Part shown: positions 1 through 64,000 of the stretch, in pieces
How positions within the stretch are numbered: position 1 is the first letter of the stretch
How the letters are laid out: every line of letters begins with the position of its first letter
Assembly (NCBI GenBank): GCA_963817915.1
Contig: CAWFQL010000017.1
Span: 160,001 to 224,000 of the forward strand
Direction: 5' to 3'
DNA from: an uncultured candidate division Zixibacteria bacterium
GTDB lineage: Bacteria; Zixibacteria; MSB-5A5; UBA10806
DNA: 64,000 bases
Translations under genes and position numbers: made by a program
The notes under the pieces: model-generated
What the model was told of the DNA's origin: nothing
What the model saw: the letters and a program-made list of their open reading frames with translations, nothing else
Databases searched by the model: none

Positions 1-1
1 A

Positions 2-958
2 TTGCTTAAGAATTTCATTGCGGAAAGATTGTCGTCGGGCAGTTTCAAGTATTCACCGGACGCCATCCAGATCACCGGCGGTTCACAGCAGGGGCTTGAT
101 GTAATTGGCCGAGTCTTTATCGAACCGGGCTCTGTAGTTCTTACCGAAGAGCCGACATATCTTGGCGCACTTCAAGCGTTTTCATTCTATGATGCCAAAT
201 TTGTTTCGGTGAAAACTGACAATGATGGCATGTTGCCTGATGATCTCGAAAAGAAAATCGCCGCTCACGATCCGGCAATTATCTATGTAGTCCCCAATTT
301 CCAGAATCCGTCGGGAATTACCTGGTCGGAATCCAGACGCAAAGCTCTTGTTGATCTGGCAATTAAGTACGATGTTCCCATAGTCGATGACAATCCTTAT
401 GGCGAGCTTCGCTATTCTGGCGAGAATGTCCCGTCGCTCAAGGTTATGGGCGGCGCGCATGTTATTCAACTGGGGACATTTTCGAAAATTATTTCTCCCG
501 GTCTCAGAATTGCTTGGATCGCCGCCGATCCCCAGATTATCTCATTCTGCGAAAGGATGAAACAGGCTTGCGACCTGCATACCGCGACATTCCCGCAATA
601 CGTCATTTACGAATTTGCGAAGGACGGCGCGCTCGACGCCTATATCGAGGTTATCAAAAAAGCTTACGGTATAAGGCGCAATATTATGATTGAAACTTTG
701 CGCAAGTTTTTTGACGATGGCACTACCTGGACCGAACCCGAAGGCGGACTTTTCCTCTGGGTCAAATTGCCATCGGGGATTTCGTCTTCCGAGCTTTTGC
801 CGACGGCTCTCAAAGCCGGTGTCGCTTATGTGCCGGGCAAATATTTCTATAGTGTCACGCCCGATGATAGCACGCTGCGTATCAATTTCTGCAATGCCAC
901 TGAGGGAAATATCGTCGAAGGCATTAGACGGCTGGCCAGTGTCGTGAAAAAAGCTTAA
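2..958 (+). CDS. PLP-dependent aminotransferase, class I/II (LysN/Aro8-like), 5' truncated by window
   Basis: GSQQGLD, PNFQNPSG, DDNPYGEL and GTFSKIISPGLR (PLP Lys) motifs. Confidence 0.9.
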   Translation: MLKNFIAERLSSGSFKYSPDAIQITGGSQQGLDVIGRVFIEPGSVVLTEEPTYLGALQAFSFYDAKFVSVKTDNDGMLPDDLEKKIAAHDPAIIYVVPNFQNPSGITWSESRRKALVDLAIKYDVPIVDDNPYGELRYSGENVPSLKVMGGAHVIQLGTFSKIISPGLRIAWIAADPQIISFCERMKQACDLHTATFPQYVIYEFAKDGALDAYIEVIKKAYGIRRNIMIETLRKFFDDGTTWTEPEGGLFLWVKLPSGISSSELLPTALKAGVAYVPGKYFYSVTPDDSTLRINFCNATEGNIVEGIRRLASVVKKA

Positions 959-977
959 TCAAACATAGGCTCAATTA

Positions 978-1820
978 GTGGAAATACCATTCATAAAAAT
1001 TGAAGGACTTGGCAATGACTATGTCTATGTCCTCAAAAAATCGGTGTCGAAATTAAAAACCAGTTTGCCATTATTGGCAAAGTCTATGTCAGATAGGCAT
1101 AGGGGCGCTGGCTCGGATGGCATGATTGTAATCGATCCCTCAGATAAGAATACCGCTGCCATTACTATTTTCAATAGCGATGGCAGCGAAGCTGAATTCT
1201 GCGGCAACGGCTTACGCGGCGCGGTGCTTTTTTTGAATTGGATTCTTGGCTCTAAAAAGAAAAAATATTCAATCTCGACTAAATGGGACAGTTACCAGGC
1301 CGAAATAATAAGTTCCAAGGATGCTGCCGCCATTGTCATGGCCCGATTAAATTCGCCATCATTTTCTCCGGAAGATGTAGGCCTGAATAAAAATCTTAAG
1401 AATGGTTTGGGTCTGAAAATAAAAGTATCTTCCAAAACCTATACTCTATATTGCCTCGCGGTTTCCAATCCGCATGCAGTGATTTTTGTTGACAATTTTA
1501 ATTTCGACTGGCAAAATATCGGCAGAGAGATCGAGAAAAATTCATTATTCAAGAATAGAATTAATGTCATGTTCACGCATATAGATTCACCCAAAAGTAT
1601 AACCGTAATGCCTTGGGAGCGGGGCTCCGGAGCAACCTCAGCTTGCGGGTCGGGCGCGGCCGCCGCTACAGTAATTTCTGGTCTGCTTGGCTATACTAAG
1701 GGTCAGGTTTCTGTTCGAATGCCGGGTGGCAGTCTCAAGACTCAATGGGATATCGAAAACAATACCATCATGCAAGAAGGACCTTCCAAAATAGCTTATT
1801 CAGGATTGTTTTATATTTGA
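978..1820 (+). CDS. dapF: Diaminopimelate epimerase
   Basis: GLGNDY, FCGNG, NPHAV and ERGSGATSACGSG with both catalytic Cys. Confidence 0.92.
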   Translation: MEIPFIKIEGLGNDYVYVLKKSVSKLKTSLPLLAKSMSDRHRGAGSDGMIVIDPSDKNTAAITIFNSDGSEAEFCGNGLRGAVLFLNWILGSKKKKYSISTKWDSYQAEIISSKDAAAIVMARLNSPSFSPEDVGLNKNLKNGLGLKIKVSSKTYTLYCLAVSNPHAVIFVDNFNFDWQNIGREIEKNSLFKNRINVMFTHIDSPKSITVMPWERGSGATSACGSGAAAATVISGLLGYTKGQVSVRMPGGSLKTQWDIENNTIMQEGPSKIAYSGLFYI

Positions 1821-3529
1821 AGCAGTTTAAAATCCATATAGCAGAAATGATTTCGGCATCCGCTGAAATCGATAAAAATCAGGTCATTTCGGCAATCGTA
1901 AAACCTCCCGATGAATCTATGGGCGATCTGGCGTTACCCTGTTTTATTTTCTCAAAAGCGTTGAGAAAATCACCCAATATTATCGCGCAAGATTTTGCCC
2001 AAAAATTATCTGCCGATAATGTGATTCAGAAAATCGAAGCTCAAGGGCCATATTTGAATTTCTTCCTGAATAGGACGAATGCAATCAATTCAATTATATC
2101 TTCAATCCGAAAAGAAGGCGACCATTTCGGGAGTAGCGATATCGGCAAGGACAAGACCATAGTCATCGATTATTCGTCGCCCAATATCGCCAAGCCATTC
2201 GGTATCGGGCATCTTCGTTCGACAGTAATCGGAGCGGCCCTCAAAAGGATTTACGAATTTCAAGGGTACAATGTTGTAGGCGTCAATCACCTGGGCGACT
2301 GGGGCACACAATTCGGCAAACTCATTGCGGCGTTCAGGCTCTGGGGTGATGAAACGAAACTAAATTCAGATCCTATCGGGCATCTCTTCGATCTCTATGT
2401 AAAAATTCATCAGGAAGAAGAAAAGGACCCTAGCCTAACATCGAAGGCACGTGAGGAATTCAAACGGCTCGAACAAGGCCAAAGCGATAATATTAAATTG
2501 TGGAATCATTTTTCTGAGCTGAGCCGAAAGGAATTCGACAAAATATATAAAATTCTCGGTGTCGAATTCGAAAGCTACGCTGGGGAATCATTTTACAATG
2601 ACCTAATTCCCAAGACACAATCTATGCTGGAAAAGTCCGGCCTTCTTTCGGAAAGCAGGGAGGCTACGATTGTCGATCTGGAAAAATTCGGCATGACCCC
2701 GATGCTTATTAAAAAAAGCGATGACACAACTCTTTACGCCACTCGCGATCTGGCCGCGGCCTTTTATCGCAGGGAGCATTATAATTTCTACAAAATGCTG
2801 TATGTAGTTAATGTTGCCCAGTCGCTTCATTTCAAACAATTATTTAAGGTGATTGAGCTTTTGGGCAATGATTGGGCCAAAGACTGCTATCATGTCAGCT
2901 TCGGATGGGTGAAATTGGGCGATGAGATGATGTCCACCCGCAAAGGGAATACGGTATTTCTCGAAGATGTCATTAATAAGTCAGTCGAATTGGCGAAAAA
3001 AATTATCAAGGAAAATAGTCCCGATCATCCTAACCCTGACGAGACCGCCTTTGCGGTCGGAGTCGGCGCAGTTGTCTTTACAGATCTGGCATTCAAGCGA
3101 GACACCGATATATCATTCGATTGGGATCGTATGCTTGATTTTAGTGGCAATACGGGTCCGAATCTCCAGTATGTGCATGCCAGGATTTGCAGTGTAATTA
3201 GAAAATACGGCAAGCCTTTGCCCGAGGATTTCGATGCCAGCCAATTGACATTGCCCGAGGAATTCGCGATCGCTAAGAAGCTGGCGGAATATCCCGATAT
3301 TATAGAAAAGGCCGGCGACGATTTCGAACCGTTCATAATTTCTTCTTTTTTACTTGAACTTTGCGGCCTGTTTAATACATATTACCAGAGATATAGGTCT
3401 GCCGAGGATAGAATCCTGTCTTCGAACGAATATAAGGCAAACGCCAGGTTAATTTTAATTGATTGCGTTAGATTAGTAGTAAGCTCAGGGCTTTATATCC
3501 TGGGTCTCAAGGCTCCGAAAATGATGTAA
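1817..3529 (+). CDS. argS: Arginine--tRNA ligase
   Basis: DYSSPNIAKPFGIGHLRS, HLGDWGTQFG, MSTRKG, QYVHAR; likely start is TTG 1817 overlapping the dapF stop (ORF track extends to 1745). Confidence 0.95.
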   Translation: MKQFKIHIAEMISASAEIDKNQVISAIVKPPDESMGDLALPCFIFSKALRKSPNIIAQDFAQKLSADNVIQKIEAQGPYLNFFLNRTNAINSIISSIRKEGDHFGSSDIGKDKTIVIDYSSPNIAKPFGIGHLRSTVIGAALKRIYEFQGYNVVGVNHLGDWGTQFGKLIAAFRLWGDETKLNSDPIGHLFDLYVKIHQEEEKDPSLTSKAREEFKRLEQGQSDNIKLWNHFSELSRKEFDKIYKILGVEFESYAGESFYNDLIPKTQSMLEKSGLLSESREATIVDLEKFGMTPMLIKKSDDTTLYATRDLAAAFYRREHYNFYKMLYVVNVAQSLHFKQLFKVIELLGNDWAKDCYHVSFGWVKLGDEMMSTRKGNTVFLEDVINKSVELAKKIIKENSPDHPNPDETAFAVGVGAVVFTDLAFKRDTDISFDWDRMLDFSGNTGPNLQYVHARICSVIRKYGKPLPEDFDASQLTLPEEFAIAKKLAEYPDIIEKAGDDFEPFIISSFLLELCGLFNTYYQRYRSAEDRILSSNEYKANARLILIDCVRLVVSSGLYILGLKAPKMM

Positions 3530-3591
3530 AAATTTGTAAATAGAATAATCCAGTAATAATCAACATATAGCAATGGGATAGCGATTTTGAA

Positions 3592-4965
3592 ATGGACAAG
3601 ATAATTAATTCTGCAACCAATCTGAGGGCGACTTTGAGTCTGCCTGGGGATCACGCTATTTCTACCAGGCTTGCATTGCTGGCGCCCTTATGTAATGGTC
3701 CGGTAGAAATCAAAAATTACGCCACCAGTCTCGAAAGCCAATCGGCGCTAAAATGTTTAAGTCAACTCGGAGTTGAGGTCGAATCAAATGGCGACTCAAC
3801 CATTATTCATGGTAAGGGTCTGGAAGGGATGATCGCGCCATCAGAGCCAATCGATGTCGGTTATTCGGGGCCAGCAGCCAGAATGATATGCGGACTTTTG
3901 GCGGCCGGCGATTTCGAAGCCGATATAATCTGCAACGAAATTATCTCGATGCTTCCCATGAGGAGAATTATCGAGCCGCTTGAAAAAATGGGCGCCGAAA
4001 TAAAATCCAACAATTTCAGATTTCCATTGCATATCAAGGGCGGGAGGCTTAAGGGAATCAGATACCCTGTGCCTGTGACATCATCACATGTCAAAGGCGC
4101 GATGCTCCTTGCAGGCCTTTCTGCGGAAGGTGACACTGAAATTATTGAACGGCTTCCGAGCCGCGATCATTTTGAACGAATGATGGCATTTTTCGGAATA
4201 AAGATTCGCAAAAGCCACTACGAGCAAAAGCCGGTCAATGAAGACCCTCTCGCGAAACGATTCAAAAAGGCCCAGGGAATTGTCTCTGTTGATATTAAGG
4301 GTGATATGCTATCATTAAGAGGCGGCCAAAAATTGGCGCCGAAACCGGTTGTTATTCCTGGAGATTTATCTATCGCCGCCAATTTCCTGATCGCCGGACT
4401 GCTTGTCAAAAATTCAGTAGTTACCGTCGAAAATGTCAGCCTGAATCCTACGCGCTTGGGATTTGTCGAAGTCTTGAAAAAAATGAAAGCCCCCATCACG
4501 GTCAGGCAGAATGGCGATTATGGGTTCGAGCCTGTCGGTTCAATTGAAATTAAATCTGCCCAAATCAAAGGCCGCCGCATGGTCGGCGAATTAATCCCGA
4601 CAATCATAGATGAGCTTCCCATAATGTCAATAGTCGCGGCCGCCGCGCAGGGCACTTCCGTCATCCGCGACGCTTATGAATTGCGCAACCAGAAAACCGA
4701 CCGTATCAAGGTCATTGCGGCCAATCTCCGTCGAATGGGAGTCAAGGTAGGGGAACTCGACGATGGCATGGCGATCGATGGCGGCGGAGAACTCGATGGC
4801 GCTGAAATTGAAACATTCGGCGACCATAGAATCGCCATGGCATTCGCGGTTGCCGGTTTGATAGCTCATGGTCAGACTGTCATTAAGGATGCTGAATGCG
4901 TTGAATTGTCGCATCCCGGATTCTGGGATGATTTCGATCGCATGGTCGGCGCAACCCGCAATTAA
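3592..4965 (+). CDS. aroA: EPSP synthase (AroA)-family protein with substituted catalytic residues
   Basis: Class II AroA layout (PGD..S.R, SRDH.ER, PGD.S.A, IDELP, DHRIAM), but several invariant residues are changed. Confidence 0.75.
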   Translation: MDKIINSATNLRATLSLPGDHAISTRLALLAPLCNGPVEIKNYATSLESQSALKCLSQLGVEVESNGDSTIIHGKGLEGMIAPSEPIDVGYSGPAARMICGLLAAGDFEADIICNEIISMLPMRRIIEPLEKMGAEIKSNNFRFPLHIKGGRLKGIRYPVPVTSSHVKGAMLLAGLSAEGDTEIIERLPSRDHFERMMAFFGIKIRKSHYEQKPVNEDPLAKRFKKAQGIVSVDIKGDMLSLRGGQKLAPKPVVIPGDLSIAANFLIAGLLVKNSVVTVENVSLNPTRLGFVEVLKKMKAPITVRQNGDYGFEPVGSIEIKSAQIKGRRMVGELIPTIIDELPIMSIVAAAAQGTSVIRDAYELRNQKTDRIKVIAANLRRMGVKVGELDDGMAIDGGGELDGAEIETFGDHRIAMAFAVAGLIAHGQTVIKDAECVELSHPGFWDDFDRMVGATRN

Positions 4966-4966
4966 A

Positions 4967-5429
4967 TTGACTCAAGATTCTATTGTCAAATCCTCTGTTT
5001 TTTCCAGAATAATCATTTCTGCGAAATCGGGTATTGGAAAAGGTATTTACGCGTTCCTGCAATTGTGCGTGGTAATGATACCTGTTTATATTGCAGTCGC
5101 CTTACTCAAACTAACCCCGATAATGGATATAATAAGCAACGCCTTTGCGCCATTCATGAAATATTTCGGCCTGCCGGGCGCCTCGGCCCTGGCGGTAGTC
5201 ACTGGTAATTTCGTAAATATCTACGCGGCCCTTGGCAATAATTGCTGGTTTGGGGTTAGATGTCAGACAGATCACGATATTGGCCATTATGCTCGGTATA
5301 TCTCATTCGCAAATCATGGAAAGCGCCGTGATAGGGAAGATGAAAGCCAGAATGTATTTGATTACAACTCTGCGCTTGGTAATTTCATTAATTGTATCAT
5401 TTATTCTAAATTTAACCCTACCGGCATAA
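4967..5429 (+). CDS. Nucleoside-recognition (Gate/SpmA-like) membrane protein, split by +1 frameshift near 5234
   Basis: Hydrophobic ORF with APFMKYFGLPG; joins the 5232..5429 ORF (SHSQIMES) if one G is removed from cttggca. Confidence 0.7.
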
Positions 5430-5432
5430 AAC

Positions 5433-5891
5433 ATGGAATTTATCACAACGACATCAATTGGTCTGGGAAAACTGCTTTTTCTCGTTTTTGCGATTGTAGT
5501 ACCATTGATGATAGTTCTCGAGATTTTCCGCGAATTCAATATTCTCGATCGCTTTACCAATTTCCTTCTACCGGTCGCCAGATTAATAGGTTTCCAAAAA
5601 GAATCGATTTATCCCTTGATCGCCGGAATCCTGTTTGGAATCACATATGGCGGCGGTGTCTTAATCGGTGAATCAAGCTCTGGCCGTATCGACGCAAAAC
5701 AAAGTTTTCTCGTGGCATTATTTCTTGGTCTATGCCATGCTATGATTGAGGATACATTGCTATTTGTGGCGCAGGGAGCAAATCCGCTGATTATTGTGCC
5801 ATTCAGATTTATACTGGCATTTTTAGTCGTACTGGTAGCGTCGTGGATTATAGGAAAAGGCGTAAATGGATCGAAAAAAATTAGGGGATAA
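5433..5891 (+). CDS. Nucleoside-recognition (Gate/SpmB-like) membrane protein
   Basis: GILFGITYGGGVLI and LCHAMIEDTLLF motifs; paired with the upstream gene. Confidence 0.7.
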   Translation: MEFITTTSIGLGKLLFLVFAIVVPLMIVLEIFREFNILDRFTNFLLPVARLIGFQKESIYPLIAGILFGITYGGGVLIGESSSGRIDAKQSFLVALFLGLCHAMIEDTLLFVAQGANPLIIVPFRFILAFLVVLVASWIIGKGVNGSKKIRG

Positions 5892-6228
5892 AGGCGAAGA
5901 GATCGCGGCATCGTTTCTACGCGCCAAGGGATTCACGATCAGAGAAGTGAAATGGCGCCAGACCCGCTATGAAATTGATCTGATTGCCTCAAAGGATAAT
6001 TCCATCGTCTTCGTGGAAGTAAAGACGCTTCGCAATACGGCACTTGGTCCTCCGGAATTAAGAGTCACGAAAACCAAGCAAAAAAGAATCGCCATTGCGG
6101 CCGGAGAATATCTATCTTTGATCTGCGAGGAGCCCGATGAAATCCGTTTTGATGTAATCGCAATTATCTGGCAGAAGGATAAATCTCCTATTATAAATCA
6201 TATAGAATCTGCGTTTATTTTAGATTAA
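5866..6228 (+). CDS. yraN: YraN/UPF0102 family protein
   Basis: LGDKGEEIA, EIDLIA, FVEVKT, RFDVIAI, HIESAF. Confidence 0.9.
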   Translation: MDRKKLGDKGEEIAASFLRAKGFTIREVKWRQTRYEIDLIASKDNSIVFVEVKTLRNTALGPPELRVTKTKQKRIAIAAGEYLSLICEEPDEIRFDVIAIIWQKDKSPIINHIESAFILD

Positions 6229-6576
6229 TTTGGAATTTTGTTCGTAACAAGCCTGAGTGAATCTAACCTGTCTGCTATCTTAGCCCACAATCCGGCCTTA
6301 GTCGCCAGGTCGTTGGAATATTTTTGTAAATACCCTTTTATCCAGGTAGAGTCAGTGCCATACATCTTATAAGATTTCTGAAAATTTTATTCGAAGCGAA
6401 TCGCTCCCCTCCGGAAACTGCTCTTTCGCGATTGCCAGATCCGTATAAGCGCAAATGAATTTATTCTTTTCGATTTCAGCCGAATTTAAAATCCGGGATC
6501 TGACGATTATTGTCGCCAGAATCCCGGATAAAATTAAAACAGCGATGATGATTAAATTTCTTAAGGGCTTACTCAT
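6225..6576 (-). CDS. Hypothetical membrane-anchored protein, split by +1 frameshift near 6368
   Basis: N-terminal TM helix; removing one base extends the ORF as YKMYGTDSTWIKGY...NKIPN* to 6225. Confidence 0.6.
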
Positions 6577-6582
6577 TACAGT

Positions 6583-8409
6583 TTAAGATGTCCTGTAATC
6601 CTCGATTTTCGCCTTATCCTTCAATGACGTTACCCATTTACTCCAGAGATCTTTTCGCTTGGTATTAATCATTTCCAGCCTCAACGAATCTGTCTTGGGT
6701 GACATAGTGCTGAAATCAGGCAATTGATGGTCTACCAATTTTATAATGTATGCTCCGCTACGGGATTTTACCATTTTGGACACAGGATTTGCAGGAGTCA
6801 GGCTAAACGATGCTCCGATAAAGTCAGGATCATTGCCGATTTTAGGTATGAACATTGACCGTGTGATAAAATCAGTTTCTTGAACCGGCTTGCCCGATTC
6901 AGCGGCAATTTGCTCAAAAGCTTTTCCCGATGAGATTTCGTCGGCTAATTGCTGGCCGCGTTGCTGTGCCAATTCGGCTCGTTTATCCCGTAGGATCATT
7001 CTTTGAATTCGATCCTTGGCCTCTTCCAATGGTGTGTAACCCGCCGGTAGCTTCTTAACCAACTGGGCGACCAAAAATGCGCTTCTCGATGGGATTACTT
7101 CTGATATGTCGCCGTCTTTGGCGTTGAATGCGAAATCGCTGAGGGATTGATTCGGCCCTAAATTGGGAATCGCGGCGCCCTTTGCAAACGGTTTTGTCTC
7201 ATTTACAGTAAGACCCTGTTCCTCGGCTATAGTCTTTAATCCCGATTTCATGGCGTCGACCTTAAGATTATCGGCTTTCTGCTCAAGACGAGATAATGTC
7301 TCGGTTGATGGCTCAACCTTAATTAAAATATGGCTTGCCTGAAATTCGGGTTTGTTATCCTTGCTTACACGCTTTCCTGTCAGCTTGATGATATGCCAGC
7401 CAAATGATGTTTTAACAGGTTCTGAAATTTCGCCAATTTTTGTCAGCTTCTTAACCGCCTCAGTAAACTCCGGAACCATCTGTCCCTCACCGAACCAGCC
7501 TAAATCTCCGCCCTTGGCCCCGGAGCCTTTATCCTCCGATTTTTCTTTGGCGATTGTGGCGAAGTCCGCGCCTCCTCTGATTTCTTTGAGGATTTCATCT
7601 ATAGTTATTTTGGCATCGGCATAGTCTTCGTCGCTTGGCAGTCTCTGAAATTGAACGTAGCTAATTACAGCTCTTTCGGGGACCTTATACTGCTCTAAAT
7701 CCTTATCATATCGGGCCTTGATTTCGGAATCGGGAACCGTAGTTATTGTGGAATCGTAATCGCCGGCCGGAATAGTAATATATTTGACTTTGATCTTGTC
7801 GTTTTTCTCTGCAAAATCATTCTTTACATCTTCGGGAGTCACACGTACCATCGAAAGCACGAATTCTTGCAGGCGCGAGATTAGCAACTGCTGTCTGATC
7901 TGATCCTCGAAATCCTTCAATATATTTATCATCTGCGGATCGCCGGACATCGCCATTTGCTGCAGCCAGCCCTGATATTTTGACATATCAAATTTGCCTT
8001 CGGTCTGAAAATTTTTGGACTCCGTGATTTCTTTTGGCGGGGACTGGCGCATGAATTGGGCTACTTCAGCATCGGTAACAGCAATGCCGTGCTTGGCGGC
8101 TTCCTGCTCGATAAGAGTAATGGTTGTGATAGAATTCCAGACTTCATTAGAAACCCTTTGCAGGTCATCTTCGCTCGGCTCTTGGCCATCCTTGTAGAGA
8201 GCCTGGGTTCTCGCGCTTAGGGCGTTTGAAAACTTTGTATATGGGATGTTTTCACCATTTATTGTGCCCACCACTCCCGGAGGGGCGCCTGCGCCTCTAT
8301 TCTTGCTGGCAAAAACGCTCATCAAACCGCCGTAAACCATAAAACCCACGAATGCCACCAAGACTACAATGAATATTACTTTGGCGGAATTCCGCATTGT
8401 CTGCATCAT
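6583..8409 (-). CDS. SurA/PpiD-type parvulin peptidyl-prolyl isomerase
   Basis: N-terminal TM anchor, SurA-like N domain, SEDKGSGAKGGDLGWF...MVPEF...FGWHIIK, ASHILIK. Confidence 0.9.
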   Translation of the reverse strand: MMQTMRNSAKVIFIVVLVAFVGFMVYGGLMSVFASKNRGAGAPPGVVGTINGENIPYTKFSNALSARTQALYKDGQEPSEDDLQRVSNEVWNSITTITLIEQEAAKHGIAVTDAEVAQFMRQSPPKEITESKNFQTEGKFDMSKYQGWLQQMAMSGDPQMINILKDFEDQIRQQLLISRLQEFVLSMVRVTPEDVKNDFAEKNDKIKVKYITIPAGDYDSTITTVPDSEIKARYDKDLEQYKVPERAVISYVQFQRLPSDEDYADAKITIDEILKEIRGGADFATIAKEKSEDKGSGAKGGDLGWFGEGQMVPEFTEAVKKLTKIGEISEPVKTSFGWHIIKLTGKRVSKDNKPEFQASHILIKVEPSTETLSRLEQKADNLKVDAMKSGLKTIAEEQGLTVNETKPFAKGAAIPNLGPNQSLSDFAFNAKDGDISEVIPSRSAFLVAQLVKKLPAGYTPLEEAKDRIQRMILRDKRAELAQQRGQQLADEISSGKAFEQIAAESGKPVQETDFITRSMFIPKIGNDPDFIGASFSLTPANPVSKMVKSRSGAYIIKLVDHQLPDFSTMSPKTDSLRLEMINTKRKDLWSKWVTSLKDKAKIEDYRTS

Positions 8410-8642
8410 AATTTTATCTCTCCATTTTTATTATTTTCTTCGACACATATCCTCAAAATTTAACCATAATATAAATTATATCTTTCTATCGCAAGCACAA
8501 AAAACTGAGGATTGCGGCCGCATCCATAATATTCAAATGCCTCTAATGTCCATTTTATCAAATTCCGATGATAATCTTCCTGGTTTGGCCATTTGAGAAT
8601 TATTGACTTGTATTCATTCATATACTAAAAAGCTTCAGGAAT

Positions 8643-9324
8643 ATGGCAGCTTTGAAAAAAATAATAATCTTCGGCACCGGCGGCAATTGTGTCGATATCC
8701 TCGATACCATAAACGATATCAATCGTGCTGGAAAATCGAAGAAATACCAGTGCCTGGGCTTTCTCGATGATGATAAGTCCAAATGGGGCAAGATATTTGG
8801 CGGCGCGAAGGTCCTTGGGCCACTGGAATCTGCCCAAAAATATAAGCAGGCGCTTTTCGTAAATGGCATCGGCAGCCCGGCAAATTTTTGGCGCAAGGAA
8901 GATATTATATCCAAGACCGGCATTAAGCTCGATCGATTCACAACAGTAATTCACCCTACTGCGAGCGTATCCAAGATGGCGCATATTGGGTGTCGGCACA
9001 GTGATATTTCAGAATGTCACTATCACATCCAACGCTCATATCGGCAATCACGTCATAATATTGCCAAACTCGGTGATCAGCCATGATGATAATATCGGTG
9101 ATTATACCTGTATTACCGGGGGAGTATCTGTTTCCGGCAATGTCAAAATTGGACTGTCGTGCTACCTGGGCGCGGGATGCTCTGTCATTAACGATGTCAA
9201 TATCGGTGAATATTCGATGATCGGAATGGGTAGCGTTATTCTACATGACGTACCGCCCAATTCGATTATGGTCGGCAATCCCGCAAAATTGCTCAGAAAT
9301 ACAAAATCGGATTATTCCAATTAG
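8643..9324 (+). CDS. NeuD/PglD-family sugar acetyltransferase (hexapeptide repeats), split by +1 frameshift near 8990
   Basis: IFGTGG, GFLDDD, VIHPTA, SHDDNIG, VGNPAK; extra G in attgggtgt. Confidence 0.85.
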
Positions 9325-9338
9325 CTAAAAAACGCGTA

Positions 9339-11724
9339 TTATTCTTTTTTCTTCCAAATCCCTGTATACTTATAAATAACCCCGCCAATTACACCGCAGA
9401 AAAATATCAACCATGATAATTCGGTGACGGTTTTGCTGATATTATAATAGGGATTCTCGATTCTTAATTCCAGCTCATGATCGCCTGCGGGCAGTTCAAC
9501 TGCCATAAATGTGTAATCGCAGCGATAAATTGGCACCTCAGTTTTGCCCTCGAACGCTTTCCAATATGGGTACCAGTTATCCTGCAATGCCAAAAAACCC
9601 GGTGCCGATAGTCTGGCCTTAACTTTTATTCTGTCGGGGACTGTATTTTCCATATAAGCTGTGTCCCCCGGTATAGCTGCTGGCTTTACGATATTGGATT
9701 TCGGCTGTCTATCGATTACGATCTTATTTACAAAGTCAAATTTGGGATCGAAGACTGCTGATAACATCTGGTCTGGATCAGAAACTACCTGATAATCATA
9801 AATAATCCGCGCCCTATCCAATGCCGCCTTATTGCGATAAATCCTCACATCACCCGCAATATTGGCTAATTCGAATGATTGCACGCCATCCATTTGCTTT
9901 GTTAAGCGAGGGTCTTTTCCCAATAGATAGCGGGTATTGGTTAACGCTAATCCTGCGGGCTTGGTAAATAAATTAGTCAGGTTATTGCCGCCGATAAAAT
10001 CATTGTACCAGCGAAGCTGATTGCCATGATATCCGGCCGCCTCTTCCAATCCGAACTGCGCCAATTTATCATCGCTTGAGAGTGTTTGTGGAAATGGGAA
10101 ACACCTGAATGAACCGGGCTGATTTTTCAGGAATTCCGCCGCAGCCGGTTTGGCGAAATAGGGAGTGGGATCGACCGGTCTGATAAAGCGCATATCGTTG
10201 ATAAGCCAGTTGTCGATTACTATCATTATCAAAAATACTATTGCCATCGTGCTCACGGTGGTCTTTTTCCTCATAATCGACCAGAATATCACCAGGGTCG
10301 CCCCGATAATAAGCGCGCCTATAAAAAAGCCTACTGTAATATTAGGGAGATTAGTTTTAAGGATATCCAATTGTCCAATCTCAATCTTGGGGAAAAATAT
10401 CGACGTATAGATTCCCATGAATTTCAAACCGCCAATACTTGTCAATAGCCCCCCGAGCACGTATGCGCCGGCGGCGATAACCAGGCCCCAGAAGATTCTC
10501 ATAGTGGCCACGGTCTTCTTTATTTTGCTGATCTCGTCAACCGCCCTTGCCGCAAGAAATGCTACCGAAAAACAGAATAAGAACATTATAGTGGACGGCG
10601 CCCTGAATTTATCCACAAACGGCACGACATAATAAATGATCTTGAAGATGAAACCCCCGTCGCCGAGGGCGTAAAGCAACGCGAATATCGCTGTCCCCAG
10701 AAAAAAATAGGAATAACGATCGCGATAAATAAAAAGCCCGATTAATGCCAGCAGCAAAGCGGTAAATCCGGCGTATTCGCTATTTATCTTAAAATAGTTT
10801 TTGCCCCAATATGTCTGCTCAGAAGTCAATGGCGGATGGTTTTGCATACTGCTGTATCCGGAAAAACCCGGTACCAACTGCGTAAAAGCCTCTTCGGCAT
10901 GCAATGACCATGACGCCGCATATTCGTATCCTTTACCACCTTCGGCTCGCGGAGAATATTTCCTGACATAATCCTGTGTGGGTATAATCTGCACCGAAGA
11001 TAAGGCCAAGCCGAATATTAAAGCGGCGATAAAACCGATAAAAGGCATTGCAATTAATTTTATCTGTTTTTCCTTGATATAAATAGAAATTACACGAAGC
11101 AGAAAATATGCCCCTGTCAGCCACATGGCGAAATAGGCAAATTGCGGATGATTGGCCAAGACCAGACAGTCCGAATGTTATCGAAAATGGCCACCACCAG
11201 AATAGCTTACGCCTGTCGAATGCGATTTCCATCGTGAACAGAAGCAATGGCAACAGACTGGTTACATACATTCTGCCGTCGTGGCCGGCATACACCAATG
11301 ATACCAGGAATCCCGAAAGCATATAAGCTGTCGCGCCGACTACCGAAGCCCATTTCGAGAGCTTCATTTTCCGGAGATACAAATTCATGAAAACGCCAGC
11401 CAGGAATACGGTAATGACCAATTTATATCCCAATGCTTTTGTAATAGGCATTATGAATTGAAGGGCGGCCAATGGATAAAATGAATCCCCGTGCATGGCA
11501 TCCACAAATGGCAATCCGCCAAAAATATATGGGTTCCAGAGCGGTATGCGGTGAAATGTTTTTACAAAATCGGCATAAAAGGAACGAAACATGATACCGG
11601 CGCCTATCGTATCGGAGCCGAAAAGCATCTTATCCGAAAATATGAAGCCTGAAAATATCACAACGGTCAGCAGGAAAAAATATAGGTATGGCCATTGTTC
11701 CTTGATTAGTTTTTTAAAATCCAT
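9339..11724 (-). CDS. YfhO-family (GT-C-like) multi-pass membrane protein, split by +1 frameshift near 11167
   Basis: PLWNPYIFGGLPF, HPQFAY, FRAPS, C-terminal NWYPYWKA...AVELPAGDH. Confidence 0.8.
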
Positions 11725-11862
11725 TTTTCACCTTTTTATTTTAGATAATATTATCCTATTCATACTGGCATAGACAATATATGGTATAGGCCCTAATTTG
11801 GTCAATCGCAATAAGCCAAAAACTGCCTCGTTTGATTCGGCATCATTGTGGACAATTTTGGG

Positions 11863-11906
11863 AAAATAAAAAATCGGGCCTTTTACGCAAAAGCCCGATC
11901 TTTTTT
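11863..11906 (-). terminator. Intrinsic terminator (possibly bidirectional)
   Basis: ATCGGGC...GCCCGAT stem flanked by A- and T-tracts, just downstream of the DUF1579 gene. Confidence 0.7.
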
Positions 11907-11923
11907 CTAATGTTGACAGTAAT

Positions 11924-12530
11924 CTATTTCCTGCGGGTATAGGTAACTTCCATCGATTTATATTCCTTGCCATCGGGTCCCGGTTGGTACATTTCCAGCA
12001 CATGCTGATCGGGGCTGACCATCTTCATTACCATCCTGTAGGGCTCATCCTTTTGTCCCTGTCATGATATTATCGAACTTTCCGCTGAAATTAAATGTCT
12101 TGCCGTCCTTGTCAGCAGTACCGGCGCTAGTCATCATAGATGTAGACATTTCGTCCATCCACAGGGAATTGTAGGTCTGCTTGAAATTATCATAACCCGT
12201 AATGCTAATGCCTTTCATCGGCATCTGGCCCATCATTCCATTGACATTCTCCATGACATATCGTCCGCCTAAAATCCAACTGGCGTCGCTGGTGCCTTTT
12301 GATTCAGTGGCCGGAGCTTTAGGATCCATCCAGGATTTGTAATTAAGATCCCAGCTGCCAATCAATGGCTCCAATAATTTATGATTTGCTCCGGGTGTGC
12401 CATATTTGGCAAATAAGGCCATCATCGCTTCTTCAGGCGTCTGCTTTTTTTCCTGCGCTAACACCGTGATTCCCATCAATATTACGGCGGCCAATAAAAA
12501 CGCCGTAATGATAAGGCTTTGCTTTTTCAT
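11924..12530 (-). CDS. DUF1579-family exported protein, split by +1 frameshift near 12058
   Basis: Signal peptide, PGANHKLL..L.GSW, LGGRY, GYDN, WMDEMST; corrected C-terminus ...MEVTYTRRK* ends at 11924. Confidence 0.8.
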
Positions 12531-13452
12531 TGTTCCTCCATTGAAATCTTGACCTGAGTTTGGTGTTATTTATTGGATATTTTCCTCTCGGAAATTGTGT
12601 TAAATTCCGATTAGTAATCTTGTTTTCTCTCAAAAACTGCATGAACATTTTGGTTGCCTCCTGGCTGCCGCGGATATTCGGGTGAGAGTCGTTATCGGAA
12701 CGGCGATACTCGGATCGAAGCGTATTATTGCCATCCGCGAGCAAATCATAGAAATCAAAGACAAATAAATTGTTTAGGCCGGTCTCTTGTTTGTATTTAG
12801 CAAGAAAATCGTTTTTCACCCAATTGTTGAATTGCCGTGCGCGTGCAGCATTTTCAGGCGTAGTTTGATTCGGTACCAATGGCGGCGCGGTCACATAGAT
12901 AAAAATCTTGTTTGGATTTTTCGAAAATTGAGTCTTTAAATTCTCGAAAACGGCTTTATAATTCCATAGGGTTTTTGTCAATTCAGTCGGATTGCCGGGA
13001 GGATTGCCATCTGCGGTTATATTGCTATTGGGGTAGCATGATTTGAACATGACGATATCATTTTCTTTTCCATCGCTGTACAAAATATCGGGATGATAGT
13101 CGAATTTTATGATTTTGCCAAAATCATTTGAGAATTTGACAGTCCAATCATTCAGATCGGTTTTTTCGCCGATATCATCGCCGTAAGTGATATGATGTAC
13201 ACCGATTCCATTGGCCATCAGGCTATCGGAAAGACTGCCCTCGCTTAGCCAGTTATTGCCCACCGAATGGTGAATGAAAACCAGCCTTTTACCAAAGACC
13301 TTATTATAGTCGATCCTCGATTGATCCAGGCTCTGCTTGATTTGATTCAATTGATAATTGCCTTTGCGATATTTATAAGCAAATACCAATCCCACGATAT
13401 TTCCTATAATTGATATTATCAAAATTATTACCAAAACCCTTGCCATAATCAT
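12433..13452 (-). CDS. Membrane-anchored hypothetical protein with SGNH-hydrolase-like motifs (true 3' end possibly near 12600)
   Basis: N-terminal TM, FIHHSVG, MFKSCYP, DSHPN; the ~100 nt overlap with the next gene suggests read-through from an error. Confidence 0.55.
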   Translation of the reverse strand: MIMARVLVIILIISIIGNIVGLVFAYKYRKGNYQLNQIKQSLDQSRIDYNKVFGKRLVFIHHSVGNNWLSEGSLSDSLMANGIGVHHITYGDDIGEKTDLNDWTVKFSNDFGKIIKFDYHPDILYSDGKENDIVMFKSCYPNSNITADGNPPGNPTELTKTLWNYKAVFENLKTQFSKNPNKIFIYVTAPPLVPNQTTPENAARARQFNNWVKNDFLAKYKQETGLNNLFVFDFYDLLADGNNTLRSEYRRSDNDSHPNIRGSQEATKMFMQFLRENKITNRNLTQFPRGKYPINNTKLRSRFQWRNNEKAKPYHYGVFIGRRNIDGNHGVSAGKKADA

Positions 13453-13784
13453 CCCTTTCTTGGTTACCCGAACCCTAAATTTTCATTTTAAACGATATCA
13501 ATATCACTATGGTTCCGAAATAAGCCCCGTAAAGAAAGCGGATAATAAGCAAAAAACAATATGCCGCCACAGCTTCCCAGAAACCATCCACTATTTAAAT
13601 GCAATTTTTTAATATAGACGTCAATAGAATTATTATTCTAATCCGAATTATATCAGTAAAGCCGATCAGCGATATCGCTCTAAATGCAATTTGTTGTGGC
13701 ATCTATCGTTATAAAATGATAAATTGCGCTGTCGATAAAATGATTGGCAGGGTTTCCAATCACAAATATTAAAGGAAGATCAAA

Positions 13785-15537
13785 TTGAATAATTCTCAAC
13801 CAGAAAATACGAAAAATCCGAATAGATAATGCTGTTAATGGCAAGGCAGAAATTGGCGCATCTACAACACCTTCGAATTTTATCCGTGCCATTATAGATG
13901 ACGATTTAAAAACCAATAAATATGAAGGCAGGGTCCAGACCCGTTTCCCCCCAGAGCCTAATGGCTATTTGCATATCGGACATGCCAAATCGATCTGCCT
14001 GAATTTCGGGCTCGCAAAAGAATATAATGGCCTCTGTAATCTCCGATTCGATGATACCAATCCCAGCAAGGAAGAGGTCGAATATGTCGATTCCATCATG
14101 GAGGATGTCCGCTGGCTAGGTTTTGATTGGCAAGACCGTCTATTTTATGCCTCCAATTATTTCGAAAAACTATATGACTATGCGGTGCAGCTTATCAAAT
14201 TGGGAAAGGCCTATGTATGCGACCTGAACGCCGATCAAATACGCGAATATCGCGGTACACTAACCGCGCCTGGCAAGAATAGTCCATATCGCGACCGTTC
14301 TATAGATGAGAATCTTGATCTATTCAAACGAATGAGAGACGGCGAATTTCCAGATGGTTCGCGCACACTCCGAGCAAAGATCGATATGGCCTCGCCGAAT
14401 CTAAATATGCGAGATCCGACTGTATATAGGATCAAACATGAATCTCATCATAGAACCGGTGACAAATGGTGTATTTATCCGATGTATGATTTCACACATT
14501 GTCTTTCGGATTCGCTCGAACATATCACACATTCGATTTGTACGCTGGAATTTGAAGATCATCGGCCATTGTATGACTGGTTCCTCAATGAGCTTCATGT
14601 CTATCATCCTCAGCAGATTGAATTTGCCCGTCTGAATCTCAATTATACTGTTATGAGCAAGCGAAAACTCCTGCAATTGGTGCAGGAGAAACTGGTCAAT
14701 GGATGGGATGATCCTCGTATGCCCACGATTTGCGGCTTGAGGAGGAGAGGATTCACGCCCGAATCGATACGGATATTCGCAGAACGAATCGGAGTTGCCA
14801 AACGAGATAGCATGGTGGATGTTGCCTTGCTTGAGCATTGCCTGAGAGAAGACCTCAACAAAAGAGCCCCGCGCGTGATGGCGGTTTTGCATCCCTTAAA
14901 AGTCATTATCGATAATTATCCCGAAGGCAAAATTGAAGAGCTCGATGCGATTAATAATCCGGAAGATCCGTCGATGGGCACGAGAAAAATTCCATTCGCG
15001 CGCGAAATCTATATCGAGCAGGATGATTTCCGCGAAACTCCGCCCAAGAAATTCTTCCGCCTGTCGCCCGGAAATGAAGTTCGATTAAAGCATGCATATA
15101 TTATAAAGTGTGAGAATGTGATAAAAGACCCTAAGACCGGCGAAATTCTTGAGTTACATTGCACTTATGACCCCGCAACTCGCAGCGGCGAATCGAATGA
15201 CGGTCGCAAGATCAAGGGCACATTGCATTGGGTAACCGCTGCACATTCATTGCCGGCGGAAGTACGAATCTATGAGAGTTTATTTACCAAGGAAGTCCCG
15301 GATGAGGATTCTGATTTTAAGGCTAATCTCAATCCCAATTCCCTTGAGATATTGAAGGATTGCCGGGTGGAATCAAGCCTCGCGACGGCGGCAAAGCTCG
15401 CACATTTTCAATTTTTGCGGAACGGATATTTTTGTATTGATTACGACTCCGCACCCGGTTCGCTGGTTTTCAATCGTACGGTCTCTCTAAAAGATACTTG
15501 GGCAAAATTGGAAATTCAGAATGCCAAAACGTCATAA
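13785..15537 (+). CDS. glnS: Glutamine--tRNA ligase, +1 frameshift near 13822 in the N-terminus
   Basis: [42 protein letters not shown] then TTG at 13785. Confidence 0.93.
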
Positions 15538-15639
15538 TCTTTTCAGGTATTATCCGGTAATCAGAAAATGATCACATATCGGCTTTAGAATCCCCTTTTT
15601 TCCCCAATCCTCATTGTGGTATGTATAGCATAAGATGAA

Positions 15640-16443
15640 TCAACCTACGATTTTATGTCCCTGGAGGTAGAGTATTTTCGGGAGATTAAGCAATATTTCA
15701 ACCCGATTATTTATTTTTGCAAGTCCCATTATGAATTCATTGGTTTCGCCTATTTCAACTAATTCGGTTTTGTCGATATTCTCATTGGCTATCTCGGCGA
15801 CCTCCGAGACCGAATCTACGATGAGGCCAGACAGGTGGTCGGAATCCTCAATTATCACGACGATTTCTCTGTATTCCCGTATCTGATTTATGGCTTGTTC
15901 GAATAAATCGATCATTTTGGCTAATTCATGTCCTTTGGTAATTTCAATGATCTTTATAGCGTTATCGCGATGTCCGGATTTCCTTAATTCGTCGACTTTG
16001 ACTGCGATCGAATGGATTTTCTTATGAGGCTCATCGAATCGTTCCAAAAGAATCCTCAAATAGACATTTTCAGTTTTGAAGCTGTCATACCATTTTCCAA
16101 ACGCACATTTGTGAGGATCAGTGGTAAGCTTAAATTCGCGATCCTCTTCAACTGAGGATAACAATTCCGTTAACCAATTGACATGATCTTGTCGACGTTG
16201 GTTTAACAGGTTCGCAAAATCATTGATTTCGTCGGTAATGCTTTTCATTCCCAAAAATAATCTTAGATCAGTCAATGGCACAATTCTATCACGCAGATTA
16301 ATGATTCCCCTTACGTACTCCGGAGAATCCGGAATAGTTGATACTTGGCCGAGCGGTGTCATTTCGCGAATATTTTTGGCTGGGATTCCAAAATGCTTTT
16401 GCTGAAGCTCGAATAATATCCAGCTATTTTCAATATCTGCCAT
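15640..16443 (-). CDS. cheW: CheW-family protein with an inserted CZB (chemoreceptor zinc-binding) domain
   Basis: CheW halves (GIINLRDRIVPLTDL / GLIVDSVSEV) flank HVNW...DPHKCAFGKWY...PHKKIH. Confidence 0.85.
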   Translation of the reverse strand: MADIENSWILFELQQKHFGIPAKNIREMTPLGQVSTIPDSPEYVRGIINLRDRIVPLTDLRLFLGMKSITDEINDFANLLNQRRQDHVNWLTELLSSVEEDREFKLTTDPHKCAFGKWYDSFKTENVYLRILLERFDEPHKKIHSIAVKVDELRKSGHRDNAIKIIEITKGHELAKMIDLFEQAINQIREYREIVVIIEDSDHLSGLIVDSVSEVAEIANENIDKTELVEIGETNEFIMGLAKINNRVEILLNLPKILYLQGHKIVG

Positions 16444-16825
16444 AAATCAGCCCCCTTCTTTATAGCAATTGTATTTGGATGAAGCGCCTGGTGATTTTTA
16501 ATGATACGAATTCTATCCTCAATTTCGTCAATATAATAGAATTTATTATTAATAGGTTTTGGCCTCAAAAACACCTGTTTCAATTGGATACATTTTATAA
16601 CAGTATTCGAATTTTCATCAAAAGTGTTATTGAGCAATCAGGTAGGGGAAATTCAAAGTATTGGTGATAATTTAAATCCTAATGCGATAAGGGGAAAATC
16701 GACAAATTCAGAATACTGATCCTGGTCTGTCGAGCCCCAAAACACTGTCTTTGTTATGGGCTATACGACGAAACTCCATATGGTTTTTGCTTGACTTGAA
16801 TATTGCTATCAATTTTATTTATCGA

Positions 16826-16906
16826 TTGAGCCTCTATGAGTAGGCGATGTGGCCGGCAGTAGCTTCTGACTTTGGTCAGGACAACTAATGGGGCTCAAAA
16901 CTGCCG
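16826..16906 (+). ncRNA. Candidate pseudoknotted leader RNA upstream of the bcr cluster (unassigned)
   Basis: 16826-34 pairs with 16890-98; 16854-60 pairs with 16900-06; internal hairpin 16864-81; TTGACT at 16791. Confidence 0.35.
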
Positions 16907-17087
16907 CAAGTGGGGAAAATAGTAATCTATAAAAGGTTAGCTTGGCAATAGTCAGATTTTTACATTCTAAACCCCCAATTACATTCGACGCAATGACTTA
17001 TCTCTGCGCGAGCAGGTTATTTATTAATGATGATTATGGTCAGCGTTGTATCGAGAATTCTACTTTGCCATGTATGGATCAAGAATA

Positions 17088-18258
17088 ATGGAACAGCAAG
17101 AATTTAAGAAGATTTTAACGTCTCTTCGAGCCCACTTTGACGATTTAAGCTTCGGGTATGTTAACCAATGGAAATCGCGGGATTCATCCCGGCGAGTAAT
17201 TGGATTTCTTCCTATTTATATCCCTCGTGAAATTATCCATGCCTCGGGTATGCTGCCCGTTGGCATATTTGGAGCCGGAGACCGAATCCCTGTAGTCAGA
17301 GGCGATGCCTTTTTCCAATCGTATATATGTCATCTTCCCCGTACTGTAGTTGAATTGGCGTTAAATGGCAATTTCAAGAATTTTGACGGATTTATATTCC
17401 CATCGATTTGCGATGTAATTCGCAATCTTTCCGGAATTTTCAGGCTGAAATTCGGCGATAAATATGTTCGCTATCTCGATTTTCCACAAAATTTCGATCC
17501 TGAAGTGGGAGGAGTATTTTATCGCAAAATATTGGATCAGCTTGTCGAGGATTTGCACGCTCTAAACGGTATCAAAATAACCAATGAATCACTAAATCAA
17601 TCTATAAAGCTTTTCAATCGTAATCGACAGTCTGGTGATGGAATTAGATAGTATCCGAGTAAATAAGCCTCAATTAATGAGCGCGGTTGATTTCTACCTG
17701 ATCAGACGGGCCGGGAATATCCTTTCGGTAGAAGATCATAACGACTTGCTGGAAAAAATACTGTCATTGCTCGGAGATTCATATTCGGAACCTGAAGACA
17801 AGATTCGGGTCGTAATTACAGGATCATTTTGCGAACAGCCTCCGATCGGCCTGATTAAAACTATCGAGAACGCCGGCTGCTATATAGTCGATGATGATTT
17901 TCAGCTTGGATTAACCTGGTTTTCAAAGGATTTGCCGGATAACACAAATAACCCATTGGATACTCTCGTCCAAAGCTTCTTGTCAAATATCACATTTTCA
18001 GCGACTATATTTGAATCAGAAAACAATCGAGGAGATATCCTGGCTAAACGGGTAATTGAGAGAAAGGCCGATGGCGTAATTTTCTGCGCGCCGAGCTTCT
18101 GCGATCCCGCGCTCCTCGATCGGCCGATACTCGAACGGTCCATGGACAAACATCATATAAAGCATACAAGCTTTCAATATCACGAAAATCTCGGTCAGTT
18201 TCATGTTATCAAGGAACAAGCGGGAACTTTCGCCGATATGATTAAGCTTTGGGAGTAG
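17088..18258 (+). CDS. bcrC: Benzoyl-CoA reductase subunit C, split by +1 frameshift near 17631
   Basis: GDAFFQSYICH, FPSICDVIRNLSG, GSFCEQPP, APSFCDPALL, EQAGTFAD.IKLW. Confidence 0.9.
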
Positions 18259-18260
18259 AT

Positions 18261-19566
18261 ATGGAAGTCCAAAAAGAAAGCAGCATGATCAAACAAAAGC
18301 AGATGCTTGCCGAGCATTTTTTGGAGCTTTCACAGGTGCAGAGAGACCGGGAAAAAAGTCGTGTATACGTTCGTGCCCGGGAATTTATCGGAGCTTATCT
18401 GTGTTTTCGATATGCTCCCGGTTTACCCGGAAATCAATTCTCTGCAATCCGGGATGCGGAAAAAATCCGAGGACTACATCCGCGAGGCTGAAGACATAGG
18501 CTATTCAGAAGATGTTTGCTCTTATGTCAAATGCGATATCGGCATGATGCTGCAGGGGAATATCGGACCTACCGGCCAGCAGCTTCCGCCGCCCGATATA
18601 CTATTATTGAGCTACACCGGCTGCTTTGTATTCATGAAATGGTTCGAGAATCTCAGGCATCTATATCCAAACACGGAAATAGTCATGCTCCATATACCGT
18701 ATCAGGAATCGGGGCATATCGAACAGTCGGCTGTGAAGTATATCACCGATCAACTGGAAAAGAATGTAATCCCGGTATTCGAAAAGGTCAGCGGCCAGAA
18801 ATTCGATATCGATAAGCTCGGTGCCAAATTGGATCTTTCGGCGAAGGCTGAGGATCTGCTTGTTGATATCTTCGATTCTGCAAAAAATAAGCCATCGCCG
18901 ATTGACGCTTATTTTGGCGGTGTTTACTATATCGGCCCGATCTTTACTGCATTTCGCGGCAATCAGGACTGTGTCGATTACTATCGCGAGCTCAAAAACG
19001 AGGTAGATTACAGGGTCGCCAATAAGCTCGGCCCAATTACTCCCGAGGGCCATATGGGGAATGAACGGTTCAGATTGGTAGTCGAGGGGCCGCCCAACTG
19101 GACTCATTTCCGGGATTTCTGGAAGATGTTTTACGATAGGGGCGCGGTATTTGTCGGTTCGAGCTATACCAGGGTCGGCGGAGTCTATGATGACGGTTTC
19201 CGTCATTCTTCAAAAGACCCGCTTGGCAGTCTGGCGAAATACTGTCTTGGATGCTACACTAATCGCAACCTGCCTCAAAGAATCGATTTACTCGAAAAAT
19301 ATATCAAACAATATCACGCCGACGGGTTCTTGGTCAATTCAATTAAGAGCTGCAATTCATTTTCCGCCGGTCAGTTGGTAATGATGAGGGATCTCGAGGA
19401 GCGGCTTGGCATACCGGTCGGATTTATCGAAACAGATTTGGTGGATCCCAGATATTATTCATTTTCTAATATTAAGAATCGGCTCGATTCGTTTTTCCAG
19501 ATGCTGGAACAGAGACAATCAATTCATGTTGGCGATGATTCATTATCGGATGATGTGCTGGCATAG
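18261..19566 (+). CDS. bcrB: Benzoyl-CoA reductase subunit B, split by +1 frameshift near 18336
   Basis: KESSMIKQK N-terminus, TFVPGNL, PEINSLQ, SEDVCSYVK, LSYTGC, KSCNSFSAGQ, ETDLVDPRY. Confidence 0.9.
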
Positions 19567-19616
19567 GTGTTTGATATTAATATGATTCATTTCAAAATAG
19601 AAATAGAAGGCTGATT

Positions 19617-20909
19617 TTGAAAGTCTATTTAGGAATTGATTTAGGTTCGACGACATCCAAAGCCGTTCTTGTCGATACGACCCAGAAAATAATCGGGCGC
19701 GGAATTACGAATACTCGTTCCGATTACACAGCTGCGGCCAAGATAGCGCAAGTAGAGGCCGAGTTTAATTCTCGTTTCACTCTGCTTGGAAGGAAATTAA
19801 AGGAAAATGCTGGTAATGGCTACAATTGGGATAATTTTCTTTCAAGCCTCGAAAATCGATTCCAATATCTCCAGTTCATAACTCGTTTCGATCAGCTGAC
19901 TGCAACTATGAAAGAGCAGGCGGCGAAAATCGATAAACCGCAAATACGGGAAAAGATTCTGGCGATCCTGCCTAAGGCGGCCAGCGATGTTCAGAATAAT
20001 GTCAAAGAGCTATTCTACAATGGCGGCGTTTCTACGACATCGCAATTTTTTAGGGATTTATTCAGCACATCATATATTAAGGCTATCGAAAATACCGAGG
20101 TAGGCTTATTCGACCAATTGGTAGCATTATATGATCGATGTATTACTCCGGTCGAAAATCATCAGGCCGATTGCGCCTTCGATGATCTTATTCAAAAAGC
20201 GCTAGAGCAAATGACAGGCGATTTTCGAAATTACATTGAAAAAGTAAAACCCTATTTAGATGAAATTATGTCAGTCGATCTTGAGCCGTCCGATTATATC
20301 GGCACCGGCTATGGACGACAGTTATTGCCATTCGAAGAAAAGCATATAAAATCGGAAATATTATGTCATGCCATGGGCGCGCATGCGGTTTTCCCAGGCA
20401 CCAGAACTGTCTTAGATATCGGCGGACAGGATACGAAAGCGATCCAGGTCGACCAATATGGCCTGGTCACAAGTTTTCAGATGAATGATCGCTGCGCCGC
20501 CGGCTGCGGACGATATCTGGGATACATCGCGGACGAAATGAGTATCAGTGTCGGCGAGCTCGGCGCGCTGGCCATAAATTCTACTCACGAGGCTAATATT
20601 TGCAGCACCTGCACCGTTTTTGCCGGAGCGGAACTGCGAGAATATCTGAATCTCGGCGAAAAGAAAGAAAATATTCTCGCCGGCTTGCATCGCGCGATAG
20701 TGCAGAGAGCTTTCGCGCTGGTCGCTCGATCTGGCGGAGTTCGAAATGAGTTCACCTTCACGGGTGGAGTGGCGAGGAACCCGGCCATAGTAAAATATGT
20801 CAGCAAGATGGTCGCCGAAAATTACGGCGATATTAAAATAAATTGCCATCCCGATTCAATTTTCATGGGCGCTCTTGGGGCTGCCCTTTTCGCCGCGAGG
20901 AGAGTATGA
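19617..20909 (+). CDS. bcrA: Benzoyl-CoA reductase subunit A (ASKHA ATPase)
   Basis: GIDLGSTTSK, long insert, GTGYGR, SEILCH, DIGGQDTK, MNDRCAAGCGR, STCTVFA. Confidence 0.92.
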   Translation: MKVYLGIDLGSTTSKAVLVDTTQKIIGRGITNTRSDYTAAAKIAQVEAEFNSRFTLLGRKLKENAGNGYNWDNFLSSLENRFQYLQFITRFDQLTATMKEQAAKIDKPQIREKILAILPKAASDVQNNVKELFYNGGVSTTSQFFRDLFSTSYIKAIENTEVGLFDQLVALYDRCITPVENHQADCAFDDLIQKALEQMTGDFRNYIEKVKPYLDEIMSVDLEPSDYIGTGYGRQLLPFEEKHIKSEILCHAMGAHAVFPGTRTVLDIGGQDTKAIQVDQYGLVTSFQMNDRCAAGCGRYLGYIADEMSISVGELGALAINSTHEANICSTCTVFAGAELREYLNLGEKKENILAGLHRAIVQRAFALVARSGGVRNEFTFTGGVARNPAIVKYVSKMVAENYGDIKINCHPDSIFMGALGAALFAARRV

Positions 20910-21736
20910 AAAAAGAAAACCTGACTCTCGGAATCGATGTTGGCAGCAGCTCCATCAAGATGGCGTTGGTGGAATATGGTGACAAGCCCAAAATTATCGA
21001 AATAGTAAATGAGCGCATCAGACGTCGAAACCCATCTCATGTAATTGAATCGAGGCTAGCACAGCTTCTGGGAAATTACGGGCTGGTTTACGAAGACCTG
21101 CTTTATGTGGCCTCGACTGGCGAAGGCGAACTCGTGCCAAGAAAACGTGGACATTTCTATAGCATGACGACCCATGCCATGGGAGCTTTTTATTATCATC
21201 CCGATGCTCGTACTGTCGTGGATTTGGGGGCGTTATTCTCGCGCGTAATTTCTCTCGATGGTTCGGCAAGAGTGCGCAGCTATTCGATGACTGGTCAATG
21301 CGCTTCTGGCTCCGGTCAATTTCTCGAAAATATTACTCGCTATCTCGGAGTCACAATTGACGAGGTCGGTACTCTGTCTTTAAAATCCACTAAGCCGGCT
21401 CGAACCAGCGGTATCTGCGCGGTTCTTGCGGAAACTGATGTCATCAATATGGTTTCCCAGGGAATTCCTACCGCTGATATTATTAAGGGAATTCATCTTT
21501 CAATAGCAGGGAGAATAGTTCAGCTTCTCAGCCGATTCAAGGCCGAATCCCCCGTGGTTCTAACAGGCGGGATGGCGCAGGATATCGGCCTGGTGGCGGC
21601 TCTTAAAGAATTAAGCGAAGAACGAAATCTGAAATTGGAAATACACGCGTCCAGCAATTGTGTGGCGGCCGGCGCAATTGGCGCCGCTCTCTGGGGCGGA
21701 TATAGGCACTTCAAGCTAATGGAGGCCAGGGCATGA
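20906..21736 (+). CDS. bcrD: Benzoyl-CoA reductase subunit D
   Basis: GIDVGS, ERIRRR, STGEG, GHFYSMTTHA, QCASGSGQFLENI, ICAVLAETDVIN; ATGA overlap with bcrA. Confidence 0.92.
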   Translation: MKKENLTLGIDVGSSSIKMALVEYGDKPKIIEIVNERIRRRNPSHVIESRLAQLLGNYGLVYEDLLYVASTGEGELVPRKRGHFYSMTTHAMGAFYYHPDARTVVDLGALFSRVISLDGSARVRSYSMTGQCASGSGQFLENITRYLGVTIDEVGTLSLKSTKPARTSGICAVLAETDVINMVSQGIPTADIIKGIHLSIAGRIVQLLSRFKAESPVVLTGGMAQDIGLVAALKELSEERNLKLEIHASSNCVAAGAIGAALWGGYRHFKLMEARA

Positions 21737-23469
21737 ATGATTCGAAAATCTGGAAGTCGGATAAATCGCTTCCGGAATATCCTCGAAATCTCGCAGTCAT
21801 GCTTAACAGTAATGTCGAAAGATTGGGCAATCGGCCGCTTTATCAAGAAGTAAAAAATGGCGAATTCAAGCCATTGACCTGGCCGGAATTTCAAAATGAA
21901 GTAATCAGTATTCAAAAATACCTTATAGGCGTGGGACTTAAAAAGGGCGACCGAGTTGCGATTTTATCGCCAAATCGCAGAGAGATGCTTGAGACCGAAT
22001 TAGCCATAATGTCGATGGGGGCGGTGGCCGTGCCGATCTTCGCCGGATATTCGCCTGATCAGGCTCAGATGCTTGTTGATTTTTGCGACCCTGCATTTGT
22101 TGTCGTGGCTGATAATAATCAATTCAAAAAAATCAAATTTCCTGAAAAATACGGTATCATAATTCACTTCGAAAATATCACCGGTAATCAGGCTAAAAAC
22201 CTGGTTCCATTTTCCGATCTGCTACAATCGCAGAATCAAAATGGGAAGATAGCCGGGGAAGAAATAGATTCCGATACCATCTGCCTGATGATGTACACAT
22301 CAGGCACGATGGGAAAGCCGAAATGTGTCCAATTGACGCATAGAAATATACTCTCCCAGCAGGCCGCCATGAAAATTCTCTGGAAGATAGATCATAATGA
22401 TAGACTGTTATCGTTCCTGCCATGGCATCACAGCTTCGGCGGCATATACGAAAAATATTCGGCGCTCTACAATGGAGCGCTTTTGTCGTTGGAGCACGGA
22501 TTCGGCAAAAATATCGATACGCTTATAGAAAATTGGAAGCGTGTCAAGCCGACAGCATTTTTCAGTGTGCCGCGAATTTATCAGCAAATTGTCACGCAAG
22601 TGATGAAAAATCCAGAACTCGAAAAAGAAATATTCCACGACAAGCTACGCTTCATCTTCACGGCGGCGGCTCCACTTCCCAAGAGCATCTCTGATGTCTT
22701 TGAAAAACGCGGCATTCCGGTTTACGAGGGCTGGGGCCTCACTGAGACATCCCCCTGCTGTACCGTCACCGACCCATCGGTGCCAAGAGAGGCTGGCGTA
22801 GTTGGAAAACCGATTCCCGGCGTTTCGATTGAGATTGCGAATGACGGCGAGATACTTGTCAAAGGTCCCAATGTCATGAAGGGGTATTTCCGTAATCCCG
22901 AAGCCACCAAAGCGGTTTTATTGGATGACGATTGGTTCGCAACAGGCGATGTCGGCGATTTTGCTGAAACCGGGCTGCGGCTTATTTCACGCAAGGATCG
23001 TATTTTCAAATTAAGCAATGCCGAAAAAGTTGTACCGACAGAAATTGAAAACCTTATAATCGAAAACTGCTGTTACTTATCACATGCTTATGTCACGGGT
23101 AGTGGCAAAGACTTTCCGGTGGTTTTGCTCTTTCCCAATAAAGCCATGTTTTCGCAAAAAATGGATGAATCTCGGATAACATTGAATTGCTCTTGCCCAG
23201 CAGATGTCAGGGATTTATCCCATTGCCTCGTAAATTGCCTGAGCAAATTGAATCATAAAATCGACGCTGGATATATGCGTCTGTCATCGGCGATGCTTAT
23301 TGACCACGAGCTTTCTATCGAACGAGAAGAACTCACCCCATCGATGAAGCTCGCTCCGAATGTTATCGCCAGAGCGTTTAAGGCTCATATCGAGAAACTA
23401 TACGGCAATGGCAACGGCGATGGCATTACTTCCGAAGAAGTCTATGTCCTCACTTTGGAGCAGCCATGA
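21733..23469 (+). CDS. AMP-forming acyl-CoA ligase (long-chain FACL-like subfamily)
   Basis: YTSGTMGKPK, YEGWGLTET, TGD, ELTPSMKL. Confidence 0.88.
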   Translation: MNDSKIWKSDKSLPEYPRNLAVMLNSNVERLGNRPLYQEVKNGEFKPLTWPEFQNEVISIQKYLIGVGLKKGDRVAILSPNRREMLETELAIMSMGAVAVPIFAGYSPDQAQMLVDFCDPAFVVVADNNQFKKIKFPEKYGIIIHFENITGNQAKNLVPFSDLLQSQNQNGKIAGEEIDSDTICLMMYTSGTMGKPKCVQLTHRNILSQQAAMKILWKIDHNDRLLSFLPWHHSFGGIYEKYSALYNGALLSLEHGFGKNIDTLIENWKRVKPTAFFSVPRIYQQIVTQVMKNPELEKEIFHDKLRFIFTAAAPLPKSISDVFEKRGIPVYEGWGLTETSPCCTVTDPSVPREAGVVGKPIPGVSIEIANDGEILVKGPNVMKGYFRNPEATKAVLLDDDWFATGDVGDFAETGLRLISRKDRIFKLSNAEKVVPTEIENLIIENCCYLSHAYVTGSGKDFPVVLLFPNKAMFSQKMDESRITLNCSCPADVRDLSHCLVNCLSKLNHKIDAGYMRLSSAMLIDHELSIEREELTPSMKLAPNVIARAFKAHIEKLYGNGNGDGITSEEVYVLTLEQP

Positions 23470-24668
23470 CCAGACTGAATTCACAGACAGTCCTAAAAAA
23501 TATATTAAAAGATTATTTTAAAGGATTAACATTTCCGTTGGCATGGTGCACCAGCGCCGGCCCGGCAGAAATATTGCGCGCGCTTGGATTTAATGTCTAT
23601 TTTCCGGAAAATCATGGCGCGATGTTAGGTGCGTCACGTGTCGCCGGTAACTATATTCCGCAGGCTCATCAAGCTGGATACGGTGATGAAATCTGCTCGT
23701 ATCTGACATCGGATATCGGCGCTTACCTAATGGATGAGACCCCGTTGACCGCGGCCTATGGATTGAAATCGATTCCGAAACCTGACCTAATTGTATTCAA
23801 TACCAATCAATGCCGCGAGGTTGCTGAATGGTTCGGGTATTTTGGGCGCGAATATAATTGTCCGACGGTGGGCATTTTTCCGCCGCGTCATATCAAGGAT
23901 GTCACCAAGGCTGATATTGATAATGTCTCTTTCCAATTTGAAAATCTCATAAGAACTGGCGAAAAAATTATCGGGAGGCCGCTAGACCGGCACCGACTTG
24001 AAGATGCAGTCACATTAAGCAAGAAGGCCACTGATCTTTGGAGACAGGTCCTGGAGACTGCCAGAAAATCCCCCGCGCCTCTCACCTTCTGGGACGGCAC
24101 AATTCTGATGGCTCCAATTGTCATGATGCGCGGTACTCAGACCTGTGTCGATTTTTACGAGGAGACATTAGCCGAGCTGCAATTACTGGCCCGCGGGCAT
24201 GACGCCGCGGTTCCCGGCGAGCAAGTGCGTATTTACTGGGAAGGCATGCCTATCTGGGGACGGCTTCGCGCGCTCTCGGAATTGTTCGCGGAAAACCAGG
24301 CCGCGGTCGTGGCATCGACTTATTGTAATAGTTGGATTTTCGATCAATTCGATCCCAGCAACCTGATCAGGTCAATGGCGGACGCATATACTCAGATATT
24401 TATCAATCGCAGCGAAGATGCCAAGGTCAAAATACTCCAACAGCTTTTCGATGATTACAAAATCGACGGTATTATTTATCATGATTCCAAGACATGCTTC
24501 AATAATTCCAATTGCAGATTCGACCTGCCAAAGAGATTACAGTCAATGACTAATGTGCCATCGTTGACATTGGATGGCGACCTCAATGATCTTCGATTCT
24601 TCTCTGATGGTCAGGCGCGAACCAAGATTGAAACATTTATCGAGCAATTAAAAATATCAAAGCATTAA
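23466..24668 (+). CDS. 2-hydroxyacyl-CoA dehydratase family Fe-S subunit (HgdA/FldB/BzdO-like)
   Basis: FPENHGA, ICSY, TNQC, SKTC, LDGDLND, TKIETFIE. Confidence 0.85.
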   Translation: MTRLNSQTVLKNILKDYFKGLTFPLAWCTSAGPAEILRALGFNVYFPENHGAMLGASRVAGNYIPQAHQAGYGDEICSYLTSDIGAYLMDETPLTAAYGLKSIPKPDLIVFNTNQCREVAEWFGYFGREYNCPTVGIFPPRHIKDVTKADIDNVSFQFENLIRTGEKIIGRPLDRHRLEDAVTLSKKATDLWRQVLETARKSPAPLTFWDGTILMAPIVMMRGTQTCVDFYEETLAELQLLARGHDAAVPGEQVRIYWEGMPIWGRLRALSELFAENQAAVVASTYCNSWIFDQFDPSNLIRSMADAYTQIFINRSEDAKVKILQQLFDDYKIDGIIYHDSKTCFNNSNCRFDLPKRLQSMTNVPSLTLDGDLNDLRFFSDGQARTKIETFIEQLKISKH

Positions 24669-24690
24669 TGCTATAACAAAAGAGCAAAAA

Positions 24691-25659
24691 ATGAATGAAA
24701 ACAATCACTCAATGCGCGTGGGAATAATAGGCACCGGTCCGGTGGGATCGATTCTAACTGCCCACCTGAAGGATGCCGGCGCCCATGTAGTGCCCTGTGA
24801 TATGTTCTCGCATAAAATCGATGCGATAAAGAAAAAGGGAATCCGATTAACTAATACAATCGATAAAAAAGTGGCTATCAAGGACGCCTGCTATACTATT
24901 CAAGAATTGAACGCCTACGATCTTGATTTGATTATAATCGCTGTTAAAACGCCAGATCTCAAAAAGGTAGTCAAACAGATCAAGGATATCGATAACGGCA
25001 AATTCTATGTGATGTGCGCACAAAACGGTATCGATAATGAACAGGAGATCGGACGGGAATTCACCGACCACCGCACATTGCGCATGGTTATCAATTTCGC
25101 CGGTAACATGGTTGATGATAATACAGTTCATGTAAGCTTTTTCAACCCGCCTAACTACGTCGCATCGTTGGCCGATGGCGCCAATGAGATGGCGCAAAAA
25201 TTCGCGGATACGCTAAATACTGTCGGTCTGGAGACTGAGATTCCAGTTGATATCCAGGATTATGTATGGGGTAAGGCCATCTTAAACGCCGCACTCAGCG
25301 CCGTCTGCGCGATCACCAAAAGGACCATGAAAGAGGTTATGGACTACCCGCAGACATTCGAGCTGGTGGAAGGCATTATCGATGAATCCGTGCATGTCGC
25401 CGAAAAAGAAAGAATCGAATTGGGCAATAAGTTCAGACGATTCAGTATTCGTTACCTCAAAAATGCCGGTCATCACCGGCCATCAATGCTGGTAGACCTC
25501 GAAAATGGCGACCCTACCGAAATTGACCAACTCAACGGTAAAATAGTTCAATACGGAAGAAAACATTGTCTTCCTACTCCCTTGAATCAATCGGTCACGG
25601 CCCTGGTTCACCTTCTCGAAGAAGGGGCCAAGAAAGATAAAGAGAACGGGAACAAATGA
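24691..25659 (+). CDS. Ketopantoate reductase (PanE/ApbA)-family 2-oxoacid reductase
   Basis: GTGPVG, AVKT, QNGI, WGKAILN, SMLVDL..G.PTEID.LNG. Confidence 0.85.
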   Translation: MNENNHSMRVGIIGTGPVGSILTAHLKDAGAHVVPCDMFSHKIDAIKKKGIRLTNTIDKKVAIKDACYTIQELNAYDLDLIIIAVKTPDLKKVVKQIKDIDNGKFYVMCAQNGIDNEQEIGREFTDHRTLRMVINFAGNMVDDNTVHVSFFNPPNYVASLADGANEMAQKFADTLNTVGLETEIPVDIQDYVWGKAILNAALSAVCAITKRTMKEVMDYPQTFELVEGIIDESVHVAEKERIELGNKFRRFSIRYLKNAGHHRPSMLVDLENGDPTEIDQLNGKIVQYGRKHCLPTPLNQSVTALVHLLEEGAKKDKENGNK

Positions 25660-26442
25660 TTTCTCATTTTCTCGGCATAGATATCGGATCATCCTACACT
25701 AAATTTGTGGTCATCGACGATAATCTTGGTATAGTCCATTCTAATGTCATTCCTACACTCAGCCGGCATCTCGAGAATTATGAAAAGGCCATTTCGGCCA
25801 TACGATATGAATTTAATATCAAACGAACTTGCAGCACCGGCTACGGCCGCAAGAACGCCAAATCTGATTTGCAAAAAACAGAGCTAATTTGCGCTGCTGC
25901 CGGGGTCTCAGTATTGCATCCAATAAATAAAAGCATTCTCGATATCGGCGGGGAAGATATTAAAATCATTGAATCGGACGCCGCGGGCAATGTCGTCAAT
26001 TTCCACATGAATGATAAATGCTCAGCCGGTACCGGTTCATTTATAGCGGAGATAGCCGAGACAGGCGGAACTTGATTTAGCCGAGATGAGCGAATTATCA
26101 AAAAAAGCACATTCGGATAAAACCATCAATAGCTTTTGCACCGTATTCGCGAAGAGCGAAATATTGGGATGGAAATTCAGCGGCGTACCGATAGAAGATA
26201 TTGCCAGAGGCATTTATTTGTCGGTAATCGATAGAGTGCGCAAAATGCCGTTCAAAAAGAATCTTCCGCTATTTTTATGTGGCGGTGTCATAGCCTATCA
26301 TCCGCATCTCGCTGATTTGCTGAAGGAACGGATACAATTGGAAATTAATGTAGTTGAAAAGCCGCAATACGCTGTAGCGCTGGGAGCCGCGGCCCTGGCT
26401 CGAAAAGAATATGTTAATCAACTTGCGCCGACAACCCATTAG
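25656..26442 (+). CDS. 2-hydroxyacyl-CoA dehydratase activator (HgdC/FldI-type ATPase), split by +1 frameshift near 26062
   Basis: GIDIGSSYTK, TGYGR, DIGGED, MNDKCSAGTG, SFCTVFAKSE, ALGAA. Confidence 0.85.
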
Positions 26443-26513
26443 TTTATATTCATGCGTGTCGATAATTTGCTCTATTCGGAAAATACTCATTGTTCGGGAG
26501 GAAAAGGGTTAAG

Positions 26514-27566
26514 ATGAAAATTACAGCATACCAGATGGTCGCCAAAGATGCCCCATTTGAGCTTACCGAAATGCAAATTCCAAATGATCTCGATGGTAAT
26601 GCCGTAGTCGAGGTCGCCGGATGCGGAGTATGCCATACCGATATCAGCTTCTGGCATTACGGAGTGCCAACCCGCCATCCGATGCCATTGGTATTAGGCC
26701 ATGAAATCGCGGGCACAGTGATAGAAGGCCCCGCTAACCTTAAGGGTAAATCTGTCATAGTCCCGGCTGTTCTTCCATGCGGACAATGCGATCTTTGCAA
26801 GCGAGATCGAGGCAATATTTGCCAGAGCCAGAAAATGCCGGGTAATGATTTCCACGGCGGTTTTGCCAGCCATGCAATTGTGCCCCCGCAATATCTTGTG
26901 CCTGTTCCAAAAGCGGCCCTGGCCGAGCATTCTTTGGCGGAATTATCTGTAATCGCCGATGCTGTCTCCACTCCTTATCAGGTGGTTGTCAAAAGCGATC
27001 TTAAGCCTGGAGATCTGGCAATTGTAATTGGTGTCGGCGGGATAGGTATCTATGCTGCCCAATTAGCCAAAATCAAAGGCGGCAAAGTTATCGCATTAGA
27101 TATTGCCCAGGAAAAGCTCGATCAACTTAAAGCTATAGGCATTGAGAACACGATCAATATCAAAGGACTTGATATCAAGGCTATCAAAGATCAAGTAAAA
27201 AAATTATGCAAAGAATTAGGCGCGCCGAACCATAGCTGGAAGATCTATGAAACATCAGGGACGAAAGCGGGCCAGGATCTGGCATTCGCCTTGCTCGGCA
27301 TCGCTAGCACTCTTTCGATTGTCGGGTTCACTCTCGATAAATTGGAATTGCGCTTGAGCAACCTTATGGCATTCGATGCCAATATCATCGGCACCTGGGG
27401 CTGTAAACCGGAGCTGTATCCTGATGTCATAAATCTGGTCGCCGAAAAGAAACTGGCGATAAAACCATTTACAGAGACTCGTCCGATGTCTCAGATCAAC
27501 GATGTATTTCAGGAGACATTGCAGCACAAATTGCTCAAACGTTCGGTATTGACTCCGGATTTTTAG
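26514..27566 (+). CDS. had: 6-hydroxycyclohex-1-ene-1-carbonyl-CoA dehydrogenase
   Basis: Zn-dependent MDR: GCGVCHTD, GHE, KMPGNDFHGGFASH, RLSNLMAFDA...WGC; bcr context. Confidence 0.9.
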   Translation: MKITAYQMVAKDAPFELTEMQIPNDLDGNAVVEVAGCGVCHTDISFWHYGVPTRHPMPLVLGHEIAGTVIEGPANLKGKSVIVPAVLPCGQCDLCKRDRGNICQSQKMPGNDFHGGFASHAIVPPQYLVPVPKAALAEHSLAELSVIADAVSTPYQVVVKSDLKPGDLAIVIGVGGIGIYAAQLAKIKGGKVIALDIAQEKLDQLKAIGIENTINIKGLDIKAIKDQVKKLCKELGAPNHSWKIYETSGTKAGQDLAFALLGIASTLSIVGFTLDKLELRLSNLMAFDANIIGTWGCKPELYPDVINLVAEKKLAIKPFTETRPMSQINDVFQETLQHKLLKRSVLTPDF

Positions 27567-27636
27567 GCAGAGTCAGGTATATGAATTATGATAATAATGA
27601 ATACCATGAAATAAATTGGATGCGAGGGATTAGAAA

Positions 27637-28722
27637 ATGAGCAATAATCTTCAAAGTCATAATATTGTCGATCTTGATTTCAAGGAAATCTTATATGAAT
27701 TGCGGCCATGTCTCGACAAAAACGGCAAAGCGGTCGATGGTCTCTTCAATGCCTGGATTTTTCTGAATAATCCCACTCAATATAATTCATACACGACAGC
27801 CGCAGTCAAAGAGATCATTCTCGCCATACGCCAGGCATCCAATGAACGGTCTGTTGTAGCAGTAGTTTTTACGGGTGTTGGCGATAAAGCATTCTGCACG
27901 GGCGGCAATACCAAAGAATACGCCGAATATTATTCAGGTCGTCCGCTTGAATACAAGCAATATATGCGTCTCTTCAACGATATGATCACATCGATTTTGA
28001 TGTGCGACAAGCCAGTCATCTGTCGTGTTAACGGTATGCGAATCGCTGGCGGCCAGGAAATCGGCATGGCCTGCGATCTCACGGTATCCAGCGATATGGC
28101 GATCTTCGGCCAGGCTGGCCCGAAGCATGGTAGCGCTCCCGATGGCGGAAGCACTGATTTTCTGCACCTGTATGTCGGAGTCGAACGAGCCATTCAGAGT
28201 TGCACATTGTGTGAGATGTGGAGCGCTTATGAGGCCAAACAATTGGGATTGATCACCGATGCCATACCTGTCCTAAAGGTCGACGGTAAATATGTTAGAA
28301 ATCCTTTGGTCGTAACCGATCGATGGCTCGATGAATCGGGAGATATTGTCTATGGCCGCAGAAAGAACGGCGAACAACTTAAGGCTGGCAAAGACCTGAT
28401 GGCGAAAGGCACAATCGACCTGAAACCTCTTGATGATGCCGTGAACGTGTTGACGACTAAATTGCTATACACCATGCCCGATTGTATCAGCAAAACCTTG
28501 AATAGCATGAGAAAGAAAAAATTAGAGCATTGGGATAGAAACCAGCAATCAAACCGCGACTGGCTGGCGTTGAATATGATGACAGAAGCCAAGGCCGGCT
28601 TCCGCGCGTTCAATGAAGGCCCCAAGGACAATCGTGAAATCGATTTTGTCAAACTTCGCCTGATGCTTGCGCAGGGACATCCCTGGGATGATGAATTACT
28701 CAATGCAATATTGCCGAGGTAA
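27637..28722 (+). CDS. oah: 6-oxocyclohex-1-ene-1-carbonyl-CoA hydrolase
   Basis: QYNSYTT, FCTGGNTKEYAEYY, GQAGPKHGSAPDGGSTDFL, WLALNMMTEA. Confidence 0.95.
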   Translation: MSNNLQSHNIVDLDFKEILYELRPCLDKNGKAVDGLFNAWIFLNNPTQYNSYTTAAVKEIILAIRQASNERSVVAVVFTGVGDKAFCTGGNTKEYAEYYSGRPLEYKQYMRLFNDMITSILMCDKPVICRVNGMRIAGGQEIGMACDLTVSSDMAIFGQAGPKHGSAPDGGSTDFLHLYVGVERAIQSCTLCEMWSAYEAKQLGLITDAIPVLKVDGKYVRNPLVVTDRWLDESGDIVYGRRKNGEQLKAGKDLMAKGTIDLKPLDDAVNVLTTKLLYTMPDCISKTLNSMRKKKLEHWDRNQQSNRDWLALNMMTEAKAGFRAFNEGPKDNREIDFVKLRLMLAQGHPWDDELLNAILPR

Positions 28723-28727
28723 TATAG

Positions 28728-29504
28728 ATGCCTGAAAAAATCCTTAAAGAATATTCGCACGATCGTCAGGTTATACGCTTAACTTTGGTTGCTCCCAAAG
28801 CGAATGTTCTCGATTTCGCCATGATGGGTGAATTGCAGGCCGAATTTGAATTGCTCAAGAAAGAATCAAATATAAAGCTGCTTATCTTCACAGGTGCGGG
28901 AGATAATTTCAGTTTTGGCGCGAGCGTTCAGGAACATACAAAAGAGCAGGCTCCGCAGATGCTCAAGCAATTTCACGGGCTGTTCTACTCCCTAATCGAT
29001 CTGGCAATTCCCACCGCTGCGATCGTTTCGGGCCAATGTCTTGGAGGGGGCCTGGAATTGGCATTGATGTGTAATTTTCTATTTGTCGATAGCACGGCCA
29101 GGTTGGGCCAGCCGGAGATTTCACTTGGCGTTTTCCCGCCGCCCGCTTCGGTAATGCTTCCGTTGAAGATCGGCCAGGCTTTGGCTGACGATCTTCTTAT
29201 TACCGGACGAAGCATAAAGCCGGATGAAGCCATTGCCATGGGACTTTGTACTAAGGCATATGATACGCGTGAAATTATGGAAAAAGAAATCGACTCTTGG
29301 ATACAAAAAAATATTCTGCCCAAGAGCGCGTCGTCGTTGAGGTTCGGCGTCAGGGCCGCCAGAAGTATTTTCAATGATCAATTGAAAAAGCGATTGAAGA
29401 TGCTTGAGGAAATTTATGTATCTCAACTTATGGCTACACATGACGCCAACGAGGGGATTGTATCGTTCCTCGAACGCCGCCCTCCAAAATGGGATAATCG
29501 ATGA
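28728..29504 (+). CDS. dch: Cyclohexa-1,5-diene-1-carbonyl-CoA hydratase
   Basis: PKANVLD, FSFGASVQEH, GQCLGGGLE, GQPEISLGVF. Confidence 0.9.
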   Translation: MPEKILKEYSHDRQVIRLTLVAPKANVLDFAMMGELQAEFELLKKESNIKLLIFTGAGDNFSFGASVQEHTKEQAPQMLKQFHGLFYSLIDLAIPTAAIVSGQCLGGGLELALMCNFLFVDSTARLGQPEISLGVFPPPASVMLPLKIGQALADDLLITGRSIKPDEAIAMGLCTKAYDTREIMEKEIDSWIQKNILPKSASSLRFGVRAARSIFNDQLKKRLKMLEEIYVSQLMATHDANEGIVSFLERRPPKWDNR

Positions 29505-30250
29505 GCGATAACATGAGATTTAAAGGTAAATCGGTTATTGTCACCGGCGGCTTGCAGGGGATAGGCAGAGCCATCACGGAAAAATTCGCATCTGAAGGCG
29601 CGAGTGTCTCGGTGCTTGACATTAATGCTGGCAAAGACGCCTTTCCAAATTCAAATGGGAATATCTTCTCATTTAAGGGCAATGTTTCCAGTAAAGACGA
29701 CGTCAACCAGTTCGTCGATGATGTAGTCAAACGCACGGGGCGTATCGATATCCTGATCAACAATGCTGGCATAATCCGCGATAATGTGATCTGGAAAATG
29801 TCCGAGGATGATTTCGATTCTGTCATTAAGATTAATCTTAAAGGTCCCTGGCTATTATCAAAGCATGTAGCCCCAGTTATGAAGAATCAGCAATACGGCC
29901 GTATAATCAATATAATTTCACGCGCCTGGCTTGGCAATGTCGGACAATCGAATTATTCATCATCGAAAGGCGGCCTGGTAAGCCTGACCCGTGTGCTGGC
30001 ATTGGAGTTGGCTCGTCACAATGTCACTGTCAATGGTGTCGCGCCGGGGCTGATTGACACCCCGATGACACAAAATTTGCCTGAAGAAGCTCTTAATAAG
30101 CTAATATCGATGCAGCCCGGCAAACGAGTCGGCAAGCCAGACGATATCGCGGCGGCAGTTACTTTCTTGGCGTCTGACGACGCCGGTTTTATTACCGGTC
30201 AAATTCTACATGTCGATGGAGGCCGAAGTATCGGCTCTGGTGTATTTTAA
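29501..30250 (+). CDS. Short-chain dehydrogenase/reductase (FabG/BadH-like)
   Basis: TGGLQGIG, NNAG, YSSSK, VDGG. Confidence 0.88.
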   Translation: MSDNMRFKGKSVIVTGGLQGIGRAITEKFASEGASVSVLDINAGKDAFPNSNGNIFSFKGNVSSKDDVNQFVDDVVKRTGRIDILINNAGIIRDNVIWKMSEDDFDSVIKINLKGPWLLSKHVAPVMKNQQYGRIINIISRAWLGNVGQSNYSSSKGGLVSLTRVLALELARHNVTVNGVAPGLIDTPMTQNLPEEALNKLISMQPGKRVGKPDDIAAAVTFLASDDAGFITGQILHVDGGRSIGSGVF

Positions 30251-30275
30251 AAACTTTAGTGGTAATTAATATTTT

Positions 30276-31424
30276 ATGAATCAGGTTTATATTATCGATG
30301 GTTGCCGTTCTCCCATAGGCAAGGGCAATCCCGAAAAAGGGATGTACAGGGATCTACGTGCCGATGAATTGGCCGCTCAGGTACTCAATACTCTTCTCGC
30401 GCGCCTTCAGCTCAATCCCTCATTAATCGATGATTTCTATCTTGGCTGTGTCGGTCAACATCTGGAGCAGGGAAGGAATCTCGCAAGGCAAGTGGTTTTG
30501 CTTTCAAACCTGCCCGAATCAATCCCCGGTGTCACAATCAATCGCCTGTGTGCGTCGAGCCTGACTGCCCTCCAAATGGCCTCAGACAGTATCAAATCCG
30601 AAACCAACAGATTGCTTTTAGTTGGCGGAGTCGAGCACATGGGGCATGTCCCGATGACCGCGGCATTGAATTATAATCCCAAGTTATTCGAAAAGAGTGA
30701 ATTCCAATGGACCAATATGGGGTTGACCGCGGAAAAACTCGCTGATGTATACAAAATATCCCGTCATGAACAAGATGAATTCGCGATCGACAGTAATGAA
30801 AAATATTTTAAGGCGCGCGACAATAATAATTTCAAGGATTTGATCGTGCCAATAAATCTGAAAGATGGTCAGATTATCTCGAACGATGAAGAGCCTCGAA
30901 TCTCAACTATGGAAAAATTATCGTCGTTGAAAACTCCCTTTAAAGATGGCGGCTCGGTTACTGCCGCTACCAGCTCCGGTATCTCCGATGGCGCCTGTAT
31001 GGCGGCAGTCTGCAATGACAATATGCTCAAAGAATTTAGTTTTAGACCTCTTGCCAAAATTGCCCATACTTTCAATGTCGGACTCGATCCAACTATGATG
31101 GGACTCGGGCCTGTCTATGCTATAAATAAGCTTTTGTATAAAACTGGATTATCTTTAAATGATATCGAACTTTTCGAAATCAACGAGGCTTTTGCGGTTC
31201 AAATGCTGGCCTGCCAGCGGGAATTACACATTCCCAGTGAAAGACTCAATATCTATGGCGGCGCTGTCGCGCTGGGGCATCCGCTTGGCATGTCGGGTTT
31301 GAGAATCGCGATCACATTGGCTCACGCTATGAAGCAAAAAAATGCTCATCGCGGGATTGCCTCGATGTGTGTCGGACATGGCCAGGGAGTCGCAATGCTT
31401 TTAGAACGGGATTATCAAAAATAG
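30276..31424 (+). CDS. Thiolase (acetyl-CoA C-acyltransferase)
   Basis: NRLCASS, NEAF, GHPLG, CVGHG. Confidence 0.92.
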   Translation: MNQVYIIDGCRSPIGKGNPEKGMYRDLRADELAAQVLNTLLARLQLNPSLIDDFYLGCVGQHLEQGRNLARQVVLLSNLPESIPGVTINRLCASSLTALQMASDSIKSETNRLLLVGGVEHMGHVPMTAALNYNPKLFEKSEFQWTNMGLTAEKLADVYKISRHEQDEFAIDSNEKYFKARDNNNFKDLIVPINLKDGQIISNDEEPRISTMEKLSSLKTPFKDGGSVTAATSSGISDGACMAAVCNDNMLKEFSFRPLAKIAHTFNVGLDPTMMGLGPVYAINKLLYKTGLSLNDIELFEINEAFAVQMLACQRELHIPSERLNIYGGAVALGHPLGMSGLRIAITLAHAMKQKNAHRGIASMCVGHGQGVAMLLERDYQK

Positions 31425-31426
31425 TC

Positions 31427-31894
31427 ATGGTACAGATAAAATTAACGGTCAATGGATTCTCTCGCGAGGTATTGGTGCAGCCGCATGAAACCCTTCTTTA
31501 TACCTTGAGAGAACGATTAAATCTGACCGGCACTAAAAAGGGATGCGATCAGGCGTCATGCGGCAGTTGTACGGTTATTGTAGAAGGCAAACCAGTATTG
31601 AGCTGCATAACCCCGGTCGTGAGATGCGACGGCAAAAAAATCCTCACAATTGAGGGAGTCGCCGAGAATGGTCAGCTTCATCCGGTGCAGAAATACCTAG
31701 TTGAAAAAGGTGCTATCCAATGCGGCTACTGCACTCCGGGGATTGTAATGACCGCAGTCGCCTTTCTCGAAAAGAATCCTGATCCCACAATAGAACAAAT
31801 CCGCGAAGCGTTATCCGGTAATCTTTGCAGATGCACAGGCTATACGAAAATTGTCGAAGCAGTACAATCGGCGGCGGAGGAATTAAAGGCATGA
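31427..31894 (+). CDS. hcrC: 4-hydroxybenzoyl-CoA reductase gamma subunit (2x[2Fe-2S])
   Basis: GCDQASCGSC, QCGYCTPG, GNLCRCTGY. Confidence 0.8.
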   Translation: MVQIKLTVNGFSREVLVQPHETLLYTLRERLNLTGTKKGCDQASCGSCTVIVEGKPVLSCITPVVRCDGKKILTIEGVAENGQLHPVQKYLVEKGAIQCGYCTPGIVMTAVAFLEKNPDPTIEQIREALSGNLCRCTGYTKIVEAVQSAAEELKA

Positions 31895-34200
31895 GCGGCA
31901 CAGTCGGCAAACCGATTCCATTTATCGATGCCTTAGAGAAGGTGACCGGCCGTGCCATGTTCACTGGCGATTTTAGCTTCCCCAATATGCTTTACGCGAA
32001 ATTTCTGCGCAGTCCCCACCCTCATGCTCGAATCAAGAATATTGATTTTTCCGAGGCGCTCAATTACCCCGGAGTCCGCGCAGTTACAATCGGGAAAGAC
32101 TTGCCTATACCGTTCGGGGTACTTCCGGTCAGCCATGATGAAACCGCCATGGCGGTAGATAAAGTCCGATTTATCGGCGAGATTGTTGCGGGGGTTGCCG
32201 CAGAGTCTGAGGAAGCCGCAAACGAAGCCATAAAATTGATCAAGGTTGAATATGAAGTATTGCGGCCATTCCTGACGCCGTCCGATTCACTCGAAGTGTG
32301 CGCACCCGATGAACAAATCCATCTTCATGCCAAGAATGGCACCAATATTCATAAAATGGCTCAACTCCATTTCGGAGAGCCTGAAAAAGAACTTGAATCG
32401 GCGCATTCGAAAATATCTGTTCATTGCAAATTTGCCGGAGTTACTCACGCGTTCACGGAGCCTCATGCCACAATCGCTACCTGGAATGCCAACGGAACAT
32501 TGACGGTGATCTCAGCCACGCAGGTTCCCCATTATCTTCATCGCGCTCTCTCGAATGTGCTCGGATTGCCGCTGCATTTGATTCAAGTCAAAAAGCCATT
32601 CTTGGGCGGCGGATTCGGAGGCAAATCCGATCCCTTCCCGCACGAGATTGTCACGGCCTATCTGGCTATGAAAACTAATCGACCTGTCAAATGTGTCTTC
32701 TCGCGCGAAGAAGTATTTCTCAATAATCATGGGCGGCATCCTACCGAACTCGATTTATCTGTTGGTTGTGATAAGGAAGGTAAAATTACAGCCATTAACG
32801 CTGATATTGTCATCGATGGCGGCGCGTTTGGAAGCTTTGGTGTTGTGACCACGTATTATAACGGTGTCCTGCTTCAAGGGCCATATCGAGTCAATAACTT
32901 CGGATTTCGGACACGCCGAGTTTATACCAATAAACCGCAATGCGGAGCTATGCGTGGCCATGGTGCCGTAAATCCTCGATATGCTATGGAAATCGCTCTT
33001 GATATAATAGCGCATGAGATCGGAATCGATCCTTGCGACCTGCGCGATAAAAATTTTCTGCCATCGGATACTTTGACGGTCGGTCAGCTTCGTATCACCA
33101 GCAATGGTATCCGCGATTGCCTCAAGGCTGTTCGCACCCGTTCGAATTGGGATGAGCGGCATGGCAAATTGCCTTATGGACACGGGCTTGGAGTTGGGTG
33201 CGGTTTTTACATCAGCGGCAGTGCCTTGCCTATTATATGGAATAAATATCCTCAAAGCGTGGTGCATGCCAAGCTCGATTTCGATGGTCGAATCGTCATC
33301 TTCAGCGGCGCCAGCGATATCGGCCAGGGAAGCGATACGATGCTGGCTCAGATTGCCGCTGATGTTTTCGGTATTCCCATGAGCAATGTCCAGGTCGTAG
33401 CGGCTGATACGAAGCTTTCGCCGGTTGATCTCGGCAGCTATTCCAGCAGAGTGACATTCATGGCCGGAAATGCCTGCAAAGCCGCATCCGAGAAAATGAG
33501 AAATGTTATCGCTGTTGCGGTCTCGAACGAGAAAGGAATTCCGGCCGATTCAATCATATTTAAAAACGCCGGACTATATACCGAAAAAGATGAATTGATA
33601 GTCTCATGGAATGAGGCTGTTGATCTGGCACTCGCCGGGCGGGGAGCCTTTGTCGAATCCGGATATTATTTCTCTCCGAAATTAGGCGGTGACTTCAAGG
33701 GCTCCGGCGCTGGACTTAGCCCGTCGTATAGCTTCGGCGCATTTGTAAGTGAAGTCGAAGTAAATCCCGAGTCCGGCAAAGTCCGAGTCATAAAAATCTG
33801 GGGCGCGCACGATTGCGGCAGAGCCTTAAATCCATTGTCGGTTGAAGGACAAATTCAGGGTTGCGCGCACATGGGATTGGGGCAGGTCATTTCGGAAGAG
33901 CTTATTTATCGCGACGGCCTTTTATTCAATGCCAATTTTGCAGATTACACAATCCCAATGGCAAACGATACTCCGCCAATGGATATTTCTATTATCGAAT
34001 CGATGGACAAAGAAGGGCCGTTTGGAGCCAAAGAAGCGGGGGAGGGACCGATTCATCCTGTACTGCCATCTATCGGCAATGCTATCTATGACGCGGTTGG
34101 AATCCGAATATTCGAATTGCCGATTACACCAGATAAAATTTTAGCAAAATTGAAAGAGAAAGAATCCGCCAATGTCGGAATCCCAATATATAAAGGCTAA
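31891..34200 (+). CDS. hcrA: 4-hydroxybenzoyl-CoA reductase alpha subunit (molybdopterin, xanthine oxidase family)
   Basis: TQVPHY, GGGFGGK, GAMRGHG, GSYSSRVTFM, GPFGAKEAGEG; bcr context. Confidence 0.82.
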   Translation: MSGTVGKPIPFIDALEKVTGRAMFTGDFSFPNMLYAKFLRSPHPHARIKNIDFSEALNYPGVRAVTIGKDLPIPFGVLPVSHDETAMAVDKVRFIGEIVAGVAAESEEAANEAIKLIKVEYEVLRPFLTPSDSLEVCAPDEQIHLHAKNGTNIHKMAQLHFGEPEKELESAHSKISVHCKFAGVTHAFTEPHATIATWNANGTLTVISATQVPHYLHRALSNVLGLPLHLIQVKKPFLGGGFGGKSDPFPHEIVTAYLAMKTNRPVKCVFSREEVFLNNHGRHPTELDLSVGCDKEGKITAINADIVIDGGAFGSFGVVTTYYNGVLLQGPYRVNNFGFRTRRVYTNKPQCGAMRGHGAVNPRYAMEIALDIIAHEIGIDPCDLRDKNFLPSDTLTVGQLRITSNGIRDCLKAVRTRSNWDERHGKLPYGHGLGVGCGFYISGSALPIIWNKYPQSVVHAKLDFDGRIVIFSGASDIGQGSDTMLAQIAADVFGIPMSNVQVVAADTKLSPVDLGSYSSRVTFMAGNACKAASEKMRNVIAVAVSNEKGIPADSIIFKNAGLYTEKDELIVSWNEAVDLALAGRGAFVESGYYFSPKLGGDFKGSGAGLSPSYSFGAFVSEVEVNPESGKVRVIKIWGAHDCGRALNPLSVEGQIQGCAHMGLGQVISEELIYRDGLLFNANFADYTIPMANDTPPMDISIIESMDKEGPFGAKEAGEGPIHPVLPSIGNAIYDAVGIRIFELPITPDKILAKLKEKESANVGIPIYKG

Positions 34201-35116
34201 ATCTACCAGCCATGCTTTCGAGATTGCCGGGAATTTTCCCGGGAATTCTATTTATTCCGGCGGCGGTTCCGATATTCAATTAGCTCTCAAACAGGAATTG
34301 ATTCAAAAGAAAGTAATAATCGATATAAGCGAAATAGCCGATTTGCGCGGCGTAAAATCAGAGGGCAATTCGCTGTTGATAGGCTCCATGACTACGCTAG
34401 ATGATTTGATATCTACTACGGCTGTCAATGATTCTTATCCTCTTTTAATTGCCGCGGCAAGGAGCATAGCCTCGCCCGTGATTCGCGTAACCGCCACAGT
34501 CGGCGGCAATCTTCTGGTTGCTAATCGCTGTATGTTTTACAATCAATCGGAATTCTGGCGCAATGCAGCGGGTTCATGTCTCCGCGACAGGGGTGATTCC
34601 TGCCTTGCGACCGGCGGACATAGCAAATGCTTTTCTCGCAATGTCTCCGATCTGGCGCCTGCCCTGATCGCCCTCGGCGCCAATGCGATTATTCAAAATA
34701 AAAAGGGCATCAATGAAATACCTGTTGAAGAGTTGTATGCGCCTGATGGAATCAATTTTCACACAAACCTGAATGATGACGCCATTCTGATTGGAGTCCG
34801 ATTGAATAATTCCAATCTTCCCTGGCAATTTCACAAGCTTCGACGAAGAGAGAGCATCGATTTTACATCGCTCACGATTGCCGCATCGATTCATAGAGAT
34901 GACAGAATCAAAATATGTCTTAACGGCGTCTCAATGTCGCCTGTCGCGTACTCCGCCGATTTGCGGGGATGGAGTCTTGAAGAGGCTTACAAGAAAATTA
35001 TAACGTCATGCAGAATAGTAAACAATGATCTAATGCCGTTGAAATACCGCAGAGAAATGATCAAAGTATATTTGAAAAATATAGAGGATAACCTGATTAA
35101 AAAAATAAGGTCATGA
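34172..35116 (+). CDS. hcrB: 4-hydroxybenzoyl-CoA reductase beta subunit (FAD, [4Fe-4S] insert)
   Basis: ATVGGNL followed by the four-Cys insert RC.FYNQS.FWR....SCL....DSC........C; KLRRRESIDF. Confidence 0.82.
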   Translation: MSESQYIKAKSTSHAFEIAGNFPGNSIYSGGGSDIQLALKQELIQKKVIIDISEIADLRGVKSEGNSLLIGSMTTLDDLISTTAVNDSYPLLIAAARSIASPVIRVTATVGGNLLVANRCMFYNQSEFWRNAAGSCLRDRGDSCLATGGHSKCFSRNVSDLAPALIALGANAIIQNKKGINEIPVEELYAPDGINFHTNLNDDAILIGVRLNNSNLPWQFHKLRRRESIDFTSLTIAASIHRDDRIKICLNGVSMSPVAYSADLRGWSLEEAYKKIITSCRIVNNDLMPLKYRREMIKVYLKNIEDNLIKKIRS

Positions 35117-35170
35117 TTAAATTTGAAGTATTAATTACCCTTTTAGGATAGTATATCTGGAGGAATCTAA

Positions 35171-36382
35171 ATGAAAAACATCCCCGCGTCATATAAAAAA
35201 GCGCGAATACCTTATGGGACTTGGGGAAGCAGCTACTTCCCCGCCTGGCAGACATCGCCGCTGGCCGAGGTCAATATCGGGCAATTCGCGGGCGAATCGA
35301 TGAATCGCATTTTGGGCATGAAAAAAGTCCCCAAGAGCAATTTGGATTTCTTGGTCATCGGCTCGACCATTCCCTGGCATTGGAAATTCTGGACCGCGCC
35401 GATGGTGGCAAGTTGTATCGATCATCGAATCCCAGGTTACCATGTCGAACAGGCATGCGCCACAGGTTTGCAGGCTGTGATGGTTGCCGCATCCGAAGTC
35501 GAAAGCGGCTCCCATGATGTTGTCGGTGTGCTTACTTTCGATCGCACATCCGATTCGCCTGTAGGTGTTTTCCCCGAACGGCGCTCTTATCAGCGCACGC
35601 AAGCCTTAGCCGATGTCTGGGATAATTTCGGCTTTGATCCTGCTACGGGGAAGGCGATGATGACATGTGCTGGACTGGCCGCCCGAAAATACCGCACTGA
35701 CAAACGAGAAGTAGATGAGCTTACCGCTTATCGCTATGACCAATATTTCAATGCCAAAAACAGCGGCTTTTTGAAAAAAGTTCTGGTGCCATTGGAAATT
35801 CTCAATCTACAGGGAAAATCAATGGGCTGGATTGATGATGATCTGGGCGTTCGGCAATTATCATTGGATAGCCTGCTTTCGATGCGCGAGCTCGATACCT
35901 GTATTACGCCGGGCACACAGACCCACGCTTCGGATGGCATGGCGACGTTGCTTGTTACCGATTCCGAAAAAGCGAAACAAATCAGTTTAAGACCCGAAAT
36001 CGATATCCAATTTATAGCCAAGACTGAAATTAGAACTTTTCCCAGCCTGATGCCGGAAGCTCCTGCTCTGGCAGTACAGAAGCTTCTCAAGCGAACAGGT
36101 TTGACAATGGCCGACATGACTGTAGTCAAAAATCATAATCCTTTCGCAGTTAATGATGTCATCTTCGCCAAGCTTTTGGAATACGATTGGAAGAAGATGA
36201 ATAATACCGGCTGTCCATTGGTCTGGGGGCATCCGCAGGGACCGACTTTGACAAGGGTCATAATCGAGGCCTTGGAAGAGGCTGTTGATATTGGCGGCGG
36301 CTATGTGCTTATATTTGGATGCGCTGCCGGTGATGTCGGTATCGCGGCTATTTTCAAAGTTGCCGACGGAGGTAAAAAATAA
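35171..36382 (+). CDS. Thiolase-family protein with atypical motifs
   Basis: QACATG, HASDG, NHNPFAVND, GHPQGPT, GCAAGD. Confidence 0.8.
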   Translation: MKNIPASYKKARIPYGTWGSSYFPAWQTSPLAEVNIGQFAGESMNRILGMKKVPKSNLDFLVIGSTIPWHWKFWTAPMVASCIDHRIPGYHVEQACATGLQAVMVAASEVESGSHDVVGVLTFDRTSDSPVGVFPERRSYQRTQALADVWDNFGFDPATGKAMMTCAGLAARKYRTDKREVDELTAYRYDQYFNAKNSGFLKKVLVPLEILNLQGKSMGWIDDDLGVRQLSLDSLLSMRELDTCITPGTQTHASDGMATLLVTDSEKAKQISLRPEIDIQFIAKTEIRTFPSLMPEAPALAVQKLLKRTGLTMADMTVVKNHNPFAVNDVIFAKLLEYDWKKMNNTGCPLVWGHPQGPTLTRVIIEALEEAVDIGGGYVLIFGCAAGDVGIAAIFKVADGGKK

Positions 36383-38463
36383 TGAAAACGATGAGACAAT
36401 CGACATTAGAGACACTGGGCCTCGGCAATGTCATAGATATATTCCGCAACGGTAAACTTCCGGCTAACACCGAATCGCTGGTAGATAATGTTTTCGGCGT
36501 ATCGAGCAAGCGCGGCGCATTGGTAATTTCCGGGGCCAATGGTATTGTCGGCGCGGGCAAGATGATGCAACTCGGTTCGAGACTCATACCGCATGGTGTT
36601 ACGGTAGTCGGCCTTGATTTTCCCGGCGCGCCCGATGGTATAGGCCGTCAGTATAAAGGTCTGAGAAATACATTCGGCCAGGCCAAAGCCGATGCTCTCA
36701 TGTCCGATATAATAAGATTCCATTACGATGGCCGCGCATTGCCATCGAGATTGCGCGAGCTTAATCCGCGATTTTTGCTGGAAGCTATCCCCGAAGTATT
36801 ATCAATCAAAAAAGCACATTACGCCGTATTTCGCGAGGCCTTTCCGGGGATCGAAATTCGTTCGGTGACTTCAGGATTTCCAAGTTCTGAGCTTGGAGTA
36901 GGAATCGCACATCCGTCATTCCCCCATGAAATAAACAAAATTTTTGAAATTGTTGAGACTAAGCCATCGCCGGTGACTCATCTTCTCTGGTCGATCGGGT
37001 TGATGCCGATTCCTGTAAGTGATCATTGGTCATTCGTGCTTGATGTTTTATTCTGCGGCCTGATGAATTCCGGGCTTCGTTATCATCACGCCTCGAATAT
37101 GCCTTATTGGAAAATCGATAAATATATTCGCCGGTCATTCGGTCCGAATCCTTTCAGGGCGCATGATGCTATCGGCGCCAAGGGAGCCAATTTCCTCACC
37201 TGGTCATGCCTGCATCATCTATCCGAAAAGTACGGTCCGCTCTTCACGCCAAGCGAGGAATTGGAATATCATAAAGAATCCGGCCAGGACTGGTATCCAT
37301 TGAACCATCTCCGCCCATTGGTTAATTGGACGATTTCTGAAAGCGAGGACGATGAATTCCAGAATTGGATATTGGGCCCGTTAGTTCAAATGACAACACT
37401 GATGCTTCATGAAAAACGATCTCACCTTTCGCATATCAATGCCATCGGTGAGCTCTGCGCGCAATTCCGCAAAGGAATTTTGGCCGTCATTCGAGATATT
37501 GGAGCCGATGCCGCTATCAAGAGGGTGGAGGCTTATCATAGGCTATATCCGCTGGCCGCTGGCAAATGCTGGTATCCCGACACACTCGGCCAGATCGAGC
37601 AGCCGCAATGGCAGCAGCTTTATGTCAACGCTGAATACGATGGCGCAGTCGGCGTGATAAGTATCAGTCGCGAAAGCTATAATTCCGATGTCGACGCCGA
37701 ACTAAATCGCGCGATCGATTGGCTTAAATCGGATAAAATTGAAAGCGTCATTGTGACCAACGACTTCCATCTTTCCACTCAAATGGTCGGCGCCGATACG
37801 GCGGAATTCTATCCGGCCCTGAAGGACACCGCCCGTGGTACCGCGATTTCAGCCGATTGGTCGAAAACGGCTCGCAGACTGCACGATGAATTTAAAGTCT
37901 CGGTCGGTTTCATCAATGGCAAACGCTGCTTGGGCGGTATGCTGGAGCTAATGATGCATTGTCATTATCTGATCGCACTCGAAGATGCGACTCTCGGAAT
38001 GCCCGAGGTTACACTGCCGGTAATCCCCGGTATGGAAGGATGCCATTGGCCGTTGCGTAAGGCGAAAAAGGATGACCAATCCAAGATCCTCGGAATGCTC
38101 CTAACTGGTGAATATGTGAAAGCCAAAACCGCAGTCGGATGGCTCCTGGATTTCGCGGGTTCAATCGATGATTGTTTGAAGACTGCGTGGAATATCGCCA
38201 GCGGAAGCAAACATGATATCAAATCTCGTACTCTAAATCAGAATGCTTTCGATGTATCCCTAAATGGCAGTCTGCGACCCGCGAATAATGTTGTTACCGA
38301 TGCCGCCCGCAAGGCGATATTCGAATGTATCCAGCAATCGTGCGCCGCTACGCTGGGTGAAGCATTGAAGATCCAGGCACGCCATTCAGGCTCATTTATG
38401 GCTGGAAAATATTGCAATGATGGAGCAATAGGCGCTGACGCTTCCAAGGTGCTTTCAGTTTAG
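36382..38463 (+). CDS. 3-hydroxyacyl-CoA dehydrogenase / enoyl-CoA hydratase fusion (HAD N-terminal, crotonase C-terminal)
   Basis: GANGIVGAG, LEAIPE, then VGAD, CLGGMLEL, GMPEVTLPVIPG. Confidence 0.8.
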   Translation: MKTMRQSTLETLGLGNVIDIFRNGKLPANTESLVDNVFGVSSKRGALVISGANGIVGAGKMMQLGSRLIPHGVTVVGLDFPGAPDGIGRQYKGLRNTFGQAKADALMSDIIRFHYDGRALPSRLRELNPRFLLEAIPEVLSIKKAHYAVFREAFPGIEIRSVTSGFPSSELGVGIAHPSFPHEINKIFEIVETKPSPVTHLLWSIGLMPIPVSDHWSFVLDVLFCGLMNSGLRYHHASNMPYWKIDKYIRRSFGPNPFRAHDAIGAKGANFLTWSCLHHLSEKYGPLFTPSEELEYHKESGQDWYPLNHLRPLVNWTISESEDDEFQNWILGPLVQMTTLMLHEKRSHLSHINAIGELCAQFRKGILAVIRDIGADAAIKRVEAYHRLYPLAAGKCWYPDTLGQIEQPQWQQLYVNAEYDGAVGVISISRESYNSDVDAELNRAIDWLKSDKIESVIVTNDFHLSTQMVGADTAEFYPALKDTARGTAISADWSKTARRLHDEFKVSVGFINGKRCLGGMLELMMHCHYLIALEDATLGMPEVTLPVIPGMEGCHWPLRKAKKDDQSKILGMLLTGEYVKAKTAVGWLLDFAGSIDDCLKTAWNIASGSKHDIKSRTLNQNAFDVSLNGSLRPANNVVTDAARKAIFECIQQSCAATLGEALKIQARHSGSFMAGKYCNDGAIGADASKVLSV

Positions 38464-38482
38464 GTAGATTTTATATTGATAT

Positions 38483-38513
38483 AAAGGCGGCATCATTCGA
38501 TACCGCCTTTTTT
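38483..38513. terminator. Bidirectional intrinsic terminator closing the aromatic cluster
   Basis: AAAGGCGG...CCGCCTTTTTT between convergent genes. Confidence 0.8.
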
Positions 38514-38541
38514 GTTGAATATTTGCGATTGAATTTCAAAT

Positions 38542-39042
38542 TTATTCTTGAGCTGATCGCGTATCGATTTCCATAATTCTTGCGTCTCGCTCGCCAAGGA
38601 ATTCTACCCTAAATTGATTCACCAATTCCTCTCGGACTACAATATACAATCGCGCGATATCCGAATTGAGCAATGCTCTGATGCTTGCCGCGTGTCCCTG
38701 GCCGTTTAGCTCCATCGGTCCGGCTTCATCGAGAAATACAACTCCGCCGGATTTGAAATTCATCAAAGCATTTTCAGCAAACTGGAATGCCTTTTCCGAA
38801 AAGTAGAACTTTCCAAATTCAATATTACCTTTGGCAAATGGTCTAGGTCTCGCCAACGGCATCGCAATTTCACTGGCAATATTAACTACATCATAACCGA
38901 TTTTGGCTTTGCCGCTAAATATGCCCGGGGCAATGATCCCCGTTGGGAAATTGCCTTCTCGCTTTTCTTTTTCTATGAGCTGTTTTAGAAATGTGGTCTT
39001 ACCGGAATTAATTTTTCCGGTAACTATAATAATTTCAGGCAT
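38542..39042 (-). CDS. THEP1/DUF2478-like P-loop NTPase
   Basis: GKINSGKTT, FLDEAGPMEL.G.G, IVVRE. Confidence 0.8.
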   Translation of the reverse strand: MPEIIIVTGKINSGKTTFLKQLIEKEKREGNFPTGIIAPGIFSGKAKIGYDVVNIASEIAMPLARPRPFAKGNIEFGKFYFSEKAFQFAENALMNFKSGGVVFLDEAGPMELNGQGHAASIRALLNSDIARLYIVVREELVNQFRVEFLGERDARIMEIDTRSAQE

Positions 39043-39056
39043 TCAAAGAATTATGA

Positions 39057-39759
39057 TTAGAAACCATTCGAAACAGCAAACGCGCAAATCGCCCAGCAGA
39101 ACGCCGCAATCGCGGTCGCGCCGATATAAATGTATCGCCCTCTGTTTTGAATCATTTCCTCGATTCTTGCCTTTGATTTTTCTGCTACAAGCCAGCCAAC
39201 CGGGAATAGTACCGCCGAAAATGCAGTCCAGCTTAGGCTCTCTTTTCCCAGATATGAAAAGAATCCCGAAAATGAATTGAATGACATCAGGTAATTGCAG
39301 GGTGTCACATGCATTCCGATAAAATAAAAGGCTATCGAGCTCACAAACGCCGCCGAGCCCCCGGCCAGCCATCGCCATCCCGAATTATTCTGTATTTTCT
39401 TCAATGCCATTCCGGTGATTGCCGCCAATGCGCCATATTCCATCATCACCGCGACACATGAATTCATCTTGCACATCACCGAAACTCCAAGAATCGGCGC
39501 GGATAATTGTTTAATAACTATCGCAAGAAGACCTATCCAAATAGCCATCATCGGCCGTCCAAAAAGAACCAAGCCCGAATGCTATAATGCCGAATCCGAG
39601 CCCTGTCAAAAGACCCGATGTAACCGGGAAACCGGCCTTGCGAAGCAAACCGCCAAGGATAACTTCAATGAATCCGCAAAGTGAGCCCAAAACTATTATG
39701 GCAATAATTCTGCCTTTGGTGCTATTTAACCCTTCATTCTTACTTTCAAGATTATTCAT
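39057..39759 (-). CDS. Multi-pass membrane protein (ECF S-component-like), split by +1 frameshift near 39575
   Basis: About six hydrophobic helices, LGSLCGFIEVILGG N-terminus; two ORFs join after removing one base. Confidence 0.55.
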
Positions 39760-39889
39760 TTCACCCCTTTGTTATCGTTGGTGAACAGCCAAATAAACAA
39801 GAACAATTCTTATCTAAAATTAAGGGAACAACATTTAAATGGCAAGCCCTTTTGTGATAATATTCAATTTATATGGAAAGAAACGTAAT

Positions 39890-39940
39890 AAAATCAAAAC
39901 CCGGAATGAAGTATCTACTACCTCATCCCGGGCTTATTTT
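39890..39940 (-). terminator. Intrinsic terminator
   Basis: Minus strand reads CCCGGGATGAGGTA-loop-TACTTCATTCCGGG followed by TTTTG. Confidence 0.6.
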
Positions 39941-39997
39941 GTCGAAAAGGTTCAAGGCATTTTTATAAACGCCTTGGCTGATTTAATCGAATGCCTC

Positions 39998-40219
39998 TTA
40001 GCGCACCGCATCCTTGGCCACTGGAGCCTGTTCTACTTGCTGCGATGGTTCGGCATTTGCGGTCCTTACCGAATCTCTATAGGAGGAGCTAAGATAACCG
40101 TACCCATTCTCGCCGCCACCGGTAGCGCCCAGTGTATTATTGCCCACTCTATTGCCGCATCCTGCAATTATCAAAATGCCCAATAGCGCTAATGCGATTA
40201 CTATTTTTAAATATCTCAT
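39998..40219 (-). CDS. Small lipoprotein
   Basis: Lipobox IAGC after a hydrophobic signal; GGAG RBS. Confidence 0.65.
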   Translation of the reverse strand: MRYLKIVIALALLGILIIAGCGNRVGNNTLGATGGGENGYGYLSSSYRDSVRTANAEPSQQVEQAPVAKDAVR

Positions 40220-40241
40220 TTATTTAATTCTCCCGTTTGGC

Positions 40242-41405
40242 TCAGAAGCTATAGGTTATGGATAGTCTATTGGCTAACACATTTGAGTATCCGCTGATAA
40301 TATATGGGCCATCGAAAAACATGCGTTCATTAATCGAGGCGTCCAGCGCGAAACTGCCGAAATTCAGCCCGAGACCAAATGAAACATTGAAATTGCTCTC
40401 GTCGAATGATCTTTCGCGCGATCTTCCGGGAAATGCGGGACCGGTCTGCTTTTCCGTAATCTTCTGGAAAACCTGGGCTGCGCCTATTCTGCCAATCAGC
40501 CACGGACGGATCTTCGATTCGACACCCATATACAATGCCGGCAAAGTCCGAGCTGTGTTTTCGAATCCGTCCTGTAATGTATCCTTGGGCTCTTCCTTGA
40601 TCTTGGATATTCCTAAAACCTCTAAGCCCAATACGAAAAGATTGTTATCGTTGATTTGACGATTTACCCCGACGCCAATACCGAAATTCAATCTGCTGTA
40701 GTCAATTTGGGATGATGGTGTTGGGTTTGGTGTGTCTTTGGTTGAAGTCGACGATGTGTAGAATGTAACCAATGGTACCAATTTCGTCTGTTCGCCGTAA
40801 AAATAGCGGGCATTGGCGCCGAATCCGGTTCCACTCCATTTGCGCGAGAGAGTATCGCGTTCCCATTTGGCTGACGGCATATCCAATAACAGGCCGACAT
40901 CCATCTTTTCATTGCTGATACCAGCCGCTACCGCGAAGTATCTGGCCGATTCGTCAATTTTCAATATGCCTGTATCGGGGCTGGTATAGCCATCGAAGCC
41001 CAATGATACGCGAAGCCCAAGGTCAAAATTCGTCATTTGCATTCCGAAGAGAACATCCGATGTATAATTTAAGGCTACGTCAGGCGCGACGCCGACTGGT
41101 ATTGCGTAAGAGATTGGCCGATTCAAGTACACGCCCAAAACCTTGTCTTTTGCCCACGGGTATTGAACTCCGACTGTGTAGCTGTTATCGTCGCCACGTG
41201 ATCTCAACTCTCCCACTATTTGACCCTTGTATTTATAAATAGTCCCGGGGAAGAAAAATATGTTGGAATTGTCGTTGGTATAAAATCCAATTCCCCCCAT
41301 AGAGCTGACTCGGGTTTCTGTCGCGTAGACAGAGCTTGCCGCGATTAGCAGGACGAGTGCCATCAGAAAGCAGTACTTAAAAGATGTTTGGTACTTCATT
41401 ATCAA
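40242..41405 (-). CDS. Outer-membrane beta-barrel protein
   Basis: Signal peptide, amphipathic beta strands, C-terminal ITYSF. Confidence 0.75.
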   Translation of the reverse strand: MIMKYQTSFKYCFLMALVLLIAASSVYATETRVSSMGGIGFYTNDNSNIFFFPGTIYKYKGQIVGELRSRGDDNSYTVGVQYPWAKDKVLGVYLNRPISYAIPVGVAPDVALNYTSDVLFGMQMTNFDLGLRVSLGFDGYTSPDTGILKIDESARYFAVAAGISNEKMDVGLLLDMPSAKWERDTLSRKWSGTGFGANARYFYGEQTKLVPLVTFYTSSTSTKDTPNPTPSSQIDYSRLNFGIGVGVNRQINDNNLFVLGLEVLGISKIKEEPKDTLQDGFENTARTLPALYMGVESKIRPWLIGRIGAAQVFQKITEKQTGPAFPGRSRERSFDESNFNVSFGLGLNFGSFALDASINERMFFDGPYIISGYSNVLANRLSITYSF

Positions 41406-41675
41406 TTTTCTCCTTCAGTATCTAAAATATGGTTACAGTTTTTGACTGATGATTTTGGTTTTTGTCTCACCCCTCCTTTTCTATTCATGCCTTGCCCTTC
41501 CTGGCGTCGGCATTTCGAAAGTTCAGGGGATTTTATATGATGAATTTGAAAAATTCAATATATTTTTTGCAAAAATGCCTTATTCCAAAAGCAATCTCAA
41601 GAGGCAGCTTATTATATGTAAATGGCAAAGATTATTATTTGACTTTAGGATCAAAGTGAATGATAATTTAATCCA

Positions 41676-42620
41676 TTGAATACTCGAATTAAAAATAAAT
41701 GGCCGATCACATTCTCTTATTTTTTTATAATTATCACTACGACAGCGGTAGCCGGCGACCTGACTGCGGATTCAGCATCAATACACAAAAATCTATTGTT
41801 CCTGACCAGCATTGAGCAGCCCAGATATATTGACAACATCAAGTCACTTGATCGGGCCGCAAATTTTATCGAGATACAATTTAGATCATATTCCTCCAGA
41901 GTCGAAATACAAGAATTCGAAGTGTCGTCCGGCAAAGTTAAGAATATCATCGCATCATTCGGCCCTGAAGAAGCTCCACGAATAATTGTCGGCGCCCATT
42001 ATGATGTGGAAGGCGATCAGCCAGGTGCCGATGACAACGCCAGCGGTGTTGCGGGCCTTATCGATTTGGCCAGGCTGTTATCAACTTATCCTGAATCTCT
42101 TCAGAAACGCATCGACCTGGTAGCCTATACTCTCGAAGAACCGCCATTCTTCAGAACCGAGAAAATGGGAAGTTTCATTCATGCCAAATCGCTTCATGAT
42201 AAGGGTATCAAAATTGAATTAATGATTTCGTTAGAAATGATAGGCTATTTTACAGATCAACCAGGCTCGCAATCATATCCAAGTAAGATTTTGGGCTGGT
42301 TTTATCCTGATCAGGGGAATTTTATTTCGGTGGTTTCCAATTTTAAATCCCATTTTATGGCGGGAAAGTTTACCAAGAGAATGAAGAAAAATTGCATCAT
42401 ACCTATCGAAAGATTGACTGCGCCGACTTTTGTTCAGGGCGTTGATTTCTCCGATCATCTCAATTATTGGCACTTCGGATATAAAGCGTTAATGATCACC
42501 GATACAGCATTTCTTAGAAATCCAAACTACCACAAGAAAACTGATAAGCCTGAGACTCTAGATTATTGGAAATTATCGGAGGTTATTAACGGTGTCTGCT
42601 ATGCAATTATTCATTTGTGA
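41676..42620 (+). CDS. M28-family peptidase
   Basis: GAHYD, PGADDNASG, LEEPP, SDH, YH...D. Confidence 0.9.
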   Translation: MNTRIKNKWPITFSYFFIIITTTAVAGDLTADSASIHKNLLFLTSIEQPRYIDNIKSLDRAANFIEIQFRSYSSRVEIQEFEVSSGKVKNIIASFGPEEAPRIIVGAHYDVEGDQPGADDNASGVAGLIDLARLLSTYPESLQKRIDLVAYTLEEPPFFRTEKMGSFIHAKSLHDKGIKIELMISLEMIGYFTDQPGSQSYPSKILGWFYPDQGNFISVVSNFKSHFMAGKFTKRMKKNCIIPIERLTAPTFVQGVDFSDHLNYWHFGYKALMITDTAFLRNPNYHKKTDKPETLDYWKLSEVINGVCYAIIHL

Positions 42621-42638
42621 GAATTTTTCGATTTTATC

Positions 42639-42709
42639 CTGGGGGACAGGGATTTGAACCCCGATACTCAGATCCAGAGTCTGATGTCCTGCCGTTGGAC
42701 GATCCCCCA
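42639..42709 (-). tRNA. tRNA-Gln (anticodon CTG), CCA not encoded
   Basis: Reverse complement TGGGGGA...TCAGA-CTCTGGA-TCTGA...GGTTCAAATCC...TCCCCCAG; U1-A72 pair. Confidence 0.95.
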
Positions 42710-42817
42710 TTCAAATAGAATGTCTTTTGATAAGCTGTGCAACTTAAAGGGGGGAAGTACGCTGCAACAGGCCTTCAAAAGACAATCACTATTTATATAC
42801 CTAATCCTGAAAAAATG

Positions 42818-44260
42818 TCAAGCCTTTTCCGCAATAAATTTTAAGGCTTTTTCTAACCTTTTAATACACTCATCTTTGCCCAAAAGTTCCATCATATCGA
42901 AAAGCGGCGGTCCAGCCGTGGAACCCGATAATGCCAAACGAGTTGGATGAATTAATGTCGCCGGTTTGATTTGCGATGATTCGGCTATTTGCATAAGCCC
43001 ATGCTCCAAATTTTTGGCCGTAAAATCATCCATTTTTGCCAAAAAATCCATCCACGGCTCTATTGTCTTCAATAATCCTTTGTCGTTGAAATACTTCTCA
43101 ACCCCTTTCGGCTCGTAATCGAACTCGCCAACGAACAAAAACCGCCCTTTTTCAACAAAATCGGTCAAAACCTGGCACCGTTCCTTGAAAATCGCCACGA
43201 ATTTACGCATCCATTCCCAACGGCTATTTATCCATAGATTCGTAGTTAATCCCGCTTCAATTAGATAGGGGCGAATCAGGTCAATCAGCTTATTGTCATC
43301 GGTCTTGCGGATATATTCGCCATTCATCCAGCCTAACTTCTCCAAATCGAATATCGCATTTGTAGGAATTATCCGATCCAGAGTAAAGACCTCGACCATC
43401 TCATCGACAGTCATTATCTCACGGTCATTGCCCGGCGACCATCCCATCAGCGCGATAAAATTAACCACCGCCTCTTTAAGATATCCCAATTTCGCATAAT
43501 CGGTAACCGCCGCCGCCCCGAAACGTTTCGACATCTTCGCCCGATCTTCACCCAGTATCAACGGTATATGGCCGAATGCCGGCGGCTCTATGCCTAATGC
43601 TTGATAAATCAGAATCTGTTTGAAAGTGTTGGAAATATGATCATTCCCTCGGATTACATGGGAAATCTTCATCTCGTGATCATCCACTACCACGGCAAAA
43701 TTATAGACCGCTCTGCCATCGGATCGGGCTATAATAAAATCATCCAATTCCTTATGTTCGCGGGTAATATCACCAACTACCAGGTCATGGAATGTTGTCG
43801 AGCCATCGGGAATGAAGAGCCTGACCGCGGCCGGCTCGCCCGAATCAATCATCCGCTTTTTTTCGGCTTCGGGCAAATTGTAGCAGGTGCGATCATAACG
43901 CGATGTTATCTTTTGCGCCCGGGCTTCTTCCTGTTTTTGCTTCAAGACTTCCGGCTTGCACCAGCATCGATAGGCTTTGCCTGATTCGAGCAATTGATCG
44001 ACATATCTTCTATAAATATCGAGCCGTTTCGATTGGTACACGGGCGGCTCGTCGGATTCCAGCCCAAGCCATTTCAACGATTCGAAAATTACATCAATCA
44101 TCTCCTGTGACGATCTTTCTATATCTGTATCTTCGATTCGCACCAAAAACTTGCCATGATTATGACGGGCAAAAAGCCAGTTAAATAATGCGGCCCTGGC
44201 TGTGCCGATATGTAAATATCCCGATGGCGATGGCGCGATTCTAACTCTCACTTCAGGCAT
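42818..44260 (-). CDS. gltX: Glutamate--tRNA ligase
   Basis: APSPSGYLHIG, RIEDTD, VIRGNDH, KMSKR. Confidence 0.97.
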   Translation of the reverse strand: MPEVRVRIAPSPSGYLHIGTARAALFNWLFARHNHGKFLVRIEDTDIERSSQEMIDVIFESLKWLGLESDEPPVYQSKRLDIYRRYVDQLLESGKAYRCWCKPEVLKQKQEEARAQKITSRYDRTCYNLPEAEKKRMIDSGEPAAVRLFIPDGSTTFHDLVVGDITREHKELDDFIIARSDGRAVYNFAVVVDDHEMKISHVIRGNDHISNTFKQILIYQALGIEPPAFGHIPLILGEDRAKMSKRFGAAAVTDYAKLGYLKEAVVNFIALMGWSPGNDREIMTVDEMVEVFTLDRIIPTNAIFDLEKLGWMNGEYIRKTDDNKLIDLIRPYLIEAGLTTNLWINSRWEWMRKFVAIFKERCQVLTDFVEKGRFLFVGEFDYEPKGVEKYFNDKGLLKTIEPWMDFLAKMDDFTAKNLEHGLMQIAESSQIKPATLIHPTRLALSGSTAGPPLFDMMELLGKDECIKRLEKALKFIAEKA

Positions 44261-44450
44261 TTATTTCCTCTCAAATACGCGTAAATCAGAAGTTTTAACA
44301 TCTATCCCTTTATCCGATTGCAAATTATATCAGTTGGCGGTCGATGTCAATCGCAGAAAGATGATTGGTTTTAATAGAATTAATCATTCTTGAAATAATG
44401 TCAGCATTCTAAATTTATAATTGCAGAGAGTGAATTCCAAATATTCTTCT

Positions 44451-44511
44451 AATAGCCGGGGCTTTCCAGCCCCGGATTATGGTAATGCGGCGCTGGAAAG
44501 CGCCGCCTATT
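44451..44511. repeat. Inverted REP-like doublet
   Basis: AATAG-CCGGGGCT-TTCC-AGCCCCGG and, on the minus strand, AATAG-GCGGCGCT-TTCC-AGCGCCGC. Confidence 0.7.
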
Positions 44512-44591
44512 AATGAAAGCATGAATATTCGAGGAAACTCCTCTTCATATCCCGCTTGACATTATTCCCAGCCTGTCTCAAGATACTCCTA

Positions 44592-45473
44592 ATGCTGATG
44601 GCGCGATTTCTATTATTTATTACCGCAATTATCTGGGGATGGACATTCGTTGCCACCAAGGTTTGCCTGACATTTCTATCACCGGCGGAACTGCTCGGAT
44701 TCAGGCTGTTGATTGCGCTGCCTATTCTTGCCGGTTTGATAATAGCCAAAGGGATCAAATTCAATTTTCAACATCATCGGGGAAAACTGCTTATAGGATC
44801 ATTGATATTAACAGCCCATTTCCTGGTGCAAATCACCGGCATGAAATACACCTCCGCCACCAATACCGGCTGGATCATATCATTGACACCGCTGGTAACC
44901 ATTTTTTTGGCCTTCATATTATTGAAAGAAAAAATCGGTAAATTCGCGATTATCGGCGTCATTATCGCTACCTTTGGAATATTGCTTTTAATCTCCAAAG
45001 GCAGTCTGACGAATTTCGGATGGATTTCATCAGTCGGGGATTGGCTGATTCTGGTTTCCGCGCATACCTGGGCGCTTTACACAATATTGACTCGTGATGT
45101 TTCCCGTTCCAATAATCCTTTGGCGGTCACCTTTGTAATTTTCCTGCCATCGGCCATAATAGTCGCCGGCATAATGATTCTATCAACCGACTGGGCGCGA
45201 TTGCTCCAAATGCCGTTAAATGTAATTATTGCCATTATATATTTGGGGGTATTTGGAACCGCATTGGGCCATTGGTTTTGGCAGGTCGGAGTGGCAAAAT
45301 TGGGCGCCAGCAAGTCCGGCATCTTCCTCTATCTGGAGCCGTTGGCCACGACCGCCCTGGCAGTACCATATCTTCATGAATCATTTGGGATTACAACTGC
45401 AATCGGCGGTTTTTCCGTCTTATTTGGAGTCTGGATTTCACAAATAGGAAAAGCCAAAGAAGTGGGGTTATAA
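44592..45473 (+). CDS. DMT/EamA-family transporter
   Basis: IWGWTFVATK, LLKEK, YLEPL; about 10 TM helices. Confidence 0.88.
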   Translation: MLMARFLLFITAIIWGWTFVATKVCLTFLSPAELLGFRLLIALPILAGLIIAKGIKFNFQHHRGKLLIGSLILTAHFLVQITGMKYTSATNTGWIISLTPLVTIFLAFILLKEKIGKFAIIGVIIATFGILLLISKGSLTNFGWISSVGDWLILVSAHTWALYTILTRDVSRSNNPLAVTFVIFLPSAIIVAGIMILSTDWARLLQMPLNVIIAIIYLGVFGTALGHWFWQVGVAKLGASKSGIFLYLEPLATTALAVPYLHESFGITTAIGGFSVLFGVWISQIGKAKEVGL

Positions 45474-45654
45474 TATTTTGAGGATAACCGTTATTTTTTC
45501 TCACAAAGTGAAATACCAGGAATTAAGTGGCACTTTTCACTCAAAACAGCAGTATACATTGATGATGATAAATTCAAAATTTCAGGCACATTGTTTACAC
45601 ATCTTGGTTCAAAATTCATTTTCTCTACATAACTGATCGATAAGGAGTTGTGAT

Positions 45655-46176
45655 ATGCTTAACGCTCTTGCCAATCATCTGAGGTTGCTTGCCGATTCCG
45701 AATCAGACAATTTTCGCCAACTCGTTAAAGACCGCTTAAATGGAAAAGTCACCGATGATCAAATCGGCGTTTTGAAGGAGTTTATTTTTCTGCTACCGCC
45801 CGCATTAAAGCAGTTGGAAGGCTATTGGCGCGATAAGTCAACCCCGGCCGAGGCCAAAAAATTGAGCGGCTACATAATCTCATACATCTATAATCCGCAC
45901 AATTTTATCCCCGAGGATAAATTCGGCCTTTTTGGCTATCTCGATGATTCCTACATCGTAGTTTCAGCATTTTTGCATATTGAGGACCTTTACCTGCGCG
46001 ACTGGCAGAAGAAATCGCGCGCTGAAATGGAATTAGCCAATCGAGCCCGTTCCCTGATGATGGCGCCGAGGCTGGTCATTCCCGAAATTACCGAAAAAAT
46101 CGATAAGATAGTAAGCTCCCTGATGAAAGGTGAAATATCCGGATTCGAAGAAGTTTTCAACAATGGCAATCATTGA
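45655..46176 (+). CDS. YkvA/DUF1232-family protein
   Basis: Y..NP.NFIPE..FG.FGYLDD; AAGGAG RBS. Confidence 0.75.
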   Translation: MLNALANHLRLLADSESDNFRQLVKDRLNGKVTDDQIGVLKEFIFLLPPALKQLEGYWRDKSTPAEAKKLSGYIISYIYNPHNFIPEDKFGLFGYLDDSYIVVSAFLHIEDLYLRDWQKKSRAEMELANRARSLMMAPRLVIPEITEKIDKIVSSLMKGEISGFEEVFNNGNH

Positions 46177-46303
46177 AAGATTCAGCTAAGAATTTCCTAA
46201 TGGCGATCATACCGGTCGCCATTTTTTGTTGTCGTTTAATGTCTTGTAAAAAAATCGTTATCGTCATAAAATCAAATAAATGATTAACTCGGGAGGATAA
46301 TTT

Positions 46304-46636
46304 ATGATGTGGAGATGCGGAGTTTGCGGTTATATTCATGATGGCGATTCAGCGCCTGACAAATGCCCCAAATGCGGCTCGCCCAAAGAAAAATTCGCTC
46401 AAATCGAGGCGGCGGCCGCAAAATTAATCGAACGTGCGCGGCACACCAATCACCTTCATATGAAGATGGCCGCTAAATTGGGCAAGGTAATCAAAATTGC
46501 CGACAAGGGTATCGATGACAATCTCGATCCCGGTTGCCTTGAGATTTTCACCAAGGCTAAAGAACAGGCAAATATTCTGATTCATTCTATTCGCGCCGAA
46601 TTGCAGGGCCACATGAACAAAGGCAAATGGGGATAA
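46304..46636 (+). CDS. Rubredoxin-like domain protein
   Basis: WRCGVCGYIH...CPKCG plus a helical C-terminal domain (GIDDNLDPGC, GHMNKGKWG). Confidence 0.85.
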   Translation: MMWRCGVCGYIHDGDSAPDKCPKCGSPKEKFAQIEAAAAKLIERARHTNHLHMKMAAKLGKVIKIADKGIDDNLDPGCLEIFTKAKEQANILIHSIRAELQGHMNKGKWG

Positions 46637-46651
46637 TTATTCTGAATTGGA

Positions 46652-46679
46652 GTAGAGACATGCCATGGCATGTCTCTAC
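46652..46679. repeat. GTAG-type REP-like perfect palindrome
   Basis: GTAGAGACATGCCA|TGGCATGTCTCTAC, 28 bp. Confidence 0.7.
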
Positions 46680-46717
46680 ATATTTTTATCGATTATTTTT
46701 GTAATTTCCTTTTGGGC

Positions 46718-46750
46718 GTCGTCAGGAATCCATTCCTGACGACTTTTTTT
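46718..46750 (+). terminator. Intrinsic terminator
   Basis: GTCGTCAGGAAT-CC-ATTCCTGACGAC followed by T7. Confidence 0.7.
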
Positions 46751-47008
46751 GATGTTCAATCAGCATTTGTTTTGAAAATACCCTAATAGTGGAAGGACGA
46801 GGCCTCGCTTCCGTGTCTGGCATCTGCCGGACAAGCCGTGACGTTTAGGGTCCATGGATCCTGCGCCACATTTACCCAATGTGGCGCCCAATTAAAAATT
46901 CTGCCGCCAGTAGTTAATCTAAGACGACAGGATGACAATAGAACGGATTTTGGAAACTTGCCCGACGATGACTATTCGTCGCAGGCGTATTTCAATACTT
47001 CATTTTTG

Positions 47009-48904
47009 CTATTTTTCCGAAATCCTCTTCGAAACAGCGTCTCTCAATGACGCCCCATCGATACGGCCATTCAATGATTTCTTGACCCAGCCGCAGATAT
47101 AATTGATTCTGTCGTCAGGCTTCTTGAATGTCACATCGGCAGTCTCGAGAATAGATTCCTTAATAGACTCCTGAACCAATTTGTCATTCAGGTTAAGCAA
47201 TTTATATTTCTTGATCAATTCTTCAATTGGCTCTTTGCCGTTGTCGTTCAAAGAACTTAATATCGATGATACCGAATCCTTGGAAATGAGATTTTTCTTG
47301 AATGCGCCGAAAAGCTCGATCAATCCGCCATTGAGGATTTTGATACCCTGGTTATCGGCTATATCCAGATTTTTCAAGAGACTCCAGACCAATATCGGCG
47401 ATAGTTTCAATTTCGAAATTATCTCTTCGAAAATTCCCGAGTACGGAGTCACCACGATCTTTTCCGCCAATTGGCGCGGGACTCCCATCTTCACCCATCG
47501 TTCTTCAATCTTATACGCAGGCTCAGGAAGCTCATCTCTGAGCTTTTTTACCCACTTTGCCGTTATTTCTACCGGAGGGCTGTCTGTATCAGGATACATT
47601 CTATCAGGCCCCGGCAATACTCGTTCGAAACCGGCAGTACCATCGGCAAACGCTTGCCGGGTCTCGTCGGGCACTCCTTTGGTTGCCTCGATAGCCCTGA
47701 TTTTAATTTCAGATAAGGCCATATTGACATCAGCCTGCGAGCCCCACGTTATGATAATGACATCTGTATGCTTGCAGTCGCAGGTCTTTTTGATTTTGCT
47801 CCAGATTGCCGAATTGAATCCAGCCATCACAGGGATATCTGAAACCGCGATATTGGGCATCTGATCCAGGCAGGCTATCACCCTGACACGATCGGAAAAT
47901 TCATCGGCGAATGTTTTTCCTGGCTGAAGCTCCTGGCTCATTATTCCGGCAAATCCCGCCATCTTAATCCCTCGAACCACCCAGCCTTTTTCCAATGCCT
48001 TATTGACGACCGGAATATTGTAATCTCGCAATTGGCCATCTAACTCGAATTTTTCGCCATGAATCGTCATCGGATTAATTCCTCTCACTCCGAGGATTTC
48101 CTTGATTGCCAACAGACCGGCCTGACGTTCTGCTTCGTTGGCAGTGAGTTTCTCAATCATCCAGGTTTGCGGGACTCCCTTAATCTCTGCCCGCTTGCCG
48201 CCTGTGATAGAGACATTGACATCCTGCCTGACACTGCCGATTCCGCGCCTTACTAACCCGCTCGCCTTTAGCAATCGTCCGATAATGGCATCGACTTCCA
48301 TCGCTTCCTTTGGAGTGAGCATATCGGGGGCAGTGATGACCTCTAATAATGGCATCGATAATCGGTCCGTTCTGAATACTATTTCATGGCCGATATCCGA
48401 CACTTCGCGGCAGGCGTCCTCTTCCAAGCAAATATGTGTGATTACAATCTTTCTGTCTTTATACGGCACCCAGCCATCGACACCGACAATCGCTGTCCTC
48501 TGAAAGCCCGTGGGAATCGAGCCATCGAGATACTGCTTTCTCGATACATGCAATTCGTCGACCAGATTGCAATTAAGAAGCATGGCGAGCTTCATGGCGA
48601 TTTCGAGGGCATCGCGGTTTATCGGGAATGGCGGCGTATCATCCATCTCGTAGGTGCAGCAATTTTCTCTGTAAAGCTGATAGACCACATTCTTTTTGGT
48701 TTTGAATTCCATCAATGCTGTACCATCGTATTCGCCTAATTCGGAGAGGGTCGGGCGCATATGCCTTATGATTTCACCATCGGGTTCGTCATTGCGATAA
48801 TGAGCCGGGCAGCGGCAGTAGAGTTTTTTCTCGGTCAGCAATTGCTGATGAATCTCGATGCCGCATTTAAAGCCCATCTGAATATATTTGTCGTCTTGTT
48901 CCAT
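47009..48904 (-). CDS. gatE: Glu-tRNA(Gln) amidotransferase subunit E (archaeal type)
   Basis: GIEIHQQL, RPTLSELGEYD, YEMDDTPP, DGSIPTGFQRT, RRGIGSVRQDVNVSI, insertion domain, PGPDRMYPDTD; 631 aa. Confidence 0.9.
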   Translation of the reverse strand: MEQDDKYIQMGFKCGIEIHQQLLTEKKLYCRCPAHYRNDEPDGEIIRHMRPTLSELGEYDGTALMEFKTKKNVVYQLYRENCCTYEMDDTPPFPINRDALEIAMKLAMLLNCNLVDELHVSRKQYLDGSIPTGFQRTAIVGVDGWVPYKDRKIVITHICLEEDACREVSDIGHEIVFRTDRLSMPLLEVITAPDMLTPKEAMEVDAIIGRLLKASGLVRRGIGSVRQDVNVSITGGKRAEIKGVPQTWMIEKLTANEAERQAGLLAIKEILGVRGINPMTIHGEKFELDGQLRDYNIPVVNKALEKGWVVRGIKMAGFAGIMSQELQPGKTFADEFSDRVRVIACLDQMPNIAVSDIPVMAGFNSAIWSKIKKTCDCKHTDVIIITWGSQADVNMALSEIKIRAIEATKGVPDETRQAFADGTAGFERVLPGPDRMYPDTDSPPVEITAKWVKKLRDELPEPAYKIEERWVKMGVPRQLAEKIVVTPYSGIFEEIISKLKLSPILVWSLLKNLDIADNQGIKILNGGLIELFGAFKKNLISKDSVSSILSSLNDNGKEPIEELIKKYKLLNLNDKLVQESIKESILETADVTFKKPDDRINYICGWVKKSLNGRIDGASLRDAVSKRISEK

Positions 48905-48996
48905 CGTCTCTATTTCCTGAAAAAATCAATCCACAACGTTCTTCAAACAAAAACAATAATCACGCAAAATATGAAATTTTTCCAATATGTCAAAGG

Positions 48997-49293
48997 CTAT
49001 TCAGTAGTTGCCCGAGGGTATATTTTTGCCCTGCAATCGGTGATAACTTCTTTTGGAATCAATCTTAACGCCAAAATCACCAATAAAGGCACGATTATGA
49101 AATCATCGAGATGCCCAATGATTGGGATGAAATCAGGAATAATATCAAATGGCATCAGCAGGTAACCAACCGCGATTCCAAGCAATATTTTTGCGATTAA
49201 CGGAGTCCTTTTATCTTTTAGAACCAATCGATAAACCGATAGTTCTTTTTTTAGCAAAATGCCTAATTCTTTTAGTTTAGCGGGTATTGTCAT
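48997..49293 (-). CDS. YkvA/DUF1232-family protein
   Basis: YLLMPFDIIPDFIPIIGHLDD. Confidence 0.88.
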   Translation of the reverse strand: MTIPAKLKELGILLKKELSVYRLVLKDKRTPLIAKILLGIAVGYLLMPFDIIPDFIPIIGHLDDFIIVPLLVILALRLIPKEVITDCRAKIYPRATTE

Positions 49294-49363
49294 AAATCTA
49301 TGAAGCCGAATAATTCAAACACGACTCAATTACGACCCGACACGATGAGTTCAAAAAAGAATT

Positions 49364-49762
49364 CTAATTATTATGCGCGCCCTGGGCGATCCAGCGTCTT
49401 ATAAGGTCGATTGTAGTCTGAGGAAGTGGGGTGCCCCCAAATGGCATCTGCGGCTGTCTCGTGCCTTCAAGTTTCTGGATTATAATGCTGCTGTCAGGAT
49501 TGTTGGGTAACACAACCAGGCCAAGATCGCCTCCCTGCATCAGGGATGCGTAACTATCGAGACGCAATCCTCCCGATGGTCCACCAATATGGCACGGGCA
49601 ATTCGAGAAAAATATGGGCGATATATTGGAAGAAAATGACGCCAACGTATCGGGAGGAACCGTCGGCTCATCGGCAATCTTGCCCAAATCCGTGCAGGAA
49701 CTGAAAAGCATTATCGATAATACTATTACGATTGCGGCTAAAATTCTGAAGATATTTTTCAT
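49364..49762 (-). CDS. Lipoprotein with planctomycete-type cytochrome c domain (CxCH motif)
   Basis: Lipobox FSSC; PIF..NCPCH, GGLRLDSY, QMP, WIAQGA. Confidence 0.75.
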   Translation of the reverse strand: MKNIFRILAAIVIVLSIMLFSSCTDLGKIADEPTVPPDTLASFSSNISPIFFSNCPCHIGGPSGGLRLDSYASLMQGGDLGLVVLPNNPDSSIIIQKLEGTRQPQMPFGGTPLPQTTIDLIRRWIAQGAHNN

Positions 49763-49779
49763 CTTACATTCTCATATTT

Positions 49780-50856
49780 TTAAAAGAAGAAATGAAAGTC
49801 ACCGACGAATTGCGTATGCTTTGTCCCATGATCATCGTAATATTTTATCATAGGCTGAATCTCTACAAATCCAATAGGAAAATAATCGATTCCGAAGCCG
49901 TACCTATTGATAACGCCGTTCTTAAGCTCCGTATCGGAATCGTAAAAATCATAAGCAAAGGTCGCCCAGATTCCCTGCGTAATCATGTAATTGAAATTAT
50001 GAGTACTCGCCAATGATTTTTTATGGATTTGCTTATTATCCAGCCAATCTATTTCACCGGTATAGATAAGTTTGGCCCCGAGACCGTTGAAATAGAAAAA
50101 CGGGCCATACATCGATATCGCACCTGCAGGGGTATCGTTTCGCCAAAAAGATGCCCCAGCGCCCAGGCCAAATTTGTTTATATGCTTTCTGAATTCTAAA
50201 CGGGCTGATACTGCCTTCCCCTGATTATCATCGAGCATGCCGGTTGTTCCGTTGAAGACTCCAACATTGGCCGAAATTCCAAATGGGTAGAGCCCGAATT
50301 CGAGTCCGGTATCCATCGAGGTCGGCGGCCAGAGCATTTTCTCGCGCACGAACGATGTATGATCCGCGAATCGCCATCCATACGATGGTTGAAATTTGCC
50401 GACCCTAACGTACCCTTGCCAGGGGAGAATATATCCCATTCCGTACACTTCGAATGAATTATTGTACAGGTCCTTTTTCAGCGCCGCCGAAAAATTCTTA
50501 TCAAATTGAACATCCAGATAGAAATTCCCCTCCATCTGGAAAAATGTGGATTGTTTGACTTCCTTATCATAAATCATCAGCGATCTGGCATCCATTCCAA
50601 TAGAAATATTCTGAGATAGTGACGGCTGGAATTTGGTAATTTCCTCAAATGGTGTCTTGTGAACGGCCAATTCTGTTTGAGCAAAGTATTGAGATCCAAA
50701 TGCTATTCGCATGCCGCCTCCTGTGGGGCTGACATGACAGAGATTGCATTTCTGCTCTACCTTGGCCGCGAATCTCGGCTCGCCATAGGTATTCAATGAT
50801 AGACTCAGAAGAGCTATCGCGCTTAAGATAATAGTTGTCCTGAAATCAATCCTCAT
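49780..50856 (-). CDS. Cyc2-like monoheme cytochrome-porin fusion
   Basis: Signal peptide, PRFAAKVEQKCNLCH...FG..Y, beta-barrel-like body, C-terminal Phe. Confidence 0.7.
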   Translation of the reverse strand: MRIDFRTTIILSAIALLSLSLNTYGEPRFAAKVEQKCNLCHVSPTGGGMRIAFGSQYFAQTELAVHKTPFEEITKFQPSLSQNISIGMDARSLMIYDKEVKQSTFFQMEGNFYLDVQFDKNFSAALKKDLYNNSFEVYGMGYILPWQGYVRVGKFQPSYGWRFADHTSFVREKMLWPPTSMDTGLEFGLYPFGISANVGVFNGTTGMLDDNQGKAVSARLEFRKHINKFGLGAGASFWRNDTPAGAISMYGPFFYFNGLGAKLIYTGEIDWLDNKQIHKKSLASTHNFNYMITQGIWATFAYDFYDSDTELKNGVINRYGFGIDYFPIGFVEIQPMIKYYDDHGTKHTQFVGDFHFFF

Positions 50857-51025
50857 ACGCCTCCCAATTTGGCATTTTTTTCTTCAAGCATTATAGCCTG
50901 AATAATAACTGGCAGACAACAGGAATCTTTTAGTCGGGGAAAAATGTTTTTCAATTTGCCCGGCAATTCAATTAACTATTGAGTTTGCCGAATGAATATG
51001 CTTATCGTAAAATGAAATTGAATGG

Positions 51026-51763
51026 ATGAAAGGAGCTACTATGGAGATTAAGGGCTCATTTGCTAAGAGCTATGATAAATTTGTCAAACGGCCTACCTTG
51101 CTACCTGAAGGTCTGAATGAATTGATCCGATCTCTGAAAGCCCAAAAATTTCTGGAATTTGCCTGCGGTACCGGCACGGTTGCTGTCGGTCTGTCGCTTC
51201 AGGGTTTCAAAGTTACAGGCGTCGATTACTCCGTAGACATGCTGAAGCAGGCCAAAATTAAGGCTAAAGAGCATAAGGTCGCCGTCAAATTAGTCAAAGG
51301 CGATATTACAAAAATCAATTTAAAGGAAAAATTCGATCTGCTTCTTTGTCTGGGCAATACGATTCCTCAATTTACCAACATGTCTATTTTAAAGGCATTT
51401 CTTAAAAATTGCAAAAATCATCTTGTCCCTGGAGGATATATAATTTTCCAGCAGCTTAATTACGATAGGATTTTGAAACAAAAGCCAGCGACCTTTGCGG
51501 TCGAAACCAGCGGCTCATTGGTGAGATTGAAGCAATACCGGTACGGGAGAGGATATATCGACTTCGTTGTGACGATTATAGACGGCAATAAAATTCCGCC
51601 GCAAATTTCATCATCGGAAATAAAGCTTAAGCCCTGGACAAAACCGGAGCTTACTAAAATCATGACGGGCGAAGGATTCAAAGATATTTCGGTTTATGGA
51701 GATTATAATCGTTCGGGCTTCGATCTTAATGCCAAGGATTTAATAATAGTAGGACAAGTGTAA
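51026..51763 (+). CDS. Class I SAM-dependent methyltransferase
   Basis: LEFACGTG, GVDYS..ML, FDLLLCLGN. Confidence 0.88.
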   Translation: MKGATMEIKGSFAKSYDKFVKRPTLLPEGLNELIRSLKAQKFLEFACGTGTVAVGLSLQGFKVTGVDYSVDMLKQAKIKAKEHKVAVKLVKGDITKINLKEKFDLLLCLGNTIPQFTNMSILKAFLKNCKNHLVPGGYIIFQQLNYDRILKQKPATFAVETSGSLVRLKQYRYGRGYIDFVVTIIDGNKIPPQISSSEIKLKPWTKPELTKIMTGEGFKDISVYGDYNRSGFDLNAKDLIIVGQV

Positions 51764-51858
51764 TTTTATCTGTGGTCTGCGATTAATATCCGATGATCTT
51801 TATCATTACACTTATTTAAAATGAGTCGGGGCAAATCGAGGCGATCTGATTTTTTGTA

Positions 51859-51886
51859 TTGACTGAATCGATAATAAATCTATTTT
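51859..51886 (+). promoter_or_regulatory. Sigma70-like promoter for tRNA-Glu
   Basis: TTGACT-16 nt-TATTTT, 10 nt before the tRNA. Confidence 0.5.
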
Positions 51887-51896
51887 AGGAGTCAAC

Positions 51897-51968
51897 GGCG
51901 CTATCGTCTAGGGGTTAGGACGGGTGGTTCTCAGCCATCAAACCAGGGTTCGATTCCCTGTAGCGCTA
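51897..51968 (+). tRNA. tRNA-Glu (anticodon CTC), CCA not encoded
   Basis: GGCGCTA...GGTGG-TTCTCAG-CCATC...GGTTCGATTCC...TAGCGCTA cloverleaf. Confidence 0.95.
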
Positions 51969-51978
51969 CTAAGATTGC

Positions 51979-52017
51979 AACCCCCTGTTAAGCAAAAACT
52001 TGATCGGGGGTTTATTT
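51979..52017. terminator. Terminator after tRNA-Glu
   Basis: AACCCCC...GGGGGTT stem followed by TATTT. Confidence 0.55.
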
Positions 52018-52032
52018 CATGGAGTTAGACCT

Positions 52033-53860
52033 TTATCGTTCTGCTGGCAATTGAAATCTGAAAATCATGAACGCCCACGCGTTCGCAACATAGGCAAGAT
52101 CGCCCGACGTGCTGATATCAACAGAATAGCTCGGAAGATCAAAATTCGCAATTTCGACCGGCGAGGTGGGTGTAGAAATATCAAGAATCCTTAAACCGGA
52201 GCTCGACGAGAATGCATATTTGCCTCTGACAGTCACGATATTAGTATTGCGGCCCAATTCGACCATGCCCACCAAACTTGGCTTTGAGGGATCTGAGATG
52301 TCGATCACCTGAAAACCGTAGAATTTGCCTGTTAAGTAGGCGTATTTATCATCTATAAATATGCCCCCGCCCCCTGCCTTAAGCCGTCCAACCAATACCG
52401 GAGTCGCGGGATTGGAAATATTCAAGACCTGCAACCCCCACCCGCCATCCGCGATATACGCGTAATCTCCAGAAATGGCAACTTCATGGATATATGGAAT
52501 TTTATAATCTGTTGTTAATTTGGGACTGGCAGGGTCAGCGATATTTATGATACTCAGGCAGGAATCCCCGGTCATAAAAATGTAATTCCCTGATACTTTC
52601 ACATAATGAGCCCTGCCTGATTTTGCATATGTTGCCAGCCAATCGAGGATTGGTTATTTCGGAAATATCTATAACTCGCAGGCCGGAATCGGCATCCGCC
52701 ATATATGCGTGAGTGCCCGATACAACCACATCACAGGGGCGACCATTAATCTTCTGGCTTCCCAATATTTTTGGGTTTGACGGTTGAGAGATATCAACCA
52801 CCCTTAAGCCGAAACTAAAATCCGCTAAATAGGCGTAGTTGCCGGATATGAATAATCCGCTTAAGCGTCCCGGAGTATCATATCTTCCTGCCAATGTCGG
52901 ATTCAAAGGATCTTTAATATTTATGACCTGTATGCCAGTTTCGAATTCTACAATAAATGCGTAGTTGTCTGAGGTTACAATTTTCCCAGGCTTACCAGGT
53001 AGGTCGCATTTACTCGCCAGCGACGGTTTGTCAGGATTGGATATATCTACCACACACATTCTGGTATTTTTAAAATCGGTTACATATGCGTAGTTGCCAT
53101 TTATACATACGCCCATGGCGCAGCCAATCGAATCGATCTTTCCAGCCAGGAAAGGAGCGGTAGGATTTGCGATATTGATAATACGAAGGCCATTAAATCC
53201 GTCAGCGATATAAACGTAATTGCCATTGACCAGCAAATTATCTGCATAATGCAGCGAATCAAAGCTACCCGCTAACGAAGGATTTGCGAAATTGGATAAA
53301 TCCATTATCCGAAGCCCGCTCCAATCGGCAATAAAAGCACATTTCCCCGCGACATAAATATCGGAGGCTGAGCCTCTTGTATCAAAGCCGCCAACTAATT
53401 TGGGACTGGAATTATCGGAAATATCTAACAGCTCTAATCCGGAATACCCCTCGGCCAGATAAGCGTAGCTGCTCGAAACAAATACCCCATTGACTCTAGC
53501 CCGAGCATGATAATTACTCTTTAGCACGGGATGAACCGGATCGGATACATTAAGGATAAAAAGCTGCGAATCCGCGGCGATATAAGCATGTTTCGCAAAA
53601 ACATATATTGCCTTGCCTTCTTTGGGGAGACAGGTTTGACTCAGAAGAGTTGGAGATGCGGGATTTGAAATATCCAGGACGACCAACCCATCCACGAACG
53701 CGCAATAAGCGTAGTTGCCCTCGATCTCCATGTCGCGAATACCGCTCCACAATGTCGATCCAACATATTCGATTGTTTGCCCAGATGCCGGGGCTCGCAG
53801 GATTGTTAAAAAAAGAATTATCGAAAAGAATTTCAGTAATTTTTTCGATAGGCCATTCAT
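52033..53860 (-). CDS. Secreted LVIVD-repeat (beta-propeller-like) protein, split by +1 frameshift near 52622
   Basis: Signal peptide and more than 12 repeats of GNYAY.A....GL.V.DIS.P..P. Confidence 0.85.
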
Positions 53861-53910
53861 ATTTCCTCCGAATAAACCGAAATCATTTCGCGCGAGGCTA
53901 TCTCAGCACT

Positions 53911-54423
53911 TTATTCTCCGACCTTGGATTGCTCCAGCTTACCATATTCTTCCGGGGTCATTTTTTCAAGACGTCTCACAAATGCTATCATGGCCCAGAT
54001 TTGATCATTCGAATGAGTTACCTCGAATGCCGGCATGCCGGTCATCTTAATGCCATTTTTGACAATCCAAAATAGTTCGGCGTCGCTCCAGTCAGTTGTG
54101 GCTGTAGGCAAATCCGGCGCTTCCGGGTTGAGGCCTCTGCCGATTTCAGATCTTAAAACACCCGGAGCTCCGTGGCATGTGACACACATTTCCTTGAAAT
54201 GCTCATAGCCGAGCGCGACCTGAGCCGAATCCCCTAAAACGGGGACGATGATGCCCTTTGCATGTCGTTTCACTGAATTATCCATTGCACTGGATAGCAG
54301 CCATTCCTGGAGCTTGCCTTCTTTTCGGGTGGCAGAGACATTATAAATACCGAAAAATATATATACCGCGCCCGCAATTAGAATTGCCGCCAGCACAATT
54401 ATTGTGATCCAAAAGGCTTTCAT
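53911..54423 (-). CDS. Membrane-anchored monoheme c-type cytochrome
   Basis: N-terminal TM, CVTCHGAPG, GIKMTGMP. Confidence 0.9.
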   Translation of the reverse strand: MKAFWITIIVLAAILIAGAVYIFFGIYNVSATRKEGKLQEWLLSSAMDNSVKRHAKGIIVPVLGDSAQVALGYEHFKEMCVTCHGAPGVLRSEIGRGLNPEAPDLPTATTDWSDAELFWIVKNGIKMTGMPAFEVTHSNDQIWAMIAFVRRLEKMTPEEYGKLEQSKVGE

Positions 54424-54632
54424 TGTTTTTCCCTTCTTGATTGCTCAAATTAGATGGTTTATAAATATTCTGCTTAATAACATATTCCTGCGCTTCGCAT
54501 ATTCAATTTTCGCCTTTATATTTGAATTGTTGATTCAGATATAAAGAGCGACCGGGTTATTGTAATATCAAAAGATACAATTTTCAAGATTTGTATAGAT
54601 AAAAATTACACGGGAAATTATCTCGATTATGG

Positions 54633-54661
54633 TTGACATTGTCTATTGGGCAGGCTACAAT
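54633..54661 (+). promoter_or_regulatory. Near-consensus sigma70 promoter
   Basis: TTGACA-17 nt-TACAAT. Confidence 0.7.
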
Positions 54662-54764
54662 TTTGACGGCGTTAAATGCGCAATGAATCCATGATATTTT
54701 GGAATCGGAAGCGCGGCTGTATTCTTGCAGCGAGACATCACATAATTTTGGGAAGGAGCATTAA

Positions 54765-54896
54765 ATGGGAGACAGAGGCGGGAAAAAGGATAAGAATAAA
54801 AGCCAGAAACAGAAAAACCAAAAACATGAACAAAAAGAAATCGTTAAACACGATAAACAGCAAAAAAACACCTCTATTCCTGGCGGTGGTAAATAA
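54765..54896 (+). CDS. Small Lys/Gln-rich basic protein (43 aa), not in ORF track
   Basis: AAGGAG RBS, MGDRGGKKDKNKSQKQKNQKHEQKEIVKHDKQQKNTSIPGGGK*, upstream promoter. Confidence 0.7.
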   Translation: MGDRGGKKDKNKSQKQKNQKHEQKEIVKHDKQQKNTSIPGGGK

Positions 54897-55253
54897 GCCA
54901 ATAGGCTCACCTGCAAATTACGGCGGTTTTAGTAGTTTTTTCTTCTGAGAAAAAGGTTTACGACTATCAAATTGCGGCTTTTTTATTGAGTATCAAAAAA
55001 TATCTTATTCGTGTTAGTATTTGGCTGGATAGCATACGAATGCTGCCTCCCGATTTTTTTATTCACAGCGCGAAATTCATTTTAATTATCTCCGCAATTA
55101 ATTTCTATTCCAAAAGCTTAAATATCTTTGAAGTGATAGCGCGGGTGCTTATAATATTTATCGATTTTGGCGGTATTAATTGCCGCAATGGTATTTAAAA
55201 TATGAAATGGATAGAAAATATAAACATAAAATTGAAAGTTCGAGGTTAGTACT

Positions 55254-55721
55254 ATGAAACAATACCTGATAGACTTCTTCAAATATAATGATTGGGCAAA
55301 TAAGCAAATGATCGAATCGATCGGCAAATTGCCCGATAAGGAAGAAGCAATTAATTTATTCAGCCACGTAATTATTTCCTTGAATAGATGGATCGAAAGA
55401 GCGACCAAGGGATCCGATAATAAAGGATCTAATTGGTTCGATCAAACATTCCCATATGATCAGCTTGAAAAGAACTGGACGGAAATATTGAATAAATGGG
55501 TGCAATATATAGAGAGTGTTGATGATGCAAAGATCGAGAGCAAAATAGTATTTCAAAGACCCGCCGATGGCAAGCGGTACCGCCTCAAACTCCAGGATAT
55601 CGCGCTTCAAATAAATTATCATTCTATTCATCACAGAGCGCAGATCTACCGAATTATTCGTCAGCAAGGAATTGCGCCGCCTGCGACCGACTATATTTAC
55701 ACTGTTTTCGAAGAAGTATAG
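55254..55721 (+). CDS. DinB-family protein
   Basis: YNDWAN, FSH, HSIHHRAQ, PPATDY. Confidence 0.88.
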   Translation: MKQYLIDFFKYNDWANKQMIESIGKLPDKEEAINLFSHVIISLNRWIERATKGSDNKGSNWFDQTFPYDQLEKNWTEILNKWVQYIESVDDAKIESKIVFQRPADGKRYRLKLQDIALQINYHSIHHRAQIYRIIRQQGIAPPATDYIYTVFEEV

Positions 55722-55873
55722 CTCTGATCAACCTCAAGCTATAAAACAGATATTTCCGGTGCAGGTTCTTTTTTGCGCTTCGGAAACCAGCGCAAGATCA
55801 TTGATGTTGAATTTTATTATGAAGGATATTTTTGGCTTAGATTGAATGCTAATTTAATTCAGGAGATAATAAT

Positions 55874-56893
55874 ATGAATATGCGTTTTCTTGGGAAAACC
55901 GGAATAAAAGTCTCGGAGCTTTGCCTTGGATGTATGACATTCGGTGGGCGGGGAACTTGGGTAAGTATCGGTACACTCAATCAGAAGCAGGTTGACGAAC
56001 TTGTCGGTATAGCACTTGAAGGAGGAATCAACTTTTTCGACACAGCCGATGTCTATTCCGAAGGTTTGTCAGAAGAATTACTGGGCAAGGCGCTTGGCGA
56101 TAAACGGAAAGATATTATTCTAGCGACTAAGGTCCGGGGTGTAATTGGGTCCGGCCCCAACGATGTGGGACTAACCAGAAAACATATTTTAGAAGGATGC
56201 GACAACAGCTTGCGCCGTTTGAAAACAGATTATATCGATCTTTATCAAGTGCATAGCTTCGATCCCGCGACTCCGTTGGAAGAGACCATGAGTACATTGA
56301 ATGATTTGGTTCATTCGGGCAAGGTGCGCTACATCGGAGTTTCGAATTTCACCGGCTGGCAATTGATGAAGGCTCTGGCCATTTCCGAGAAGAATCATTG
56401 GGAAAGATTCGTGACATTGCAGGCGTTGTATTCATTGGCGGCACGCGACCTGGAATTGGAATTAGTCCCGTTATGCCAGGATCAAGGACTTGGAATATTA
56501 CCCTGGAGTCCGTTATTTGGCGGATTCTTGACTGGCAAATTCCGCAAAGGACAATCGGGTCCGGCAGGGGCGCGTCGTTCGACCGGACAGCAATTCCTGC
56601 AATTCCATGATGAAGTGAAAGCGTACGAAATGATTGATGAACTGGAAAAAATCGCCAAAGCGCACAACGCTTCTGTCGCCCAAACGGCGCTGAACTATCT
56701 TTTGCGCAAACCTCAGGTGACATCGATAATTATAGGGGCCAAGACGCCCGAACAGCTCAGGGACAATCTAAAGACATCGGAATGGCGATTGACCGATGAC
56801 GAAGTAACCCATCTCGATAGTTTGAGCGAGCCGCCCCGAATCTATCCCTATTGGTTTTTGAATGCCGGTAGGAAAGCGCGATTAGGTCAGTAA
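55874..56893 (+). CDS. Aldo/keto reductase
   Basis: FFDTADVY, LATK, IDLYQVH, GVSN, WSPL.GG. Confidence 0.93.
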   Translation: MNMRFLGKTGIKVSELCLGCMTFGGRGTWVSIGTLNQKQVDELVGIALEGGINFFDTADVYSEGLSEELLGKALGDKRKDIILATKVRGVIGSGPNDVGLTRKHILEGCDNSLRRLKTDYIDLYQVHSFDPATPLEETMSTLNDLVHSGKVRYIGVSNFTGWQLMKALAISEKNHWERFVTLQALYSLAARDLELELVPLCQDQGLGILPWSPLFGGFLTGKFRKGQSGPAGARRSTGQQFLQFHDEVKAYEMIDELEKIAKAHNASVAQTALNYLLRKPQVTSIIIGAKTPEQLRDNLKTSEWRLTDDEVTHLDSLSEPPRIYPYWFLNAGRKARLGQ

Positions 56894-57066
56894 ACTGAAA
56901 TCTTCAGTATTCCGTAATTATCGATACATGATATTTTAGGGCGTCTACCAATAATTAAAATCCTTGCCATTATCGTCCCGTTTTTTTAATTTATGTAAAT
57001 AGGCTGCATTTTTTGATGTTGGCCCTGAAACTGTGTCTTGATGATGATTTTGGGAATTCGAGGTTG

Positions 57067-58218
57067 ATGGAAATGTGGACAACTGAAAAACAAGAGCAAT
57101 TTCGATATAAAGTACGTGAATTTGCCAAGGGCGAGATTCAACCATTCAGCGCGCAGATGGATGTCGACCAGCATTTCCCCGAACAGCTGATCAAGAAATT
57201 GAATGACTTCGGCTTGCTGGGATTGGCGGTCAGCAAAGAATATGGCGGCACCTATATCGACACCATGTCCTATATTATTTCTGTCGAGGAGATGTCGCGG
57301 GTATGCGGCTCCACCGGAATTATCCTTGCGGCTCACAATTCGCTCGGATGTTGGCCGATTTACGCATTCGGGAATGAAGAGCAAAAGAAGAAATACCTGC
57401 CGGAAATCACGACCGGAGGGAAGCTGGCGGCATTTGGATTGACAGAGCCGGGAGCGGGCTCCGATGCCGGGGGCACAAAAACATTTGCGGAACAAGTGGC
57501 CGGCGGTTTTAAGGTCAATGGCACCAAATGTTGGATCACCAATGCCGGTTCGGCGGCTACTGTCGTTTTTACAGCTCGCACCTCGCATATTAATGATACC
57601 CACGCAATTTCATCGTTTATAATAAAATCTGGTACTAAGGGATTTGCCGCCGGGAAAAAAGAAAATAAACTAGGTCTCCGCGGCTCCGAAACCAGATTTT
57701 TGCATTTCGATGATTGTTTCGTGCCCGATGGTGATCTACTCGGCGAAGTCGGCCATGGTTTCAAGCAGTTTATGAAGACATTAGATGGCGGACGAATTTC
57801 TATCGGAGCCATGGCTTTGGGATTGGCTCAGGGGGCATACGAAGTTGCTTTGAAATTTGCGAAAACCCACCAGCAATTTGGAAAGCCGATATCAGATTTC
57901 CAGGCTATTGCATTCAAACTGGCCGACATGGCGACACAGATTCAGGCCGCGCGACATTTGGTTTATCATTCGGCGGCGTTGAAAGATGAGGGCAAACGAT
58001 CATTCTCTAAAGAATCCGCCATGGCAAAGCTGTACGCGTCCGAAGTAGGGAATTTCGTATGCAGTAATGCAATCGAAATTTTAGGGGCAGAAGGAGTGAG
58101 CCCTCGTTATCCGGTAGAACGTATGTTACGCGATGTCAAACTATGCGAAATAGGCGAAGGGACATCGGAAATTCAGCGGATAGTGATTTCTCGCCTTCTA
58201 TTAAAGGAAATAAGCTGA
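57067..58218 (+). CDS. Acyl-CoA dehydrogenase (isovaleryl-CoA dehydrogenase role inferred from context)
   Basis: FGLTEPGAGSDAG, KLGLRGS, GGRI, QFGKPI, IGEGTSEIQR. Confidence 0.88.
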   Translation: MEMWTTEKQEQFRYKVREFAKGEIQPFSAQMDVDQHFPEQLIKKLNDFGLLGLAVSKEYGGTYIDTMSYIISVEEMSRVCGSTGIILAAHNSLGCWPIYAFGNEEQKKKYLPEITTGGKLAAFGLTEPGAGSDAGGTKTFAEQVAGGFKVNGTKCWITNAGSAATVVFTARTSHINDTHAISSFIIKSGTKGFAAGKKENKLGLRGSETRFLHFDDCFVPDGDLLGEVGHGFKQFMKTLDGGRISIGAMALGLAQGAYEVALKFAKTHQQFGKPISDFQAIAFKLADMATQIQAARHLVYHSAALKDEGKRSFSKESAMAKLYASEVGNFVCSNAIEILGAEGVSPRYPVERMLRDVKLCEIGEGTSEIQRIVISRLLLKEIS

Positions 58219-58294
58219 AGGTTTTAAAATTATTAATACGATATGAAGTGTTCATTAAAATATAGAATTGATTGCGAAAGAGAGGTTCTCTAAG

Positions 58295-59350
58295 ATGGTT
58301 GGAATTGTCGGGTATGGAGCGTACATACCAAGATTTAGAATAAAAGTTGAAGAGATTGCCAAGACCTGGGGCGCGGACGCTCCCAGCTATAAAAAGGGTC
58401 TAATGCTTCAAGAGAAATCGGTCCCCGGACCAGATCAGGACACGATTACGATGGCAGTCGAGGCCACCAAGAACGCCTTAAAGCGCGCCGGTATCGACCC
58501 ATCGAAAATCGGAGCGGTATATGTCGGTTCTGAATCGCATCCCTACGCGGTTAAACCGTCCGGGACAACATTGGCCGAGGCTATTGGTGCGATTCCCGAT
58601 TGTCATTGCGCGGATTTAGAATTCGCATGCAAAGCCGGTTCGGAAGGCATGTTTATCGCCATGGGATTGGTTAAGGCCGGTGAAATCGAATACGGTCTTG
58701 GTGTAGGCGCGGATACGTCACAGGGCGCGCCTGGCGACGCCTTGGAATATTCAGCTTCCGCTGGAGCCGCGGCATATATTTTCGGCAATAAAAAAGAAGA
58801 GATAATCGCCGAATGTCATTTCACTCATTCATATATGACTGATACGCCGGATTTCTGGAGACGAGAATATCAATTCTATCCCCGTCACGCTTCCCGTTTC
58901 ACGGGCGAACCCGCGTATTTCAAGCATGTGCTTGGCTGTTCAGTGGCCCTAATGGATAAAGCTAAAATGAAGCCGAAAGATTTCGCGCATGTGGTTTTCC
59001 ATCAGCCCAACGGTAAATTCCCTATGAATGTCGGCTTGATGCAGGGATTCACCAAACAACAAATCGAAACCGGATGGCTTGCCCCGACATTGGGCAATAC
59101 TTATTCCGGCGCCTCGCCAATTGGATTGACTGCTATTCTAGATATCGCCAAGCCCGGCGATTGGATCATGATGGTCTCGTATGGCTCCGGCGCCGGTAGC
59201 GATGGTTTTGTCTGGAAAGTGACTGAAAGAATTAATGAAGTTCGCGATAAGGCGATCAGGACTCGCGCCATGCTCGATTCCAAACGGAAGAAATATCTCG
59301 ATTACGGGACATATGCCAAATTCAGAGGCAAAATCAAAAAGGCGCTATGA
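58295..59350 (+). CDS. Hydroxymethylglutaryl-CoA synthase, archaeal type
   Basis: GSESHPYAVKP, EFACKAG, DTPDFWRR, FHQPNGKFP, GNTYSG, SYGSGAGSD. Confidence 0.9.
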   Translation: MVGIVGYGAYIPRFRIKVEEIAKTWGADAPSYKKGLMLQEKSVPGPDQDTITMAVEATKNALKRAGIDPSKIGAVYVGSESHPYAVKPSGTTLAEAIGAIPDCHCADLEFACKAGSEGMFIAMGLVKAGEIEYGLGVGADTSQGAPGDALEYSASAGAAAYIFGNKKEEIIAECHFTHSYMTDTPDFWRREYQFYPRHASRFTGEPAYFKHVLGCSVALMDKAKMKPKDFAHVVFHQPNGKFPMNVGLMQGFTKQQIETGWLAPTLGNTYSGASPIGLTAILDIAKPGDWIMMVSYGSGAGSDGFVWKVTERINEVRDKAIRTRAMLDSKRKKYLDYGTYAKFRGKIKKAL

Positions 59351-59391
59351 TAGTTGAATTCAAAATGATAATGATTTCGGAGGAAATATAG

Positions 59392-60553
59392 ATGAGAGAA
59401 GTTGCAGTAATTGGCATTGGAATGACCAAATGGGGAGAGCTCTGGGAGAAATCGATCAGCGATCTAATCGCTGAAGCGGCTTTGCTCGCGCTCGATGACG
59501 CCCATATGACTAATGTCGATGCCATGTATATCGGCTGTATGTCGTCGGGGATTTTTACCGACCAGGAGCATCTTGGCATCAATAGGCCCGGATTATTCGG
59601 GGCTTTGTCCAACCCCCGGCATTAGAATTGAATCGGCTTGCGCGTCAGGCGGAGTGGCTTTCAGGACAGGTTATTTGCATGTGGCATCGGGAGCGTCGGA
59701 TGCAGTGATGGTAGTCGGCGTAGAGAAGATGACCGATGTCGATGGAGCAAGAGCTACATTCGCATTAGCTACAGCGGCAGATCAGGAATACGAAGTATAT
59801 AATGGGATAACATTCCCAGGGCTATATGCCATGATGGCTACCCATCATATGGCCAAATACGGCACTACCCGCGATCATTTGGCGCAAGTGGCAGTCAAAA
59901 ACCATCGCAATGGTAAATTGAATCCGCTGGCGCAATTCCAAATGGATGTGACAATTGACTCAGTTAAAAATTCGGTCATGGTTGCCGATCCGTTGACAAT
60001 CTTTGATTGTTCACCAGTCACCGACGGCTCTGCGGCGGTAATTTTAGTCCCGTTGGATAAGGCAAAACAGTTATCAAAGAAAAGAATAGTGAAGGTCACC
60101 GGCTCGGGCCATGCCAGCGATACTATCCAGTTGGCCCAGCGCGAAGATCTATCCTATATCAAATCCACCGAAGTCGCGGCCAAGCAGGCATTCGAGATGG
60201 CAAAACGGAAACCATCCGATATCAATTTCGCTGAAGTTCACGATTGCTTCACTATCGCCGAAATCATGGTCACTGAAGCTCTCGGCTTCTTTGAAAAGGG
60301 CAAAGGCGGATTCGCCGCGATGGAAGGCAAGACTGCTATCGATGGTCAGATTCCGGTCAATGCCAGCGGCGGATTGAAATCAAAGGGTCACCCGGTCGGC
60401 GCGACAGGAGTTGCCCAGATAGTGGAATTGACCAAGCAAATTCGCAACGAGGCCGATAAGGGCCGTCAGGTCAAAAATGCCAATATTGGTTTGGCGCAGA
60501 ATATGGGCGGAAGCGGCGCAAGCTCGGTAGTCCATATATTGGAGGGAGTATAA
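59392..60553 (+). CDS. Acetoacetyl-CoA thiolase, archaeal/SCP2 type, split by +1 frameshift near 59575
   Basis: [27 protein letters not shown]. Confidence 0.88.
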
Positions 60554-60554
60554 T

Positions 60555-60951
60555 ATGTCATCACCAAGATATTGGCGCTCCATGGCCGCAAAGATACCGT
60601 TTCGAGGCGGCCAAATGCAAAAAATGCGGTAAGGTTCATTTCCCTCCAAGATTGGTCTGCTCCGCATGTCATTCTCGCGAATTTGAATTAACACATCTAA
60701 ATTCTCAGGGGACAGTCGAAACATTTACTACGATCAGAGTGGCCCCAAGCGGATTCACCGACCAGGCGCCTTATTCTGTAGCGATTATCAATTTAGGCGA
60801 TGGTGTCAAAATACTGTGCCAGGTCGCCGACTGCGAACCTGAAGAGCTCAAAATCGGAATGAAGATCCGTCTCGAATTCCGCAAGCTCGGTATCGAGGGC
60901 GAAGCGGGAATTATCTATTATGGCTATAAATGCGTTCCGGAAATTTCATGA
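60555..60951 (+). CDS. DUF35 Zn-ribbon/OB-fold protein, split by +1 frameshift near 60585
   Basis: Corrected MSSPRYWRSMPQRYR...CKKCG..HFPPR.VC..C...IIYYGYK. Confidence 0.88.
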
Positions 60952-60973
60952 TTCGAAAGAATAAGGCGAATAC

Positions 60974-62581
60974 GTGTTCGAAATAGAATCGAAGATCGAT
61001 ACTTCCAGTCCTGACTTCGCAAAAAATACAGAAAAAATGAAAAGGGATGTTGCCCTGCTCAAGGAGCGTCTGGCTCTGATAGAGCAAGGCGGCCCTCCGA
61101 GCGCGCGCGAAAAACATCTGGCGCGCGGAAAGCTTCTCACTCGCGACCGGGTCATGAAGCTTTTCGATAAAAATACGCCCTTCCTCGAATTTTCGACATT
61201 GGCCGCGTACGATATGTATGACAACGAGGCCGCTGGCGCAGGTCTTATTTCCGGCGTGGGAATTGTCCATGGAAGGGAAGTCCTCGTAATCGCCAATGAT
61301 GCTACGGTCAAGGGTGGCACCTATTATCCCATGACAATCAAGAAGCATGTGCGCGCCCAGGAAATCGCCATGGATAATCGTCTGCCGTGCATTTATCTCG
61401 TCGATTCAGGCGGTGTCTTTTTGCCTCACCAAATGGATGTCTTCCCCGACAAAGGGCATTTCGGCACAATATTCTATAATCAGGCCAGAATGTCAGCGGC
61501 AGGGATTCCACAGATTGCAGTCGTTATGGGTTCATGCACCGCTGGCGGAGCGTATATGCCGGCCATGAGCGATGAAGCGGTCATTGTACGCAAGCAGGGT
61601 ACTATCTTTATCGGCGGGCCGCCATTGGTGAAGGCGGCTACCGGAGTCGATGTCACCGACGAGGAGCTTGGCGGAGCCGATGTCCATTGCAGAATTTCCG
61701 GCGTGGCGGATCATTACGCACTCAATGACGAACACGCGCTTCAGATAACCAGAAATATCGTTCAATGCCTGGGCCCGGCGAAGAAATTCGAAATAGGCCA
61801 AGGTGAATCAATAGAGCCAAAATATGACCCGAGCGAATTATACGGCGTTATGCCGAGCGATATCAGAAAGCCATTCGATATCCGGGAGATAATTGCCAGG
61901 GTTGTAGATGCCAGCGAATTTCATGAATTCAAAGAGCTATATGGTCAGACTCTTGTTTGCGGATTCGCGCGGATTATGGGTTATCCGGTTGGAATCATTG
62001 GCAATAACGGCGTGCTATTTTCCGAAAGCGCTCAAAAGGGCGCGCATTTTGTGGAGCTTTGCACATCGAGGAAGATTCCGTTGGTATTCTTGCAGAACGT
62101 CACCGGATTTATTGTCGGTAAAGAATATGAGCATAAAGGAATCGCACGCGATGGAGCTAAGATGGTTCACGCGGTTGCCAACGCCGATGTACCGCGATTT
62201 ACTATTATAGTGGGCGGCTCCTATGGTGCGGGAAATTATGCCATGTGCGGACGAGGCTATTACCCCAGATTTTTGTGGATGTGGCCTAACGCCCGAATCA
62301 GTGTCATGGGTGGCGAGCAAGCCGCCAATGTCCTGCTGAATGTTAAAATGAAGGCTCTTGAAGCCAAGGGCAAAACAATGACTAAAGAAGAGCAGGCGGA
62401 ATTCCAGGCTCCAATTCTCGAAAAATACGAAATAGAGGGTTCGCCTTATTTCAGCACAGCTCGTTTGTGGGATGATGGTATTATCGATCCCCTCGATACC
62501 CGCGCGGTATTAGGACTGGCAATATCAATATCATTGAATGCACCGATTCCCGATCAGCGATTCGGCGTTTTCAGAATGTAA
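60974..62581 (+). CDS. liuB: 3-methylcrotonyl-CoA carboxylase beta (carboxyltransferase) subunit
   Basis: [36 protein letters not shown]-terminal FGVFRM. Confidence 0.9.
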
Positions 62582-62595
62582 TTTAATCCATAATT

Positions 62596-63390
62596 ATGAT
62601 AACCTCTCAAAATTACCAGACGATCAAATTTGAAGATCGTAAACATGTCGCCTGGATTACATTGAATCGTCCGGATGTCAGAAACGCCTTCAATGCGGCT
62701 ATGATATCGGAGATGACAGATATATTCCGTCAGATCAATGAAAGCTCGGATTTAAGAGTCGTGGTATTGACTGGCGCCGAGCAATCATTTTGTGCGGGAG
62801 CCGATCTTAATTGGATGAAAGACGTTCTCGAATTCACATACGAGCAAAATCTCAATGATTCGTTGAAATTAGCCGAGATGTTCCATCTGATGTTTACTTG
62901 TCAACTCCCAACAATCGCCCTAGTTAACGGCCCCGCTATCGGCGGCGGCTGTGGTATGGCGGCTGTCTGCGATATAGTTATCGCATCGGAAAATGCTGTT
63001 TTTAGCTTGAGCGAAGTAAAGCTCGGCTTGGTGCCTGCTTGCATATCTCCCTATGTAATTCGACGAATGGGCGATAAAAATTGCAGAGAATATTTTTTGA
63101 CCGGCGAAAGGCTGACCGCAGAAAAAGCGTTGGCGGCGGGCCTAGCCAATAAGATAAGTGCACCGGATAAACTTTTCGATACGGCGCAAGTAATAATCGA
63201 TCAATTGCTATCAAGCGGCCCGAAGGCGTTGGCCTGGTGCAAGCAGATTATCGCCGAATCGCCGATATATCCGGAATCGGAAGTCGGCAATTATACAGCC
63301 GAAGTCATCGCCAAGCTCCGTATGGGAGACGAAGCCCAGGAGGGTATCCGCGCCTTCTTCGAAAAACGAAAACCGAAATGGTGTAAATAA
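62596..63390 (+). CDS. liuC: Methylglutaconyl-CoA hydratase-like crotonase
   Basis: NRPDVRNAF, FCAGADLNWM, LSEVKLGLVPACISPYV; located between the MCC subunits. Confidence 0.8.
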   Translation: MITSQNYQTIKFEDRKHVAWITLNRPDVRNAFNAAMISEMTDIFRQINESSDLRVVVLTGAEQSFCAGADLNWMKDVLEFTYEQNLNDSLKLAEMFHLMFTCQLPTIALVNGPAIGGGCGMAAVCDIVIASENAVFSLSEVKLGLVPACISPYVIRRMGDKNCREYFLTGERLTAEKALAAGLANKISAPDKLFDTAQVIIDQLLSSGPKALAWCKQIIAESPIYPESEVGNYTAEVIAKLRMGDEAQEGIRAFFEKRKPKWCK

Positions 63391-63404
63391 CAATGCATTA
63401 TTGC

Positions 63405-63498
63405 GTCATTGCGAGGAATCCGGCGGCAGCCGGACGACGAAGCAATCTGAAGGATGCACCCACAGATTGCGTCGCTCTTTTCAGTCGCTCGCAATGAC
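63405..63498. repeat. GTCATTGCGAG-type palindromic (REP-like) element
   Basis: GTCATTGCGAG...CTCGCAATGAC terminal inverted repeat with inner GCAATCTG/CAGATTGC arms. Confidence 0.75.
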
Positions 63499-63540
63499 AA
63501 GCAAGAGAATTTAAAGAATAATTTGGAACCAATGCATTAG

Positions 63541-64000
63541 ATGTTTAAGAAAATCCTGATAGCCAACAGAGGCGAAATCGCGGTTAGAGTCATCAAGGCC
63601 TGCCGCGAACTCGGAATCAAATCGGTAGCGGTCTATTCCGCCGCGGATAAGGCCGCGTTGCATGTTCAGTACGCCGATGAAGCAATATATATCGGCGAAG
63701 CGCCTGCCGCGAAAAGCTATCTGAATATTGATGCCATCATTAATGCTATCAAATCATCCGGCGCAGAAGCTGTCCATCCGGGATATGGATTTCTATCGGA
63801 AAATCATATCTTCGCCGAACGGTGCGAAAAAGAGGGAATAATATTTATTGGGCCGGATTCCAAATCAATGAAGCTTGTCGGTGATAAGGTAGCTTCGCGT
63901 ATCGTAACCGAAAAAGCCGGTATTCCGTTAATACCCGGCATGAAGCAGAAAAGCACGGATGTCAATGAATGCATGACGGCGGCTGAGAAAATCGGATTTC
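63541..64000 (+). CDS. Biotin carboxylase subunit (MCC alpha / AccC-like), 3' truncated by window
   Basis: Translated [25 protein letters not shown]...[10 protein letters not shown]; absent from ORF track because it has no stop in the window. Confidence 0.92.

Follow-up and report, generated by a model that had tools for sequence, protein, structure and literature searches.

Organization of the operon

A benzoyl-CoA reductase operon with four additional genes between bcrD and had raises the question of what those genes contribute to ring reduction. The best reading, in which we place somewhat more belief than doubt, is that they serve a route from an arylpyruvate through aryl-lactate, aryl-lactyl-CoA and cinnamoyl-CoA, and then by beta-oxidation, to (4-hydroxy)benzoyl-CoA. 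The operon lies within the window, meaning the whole stretch of 64,000 nucleotides analysed here, as a co-oriented block on the + strand (17046-38463) that runs from bcrCBAD to a HAD-crotonase fusion. Its order is bcrCBAD, AMP-forming ligase, HGDD, PanE-like reductase, HgdC-type activator, had-oah-dch, SDR, thl1, hcrCAB, thl2 and p693, where HGDD denotes the lone HGD-D family (HadB-like) subunit and p693 the 693-aa fusion protein:

17046..18258, +, bcrC, benzoyl-CoA reductase subunit C, in two frames (17046-17651 and 17635-18258)
18307..19566, +, bcrB, benzoyl-CoA reductase subunit B of the Thauera type (TIGR02260 636.2 bits, over its cut-off of 486.55)
19617..20909, +, bcrA, ATPase subunit (TIGR02259 462.5 bits, short of its cut-off of 578; PF01869 235.3)
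20843..21736, +, bcrD, ATPase subunit (TIGR02261 286 bits, short of its cut-off of 312.85; PF01869 179.8)
21733..23469, +, AMP-forming acyl-CoA ligase, 578 aa (PF00501 244.7 bits; AMP-binding_C_3)
23466..24668, +, HGDD, lone HGD-D subunit, HadB-alpha-like (PF06050 207.2 bits)
24691..25659, +, PanE/ApbA-family NAD(P)H reductase (TIGR00745 188.5 bits, above the cut-off of 141.35)
25656..26442, +, HgdC/HadI-type ATP-dependent activator, in two frames (25656-26075 and 26086-26442)
26490..27566, +, had, 6-hydroxycyclohex-1-ene-1-carbonyl-CoA dehydrogenase (TIGR03201 442.7 bits, above 338.65)
27637..28722, +, oah, 6-oxocyclohex-1-ene-1-carbonyl-CoA hydrolase (TIGR03200 572.3 bits, above 464.45)
28728..29504, +, dch-like, cyclohexa-1,5-dienecarbonyl-CoA hydratase (TIGR03189 234.6 bits, below 292.5; best family)
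29501..30250, +, SDR, 3-oxoacyl/3-hydroxyacyl reductase family (PF13561 210.9 bits)
30276..31424, +, thl1, thiolase (TIGR01930 421.4 bits, above 240.55)
31367..31894, +, hcrC-like [2Fe-2S] subunit (TIGR03193 181.4 bits, below 257.8; Fer2_2 115 bits)
31825..34200, +, hcrA-like molybdopterin subunit, 4-hydroxybenzoyl-CoA reductase (TIGR03194 824.1 bits, below 994.55)
34172..35116, +, hcrB-like FAD subunit with an extra Cys-rich loop (best PDB match 1rm6_B, 129.9 bits)
35171..36382, +, thl2, divergent thiolase (Thiolase_N 53 bits, Thiolase_C 59 bits)
36382..38463, +, p693, divergent 3-hydroxyacyl-CoA dehydrogenase / enoyl-CoA hydratase fusion (ECH_1 28.1 bits)

The genes that an earlier note on this DNA had named (ligase to activator, the thiolases, the SDR, the fusion and hcrCAB) are all present at these coordinates on the + strand. 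The tight coupling that it described for the four genes is real, with 4-nt ATGA overlaps at the bcrD/ligase, ligase/HGDD and PanE/activator junctions and a gap of 22 nt between HGDD and PanE. Its co-oriented block also stands, but begins at bcrC (17046) rather than at 21733.

The subunit order C-B-A-D resembles that of the Thauera aromatica-type cluster, as does the placing of bcrB, had and oah above equivalog cut-offs; in trees, the bcrB product clusters with P0268, a representative above the BcrB cut-off. By sequence, HcrA and HcrB are true relatives of Thauera HcrCAB (PDB 1rm6), with 1rm6_A the sole PDB match of HcrA at E <= 1e-80 (621 bits) and all four cysteines of the inserted HcrB loop aligned with those of the Thauera protein. 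The cluster departs from these counterparts in that BcrA, BcrD, BcrC, dch and HcrC/A/B fall below equivalog cut-offs, four extra genes separate bcrD from had, no ferredoxin with a CxxCxxCxxxCP motif occurs in the window, and its hosts belong to uncultured lineages, of the FCB group and others.

The block contains two sets of beta-oxidation genes. Homologues of the SDR with 59-68% identity follow dch in related loci, and we regard the SDR as a candidate 3-hydroxypimelyl-CoA dehydrogenase and thl1 as a candidate 3-oxopimelyl-CoA thiolase. In bzd-type clusters, homologues of thl2 (76-79% identical) stand directly upstream of p693-HGDD; in L002 and L011 they stand upstream of bcrC. For its part, thl2 is proposed as a candidate 3-oxo-3-arylpropionyl-CoA thiolase. 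The N-terminus of p693 matches HAD profiles weakly (3HCDH_N E 0.021, 3HCDH E 0.0016), and its C-terminus is a crotonase; in an alignment to strongly scoring HAD-ECH fusions, the GxGxxG motif and the crotonase Glu positions E522 and E542 are invariant. This protein is proposed as a candidate cinnamoyl-CoA hydratase-dehydrogenase. The lower benzoyl-CoA pathway alone can nonetheless explain both thl2/p693 and SDR/thl1.

Conservation of the four-gene set

Of at least 573 related loci, the best 80 were examined, and 33 of these are linked to benzoyl-CoA metabolism by bcr or had/oah/dch genes beside HGDD. PanE is present in all 33 and always adjoins HGDD, the ligase is found in 30, in each case directly upstream of HGDD, and the activator is intact in 32. 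All three accompany HGDD in 29 of the 33, which upholds the co-conservation inside bcr clusters expected from the earlier note, and three of the four incomplete loci end at a contig end close to HGDD.

A second architecture, (bzdNOPQ-fdx-BzdV-like)-thl2-p693-HGDD-activator-ACD-SSF symporter-PanE-had-oah(-dch), was found in five of six loci fetched from HGDD genomes without BcrB, with bzd subunits within 18 kb in four of the five. Here ACD is an ADP-forming CoA ligase and the SSF symporter a Na+/solute symporter, so that a transporter, an activating enzyme, a reductase, a dehydratase, a hydratase/dehydrogenase and a thiolase stand between the ring reductase and the ring-opening genes. This arrangement is independent support for the link between the module and ring reduction, and strengthens it. 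An intermediate form is seen in L031, a bcr-type cluster in which ACD and the SSF symporter replace the AMP-forming ligase. The window's own cluster holds no aminotransferase; in three Bacteroidota loci (L062-L064), a HisC-family aminotransferase (304.5, above 276.55) is flanked by two PanE paralogues, and in L063 this set lies beside BzdN/O/Q, each above its cut-off.

The distribution of HGDD in the window's phylum points the same way. Of 285 genomes, 24 carry HGDD, and a class I reductase is present in 23 of these 24 versus 50 of the 285 overall. All nine genomes whose HGDD is at least 65% identical have BcrB above cut-off, and nine of the ten BcrB genomes carry HGDD. A further 15 genomes have HGDD of 51-54% identity, 14 of them with BzdO above cut-off, and 26 BzdO genomes lack HGDD. 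HGDD is thus nested in reductase-bearing genomes, which suggests that the module needs the reductase and not vice versa, as expected of a peripheral funnel, although genomes of one phylum are kin and these counts overstate their independence.

The PanE-like protein falls below the cut-off of every equivalog ketopantoate-reductase model. Its gene is the sole ApbA-family gene in the genome, panB-panC lie elsewhere without panE alongside, and full-length ApbA genes occur in two of the 24 genomes of the order, exactly those with the cluster. PanE is therefore cluster-specific in the order, and is proposed as a candidate 2-oxoacid (arylpyruvate) reductase. The ligase reaches no equivalog model, and its profile and PDB matches give no specificity signal, being generic fatty-acyl, oxalyl and feruloyl-CoA ligases only (at the top of the PDB list, an oxalate-CoA ligase with 129 bits and a feruloyl-CoA synthetase with 122). 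It is proposed as a candidate 2-hydroxyacid (aryl-lactate) activating enzyme. However, no canonical benzoate-CoA ligase in the genome reaches its cut-off (the best TIGR02262 score, 253 bits against 375, belongs to an acetate-CoA ligase), so the ligase may be no more than the enzyme that activates benzoate or 4-hydroxybenzoate for the operon.

If so, HGDD, the activator and PanE might have as substrate a 2-oxoacid that is not aromatic (from Leu, Glu or lactate, for instance), and share the locus for regulatory or historical reasons without feeding the reductase. Such a role would suit the best family model of HGDD, the 2-hydroxyisocaproyl-CoA dehydratase alpha subunit, and the relatives of HGDD that Thermoplasmatota, Anaerolineae and Planctomycetota carry beside PanE, ACD and ligase but without a reductase. 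We consider it unlikely, since the linkage of HGDD to the reductase is repeated with two reductase types, two CoA-activating enzymes and at least eight named phyla, and the reductase is enriched in HGDD genomes as counted above. Moreover, ACD stays with HGDD even at loci without the reductase, which indicates that the activating enzyme belongs to the HGDD module, and the module, with stop and start codons that overlap, lies between the reductase genes and those for ring opening.

A quite unlikely alternative is that the block is decaying in this genome, with bcrC and the activator as pseudogenes, so that nothing is degraded here whatever the ancestral function. Each of the two genes is read in two frames because of a single extra base (a +1-nt frameshift) in the assembly: at 17631 in bcrC, where the alignment to the intact BcrC of L002 breaks between 17630 and 17632, and at 26061 in the activator, whose alignment to the unbroken 252-aa protein of L002 is interrupted between 26060 and 26062. 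In the related loci examined, neither gene is broken, which would fit decay in this one genome. Against this, no residues are missing at either break, and the flanking parts remain 59-70% identical to intact homologues. The bcrC halves cover profile positions 4-176 and 181-380 of TIGR02263 (223.9 and 182.8 bits; cut-off 421.15), and the activator halves reach 98.3 and 56.5 bits on TIGR00241. Elsewhere in the assembly, further genes appear split alike, including a CoA-transferase read in two frames (C16:3144-4257) and overlapping same-family ORF pairs at window positions 4868-5891 and 52033-53860, which fits assembly indel errors.

Identity of the dehydratase-like subunit

By sequence comparison, HGDD is nearest to dehydratase alpha subunits. 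Its top NCBIfam model is HadB, the 2-hydroxyisocaproyl-CoA dehydratase alpha subunit (197.5 bits; cut-off 750), ahead of BcrB (140.7; cut-off 486.55) and the double-cubane model (63.6; cut-off 350). Among solved structures, the best match is HadB of Clostridioides difficile HadBC (3o3m_A, 147.3 bits, E 5.3e-42, residues 23-396 against 30-398), with MbdO at 96.3 bits. In trees, HGDD forms a separate clade apart from both BcrB and HadB, and the possibility weighed in the earlier note, that it groups with aryl-CoA reductase subunits, is not borne out. The three [4Fe-4S] cysteine columns shared with HadB (C77, C116 and C344) are invariant in 55 sequences. Unlike HadB, HGDD has two further, nearly invariant cysteines, C28 and C287, lacks a HadC partner, and stands in a ring-reduction operon.

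No beta partner for HGDD was found in the genome, whose other HGD-D genes are only bcrC, bcrB and one on contig C12 for a double-cubane protein (470.7, above the cut-off of 350). To our knowledge, all characterised 2-hydroxyacyl-CoA dehydratases are alpha-beta heterodimers that work with a CoA-transferase. A homodimer model of HGDD reached 0.81 against 0.00 for the best of three controls, a mark reached by 20 of 30 same-chain-pair structures and 1 of 23 single-chain structures. Contacts agree by at least 94% between runs, pLDDT is at least 93, and the predicted interface encloses the cluster cysteines. Since solved related heterodimers exist, the model shows likeness rather than proof. HGDD is proposed as a candidate homodimeric 2-hydroxyacyl-CoA dehydratase.

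The extra cysteines, one of which (C28) aligns with a cysteine of the reductase subunit MbdO, make a different chemistry possible. HGDD and its activator might form an ATP-driven low-potential reductase or dehydroxylase, a second and simpler ring-reductase relative whose substrate is a substituted aromatic or alicyclic CoA ester, with the PanE-like enzyme reducing a keto group of its substrate or product. The HGD-D superfamily does contain reductases, such as BcrB/BzdO and the homodimeric double-cubane protein, and the predicted HGDD homodimer resembles the quaternary type of the latter. This is nevertheless very unlikely, given the low scores of HGDD on the double-cubane and BcrB models, its position outside the BcrB clade, and its constant pairing with PanE, with a carboxylate-activating enzyme (30 of 33) and, in L062-L064, with an aminotransferase, which fits 2-hydroxyacid chemistry better.

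Sister HGDD clades exist without any reductase. In Fibrobacterota, loci of sister HGDDs hold a GcdA-sized carboxyltransferase together with an acyl-CoA dehydrogenase, a hint that the family may use 2-hydroxyglutaryl-CoA as substrate.

The proposed route and its counterparts

The aryl-lactate route envisages the ligase, HGDD, PanE and the activator, together with thl2 and p693, as a peripheral catabolic module inside a class I benzoyl-CoA reductase operon, which would convert an aromatic 2-oxo or 2-hydroxy acid (C6-C3) to an aryl-CoA (C6-C1) and acetyl-CoA. What the sequences show is gene identity at the level of families, conservation of the cluster cysteines, a predicted homodimer, co-conservation and co-occurrence; we infer all substrates, which way each step runs and how the two beta-oxidation sets are assigned, the aromatic nature of the module's substrate from genomic context only. 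With NAD(P)H, the PanE-like enzyme would reduce phenylpyruvate or 4-hydroxyphenylpyruvate, giving the (R)-aryl-lactate, and the AMP-forming ligase would convert this to aryl-lactyl-CoA, a step that may fall to the ADP-forming ligase in sister clusters with the Na+/solute symporter. The HGDD homodimer, primed with one low-potential electron by the ATP-dependent activator, would then eliminate the alpha-hydroxyl through the ketyl-radical mechanism known from 2-hydroxyacyl-CoA dehydratases, yielding cinnamoyl-CoA or 4-coumaroyl-CoA. Hydration and oxidation by p693 and cleavage by thl2 would give benzoyl-CoA or 4-hydroxybenzoyl-CoA and acetyl-CoA. HcrCAB may remove the 4-hydroxyl, BcrCBAD reduce the ring, and Dch, Had and Oah open it, with the SDR and thl1 beginning the lower pathway.

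A reverse hydroxyglutarate shunt, with HGDD downstream of ring cleavage, is highly improbable. HGDD would hydrate glutaconyl-CoA, from glutaryl-CoA, to 2-hydroxyglutaryl-CoA; CoA would be released (with ATP gain by ACD where present), and the PanE-like enzyme would oxidise 2-hydroxyglutarate to 2-oxoglutarate, feeding a 2-oxoglutarate:ferredoxin oxidoreductase that supplies reduced ferredoxin to the ring reductase. The ring reductase of Thauera has KGOR as its ferredoxin donor. The shunt also predicts the nesting of HGDD in reductase-bearing genomes, and would suit both the delta, alpha, beta and gamma subunits of a 2-oxoglutarate/2-oxoacid:ferredoxin oxidoreductase in the L063 block and the sister clade (L068, L075) beside a GcdA-sized carboxyltransferase and acyl-CoA dehydrogenase. 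However, CoA release is beyond the AMP-forming ligase of bcr-type clusters, and the cluster has neither a thioesterase nor a transferase; glutaryl-CoA dehydrogenase is not conserved in the clusters, acyl-CoA dehydrogenase relatives appearing at the margins of three BCR-linked loci; the position of the symporter, between ACD and PanE, points to uptake of the substrate; oxidation of a 2-hydroxyacid with NAD(P)+ is thermodynamically unfavourable; and the aminotransferase and paired PanE paralogues of L062-L064 are left without a role.

The chemistry proposed for the aryl-lactate route resembles that of Clostridium sporogenes FldABC with its initiator FldI, a phenyllactate dehydratase that reportedly converts (R)-phenyllactyl-CoA to cinnamoyl-CoA (Dickert et al. 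2002, as cited in PMC13416013). Both would use an HGD-D family iron-sulfur enzyme with an ATP-dependent activator, and a substrate drawn from aromatic amino acids via arylpyruvate and aryl-lactate. Of the Fld-type dehydratase that the earlier note had suggested, the HGD-D gene and its dedicated activator stand; in place of the FldB-FldC heterodimer, there is a single gene of a separate clade, and in place of the FldA-type CoA-transferase, which is absent from the cluster, an AMP- or ADP-forming ligase. The reductase of the Fld system is a D-2-hydroxyacid dehydrogenase, unlike the PanE-family enzyme here, and in that system the enoyl-CoA is reduced to phenylpropionate, whereas here it would be oxidised by beta-oxidation to benzoyl-CoA. 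The funnel as a whole, as the earlier note had framed it, is partly supported: it gains from co-conservation, the separate clade, recurrence in bzd-type clusters and nesting, and loses by the missing Fld components, the lack of a specificity signal in the ligase and the two frameshifted genes. Like a canonical benzoate-CoA ligase, an indolepyruvate:ferredoxin oxidoreductase does not reach its cut-off in the genome, and both results count in favour of the route.

Shortening of cinnamoyl-CoA to benzoyl-CoA by beta-oxidation is known from plants and from enc-type clusters of Streptomyces, where the route is biosynthetic and aerobic and cinnamate comes from phenylalanine ammonia-lyase. The likeness lies in a hydratase/dehydrogenase and a thiolase that produce benzoyl-CoA along with acetyl-CoA; unlike there, an oxygen-sensitive radical dehydratase would supply the enoyl-CoA here, and this would go on to ring reduction. 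The series of intermediates proposed here (phenylpyruvate, phenyllactyl-CoA, cinnamoyl-CoA, benzoyl-CoA) has been put forward as hypothetical for the benzene degrader BzS1, where the alpha-eliminating dehydratase needed is marked as unassigned and a singular gene is about 30% identical to FldB (PMC13416013, 2026). In the accessible part of that paper, it is a speculative downstream route of a benzene-derived intermediate, and no conserved module-reductase operon like the present one is described (PMC13416013). Our literature search found no earlier description of an aryl-lactate funnel joined to a benzoyl-CoA operon. If the reading is true, keto acids derived from Phe and Tyr would reach benzoyl-CoA in many uncultured bacteria by a route without earlier description.

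The benzoyl-CoA block and its genes

Window positions 17046-38463 (+) form a single co-oriented block of overlapping or closely spaced open reading frames. Naming the gene families from Pfam and NCBIfam profile scores recovered every gene that the earlier note had listed for this block, including a four-gene module between bcrD and had that comprises an AMP-forming ligase, a lone HGD-D family subunit (hereafter HGDD), a PanE-like reductase, and an HgdC-type activator.

Genes of the block at 17046-38463 (+), with profile, score, and cut-off
bcrC, in two pieces: TIGR02263, 223.9 + 182.8 bits, cut-off 421.15
bcrB: TIGR02260, 636.2 bits, cut-off 486.55
bcrA: TIGR02259, 462.5 bits, cut-off 578
bcrD: TIGR02261, 286 bits, cut-off 312.85
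AMP-forming ligase: PF00501, 244.7 bits
23466-24668 (+), single HGD-D protein (HGDD): PF06050, 207.2 bits
PanE/ApbA-family reductase: TIGR00745, 188.5 bits, cut-off 141.35
25656-26442, HgdC-type activator, in two pieces: TIGR00241, 98.3 + 56.5 bits
had: TIGR03201, 442.7 bits, cut-off 338.65
oah: TIGR03200, 572.3 bits, cut-off 464.45
dch-like gene: TIGR03189, 234.6 bits, cut-off 292.5
3' part of the block, after the dch-like gene: SDR, thiolase, and hcrC/A/B
35171-36382, also in the 3' part: divergent thiolase, thl2
36382-38463, also in the 3' part: HAD-crotonase fusion of 693 aa, p693

All four BcrCBAD subunit genes are present in the order C-B-A-D, and among them BcrB alone exceeds its equivalog cut-off. 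The Hcr subunits also score under theirs (824.1 < 994.55, 181.4 < 257.8, and 187.1 < 404.55). The best PDB match of HcrA is 1rm6_A (621 bits), HcrA being the sole match to that chain at E <= 1e-80, and that of HcrB is 1rm6_B (129.9 bits), with which the four cysteines of the HcrB-specific inserted loop align. These alignments mark hcrA and hcrB as genuinely related to the Thauera genes for 4-hydroxybenzoyl-CoA reductase. The Pfam matches of p693 are weak (28 bits for ECH; E 0.02 and 0.0016 for the HAD domains), and the protein can be aligned over its full length to strongly scoring HAD-crotonase fusions, with the GxGxxG motif and both crotonase catalytic glutamates invariant. Terminator-like sites between 19500 and 39400 (26 vs 21.3 +/- 4.2 expected) all fall within genes and are uninformative, and a regular-expression search of the six frames of the window returned no CxxCxxCxxxCP ferredoxin motif.

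The block has no CoA-transferase, the single family III CoA-transferase of the genome lying on another contig. Its place is taken by a CoA-activating enzyme, which is an AMP-forming ligase here and an ADP-forming CoA ligase (ACD) in sister clusters. PDB searches with the ligase and the PanE-like protein gave no substrate-specificity signal; 3wfi is a D-mandelate dehydrogenase. Neither a canonical benzoate-CoA ligase nor an indolepyruvate:ferredoxin oxidoreductase reaches its cut-off in the genome, and these absences are compatible with the proposed pathway, as weak evidence. The other ligases of the genome were rejected as benzoate-CoA ligases, one being an acetate-CoA ligase (768 > 729) and one resembling long-chain ligases.

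Elsewhere in the window, an archaeal-type GatE (47009-48904 (-); NF003107, 538.5 > 456) occurs in an apparently bacterial genome, together with a class I c synthetase that carries anticodon-binding domains of GlnRS type and with a GluRS-like gene. The coordinates of these two synthetase genes are 13969-15537 (+) and 42818-44260 (-), and with GatE they make an unusual mix of routes to Gln-tRNA. Outside the benzoyl-CoA block, 57013-63999 (+) encodes an acyl-CoA dehydrogenase whose best match is the acryloyl-CoA reductase AcrC (413.9 < 640) and an HMG-CoA synthase of archaeal type (525.7 > 244). Also encoded there are a thiolase-domain protein, a carboxyltransferase, a crotonase, and a biotin carboxylase. 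From its gene content, this may be a leucine/isovalerate-type or mevalonate-linked cluster.

Conservation of the module across genomes

HGDD relatives were found in more than 120 clusters at 64-77% identity, from metagenome-assembled genomes named Zixibacteria, KSB1, and Marinimicrobia/Fidelibacterota. With one genome per species, 599 stretches matched, of which at least 573 encode an HGDD relative. Among the best 80 of these at least 573 loci, Thauera-type bcr subunits lie beside HGDD in 30, and either bcr or had/oah/dch in 33; gene labels in high-GC loci (e.g., L013, L019, L029, and L086) come from tblastn rather than longest-ORF calls. The 33 linked loci all have PanE; 32 have the activator, 30 the ligase, and nine hcrA. 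All three companions of HGDD occur together in 29 of the 33, which bears out the co-conservation of ligase, dehydratase, PanE, and activator within bcr clusters. Four loci are incomplete: L004, L055, and L043 each run into a contig end near HGDD, and in L031, a bcr-type cluster, an ACD and a symporter stand instead of the AMP ligase, so that the two kinds of activating enzyme look interchangeable. The genes are usually ordered (MarR)-bcrCBAD-ligase-HGDD-PanE-activator-(thiolase), followed by had-oah-dch-(HAD/crotonase fusion)-SDR-(thiolase)-(hcr with XdhC and MobA). By name, the hosts among the best 80 loci are Zixibacteria, Marinimicrobia, Bacteroidota, Ignavibacteriota, Chlorobiota, Acidobacteriota, Eisenbacteria, and Lentisphaeria.

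A second architecture couples the module to a bzd-type reductase. In the Bacteroidota locus L063 (BzdN 480.7 > 453.8, BzdO 676.2 > 448.6, and BzdQ 455.1 > 380.2), a small ORF is followed by a BzdV/NfnB-like protein, ACD, HGDD, PanE, a HisC-family aminotransferase (304.5 > 276.55), a second PanE, MobA, XdhC, and a four-subunit 2-oxoacid:ferredoxin oxidoreductase. Six further loci come from genomes of the window's phylum with a 51-54% identical HGDD. In five of them the genes run in the order thl2 and/or p693 (76-78% and 64-67% identical to those of the window, respectively), HGDD, activator, ACD, a Na+/solute symporter of 470 aa (PF00474, 108 bits), PanE, had, and oah (and dch), and four of these five have bzd subunits, ferredoxin, and a BzdV-like gene upstream. 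It could be supposed that the ligase simply activates benzoate while HGDD and PanE use some non-aromatic acid. This is unlikely, given that the linkage recurs with both types of reductase and both kinds of activating enzyme.

Across 285 genomes of the phylum, HGDD occurs in 24 (E <= 1e-80), while BcrB exceeds its cut-off in 10 and BzdO in 40, the two never together. An HGDD of at least 65% identity is found in nine genomes, all with BcrB, and thus in nine of the 10 BcrB genomes (the other, G082, is 84% complete). The 51-54% identical HGDD accompanies BzdO in 14 of 15 genomes, the exception (G171) being 83% complete with had-oah adjoining the module; another 26 BzdO genomes have no HGDD. A ring reductase is therefore present in 23 of 24 HGDD genomes vs 50 of 285 overall, counts that are not independent because the genomes are kin. 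The module is nearly always accompanied by a reductase, which itself often occurs without the module, as expected of a pathway that is peripheral and optional.

The PanE-like gene is the sole ApbA-family gene in the genome. Among the 24 genomes of the order, full-length ApbA matches occur in this genome and G259 alone, both of which have the cluster, and in G259 the match lies directly 3' of HGDD. The panB-panC genes are on another contig with no panE beside them. This cluster-bound distribution, with panB-panC lacking a panE, argues against a housekeeping ketopantoate reductase; the protein exceeds the cut-off of the TIGR00745 subfamily model and falls below that of every equivalog ketopantoate-reductase model.

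The two-piece reading of bcrC and the activator could mean that the block has decayed in this genome, which is quite unlikely. Alignment to the intact L002 proteins places exactly one extra base in each gene, at 17631 in bcrC and 26061 in the activator, with no residue lost and 59-70% identity on either side. Assembly indel errors are favoured because other genes of the assembly appear split likewise, which suggests, on the sequence, a raised indel error rate rather than gene decay. The family III CoA-transferase (G000:C16:3144-4257) is also read in two frames, and overlapping same-family ORF pairs of the window at 4868-5891 and 52033-53860 (Gate-domain, LVIVD-repeat) look split.

The lone HGD-D protein

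The dehydratases FldABC, HadBC, and HgdAB have two homologous subunits in a heterodimer. The module has one HGD-D gene, and not the pair of the HgdAB/FldBC/HadBC type. HGD-D matches in the genome number just five (both bcrC pieces, bcrB, HGDD, and one on contig C12), and there is therefore no beta partner for HGDD. Among the related loci scanned, no second HGD-D gene lies beside HGDD except for reductase subunits and in L076.

HGDD scores 197.5 on the HadB alpha model (cut-off 750), 140.7 on BcrB (486.55), 91.6 on BzdO (448.6), and 63.6 bits on the double-cubane model NF040772 (cut-off 350). Against solved structures, HadB is best (3o3m_A, 147.3 bits), followed by MbdO (96.3) and BzdO (85.1). 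The cluster cysteines of HadB align with C77, C116, and C344 of HGDD, which are invariant in 55 family members. By this alignment HGDD has the three cysteines of the [4Fe-4S] HGD-D type seen in 2-hydroxyacyl-CoA dehydratases, and it has a dedicated ATP-dependent activator that is intact in 32 of the 33 linked loci.

Reductase-like chemistry, to which two additional cysteines would point (C28 and C287, absent from HadB and nearly invariant in the same 55 members), is very unlikely for HGDD. Its scores on BcrB and BzdO are both below the cut-offs, and it falls outside the BcrB clade (support 100), so that the grouping with aryl-CoA reductase subunits that the earlier note had held would speak against a dehydratase is not seen. 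A search of 1.84 billion representatives gave 1489 hits at E <= 0.001, of which 219 reach E <= 1e-30. For the 95 full-length representatives (E <= 1e-60), the sole family match is HadB in 64, BcrB in four, and none in 27; P0248 alone exceeds the HadB cut-off and P0268 alone that of BcrB. In two trees, both quick searches with SH-aLRT support only, the HadB and BcrB clades fall together in one half, from which all lone HGD-D proteins are set apart (49 of 90 rows, support 100, in one tree; 53 of 95 rows, support 91, under a mixture model in the other), and the HGDD clade is separate from P0248. The HGDDs of bzd-type loci form a second reductase-linked clade (five rows, 100), different from that of the window's HGDD (21 rows, 98).

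HGDD is predicted to be a homodimer. A two-copy complex model scored 0.81 vs 0.00 for the best of three controls, a mark that 20 of 30 proteins with solved same-chain pairs also reach, against one of 23 solved as single chains; the score denotes likeness and not proof, because homologous heterodimers have already been solved. At least 94% of contacts agree between runs, with pLDDT of at least 93, and the modelled interface (residues 70-76, 113-125, 136-157, 316-317, and 345-356) surrounds the cluster cysteines.

HGDD was likewise rejected as a double-cubane protein, scoring far below the model cut-off. The true member in this genome (G000:C12:355479-357268, L083:5243-7284; NF040772, 470.7 > 350) has its own activase and adjoins Mla lipid-transport genes, and constitutes a second, unrelated ATP-driven HGD-D system. 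A single open frame at G000:C9:70563-72266 (-), of 1409 aa with two BcrAD/BadFG ATPase domains, looks like a large fused activase-type protein.

HGDD also occurs in contexts without a reductase. In Thermoplasmatota (L074 and L077) the order is HGDD-ACD-AMP ligase-PanE, with an aldehyde:ferredoxin oxidoreductase close by, and in Anaerolineae (L061) HAD/crotonase-HGDD-ACD-AMP ligase-PanE-activator. Planctomycetota and Verrucomicrobiota (loci among L021-L060) have FadB-like-HGDD-activator-metallo-beta-lactamase-FabH-like KAS III (e.g., L042:7825-14053, with a FadB-like protein of 699 aa and no ring reductase within 10 kb), which is a different use of the lone HGD-D family. Homologues of thl2 and p693 lie near HGDD on the opposite strand in two Planctomycetota loci only (L027 and L029) and were not counted as evidence. 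Across contexts, HGDD and the activator are the constant core, to which a reductase of PanE type and an enzyme for CoA activation are usually added; as read from gene content, this is the logic of converting a 2-oxoacid to a 2-hydroxyacyl-CoA and then an enoyl-CoA.

The Fibrobacterota-type loci L068 (5917-12141) and L075 combine an acyl-CoA dehydrogenase relative, a 577-aa carboxyltransferase, and activator-HGDD-ACD. They may represent a single-subunit version of the hydroxyglutarate pathway, and this context hints that some family members act on 2-hydroxyglutaryl-CoA. KGOR is the ferredoxin donor in Thauera, and a reverse hydroxyglutarate shunt to 2-oxoglutarate that regenerates ferredoxin would be attractive for the window's operon, yet it is highly improbable, as neither the irreversible AMP ligase nor the import-type symporter fits, glutaryl-CoA dehydrogenase is not conserved in the clusters, and 2-hydroxyacid oxidation by NAD(P)+ is thermodynamically unfavourable.

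A proposed route from aromatic amino acids to benzoyl-CoA

In the proposed aromatic pathway, PanE would reduce an arylpyruvate to the (R)-aryl-lactate, which the ligase (or ACD) would convert to its CoA ester. Homodimeric HGDD, primed by the activator, would then eliminate water to give cinnamoyl-CoA or 4-coumaroyl-CoA, and p693 with thl2 would shorten the enoyl-CoA to (4-hydroxy)benzoyl-CoA and acetyl-CoA, leaving the final steps to Hcr, Bcr, Dch, Had, and Oah. The same intermediates appear in a speculative route in a benzene degrader, where the dehydratase is called unassigned (PMC13416013, 2026).

The funnel from aryl-lactate through cinnamoyl-CoA to benzoyl-CoA proposed in the earlier note has come through its computational checks and gained independent comparative support. 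The analysis establishes to which families the proteins belong, which residues are conserved, and how the genes are ordered and co-occur; the substrates are all inferred. It is quite possible, if somewhat short of probable, that the lone HGD-D proteins are an unrecognised class of homodimeric, activator-dependent radical dehydratases. Alongside a 2-oxoacid reductase of PanE type, a CoA-activating enzyme, and a hydratase/dehydrogenase coupled to a thiolase, they would form a carbon-conserving pathway from a 2-oxoacid to an acyl-CoA two carbons shorter. Within reductase operons, this pathway would amount to a complete and so far undescribed route of anaerobic Phe/Tyr mineralisation that is widespread among uncultured sediment lineages, including the FCB group and Acidobacteriota. 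A full-text literature search, covering few subscription journals and no supplements, found neither the cluster nor the pairing of a single-subunit dehydratase with a PanE-type reductase described.

The known anaerobic route from Phe to benzoyl-CoA, worked out in denitrifiers, passes through phenylacetyl-CoA and phenylglyoxylate and includes an alpha-oxidation. If the proposed pathway is true, the alpha-oxidation of phenylacetyl-CoA would be avoided, redox steps would be at the NAD(P) level only, and two carbons would be kept as acetyl-CoA. The module genes offer a compact set for enzymology and a metagenomic marker of aromatic amino acid turnover in anoxic sediments. The pathway would also give the radical 2-hydroxyacyl-CoA dehydratases a member with a single subunit and would explain the full oxidation of aromatic amino acids by strictly anaerobic, protein-degrading uncultured bacteria.

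Follow-up and report, generated by a model that had tools for sequence, protein, structure and literature searches.

GatE and GatD in a Zixibacteria bacterium that also encodes GlnRS and AsnRS: a possible case of tRNA-dependent asparagine formation

We examined a 64-kb stretch of a Zixibacteria genome (hereafter the window) and found an intact gatE gene, which encodes GatE and not GatB and is native to this bacterial genome. The reading that we favour, with a probability of about 0.42, is that GatDE behaves here like GatCAB and is kept for tRNA-dependent asparagine formation, perhaps acting on both substrates. It is favoured because the genome is without AsnA, GatCAB and a clear AsnB, and because its tRNA-Asn carries U1-A72 and G73. 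The idea that we offer is that bacteria with both GlnRS and AsnRS keep GatDE as a genomic alternative to asparagine synthetase A. The preliminary description of this DNA had seen an archaeal-type GatE, with no gatD in the window, in a bacterium that also has GlnRS; the coexistence of GatE and GlnRS stands, but a gatD does exist in the genome. The features discussed below are collected in Table 1.

Table 1. Positions of the genes discussed; coordinates are those of the window, except for gatD, which is given by genome and contig.
Feature	Position	Strand	Description
glnS (GlnRS)	13789..15537	+	open frame of 582 aa, conserved part from 13933
tRNA-Gln(CUG)	42639-42709	-	ARAGORN and Rfam; 108 bp downstream of gltX; U1-A72, G73
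gltX	42818-44260	-	bacterial-type GluRS of 480 aa, the genome's only one; TIGR00464 (gltX_bact) 544.5 bits
DUF1232 gene	45655-46176	+	flank of the gatE slot; Pfam/NCBIfam
rubredoxin-like gene	46304-46636	+	flank of the gatE slot; Pfam/NCBIfam
gatE	47009..48904	-	631 aa, ATG start; predicted kinase/transamidase subunit of GatDE tRNA-dependent amidotransferase
DUF1232 gene	48997-49293	-	upstream of gatE; Pfam
PSCyt1-like cytochrome c domain gene	49364-49762	-	upstream of gatE; Pfam
358-aa protein gene	49780-50856	-	upstream of gatE; ORF, no family
gatD	G000:C12:554921-556327	-	asparaginase-like GatD, sole GatD match of the genome

The gatE protein scored 538.5 bits against the NCBIfam GatE model NF003107 (cut-off 456) and 483 bits against TIGR00134 (cut-off 319.55), while all six GatB models remained below their cut-offs (the top one with 167.4 versus 338 bits). 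Pfam assigned a GatB_N catalytic domain (residues 13-453), a GAD (AspRS-like) insertion (301-397) and a GatB_Yqey tail (521-628), and the solved archaeal GatE chains aligned with the protein from end to end (1ZQ1_C, 352 bits; 2D6F_C, 338 bits). Model scores, domains and alignments thus confirm what had been proposed from the sequence, namely a full-length GatE with its insertion domain, and the protein did not cluster with GatB. The Mg-site residues His15, Glu157 and Glu184 (M. thermautotrophicus numbering, from the available text of PMC2330236) correspond in the alignment to H19, E161 and E188. None of the three varies among 12 bacterial homologues, and each is conserved to 95% or more across 120 representatives. 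In addition, 58 out of the 59 family-wide conserved GatE positions are retained. By homology, gatE probably encodes the tRNA-binding subunit of a working GatDE, whose assembly as an alpha2-beta2 complex and activity are likewise predicted.

The window itself contains no gatD, as had been noticed, but the concern over a missing partner falls away: an intact copy lies on a separate 704-kb contig, so that gatD and gatE are unlinked in this genome. The GatD protein scored 515-521 bits (cut-offs 324 and 310), and its motifs GTGGTIASR, HGTDTM and RKMH align to 1ZQ1_A (422 bits) and 2D6F_A, which places the asparaginase-type Thr nucleophile and the Thr-Lys-Asp triad. GatCAB was not found in the genome in searches with GatB and GatA models; the best GatA-like match reached 208.3 bits against a cut-off of 481.1. 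The archaeal GatDE structures (P. abyssi 1ZQ1, and M. thermautotrophicus 2D6F with tRNA-Gln) have the same cradle, AspRS-like insertion, helical part and YqeY-like tail, the same Mg-site residues and the same GatD Thr, Thr-Asp and Lys asparaginase motifs. The differences are in the host, here a bacterium with GlnRS and AsnRS, in the tRNA-Gln, which has U1-A72 and not A1-U72, and in the separation of the two genes.

The same GatE branch was confirmed in at least 589 bacterial species genomes (with the motifs CTYEMDD and KQYLDGSI), and its members are already labelled GatE in public databases for Zixibacteria, Ignavibacteria, Aminicenantes, Planctomycetota and others. The GatE of the window is 64-69% identical to proteins labelled Zixibacteria, 43-55% to those of other phyla and 30-40% to archaeal representatives. 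In many bacterial-branch relatives the match ends near residue 500, but the GatE of the window keeps a recognisable tail. Unlike in the window, gatD accompanies gatE at 58 of the 80 named loci of the branch; of the 55 that extend 2 kb or more to either side of gatE, 10 were without it. The window's GatE fell in a separate clade of 34 of the 120 representatives, in a tree that carries no support values and, like all our trees, was built by neighbour joining. Seven positions separate bacterial from archaeal GatE, with GatB siding once with each branch, and nothing in the sequence suggests that the pocket has changed.

Reviews (PMC2330236, PMC1635274 and PMC9499178, in the parts available) present GatDE as a hallmark of archaea with specificity for glutamine, and the literature searched yielded no account of a GatDE from bacteria. 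New here are the observations that GatDE is never the sole route to Gln in the class, that AsnA is scarce where GatDE occurs, that asnA occupies the gatE slot in one GatDE-less genus, and that asnA, gatE and gatD stand in a row in a Phycisphaerae genome.

We surveyed 41 genomes of the class, among them those of the family to which the window's genome belongs. GatD was detected in 23 genomes, 22 of which also have GatE, and 18 genomes have neither; the two unlinked genes are thus kept or lost together. The exception is a genome with gatD (G013) in which gatE was found neither with the family model nor with the window's GatE. AsnA turned up in 10 of the 18 genomes that lack GatDE but in just 2 of the 23 that have it. 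When only genomes with GatDE as sole amidotransferase (1 of 12) were compared with genomes lacking any amidotransferase (9 of 13), the pattern was the same, with Fisher p = 0.002-0.004, uncorrected for kinship. Within the family the counts were 0/8 with GatDE and 5/6 without. The two GatDE-less AsnA genera of the family are not sisters (they came together in none of 200 AspRS bootstraps), though the genomes are kin and the association perhaps amounts to about 4-6 independent events, which weakens it as support for an asparagine role. In other phyla, 3 of 50 GatE genomes have AsnA, a count that has no matched control group.

The surroundings of gatE gave a second link to asnA. On one side of gatE the DUF1232, PSCyt1-like and 358-aa genes follow in an order shared with a relative (G001); the gaps of 17-92 bp suggest that these three genes and gatE possibly form one transcription unit. 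On the other side, the order DUF1232-rubredoxin-like is conserved in three relatives (G001, G006 and G003), and in the first two the whole order gltX-DUF1232-rubredoxin-gatE recurs. In G003, where neither gatD nor gatE was found, the slot between the rubredoxin-like and PSCyt genes is occupied by asnA (TIGR00669, 310.5 bits; cut-off 292.8), flanked beyond by the 358-aa gene. No trace of gatE was left in the G003 slot and none of asnA in the slot of the window (all E > 1). The synteny with relatives, the presence of GatD or GatE in 23 of the 41 class genomes and the at least 589 bacterial species genomes of the same branch establish gatE as native and vertically kept. The distribution of asnA and its place in the slot support the early suggestion that GatE might be repurposed for another substrate, putatively Asp-tRNA(Asn).

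The direct enzymes of asparagine metabolism were surveyed in the same genome. AsnRS is encoded (616.2 bits), and a second tRNA-Gln, with anticodon UUG, is present as well; both had been left to be looked for when the locus was first described. Neither AsnA nor an AsnRS-like paralogue was found. Two AsnB-family genes pass TIGR01536 (517 and 465 bits) and fail the E. coli-type AsnB model PRK09431 (355 and 305 versus 499 bits); they adjoin sugar-modifying genes and one of them is split, so the genome appears to have no clear housekeeping AsnB. The tRNA-Asn(GUU) has the same ends as the tRNA-Gln, U1-A72 and G73. An amidotransferase, AsnRS and U1-A72 on tRNA-Asn, which would be expected for tRNA-dependent asparagine synthesis, occur together.

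This combination recalls the GatCAB that is kept beside both direct synthetases in Thermus thermophilus, Deinococcus radiodurans and Bdellovibrio bacteriovorus (PMC4206432, in the part available). There, too, tRNA-Asn has U1-A72 and AsnA is absent (PMC4206432, PMC1635274, from the available text of each), and U1-A72 is described as the identity element by which bacterial GatCAB recognises tRNA-Asn (PMC1635274, same limit). The window's genome differs in having GatD and GatE instead of GatA, GatB and GatC, and no second, archaeal-type AspRS.

In the reading for asparagine, GatD would hydrolyse Asn or Gln, and the ammonia would pass by a tunnel to GatE, which would phosphorylate the side-chain carboxyl of the mischarged aminoacyl-tRNA with ATP and then amidate it. 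GatDE would read the U1-A72 pair common to tRNA-Asn and tRNA-Gln in this genome. Its selective value would lie in converting Asp-tRNA(Asn) to Asn-tRNA(Asn), possibly alongside the conversion of Glu-tRNA(Gln). The genes with their catalytic residues, the gene inventory, the tRNA ends and the phyletic and positional patterns are observed; we infer complex formation, activity, the acceptor substrate and the charging of tRNA-Asn by AspRS. Extended to the bacterial branch as a whole, the tentative proposal, to which we give somewhat less than even odds, is an enzyme that in practice does not serve glutamine: an Asp-tRNA(Asn) or dual-substrate amidotransferase in hundreds of species, which would have adapted to the U1-A72 pair of bacterial tRNA-Asn and tRNA-Gln and be swappable with AsnA at the same slot. 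If so, the archaeal division of labour (GatDE for Gln, GatCAB for Asn), the view of how amidotransferases co-evolved with tRNA identity elements and the evolutionary accounts that confine GatDE to the archaeal side would all change; otherwise the window merely adds an ordinary example of GatDE in bacteria.

Several observations speak against an asparagine role. All GatDE enzymes characterised so far come from archaea and have Glu-tRNA(Gln) as their sole substrate for amidation, as far as the available text of PMC1635274 and PMC2330236 goes, and the seven branch positions described above point to no altered pocket. The AsnB-family genes here, and the TIGR01536-passing ones in 10 of the 11 class genomes with GatD and GatE and without GatB, may make asparagine. 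GatCAB and GatDE occur together in 11 class genomes, where one of the two is redundant under any reading. No Asn- or Gln-rich leader ORF was found in nine upstream regions of gatE, gatD and asnA (one of them searched on both strands).

AspRS likewise gave no support. The genome has one bacterial-type copy (709 bits) and no second or archaeal-type one, and in an alignment of 39 genomes no column separated any of three groupings, among them genomes with versus without an amidotransferase. Positions 460, 468 and 519 show parallel changes in the family's two AsnA genera; we rejected them as a marker, since none of the three belongs to the anticodon-binding domain and the changes are not exclusive when the whole class is considered. 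The His/Leu of the RD(H/L)GG motif, which we take to be the mark of a non-discriminating AspRS, was also set aside, as it tracks phylogeny here and not amidotransferase content.

The strongest competitor, somewhat less likely than the asparagine reading, is that GatDE is only a second route from Glu-tRNA(Gln) to Gln-tRNA(Gln) beside GlnRS. It would remove the Glu-tRNA(Gln) that an imperfectly discriminating GluRS makes, or stand in whenever free glutamine or GlnRS runs short. The Glu-tRNA(Gln) amidotransferase equivalog cut-offs passed by the two proteins, the glutamine specificity of all characterised GatDE and the unchanged pocket favour it. So does the neighbourhood: gatE lies 2.75 kb from gltX in the window, close to the 3 kb first estimated for the distance to gltX-tRNA-Gln, and 1.3-3 kb from gltX-tRNA-Gln(CUG) in five genomes of the family. 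The pairing of gltX with tRNA-Gln(CUG) is, however, found in 21 of 39 GluRS loci of relatives regardless of whether an amidotransferase is present. Of the 80 named GatE loci, none had GluRS, GlnRS, AspRS, AsnRS or AsnB within 4 kb of gatE.

The occurrence of the direct route counts against this competitor. Of the 23 GatDE genomes of the class, 20 encode GlnRS, and the three without it have GatB and keep GatCAB, so that GatDE is in none of the 23 the only candidate route to Gln-tRNA(Gln). In archaea GatDE is the only route and GlnRS is lacking; the window's genome has GlnRS. Outside the class, GlnRS was found in 42 of 50 GatE genomes from other phyla, and 5 of the remaining 8 have GatB. The tRNA evidence points the same way: both tRNA-Gln genes of the genome have U1-A72, as first reported for one of them, and G73, and so do all 21 tRNA-Gln(CUG) genes that adjoin gltX in relatives, without the A1-U72 pair that archaeal GatDE reads. 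Rfam found two tRNAs in the window and nothing else. The negative association with AsnA is moreover left unexplained.

The GluRS alignment also counts against this competitor. According to the available part of PMC3927822, some bacterial GluRS1 enzymes charge tRNA-Gln(CUG), which would suit a Gln-only role, but no column of the GluRS alignment separated genomes with from those without an amidotransferase. Six columns separate GlnRS-less from amidotransferase-free genomes, and only position 449 does so exclusively (M, F or V in 5/5 good-quality GlnRS-less genomes and in 0/33 other sequences); the window's GluRS has Ala449, the state of all genomes with GlnRS. As one hit among about 480 columns, position 449 may serve as a lead. 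The Arg358 rule, phylum-specific in the text available of PMC3927822, was discarded, since the aligned Arg (R361 here) occurs in 38/38 sequences, including those of the 5 GlnRS-less genomes; its equivalence to Thermus Arg358 is an estimate from coordinates and the KER motif, the Thermus chain being absent from the alignments compared. The dual Gln-tRNA routes first envisaged may exist, but the null GluRS columns and the constant company of another route lend them no positive support.

A less probable explanation, which we would call improbable, makes AsnA (or, in other phyla, a glutamine-synthetase-like enzyme) the supplier of the amide donor: it would fix ammonia into Asn or Gln, which GatD then hydrolyses, the whole making up an ammonia-fed amidation module. 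A Phycisphaerae genome has asnA, gatE and gatD in a row on one strand, and in the two Zixibacteria genomes with both genes (G021 and G023) the distance between asnA and gatD is 0.5 kb in one and 3.3 kb in the other; both arrangements count for this supply as they do for tRNA-dependent asparagine formation. Supply of this kind predicts that AsnA and GatDE occur together; the counts given above (2/23 in the class, 3/50 elsewhere), the lack of AsnA in the window's genome and the retention of asnA in G003 without gatD or gatE run against it.

Still less credit goes to a defective glnS that would leave GatDE as the working route to Gln-tRNA(Gln). The GlnRS frame was found where glnS had been placed (at 13785) and gave 797.7 bits against TIGR00440 over model positions 1-524 with no internal stop, but it opens directly after a stop at 13786-13788 and no ATG, GTG or TTG precedes SNFIR, the conserved motif near the N-terminus. 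Translation from the first canonical start, a TTG at 13969, would truncate the Rossmann fold shortly ahead of HIGH; 7/7 relatives examined have a canonical start. For this genome the possibility of a pseudogene, raised at the outset, is thus left partly standing, on the start codon and not on the body of the gene. On the other hand, the 582-codon frame is open, its GlnRS score is the second of 32 class genomes passing the cut-off, ATT, ATA and ATC codons (table 11 starts) lie in frame at the expected place (e.g. ATT at 13849), and the missing start may be an assembly consensus error. GatDE is also retained in four relatives (G001, G006, G009, G019) whose glnS has a regular start codon.

That gatDE is a decaying relic without present function is very improbable: every direct route is present on paper, yet neither of the two unlinked genes is truncated or lacks its catalytic residues, 22-23 of the 41 class genomes retain them while the others have lost the pair, and the branch they belong to occurs in at least 589 species genomes. 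Least credible of all is a chimeric contig or archaeal contamination, for which one could cite the 22-contig assembly with 2.74% estimated contamination, since the gatE contig (593,703 bp, carrying bacterial GluRS and GlnRS) and the gatD contig (703,876 bp, carrying AspRS) both have a GC of 0.446 against 0.448 for the genome, local GC is even, the synteny with relatives described above speaks against the chimeric locus considered earlier, and the nearest homologues bear bacterial names.

The gatE product was assigned to GatE, scoring 538.5 bits with NF003107, the NCBIfam equivalog for GatE (cut-off 456), and 483 with TIGR00134 (cut-off 319.55), and a GatB identity was ruled out, as all the GatB models remained under their cut-offs (167.4 bits vs 338 for the top one). 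Its Pfam architecture comprised the GatB_N catalytic domain (residues 13–453), the GAD (AspRS-like) insertion (301–397) and a GatB_Yqey tail (521–628), and the protein could be aligned over its whole length to the two archaeal GatE chains of known structure (1ZQ1_C, 352 bits; 2D6F_C, 338 bits); all this agrees with the preliminary description of a full-length GatE with insertion domain, distinct from GatB. The Mg-site residues His15, Glu157 and Glu184, described as essential in M. thermautotrophicus GatE (PMC2330236), had their counterparts in H19, E161 and E188. Out of 59 positions conserved in at least 95% of 120 full-length family representatives, 58 were kept, the single exception being a Phe-to-Tyr change.

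Features of the gatE locus, the window genome (G000; C12 and C16, other contigs) and a relative of the same family (G003)
Feature	Location	Strand	Description
gatE	47009-48904	minus	ORF, 631 codons, ATG start
gltX	42818-44260	minus	544.5 bits, gltX_bact
tRNA-Gln(CUG)	42639-42709	minus	108 bp after gltX
tRNA-Glu(CUC)	51897-51969
LVIVD-repeat ORFs	52033-53860		overlapping pair, 441 aa and 189 aa
gatD	G000:C12:554921-556327	minus	468 aa, intact, on 703,876-bp contig
Split AsnB-family gene	L016 723-2712, contig C16		two ORFs, 511 aa and 170 aa
asnA and a tandem DUF1326 pair	L189 11713-14548 (G003)		between rubredoxin-like and PSCyt genes, the slot of gatE in the window

The locus is native to the genome. 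The GC content was even along the window, and the contigs carrying gatE and gatD both had 0.446 compared to 0.448 for the genome. The gene order gltX, DUF1232, rubredoxin-like, gatE recurred in two genomes of the same family (G001 and G006), both with a methyltransferase gene next; in G001 the PSCyt gene and the gene for a 358-aa protein also followed gatE. A chimeric assembly, a possibility raised in the preliminary description, was thus rejected. The closest named GatE homologues were labelled Zixibacteria (64–68% identity). The distance from gatE to gltX was 2.75 kb, close to the 3 kb first estimated.

The assembly comprises 3.33 Mb in 22 contigs (93.9% complete, 2.7% contamination), the window contig being 593,703 bp long. 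Among the genes that the preliminary description had marked for a genome-wide search, gatD, asnS (AsnRS, 616.2 bits) and a second tRNA-Gln were found, and GatB and a true GatA were not (top GatA match 208.3 bits vs 481.1). The window indeed lacks gatD, yet an intact copy lies on contig C12; its product scored 515–521 bits (cut-offs 324 and 310) with the family models and 422 bits against 1ZQ1_A, with the asparaginase motifs GTGGTIASR, HGTDTM and RKMH all present. The genome encodes a single bacterial GluRS and a single bacterial AspRS. The U1-A72 pair previously noticed in the tRNA-Gln of the window was shared, together with G73, by both tRNA-Gln genes of the genome (CUG and UUG) and by tRNA-Asn(GUU).

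We examined 41 genomes of the class; apart from the window's own, these genomes, like those of other phyla considered below, only sample their groups, and many are incomplete. GatD was above cut-off in 23 genomes and GatE in 20, with contig-end fragments of gatE in two more (G002 and G025); 22 of the 23 thus had both proteins, and 18 genomes had neither. The two genes were adjacent in seven genomes of the class and unlinked throughout the window's family. This joint retention and loss argues for a single function of GatD and GatE. In one single-contig relative (G013) we found an intact gatD (518 bits) and a sole gltX match spanning residues 101–477, while gatE was found neither with the family model nor with the window protein as query.

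Reviews call GatDE archaea-specific (PMC2330236, PMC1635274, PMC9499178), and our literature search for bacterial GatDE returned no paper. A pattern scan with one genome per species recovered at least 598 matching stretches, at least 589 of them confirmed, and the titles of the 80 matches retained included Zixibacteria, Ignavibacteria, Aminicenantes, Acidobacteriota, Planctomycetota, Bacteroidota, Calditrichota, Cloacimonetes, Caldisericia, Myxococcota and others. The fetched locus contained gatD in 58 of these 80, and among the 55 in which gatE had 2 kb or more of flanking sequence on each side, 10 had no gatD. In an exhaustive GatE profile search, cluster representatives numbered 3198 at E<=0.001 and 619 at E<=1e-30. 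The GatE/GatB phylogeny suggested at the outset was built by neighbour-joining, without support values, from 120 full-length representatives (151 candidates minus 31 outside 590–705 aa) and rooted on three Zixibacteria GatB; the window GatE fell in a GatE clade of 34, the remaining 86 forming a second clade. Three of the ten clusters looked up bore organism names: the bacterial candidate division CSSED10-310 in the first clade, and Heimdallarchaeota and Thermoprotei in the second. Three loci (L109, L110 and L128) titled Thermoplasmata, Thermoplasmatales or Thermoplasmatota archaeon carried a bacterial-branch GatE (48–53% identity); GlnRS was also present in the two genomes checked among them, so their titles or bins may be wrong.

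GatDE is apparently not needed for Gln-tRNA(Gln). In the class, 20 of the 23 GatDE-bearing genomes had GlnRS above cut-off and the other three (G014, G020 and G025) had GatB, hence GatDE was the sole candidate route in none (0/23). Among 50 GatE-bearing genomes of other phyla, for some of which GatB and AsnB status is covered, 42 had GlnRS; five of the other eight had GatB and three were of unestablished completeness. The GluRS sequences were inspected for signs of tRNA-Gln mischarging. The Arg taken to match Thermus Arg358 was invariant in 38/38 sequences, even in genomes bound to have a non-discriminating GluRS, and is therefore uninformative; the literature also cautions against relying on this rule (PMC3927822). 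No GluRS column divided genomes with and without an amidotransferase. Position 449 (motif RLALSGxT-X-GP; window about 42914–42916) was M, F or V in all five good GlnRS-less genomes, and each of the remaining 33 sequences had T, A, K or G (Ala in the window genome). This candidate marker of non-discriminating GluRS in the class is no more than a lead, being a single match among about 480 columns. Pairing of gltX with tRNA-Gln(CUG) was found at 21 of the class's 39 GluRS loci (L028–L066), all 21 tRNAs having U1-A72, independently of amidotransferase content, so the linkage is uninformative on GatDE. It is odd that a synthetase gene is paired with a tRNA-Gln that GluRS should reject. The single-contig genome G006 had two full-length gltX copies (L036 and L066; 70% and 69% identical to the window gltX), both followed by tRNA-Gln(CUG), and one of them adjoins gatE.

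The tRNA-independent asparagine synthetase AsnA was negatively associated with GatDE. In G003, which belongs to a genus without gatD and gatE, the genes flanking the gatE slot were conserved and asnA was found in the slot (Pfam AsnA, 277 bits; TIGR00669, 310.5 vs cut-off 292.8), where a search detected no gatE remnant; in its congeners G007 and G011 asnA was 1.7 and 2.2 kb from gltX. AsnA was present in 12/41 class genomes: 2/23 with GatDE vs 10/18 without, 3/28 with any amidotransferase vs 9/13 with none, and 1/12 with GatDE as sole amidotransferase (Fisher p = 0.0003–0.004, uncorrected for kinship). Four genomes had neither an amidotransferase nor AsnA: G012 (69% complete), G033 (88%), G016 and G038. 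Inside the window's family, AsnA occurred in 0/8 genomes with GatDE vs 5/6 without. The two GatDE-less genera of this family were grouped in 0/200 AspRS bootstraps, hence are not sisters, and one of them grouped with a GatDE genus (170/200; 85/100 with GluRS and AspRS concatenated), so that a gatE/asnA exchange, or sorting out of both genes, took place at least twice in the family. AsnA was 70–83% identical across class families, far above GluRS and AspRS (about 55–60% identical to those of the window genome), which points to transfer of asnA inside the class. In genomes with both, asnA can lie close to the GatDE genes: it is divergent from gatD in G021, 0.5 kb apart, and 3.3 kb from gatD in G023, and asnA, gatE and gatD are consecutive on one strand of a Phycisphaerae genome. 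Among the 50 GatE genomes of other phyla AsnA was found in 3, a count without matched control.

We give a probability of roughly 0.4 to the reading, by analogy, that GatDE is a GatCAB-like enzyme valued for asparagine formation, possibly acting on both substrates. Where an amidotransferase is retained although AsnRS and GlnRS are both present, as here, the established precedent is GatCAB-mediated tRNA-dependent asparagine synthesis (PMC4206432), and bacterial GatCAB chooses tRNA-Asn through U1-A72 (PMC1635274). Since tRNA-Asn and tRNA-Gln share this pair here, a GatDE adapted to it would lose one discriminator between them; together with the precedent, this favours asparagine.

Several points count against it: action on Asp-tRNA(Asn) is demonstrated for no GatDE; across 39 genomes no AspRS column tracked amidotransferase content; no second AspRS was found in the genome; the bacterial and archaeal GatE branches differ at 7 positions only, GatB agreeing once with each; GatCAB and GatDE occur together in 11 class genomes; and asparagine-rich leaders were absent upstream of gatE, gatD and asnA. 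The AsnA-GatDE association is also based on few independent events, and the AsnB-family genes may make asparagine.

As to other asparagine routes, neither AsnA nor an AsnRS-like paralogue was found in the window genome. Its two AsnB-family genes exceeded the broad TIGR01536 cut-off, but with 355 and 305 bits they fell short of the 499 required by the AsnB model of E. coli type. The closest specific model for the larger was that of the XrtA/PEP-CTERM amidotransferase, whose own cut-off it did not reach. Their neighbours were glycosyltransferase and sugar dehydratase genes, and the one beside the sugar 4,6-dehydratase gene is split, through a frameshift or an error in the assembly. AsnB-family genes were present in 27/41 class genomes, with a distribution complementing neither AsnA nor GatDE. 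The picture was alike in G081, a complete chromosome from another phylum, where GatE and GlnRS were found, with no GatB, AsnA or AsnB-family model match.

That GatDE serves Glu-tRNA(Gln) alone is the main rival reading, which we hold to be somewhat less probable than the asparagine one. Supply of the amide donor is equally compatible with the Phycisphaerae row of asnA, gatE and gatD, but predicts that AsnA and GatDE co-occur, which is rare.

That glnS is a pseudogene, a possibility raised at the outset, appears improbable: its body is intact (797.7 bits, whole model covered, no stop), although a canonical start is missing. The frame opens after a stop at 13786–13788, with no ATG, GTG or TTG before the conserved N-terminal motif SNFIR; the first canonical start is a TTG at 13969, just ahead of the HIGH motif, while 7/7 relatives examined have one upstream of SNFIR. 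In-frame ATT, ATA and ATC codons occur upstream of SNFIR, and the ATT at 13849 is roughly as far from this motif as the G003 and G007 starts are. A rare start codon, a recent start-codon loss or a consensus error may be responsible. Relatives with an ordinary glnS keep GatDE, so this anomaly does not account for GatDE in general.

Finally, the tRNA-Glu(CUC) of the window has a G1-U72 wobble pair and A73, unlike tRNA-Glu(UUC) on contig C9 (G1-C72, G73), and the overlapping ORFs downstream of it, rich in LVIVD beta-propeller repeats, may represent a single frameshifted gene.

Follow-up and report, generated by a model that had tools for sequence, protein, structure and literature searches.

What becomes of HMG-CoA in a bacterium that carries an archaeal-type HMG-CoA synthase (HMGS) beside genes resembling those for leucine breakdown? 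The question is raised by one end of the window, a 64,000-nucleotide stretch of DNA from an uncultured candidate division Zixibacteria bacterium. An initial annotation listed seven genes there: an acyl-CoA dehydrogenase (ACAD), archaeal-type HMGS, thiolase, a DUF35 protein, the beta subunit of 3-methylcrotonyl-CoA carboxylase (MCC), a methylglutaconyl-CoA hydratase (crotonase family) and a biotin carboxylase. All seven are present, in that order, on the + strand. The annotation regarded them as an HMG-CoA hub that either channels leucine carbon into isoprenoids or makes isovaleryl-CoA de novo. Here, we propose a reading absent from that annotation: the unit would lead from isovaleryl-CoA, a product of leucine or isovalerate, through HMG-CoA to acetyl-CoA without HMG-CoA lyase, the HMGS complex running in reverse and standing in for the lyase. 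We consider this reading about as likely to be right as wrong. Literature searches returned no description of an operon of this kind.

The biotin carboxylase gene runs off the window and ends at window-equivalent position 65041. It is followed by a gene for a biotin carboxyl carrier protein (BCCP), and a convergent efflux operon comes next, meaning that the unit consists of eight genes (Table 1). Gaps of 1–77 bases separate six of its seven gene pairs, with the DUF35 gene starting one base past the thiolase stop codon, and the eight genes are probably co-transcribed.

Table 1. Genes of the unit, with positions in the window and the principal supporting matches
Feature	Position	Strand	Support
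Acyl-CoA dehydrogenase (ACAD)	57067..58218	+	Four ACAD Pfam domains
Archaeal-type HMG-CoA synthase (HMGS)	58295..59350	+	NF003274 525.7 bits; TIGR00748 520.3 bits
Archaeal/SCP2-type acetoacetyl-CoA thiolase, two frames	59392..60553	+	NF004720 458.9 bits
DUF35 scaffold protein (zinc ribbon and OB fold), two frames	60555..60951	+	PF01796 68.5 bits
Carboxyltransferase (beta) subunit, 3-methylcrotonyl-CoA carboxylase type	60974..62581	+	PF01039 507 bits
Crotonase-family hydratase, candidate 3-methylglutaconyl-CoA hydratase	62596..63390	+	PF00378 206 bits
Biotin carboxylase, ATP-grasp part of split MCC alpha	63541..64000, runs off window	+	PF00289, PF02786 and PF02785 over two frames
BCCP, 179 aa, separate gene	65072–65611 (window-equivalent, past window end)		PF00364; ESMKMEN stretch

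The HMGS scores above the cut-offs of both archaeal models (244 for NF003274, 353 for TIGR00748), compared with only 109.5 bits against the MvaS-type model TIGR01835 (cut-off 360.35). It aligns over 347 residues with the HMGS chain (6esq_I) in the archaeal complex of known structure (488.6 bits). Residues E80, C112, H236 and N268, which we take to be the catalytic tetrad, are invariant among 11 sequences. The mapping draws on the E-C-H-N motif as named in a passage of PMC12960953. The thiolase is above the NF004720 cut-off of 420 and matches 6esq_A with 287 bits; in alignment to 7yvy_A, it has the motifs ACAS, HDCF and GHP (CxS, HDxF and GHx as named in the same passage). The translated DUF35 protein has four cysteines (CKKCG...CSAC). 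Across the family of this genome, which has no HMG-CoA reductase, the trio of HMGS, thiolase and DUF35 genes shows dN of 0.08–0.17 with saturated dS, similar to MCC beta. The trio is under purifying selection in this family.

The other genes vary in how closely they can be named. The carboxyltransferase matches human (8j4z_J) and Pseudomonas aeruginosa (3u9r_B) MCC beta with 752 bits, geranyl-CoA carboxylase beta with 486 bits, and propionyl-CoA carboxylase types with ~270 bits or less; it is thus of the MCC beta type and is predicted to share its substrate. MCC alpha is usually one fused chain; here it is split between two genes, a biotin carboxylase with Biotin_carb_N, ATP-grasp and Biotin_carb_C domains, and the BCCP, a separate Biotin_lipoyl protein with an MKM motif. 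The initial annotation called the crotonase a methylglutaconyl-CoA hydratase. The family assignment holds, but the specific name does not follow from the best NCBIfam models, both of which are below cut-off: PRK07468 (252.6 bits, cut-off 350) and the gamma-carboxygeranoyl-CoA hydratase model PRK05674 (231.5 bits, cut-off 426). It is by position that the crotonase is a candidate 3-methylglutaconyl-CoA hydratase. Likewise, the ACAD is confirmed at the family level only, and is closer to butyryl-CoA than to isovaleryl-CoA dehydrogenases: its best PDB match is 5ol2_C (388 bits), followed by rat short-chain acyl-CoA dehydrogenase (SCAD; 344 bits), with isovaleryl-CoA dehydrogenase 4o5m at 262 bits. 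By sequence, it is of the short-chain/butyryl-CoA dehydrogenase type and a candidate isovaleryl-CoA dehydrogenase. In family relatives, an orthologue (76% identical) lies 5–8 kb away in a thiolase-Hbd-ACAD-ACAD cluster. For both ACAD and crotonase, we infer the substrates.

The annotation had named a lack of linkage in relatives as grounds for giving up the hub; a synteny survey found linkage instead. Within the class, 22 of 28 informative loci have MCC beta after HMGS-thiolase-DUF35, all on one strand; six more were left out because the contig ends too early to tell. Among the best 80 loci from other genomes, the same holds for 44 of 56 informative ones, from phyla that include, by record title, Zixibacteria, Aminicenantes, Eisenbacteria, Coatesbacteria and Glassbacteria, although both counts overstate independence since relatives are kin. 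This linkage of the trio to MCC and hydratase genes, seen in the majority of relatives and also in other phyla, supports the idea of an HMG-CoA hub. The ATP-grasp biotin carboxylase and BCCP accompany the block wherever loci reach that far. The neighbors that recur across 114 loci belong to beta-oxidation, with Hbd at 14 of the loci, ACAD at 14 and thiolase at 8, and no isoprenoid or lipid-synthesis genes were found among them.

No HMG-CoA lyase gene is found in the block, even when the downstream DNA is included, and 11 of the 14 family genomes have no lyase match. Strictly speaking, the genome under study is not free of lyase: a lyase-family gene, its middle part out of frame, lies on a separate contig (C16, 4284-5195) in a distinct operon. 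Beside it are a CaiB-type CoA-transferase gene and LeuC/LeuD-like genes, and its product may act on another substrate. In five genomes tested from other phyla, a lyase was found in none and HMG-CoA reductase in two; three records from other phyla titled “chromosome” have the full block, no reductase and no lyase. In two relatives without the trio (G040 and G032), the module of MCC beta, crotonase and biotin carboxylase ends in HMG-CoA lyase. AtuA takes their place in one of the 39 genomes with MCC beta; all the others have the trio or a lyase.

In the lyase-independent route that we propose, ACAD would oxidize isovaleryl-CoA to 3-methylcrotonyl-CoA, which the split biotin carboxylase, BCCP and MCC beta would carboxylate, at the expense of ATP, to 3-methylglutaconyl-CoA. 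The crotonase would hydrate this product to HMG-CoA. The DUF35-scaffolded HMGS and thiolase, running backwards, would then convert HMG-CoA and CoA to acetyl-CoA and acetoacetyl-CoA, and thiolysis of the latter would give two more acetyl-CoA, with all three thioesters kept. Several observations argue for this route. MCC beta is linked to the trio; the trio is constrained and its catalytic motifs are intact; the neighbors belong to beta-oxidation; and a lyase ends the same module in G040 and G032, as if trio and lyase occupied equivalent slots. With no reductase and mostly no lyase in the family, another fate for HMG-CoA is not apparent. ATP-grasp biotin carboxylase and BCCP are marks of ATP-driven carboxylases, biotin decarboxylases being without them, and their presence with the block favors the carboxylating direction. 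Other observations count against the route. HMGS is usually treated as irreversible, and the forward reaction is, to our knowledge, the sole tested function of the archaeal-type complex. In relatives G014, G028 and G039, which have the same block and HMG-CoA reductase and no match to DXR, the trio must run forwards to feed mevalonate, so the complex is not dedicated to cleavage. The C16 lyase-family gene, the likeness of the ACAD to reductive butyryl-CoA dehydrogenases, and the three genes of eight that are not intact as assembled weigh on the same side. Which way flux runs, and that the putative complex can be reversed, are both inferred.

Were the operon to collect leucine carbon and acetyl-CoA as HMG-CoA and pass it to the mevalonate pathway, a reductase would be needed. 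HMG-CoA reductase was not found in any of the 14 family genomes, including the one under study (also searched by tblastn) and its 13 relatives, whereas DXR is present in all 14. The genome itself, which is 93.9% complete with ~6% missing, has DXR, IspG and IspH, no mevalonate kinase above cut-off (best 22 bits, cut-off 163) and no diphosphomevalonate decarboxylase. The flow of leucine carbon into isoprenoids suggested by the initial annotation is not supported here, and we regard it as scarcely credible for this organism. The isoprenoid reading is possible in sister lineages that combine the block with a reductase, some of them (the three named above) without a DXR match; there, HMG-CoA could come from both modules. 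A different doubt concerns the integrity of the genes. Three breaks went unnoted in the initial annotation: the thiolase sequence switches frame once (59392-59577, then 59579-60553), as does the DUF35 gene (60555-60584, then 60586-60951), and the biotin carboxylase has one break, at 64048; located against intact relatives, each break is one extra base (+1), near 59578 and 60585 in the first two genes. Should these breaks be real, the three genes would be pseudogenes here. This would fit the excess of broken genes in the unit (3 of 8, compared with ~1 in 10 across the assembly) and the sequence context of the breaks, since those at 59578 and 64048 lie outside homopolymers and the G run at 60585 is just two bases long. 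However, 17 of 18 frame junctions examined outside the unit share the +1 type, indicating a systematic insertion error, and some genes elsewhere have three breaks each. Moreover, dN is the same for the broken thiolase (0.13–0.17) as for the intact MCC beta (0.13–0.15). Start codons and ribosome-binding sequences are undamaged, as are the catalytic motifs. We therefore read the breaks as assembly errors and consider decay very improbable.

Two further questions are the direction of flux and whether the unit works as a whole. The strongest competitor, though we think it unlikely, is a route in the opposite direction, in which acetyl-CoA would be built into HMG-CoA, dehydrated, decarboxylated by MCC in reverse and reduced by the Bcd-like ACAD to isovaleryl-CoA, to serve iso-branched lipids or, once reductively carboxylated, leucine, as a counterpart of the AIB pathway of Myxococcus. 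In its favor, the complex is known to work in the synthetic direction (passages of PMC12960953) and has kept its catalytic residues here, and Myxococcus makes isovaleryl-CoA from HMG-CoA through LiuC (PMC5389471, in part). The nearest matches of the ACAD are butyryl-CoA dehydrogenases and CarC of Etf complexes. In addition, the only HMGL-domain gene found in the genome is the lyase-like one, meaning that no isopropylmalate synthase was identified, and the IPMS-like gene of relatives was found to have no orthologue there. The de novo synthesis of isovaleryl-CoA put forward in the initial annotation is in this sense a live rival, but it lacks a decarboxylase of the AibA/AibB type: the genome has no gene of the CoA_trans family (PF01144), to which AibA and AibB presumably belong. 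MCC would have to take that role through ATP-yielding reversal of a biotin carboxylase, for which we know of no physiological case. Furthermore, a biotin carboxylase would be dispensable for a decarboxylase, yet it travels with the block; the homologous module in G040 and G032 ends in lyase and is clearly catabolic; and no lipid-synthesis neighbors were found. Complete reversal of the operon, from three acetyl-CoA through HMG-CoA and an ATP-yielding MCC decarboxylase to isovaleryl-CoA and on, by ferredoxin-dependent reductive carboxylation and transamination, to leucine without isopropylmalate synthase, would be a bolder version, and seems to us quite unlikely. Slightly less probable still is that two modules simply lie side by side, with the liu-type genes using a lyase or other exit encoded elsewhere and the trio doing a separate job, i.e., making HMG-CoA for an unknown product or merely supplying the acetoacetyl-CoA thiolase that ends leucine breakdown. 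The C16 lyase-family gene would suit this arrangement, as would the tolerance of relatives for inserted genes within the block and the separation of trio and MCC genes in families f3, f4 and f10. Cleavage of acetoacetyl-CoA is all that a Pseudomonas ACAT/HMGS-DUF35 complex does (passages of PMC12960953), but its HMGS tetrad is lost, whereas the tetrad is invariant here. Colinearity across several phyla, the short gaps in six of seven gene pairs, and the lack of both lyase and reductase in 11 of the 14 genomes of the family and in three genomes of other phyla assembled to chromosome level also argue against two independent modules.

If the complex does cleave HMG-CoA, an enzyme pair supposed to be a one-way entry to isoprenoids would be reversible in vivo, much as citrate synthase is in the reversed oxidative TCA cycle. 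Breakdown of leucine or isovalerate would end in three acetyl-CoA without any free acetoacetate in need of re-activation, which for anaerobes short of energy is a real saving. Cleavage would also provide a role for many bacterial HMGS/ACAT/DUF35 loci now without an assigned one, and would correct automatic annotation in several uncultured sediment phyla, where such an HMGS is read as “mevalonate pathway.” If the opposite direction is correct, the unit would represent a second, unrelated route to isovaleryl-CoA.

Pseudomonas liu clusters serve leucine and isovalerate utilization and end in HMG-CoA lyase. Like them, the unit combines an MCC-beta-type carboxyltransferase, biotin carboxylase/BCCP, crotonase and ACAD in one block; unlike them, it has the archaeal-type trio in place of the lyase, a split MCC alpha, and an ACAD that resembles Bcd/SCAD more than IVD. 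Relatives G040 and G032 have the classical arrangement, in which the lyase comes last. An isovalerate-induced cluster of Desulfococcus multivorans includes Mcc, EchA2 and HmgL (PMC5109826, in part). The archaeal thiolase/HMGS/DUF35 complex was described in 2018 (via passages of PMC12960953). Here, too, three adjacent genes encode the same three families, with E-C-H-N, CxS, HDxF and GHx kept and a DUF35 protein with zinc ribbon and OB fold. In contrast to the archaeal system, the host is bacterial and has no HMG-CoA reductase, so the product is barred from the mevalonate pathway; the trio shares an operon with MCC, crotonase and ACAD; and the putative complex is proposed to run in reverse. Passages of PMC12960953 report a survey of 1,030 bacterial HMGS/ACAT/DUF35 loci, of which 1,001 are without adjacent secondary-metabolism genes; as in the present genome, the three-gene module occurs in bacteria relying on the MEP pathway. 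The words “carboxylase,” “isovaleryl” and “methylglutaconyl” do not occur in the main text of that paper. In the characterized bacterial examples (MucABC, PhlABC and the P. fluorescens complex), according to the same passages, the HMGS tetrad is lost and no HMG-CoA is made, in contrast to the invariant tetrad here. Lastly, the AIB pathway of Myxococcus xanthus consists of MvaS, LiuC, AibA/AibB and AibC (PMC5389471 and PMC7756340, each in part). The present unit differs from it in having an archaeal-type rather than MvaS-type HMGS, a full ATP-dependent carboxylase in place of a CoA_trans-family decarboxylase, none of which was found, and no TetR regulator in the block. In both systems, however, HMGS is tied genetically to enzymes interconverting HMG-CoA, 3-methylglutaconyl-CoA and C5 acyl-CoAs.

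The gene order proposed in the initial annotation, from an acyl-CoA dehydrogenase (ACAD) to a biotin carboxylase, is confirmed in the window (C17:160001-224000 of the studied genome), with frame breaks, probably artefactual, in three of the genes. The series continues past the end of the window to a separate biotin carrier, beyond which an outer-membrane efflux protein, an MFS pump, a membrane-fusion protein, and a MarR regulator are encoded convergently. This gives a unit of eight genes. Gaps between genes range from 1 to 77 bases, with the exception of 150 bases ahead of the biotin carboxylase gene. With consensus sequences that may not fit Zixibacteria, a promoter scan returned 23 promoter-like sites where 15.1 ± 4.6 were expected, and a terminator scan between the operon genes found no clear intergenic terminator. 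We infer that the genes are co-transcribed.

Genes of the operon, in window positions or, past the window's end, window-equivalent positions
Product	Position	Strand	Model match
Acyl-CoA dehydrogenase	57067-58218	+	
Archaeal-type HMG-CoA synthase	58295-59350	+	NF003274, 525.7 bits (cut-off 244)
Archaeal/SCP2-type thiolase	59392-60553	+	
DUF35 protein	60555-60951	+	
Carboxyltransferase	60974-62581	+	
Crotonase	62596-63390	+	
Biotin carboxylase	63541, past window end, to window-equivalent 65041	+	
Separate biotin carrier (179 residues, ESMKMEN stretch)	window-equivalent 65072-65611		

Just downstream of the window, a plus-strand gene (L014 14075-17194; window-equivalent 76075-79194) encodes a multihaem cytochrome of 1,039 residues, in which the doubled CXXCH motif matches 21 times; this suggests extracellular or metal respiration. 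Within the window, a long plus-strand cluster (17046-38463) encodes four HGD-D-type subunits (one gene split at 17635-17651), two BcrAD/BadFG-type ATPases, an AMP-forming ligase, two crotonases, an SDR, two thiolases, and a three-subunit molybdenum hydroxylase. The cluster is similar to gene sets for anaerobic aromatic acyl-CoA reduction and ring opening.

The thiolase, DUF35, and biotin carboxylase genes each occupy two frames, with one surplus base relative to intact relatives (near 59578, 60585, and 64048, respectively). The rate of such breaks was estimated from 457 open frames in 20 stretches of 20 kb, spaced evenly along G006, a relative assembled as one contig. An orthologue-like match in the studied genome (G000) was found for 162 of these, and 18 of the 162 were split, or about 15 once a repeat-domain case and two antisense shadows are set aside, i.e., roughly one gene in ten. 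This estimate supersedes a smaller first sample, in which 3 of the 47 non-operon genes were frameshifted, too small a set to be useful. Split genes include C17:555602-557542 and C12:243273-244457, and some genes outside the operon carry three breaks apiece. Three breaks in eight operon genes exceed the number expected from a rate of one in ten, and we assign a small probability to the operon genuinely decaying, with real frame breaks. Against decay, 17 of the 18 frame junctions examined elsewhere in the genome share the +1 type of the operon's three breaks, the broken thiolase has the same dN versus relatives (0.13-0.17) as the intact carboxyltransferase (0.13-0.15), and the catalytic motifs are kept. 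Because of these three observations, we ascribe the operon breaks to bases inserted systematically in error during assembly, and they are probably artefacts. Gene calls throughout this genome, that of IspH among them, would be subject to the same error. At 52033-53860 of the window (minus strand), LVIVD repeats make up each of two open frames that overlap; these are probably parts of a single exported beta-propeller gene interrupted by another frame break.

The individual parts vary in how closely they match characterised enzymes. The HMG-CoA synthase (HMGS) aligns over its full length with HMGS from the solved complex of Methanothermococcus thermolithotrophicus (488.6 bits); Glu80, Cys112, His236, and Asn268 do not vary across 11 aligned sequences of the class, and the thiolase retains ACAS, HDCF, and GHP. 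In PMC12960953, HMG-CoA synthesis is described as requiring an E-C-H-N tetrad, CxS, HDxF, and GHx, and the tetrad as lost in characterised bacterial versions of the HMGS-thiolase-DUF35 trio. Unlike in those versions, the tetrad has not been lost from the HMGS studied here. The carboxyltransferase scores 752 bits to the human and P. aeruginosa beta subunits of methylcrotonyl-CoA carboxylase (MCC), versus 486 bits to the geranyl-CoA carboxylase beta subunit. The crotonase scores under the cut-offs of its best models, so its substrate is assigned from gene position. The ACAD scores 388 bits to 5ol2_C, of the butyryl-CoA dehydrogenase type, versus 262 bits to isovaleryl-CoA dehydrogenases. In four relatives of the same family (G001, G003, G005, and G013), a 76-77%-identical ACAD orthologue lies 5-8 kb from the block; the ACAD's location directly before HMGS is therefore particular to the studied genome and a few others. 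The orthologue's neighbours, in the three relatives scanned (G001, G003, and G013), include a 3-hydroxyacyl-CoA dehydrogenase and another ACAD, joined in G001 and G003 by a thiolase.

Linkage between the trio and the MCC genes was examined by tblastn of the studied genome's proteins against 34 loci around the HMGS genes of class relatives. HMGS, thiolase, DUF35, and MCC beta follow one another on one strand in 22 of the 34 loci, with crotonase, biotin carboxylase, and biotin carrier after them where the locus extends. Six loci reach a contig edge before the region after the trio and are uninformative. In two loci (family f6) the MCC set is next door, on the opposite strand in one, and in four (families f3, f4, and f10) the trio is by itself. 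A 72-74%-identical MCC beta lies on a separate contig in f3 and f4, and a 60%-identical one adjoins a lyase gene in f10. A wider scan, with one genome per species, found at least 595 relatives; among the best 80 loci, at least seven of which are on the same contigs as class-relative loci, 56 have at least 2 kb beyond DUF35, and MCC beta is colinear within 4.5 kb in 44 of these 56. By record titles, the best 80 come from Zixibacteria, Aminicenantes/Acidobacteriota, Eisenbacteria, Coatesbacteria, Glassbacteria, and others; the block is widespread in uncultured phyla. The trio and the liu-like genes are thus linked in relatives, in support of the HMG-CoA hub suggested by the initial annotation. 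The block's order survives insertions in several relatives, with unrelated small genes lying between operon genes at L030 2306-3115, L038 11079-11912, L045 7689-8270, L047 4367-4975, L039 12717-15115, and L037 7481-8179. We take these to be transposase-, methyltransferase-, nuclease-, and DinB-like by their motifs, and they were dropped as pathway parts.

Two products were suggested for such a hub, the first being isoprenoids made from leucine carbon. Among 41 genomes (the studied genome and 40 class relatives), 36 have a strong HMGS match; the closest named HMGS relatives among the matches listed are Zixibacteria MAGs. HMG-CoA reductase is found in 14 of the 41 genomes and in 0 of the 14 of the studied genome's own family, while DXR is found in 35 of the 41 and in all 14 of the family. 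The studied genome is 93.9% complete, hence absences from it are given as "not found". A tblastn search of it with a relative's reductase gave no match, mevalonate kinase scored at most 22 bits (cut-off 163), and diphosphomevalonate decarboxylase was not found; IspG and IspH are present. Since no reductase was found anywhere in the family, a chance miss is unlikely, and the isoprenoid route is not supported for this genome. In the family, dN of HMGS, thiolase, and MCC beta is 0.08-0.17, with synonymous sites saturated and dN/dS 0.04-0.07 where computable. Such low dN in a family without reductase means that the trio is no relic of a lost mevalonate pathway. In sister lineages with reductase, some without a DXR match (G014, G028, and G039), it is possible that the trio feeds mevalonate. 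One such reductase lies in an open frame of ~770 residues (L017, G015:C19, 1402-3708), and 13 other relatives have frames of the same size class; by motif, the frame's C-terminal half resembles a kinase of the GHMP (mevalonate) type.

HMG-CoA lyase, the usual exit of the liu pathway, is also scarce. The lyase model NF004283 matches in 12 of the 41 genomes, 11 above cut-off, and within the family only in the studied genome (a 95.8-bit fragment), G008, and G012. The trio is present with both reductase and lyase absent in 11 of the 14 family genomes. Five genomes of other lineages with the full block have lyase in 0/5, reductase in 2/5, and DXR in 5/5, and both lyase and reductase are missing from three records titled "chromosome" (by title Coatesbacteria, Aminicenantes, and Eiseniibacteriota). 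In genomes without either enzyme, the only recognisable enzymes touching HMG-CoA are the complex and the crotonase, which points to an unbroken path linking acetyl-CoA with the C5 acyl-CoAs.

The studied genome is a partial exception. Its lyase-family gene (C16:4284-5195, minus strand) matches the G008 lyase well at both ends, with the middle out of frame, and heads a minus-strand operon (C16:1231-5195, L163) with a CaiB-type CoA-transferase and LeuC-like and LeuD-like subunits. The transferase, 87% identical to that of G008, carries a frame break; an IPMS-like identity for this broken gene (C16:3075-4266) was rejected. R-citramalyl-CoA lyase of Chloroflexus is of the same family and likewise adjoins a CaiB-type transferase. 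The operon's role may lie in a citramalate or hydroxy-dicarboxylate route and not in the last step of leucine breakdown. The lyase-like gene was the sole HMGL-domain gene found in the studied genome, hence no isopropylmalate or citramalate synthase, and no orthologue of the relatives' VOR-beta/IPMS-like/LeuC-like locus turned up. The missing isopropylmalate synthase reflects either an assembly gap or a lack of leucine synthesis by the usual route.

The most likely function of the trio-MCC block is a lyase-independent link, in which the block would connect leucine or isovalerate with acetyl-CoA. Genomes with other gene combinations bear on the direction of this link. G040 and G032, without the trio, have the same module of MCC beta, crotonase, and biotin carboxylase ending in HMG-CoA lyase. 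G030, the only one of the 41 genomes with MCC beta but neither trio nor lyase, is also the only one with AtuA, whose gene (L164, G030:C2:271000-290900, 11266-13137, minus strand) immediately precedes MCC beta, crotonase, biotin carboxylase, and biotin carrier, a position hinting that HMG-CoA-type intermediates may be substrates of this AtuA-family protein. Each of the 39 genomes carrying MCC beta also has the trio, the lyase, or AtuA, if not more than one of them; thus, the trio occupies the place of the HMG-CoA-cleaving step.

We put the chance that this link runs in the catabolic direction at about even, and consider its biosynthetic reverse, from acetyl-CoA to isovaleryl-CoA, the second product suggested initially, to be unlikely. 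Biotin carboxylase, an ATP-grasp enzyme, and the biotin carrier are kept in every block that reaches that far. The two together mark ATP-consuming carboxylases, and to our knowledge the carboxylase component is absent from biotin-dependent decarboxylases. No CoA_trans-family gene was found in the studied genome, so it has neither an AibA/AibB-type decarboxylase nor a classical acetoacetate CoA-transferase, both of which we assign to that family. Neighbouring genes also bear on the direction. Open frames from 114 loci (1,421 in all) were clustered, and the 16 commonest families that were scanned include acyl-CoA-breakdown genes (3-hydroxyacyl-CoA dehydrogenase in 14 loci; ACADs in 14; classical thiolase in 8), along with a biotin/lipoate ligase-family gene (in 9) and a methylmalonyl-CoA-mutase-family gene (in 8), and no isoprenoid or fatty-acid-synthesis genes. 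Nor did they include an aminotransferase, 2-oxoacid oxidoreductase, or FabH gene to decide the direction. On the other side, the ACAD resembles reductive enzymes, a point against the catabolic direction, and we know of the archaeal-type complex only in the forward reaction. In PMC12960953, this reaction is described as one in which a favourable HMGS step is coupled to a thiolase step that is unfavourable. Taken together, the coupled steps would be much nearer equilibrium than HMGS alone, so reversal within the channelling complex is plausible. In genomes with reductase and without a DXR match, the complex must run forwards.

Four known systems are closest to a route between leucine or isovalerate and acetyl-CoA that needs no lyase. 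The archaeal HMGS complex has the same parts as the trio and differs in pathway and proposed direction. Clusters for leucine or isovalerate breakdown that end in lyase include the one that isovalerate induces in Desulfococcus multivorans, which contains Mcc, EchA2, and HmgL (PMC5109826). The myxobacterial AIB route (PMC5389471 and PMC7756340) runs in reverse and employs the AibA/AibB decarboxylase (PMC5389471). Lastly, PMC12960953 counts 1,030 bacterial HMGS/ACAT/DUF35 loci, 1,001 of them without secondary-metabolism neighbours or an assigned role; the words "carboxylase", "isovaleryl", and "methylglutaconyl" do not occur in its main text, and a literature search of open main texts found no publication tying the trio to MCC. 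Compared with these systems, the route served by the trio-MCC block is most likely a variant of a known pathway.
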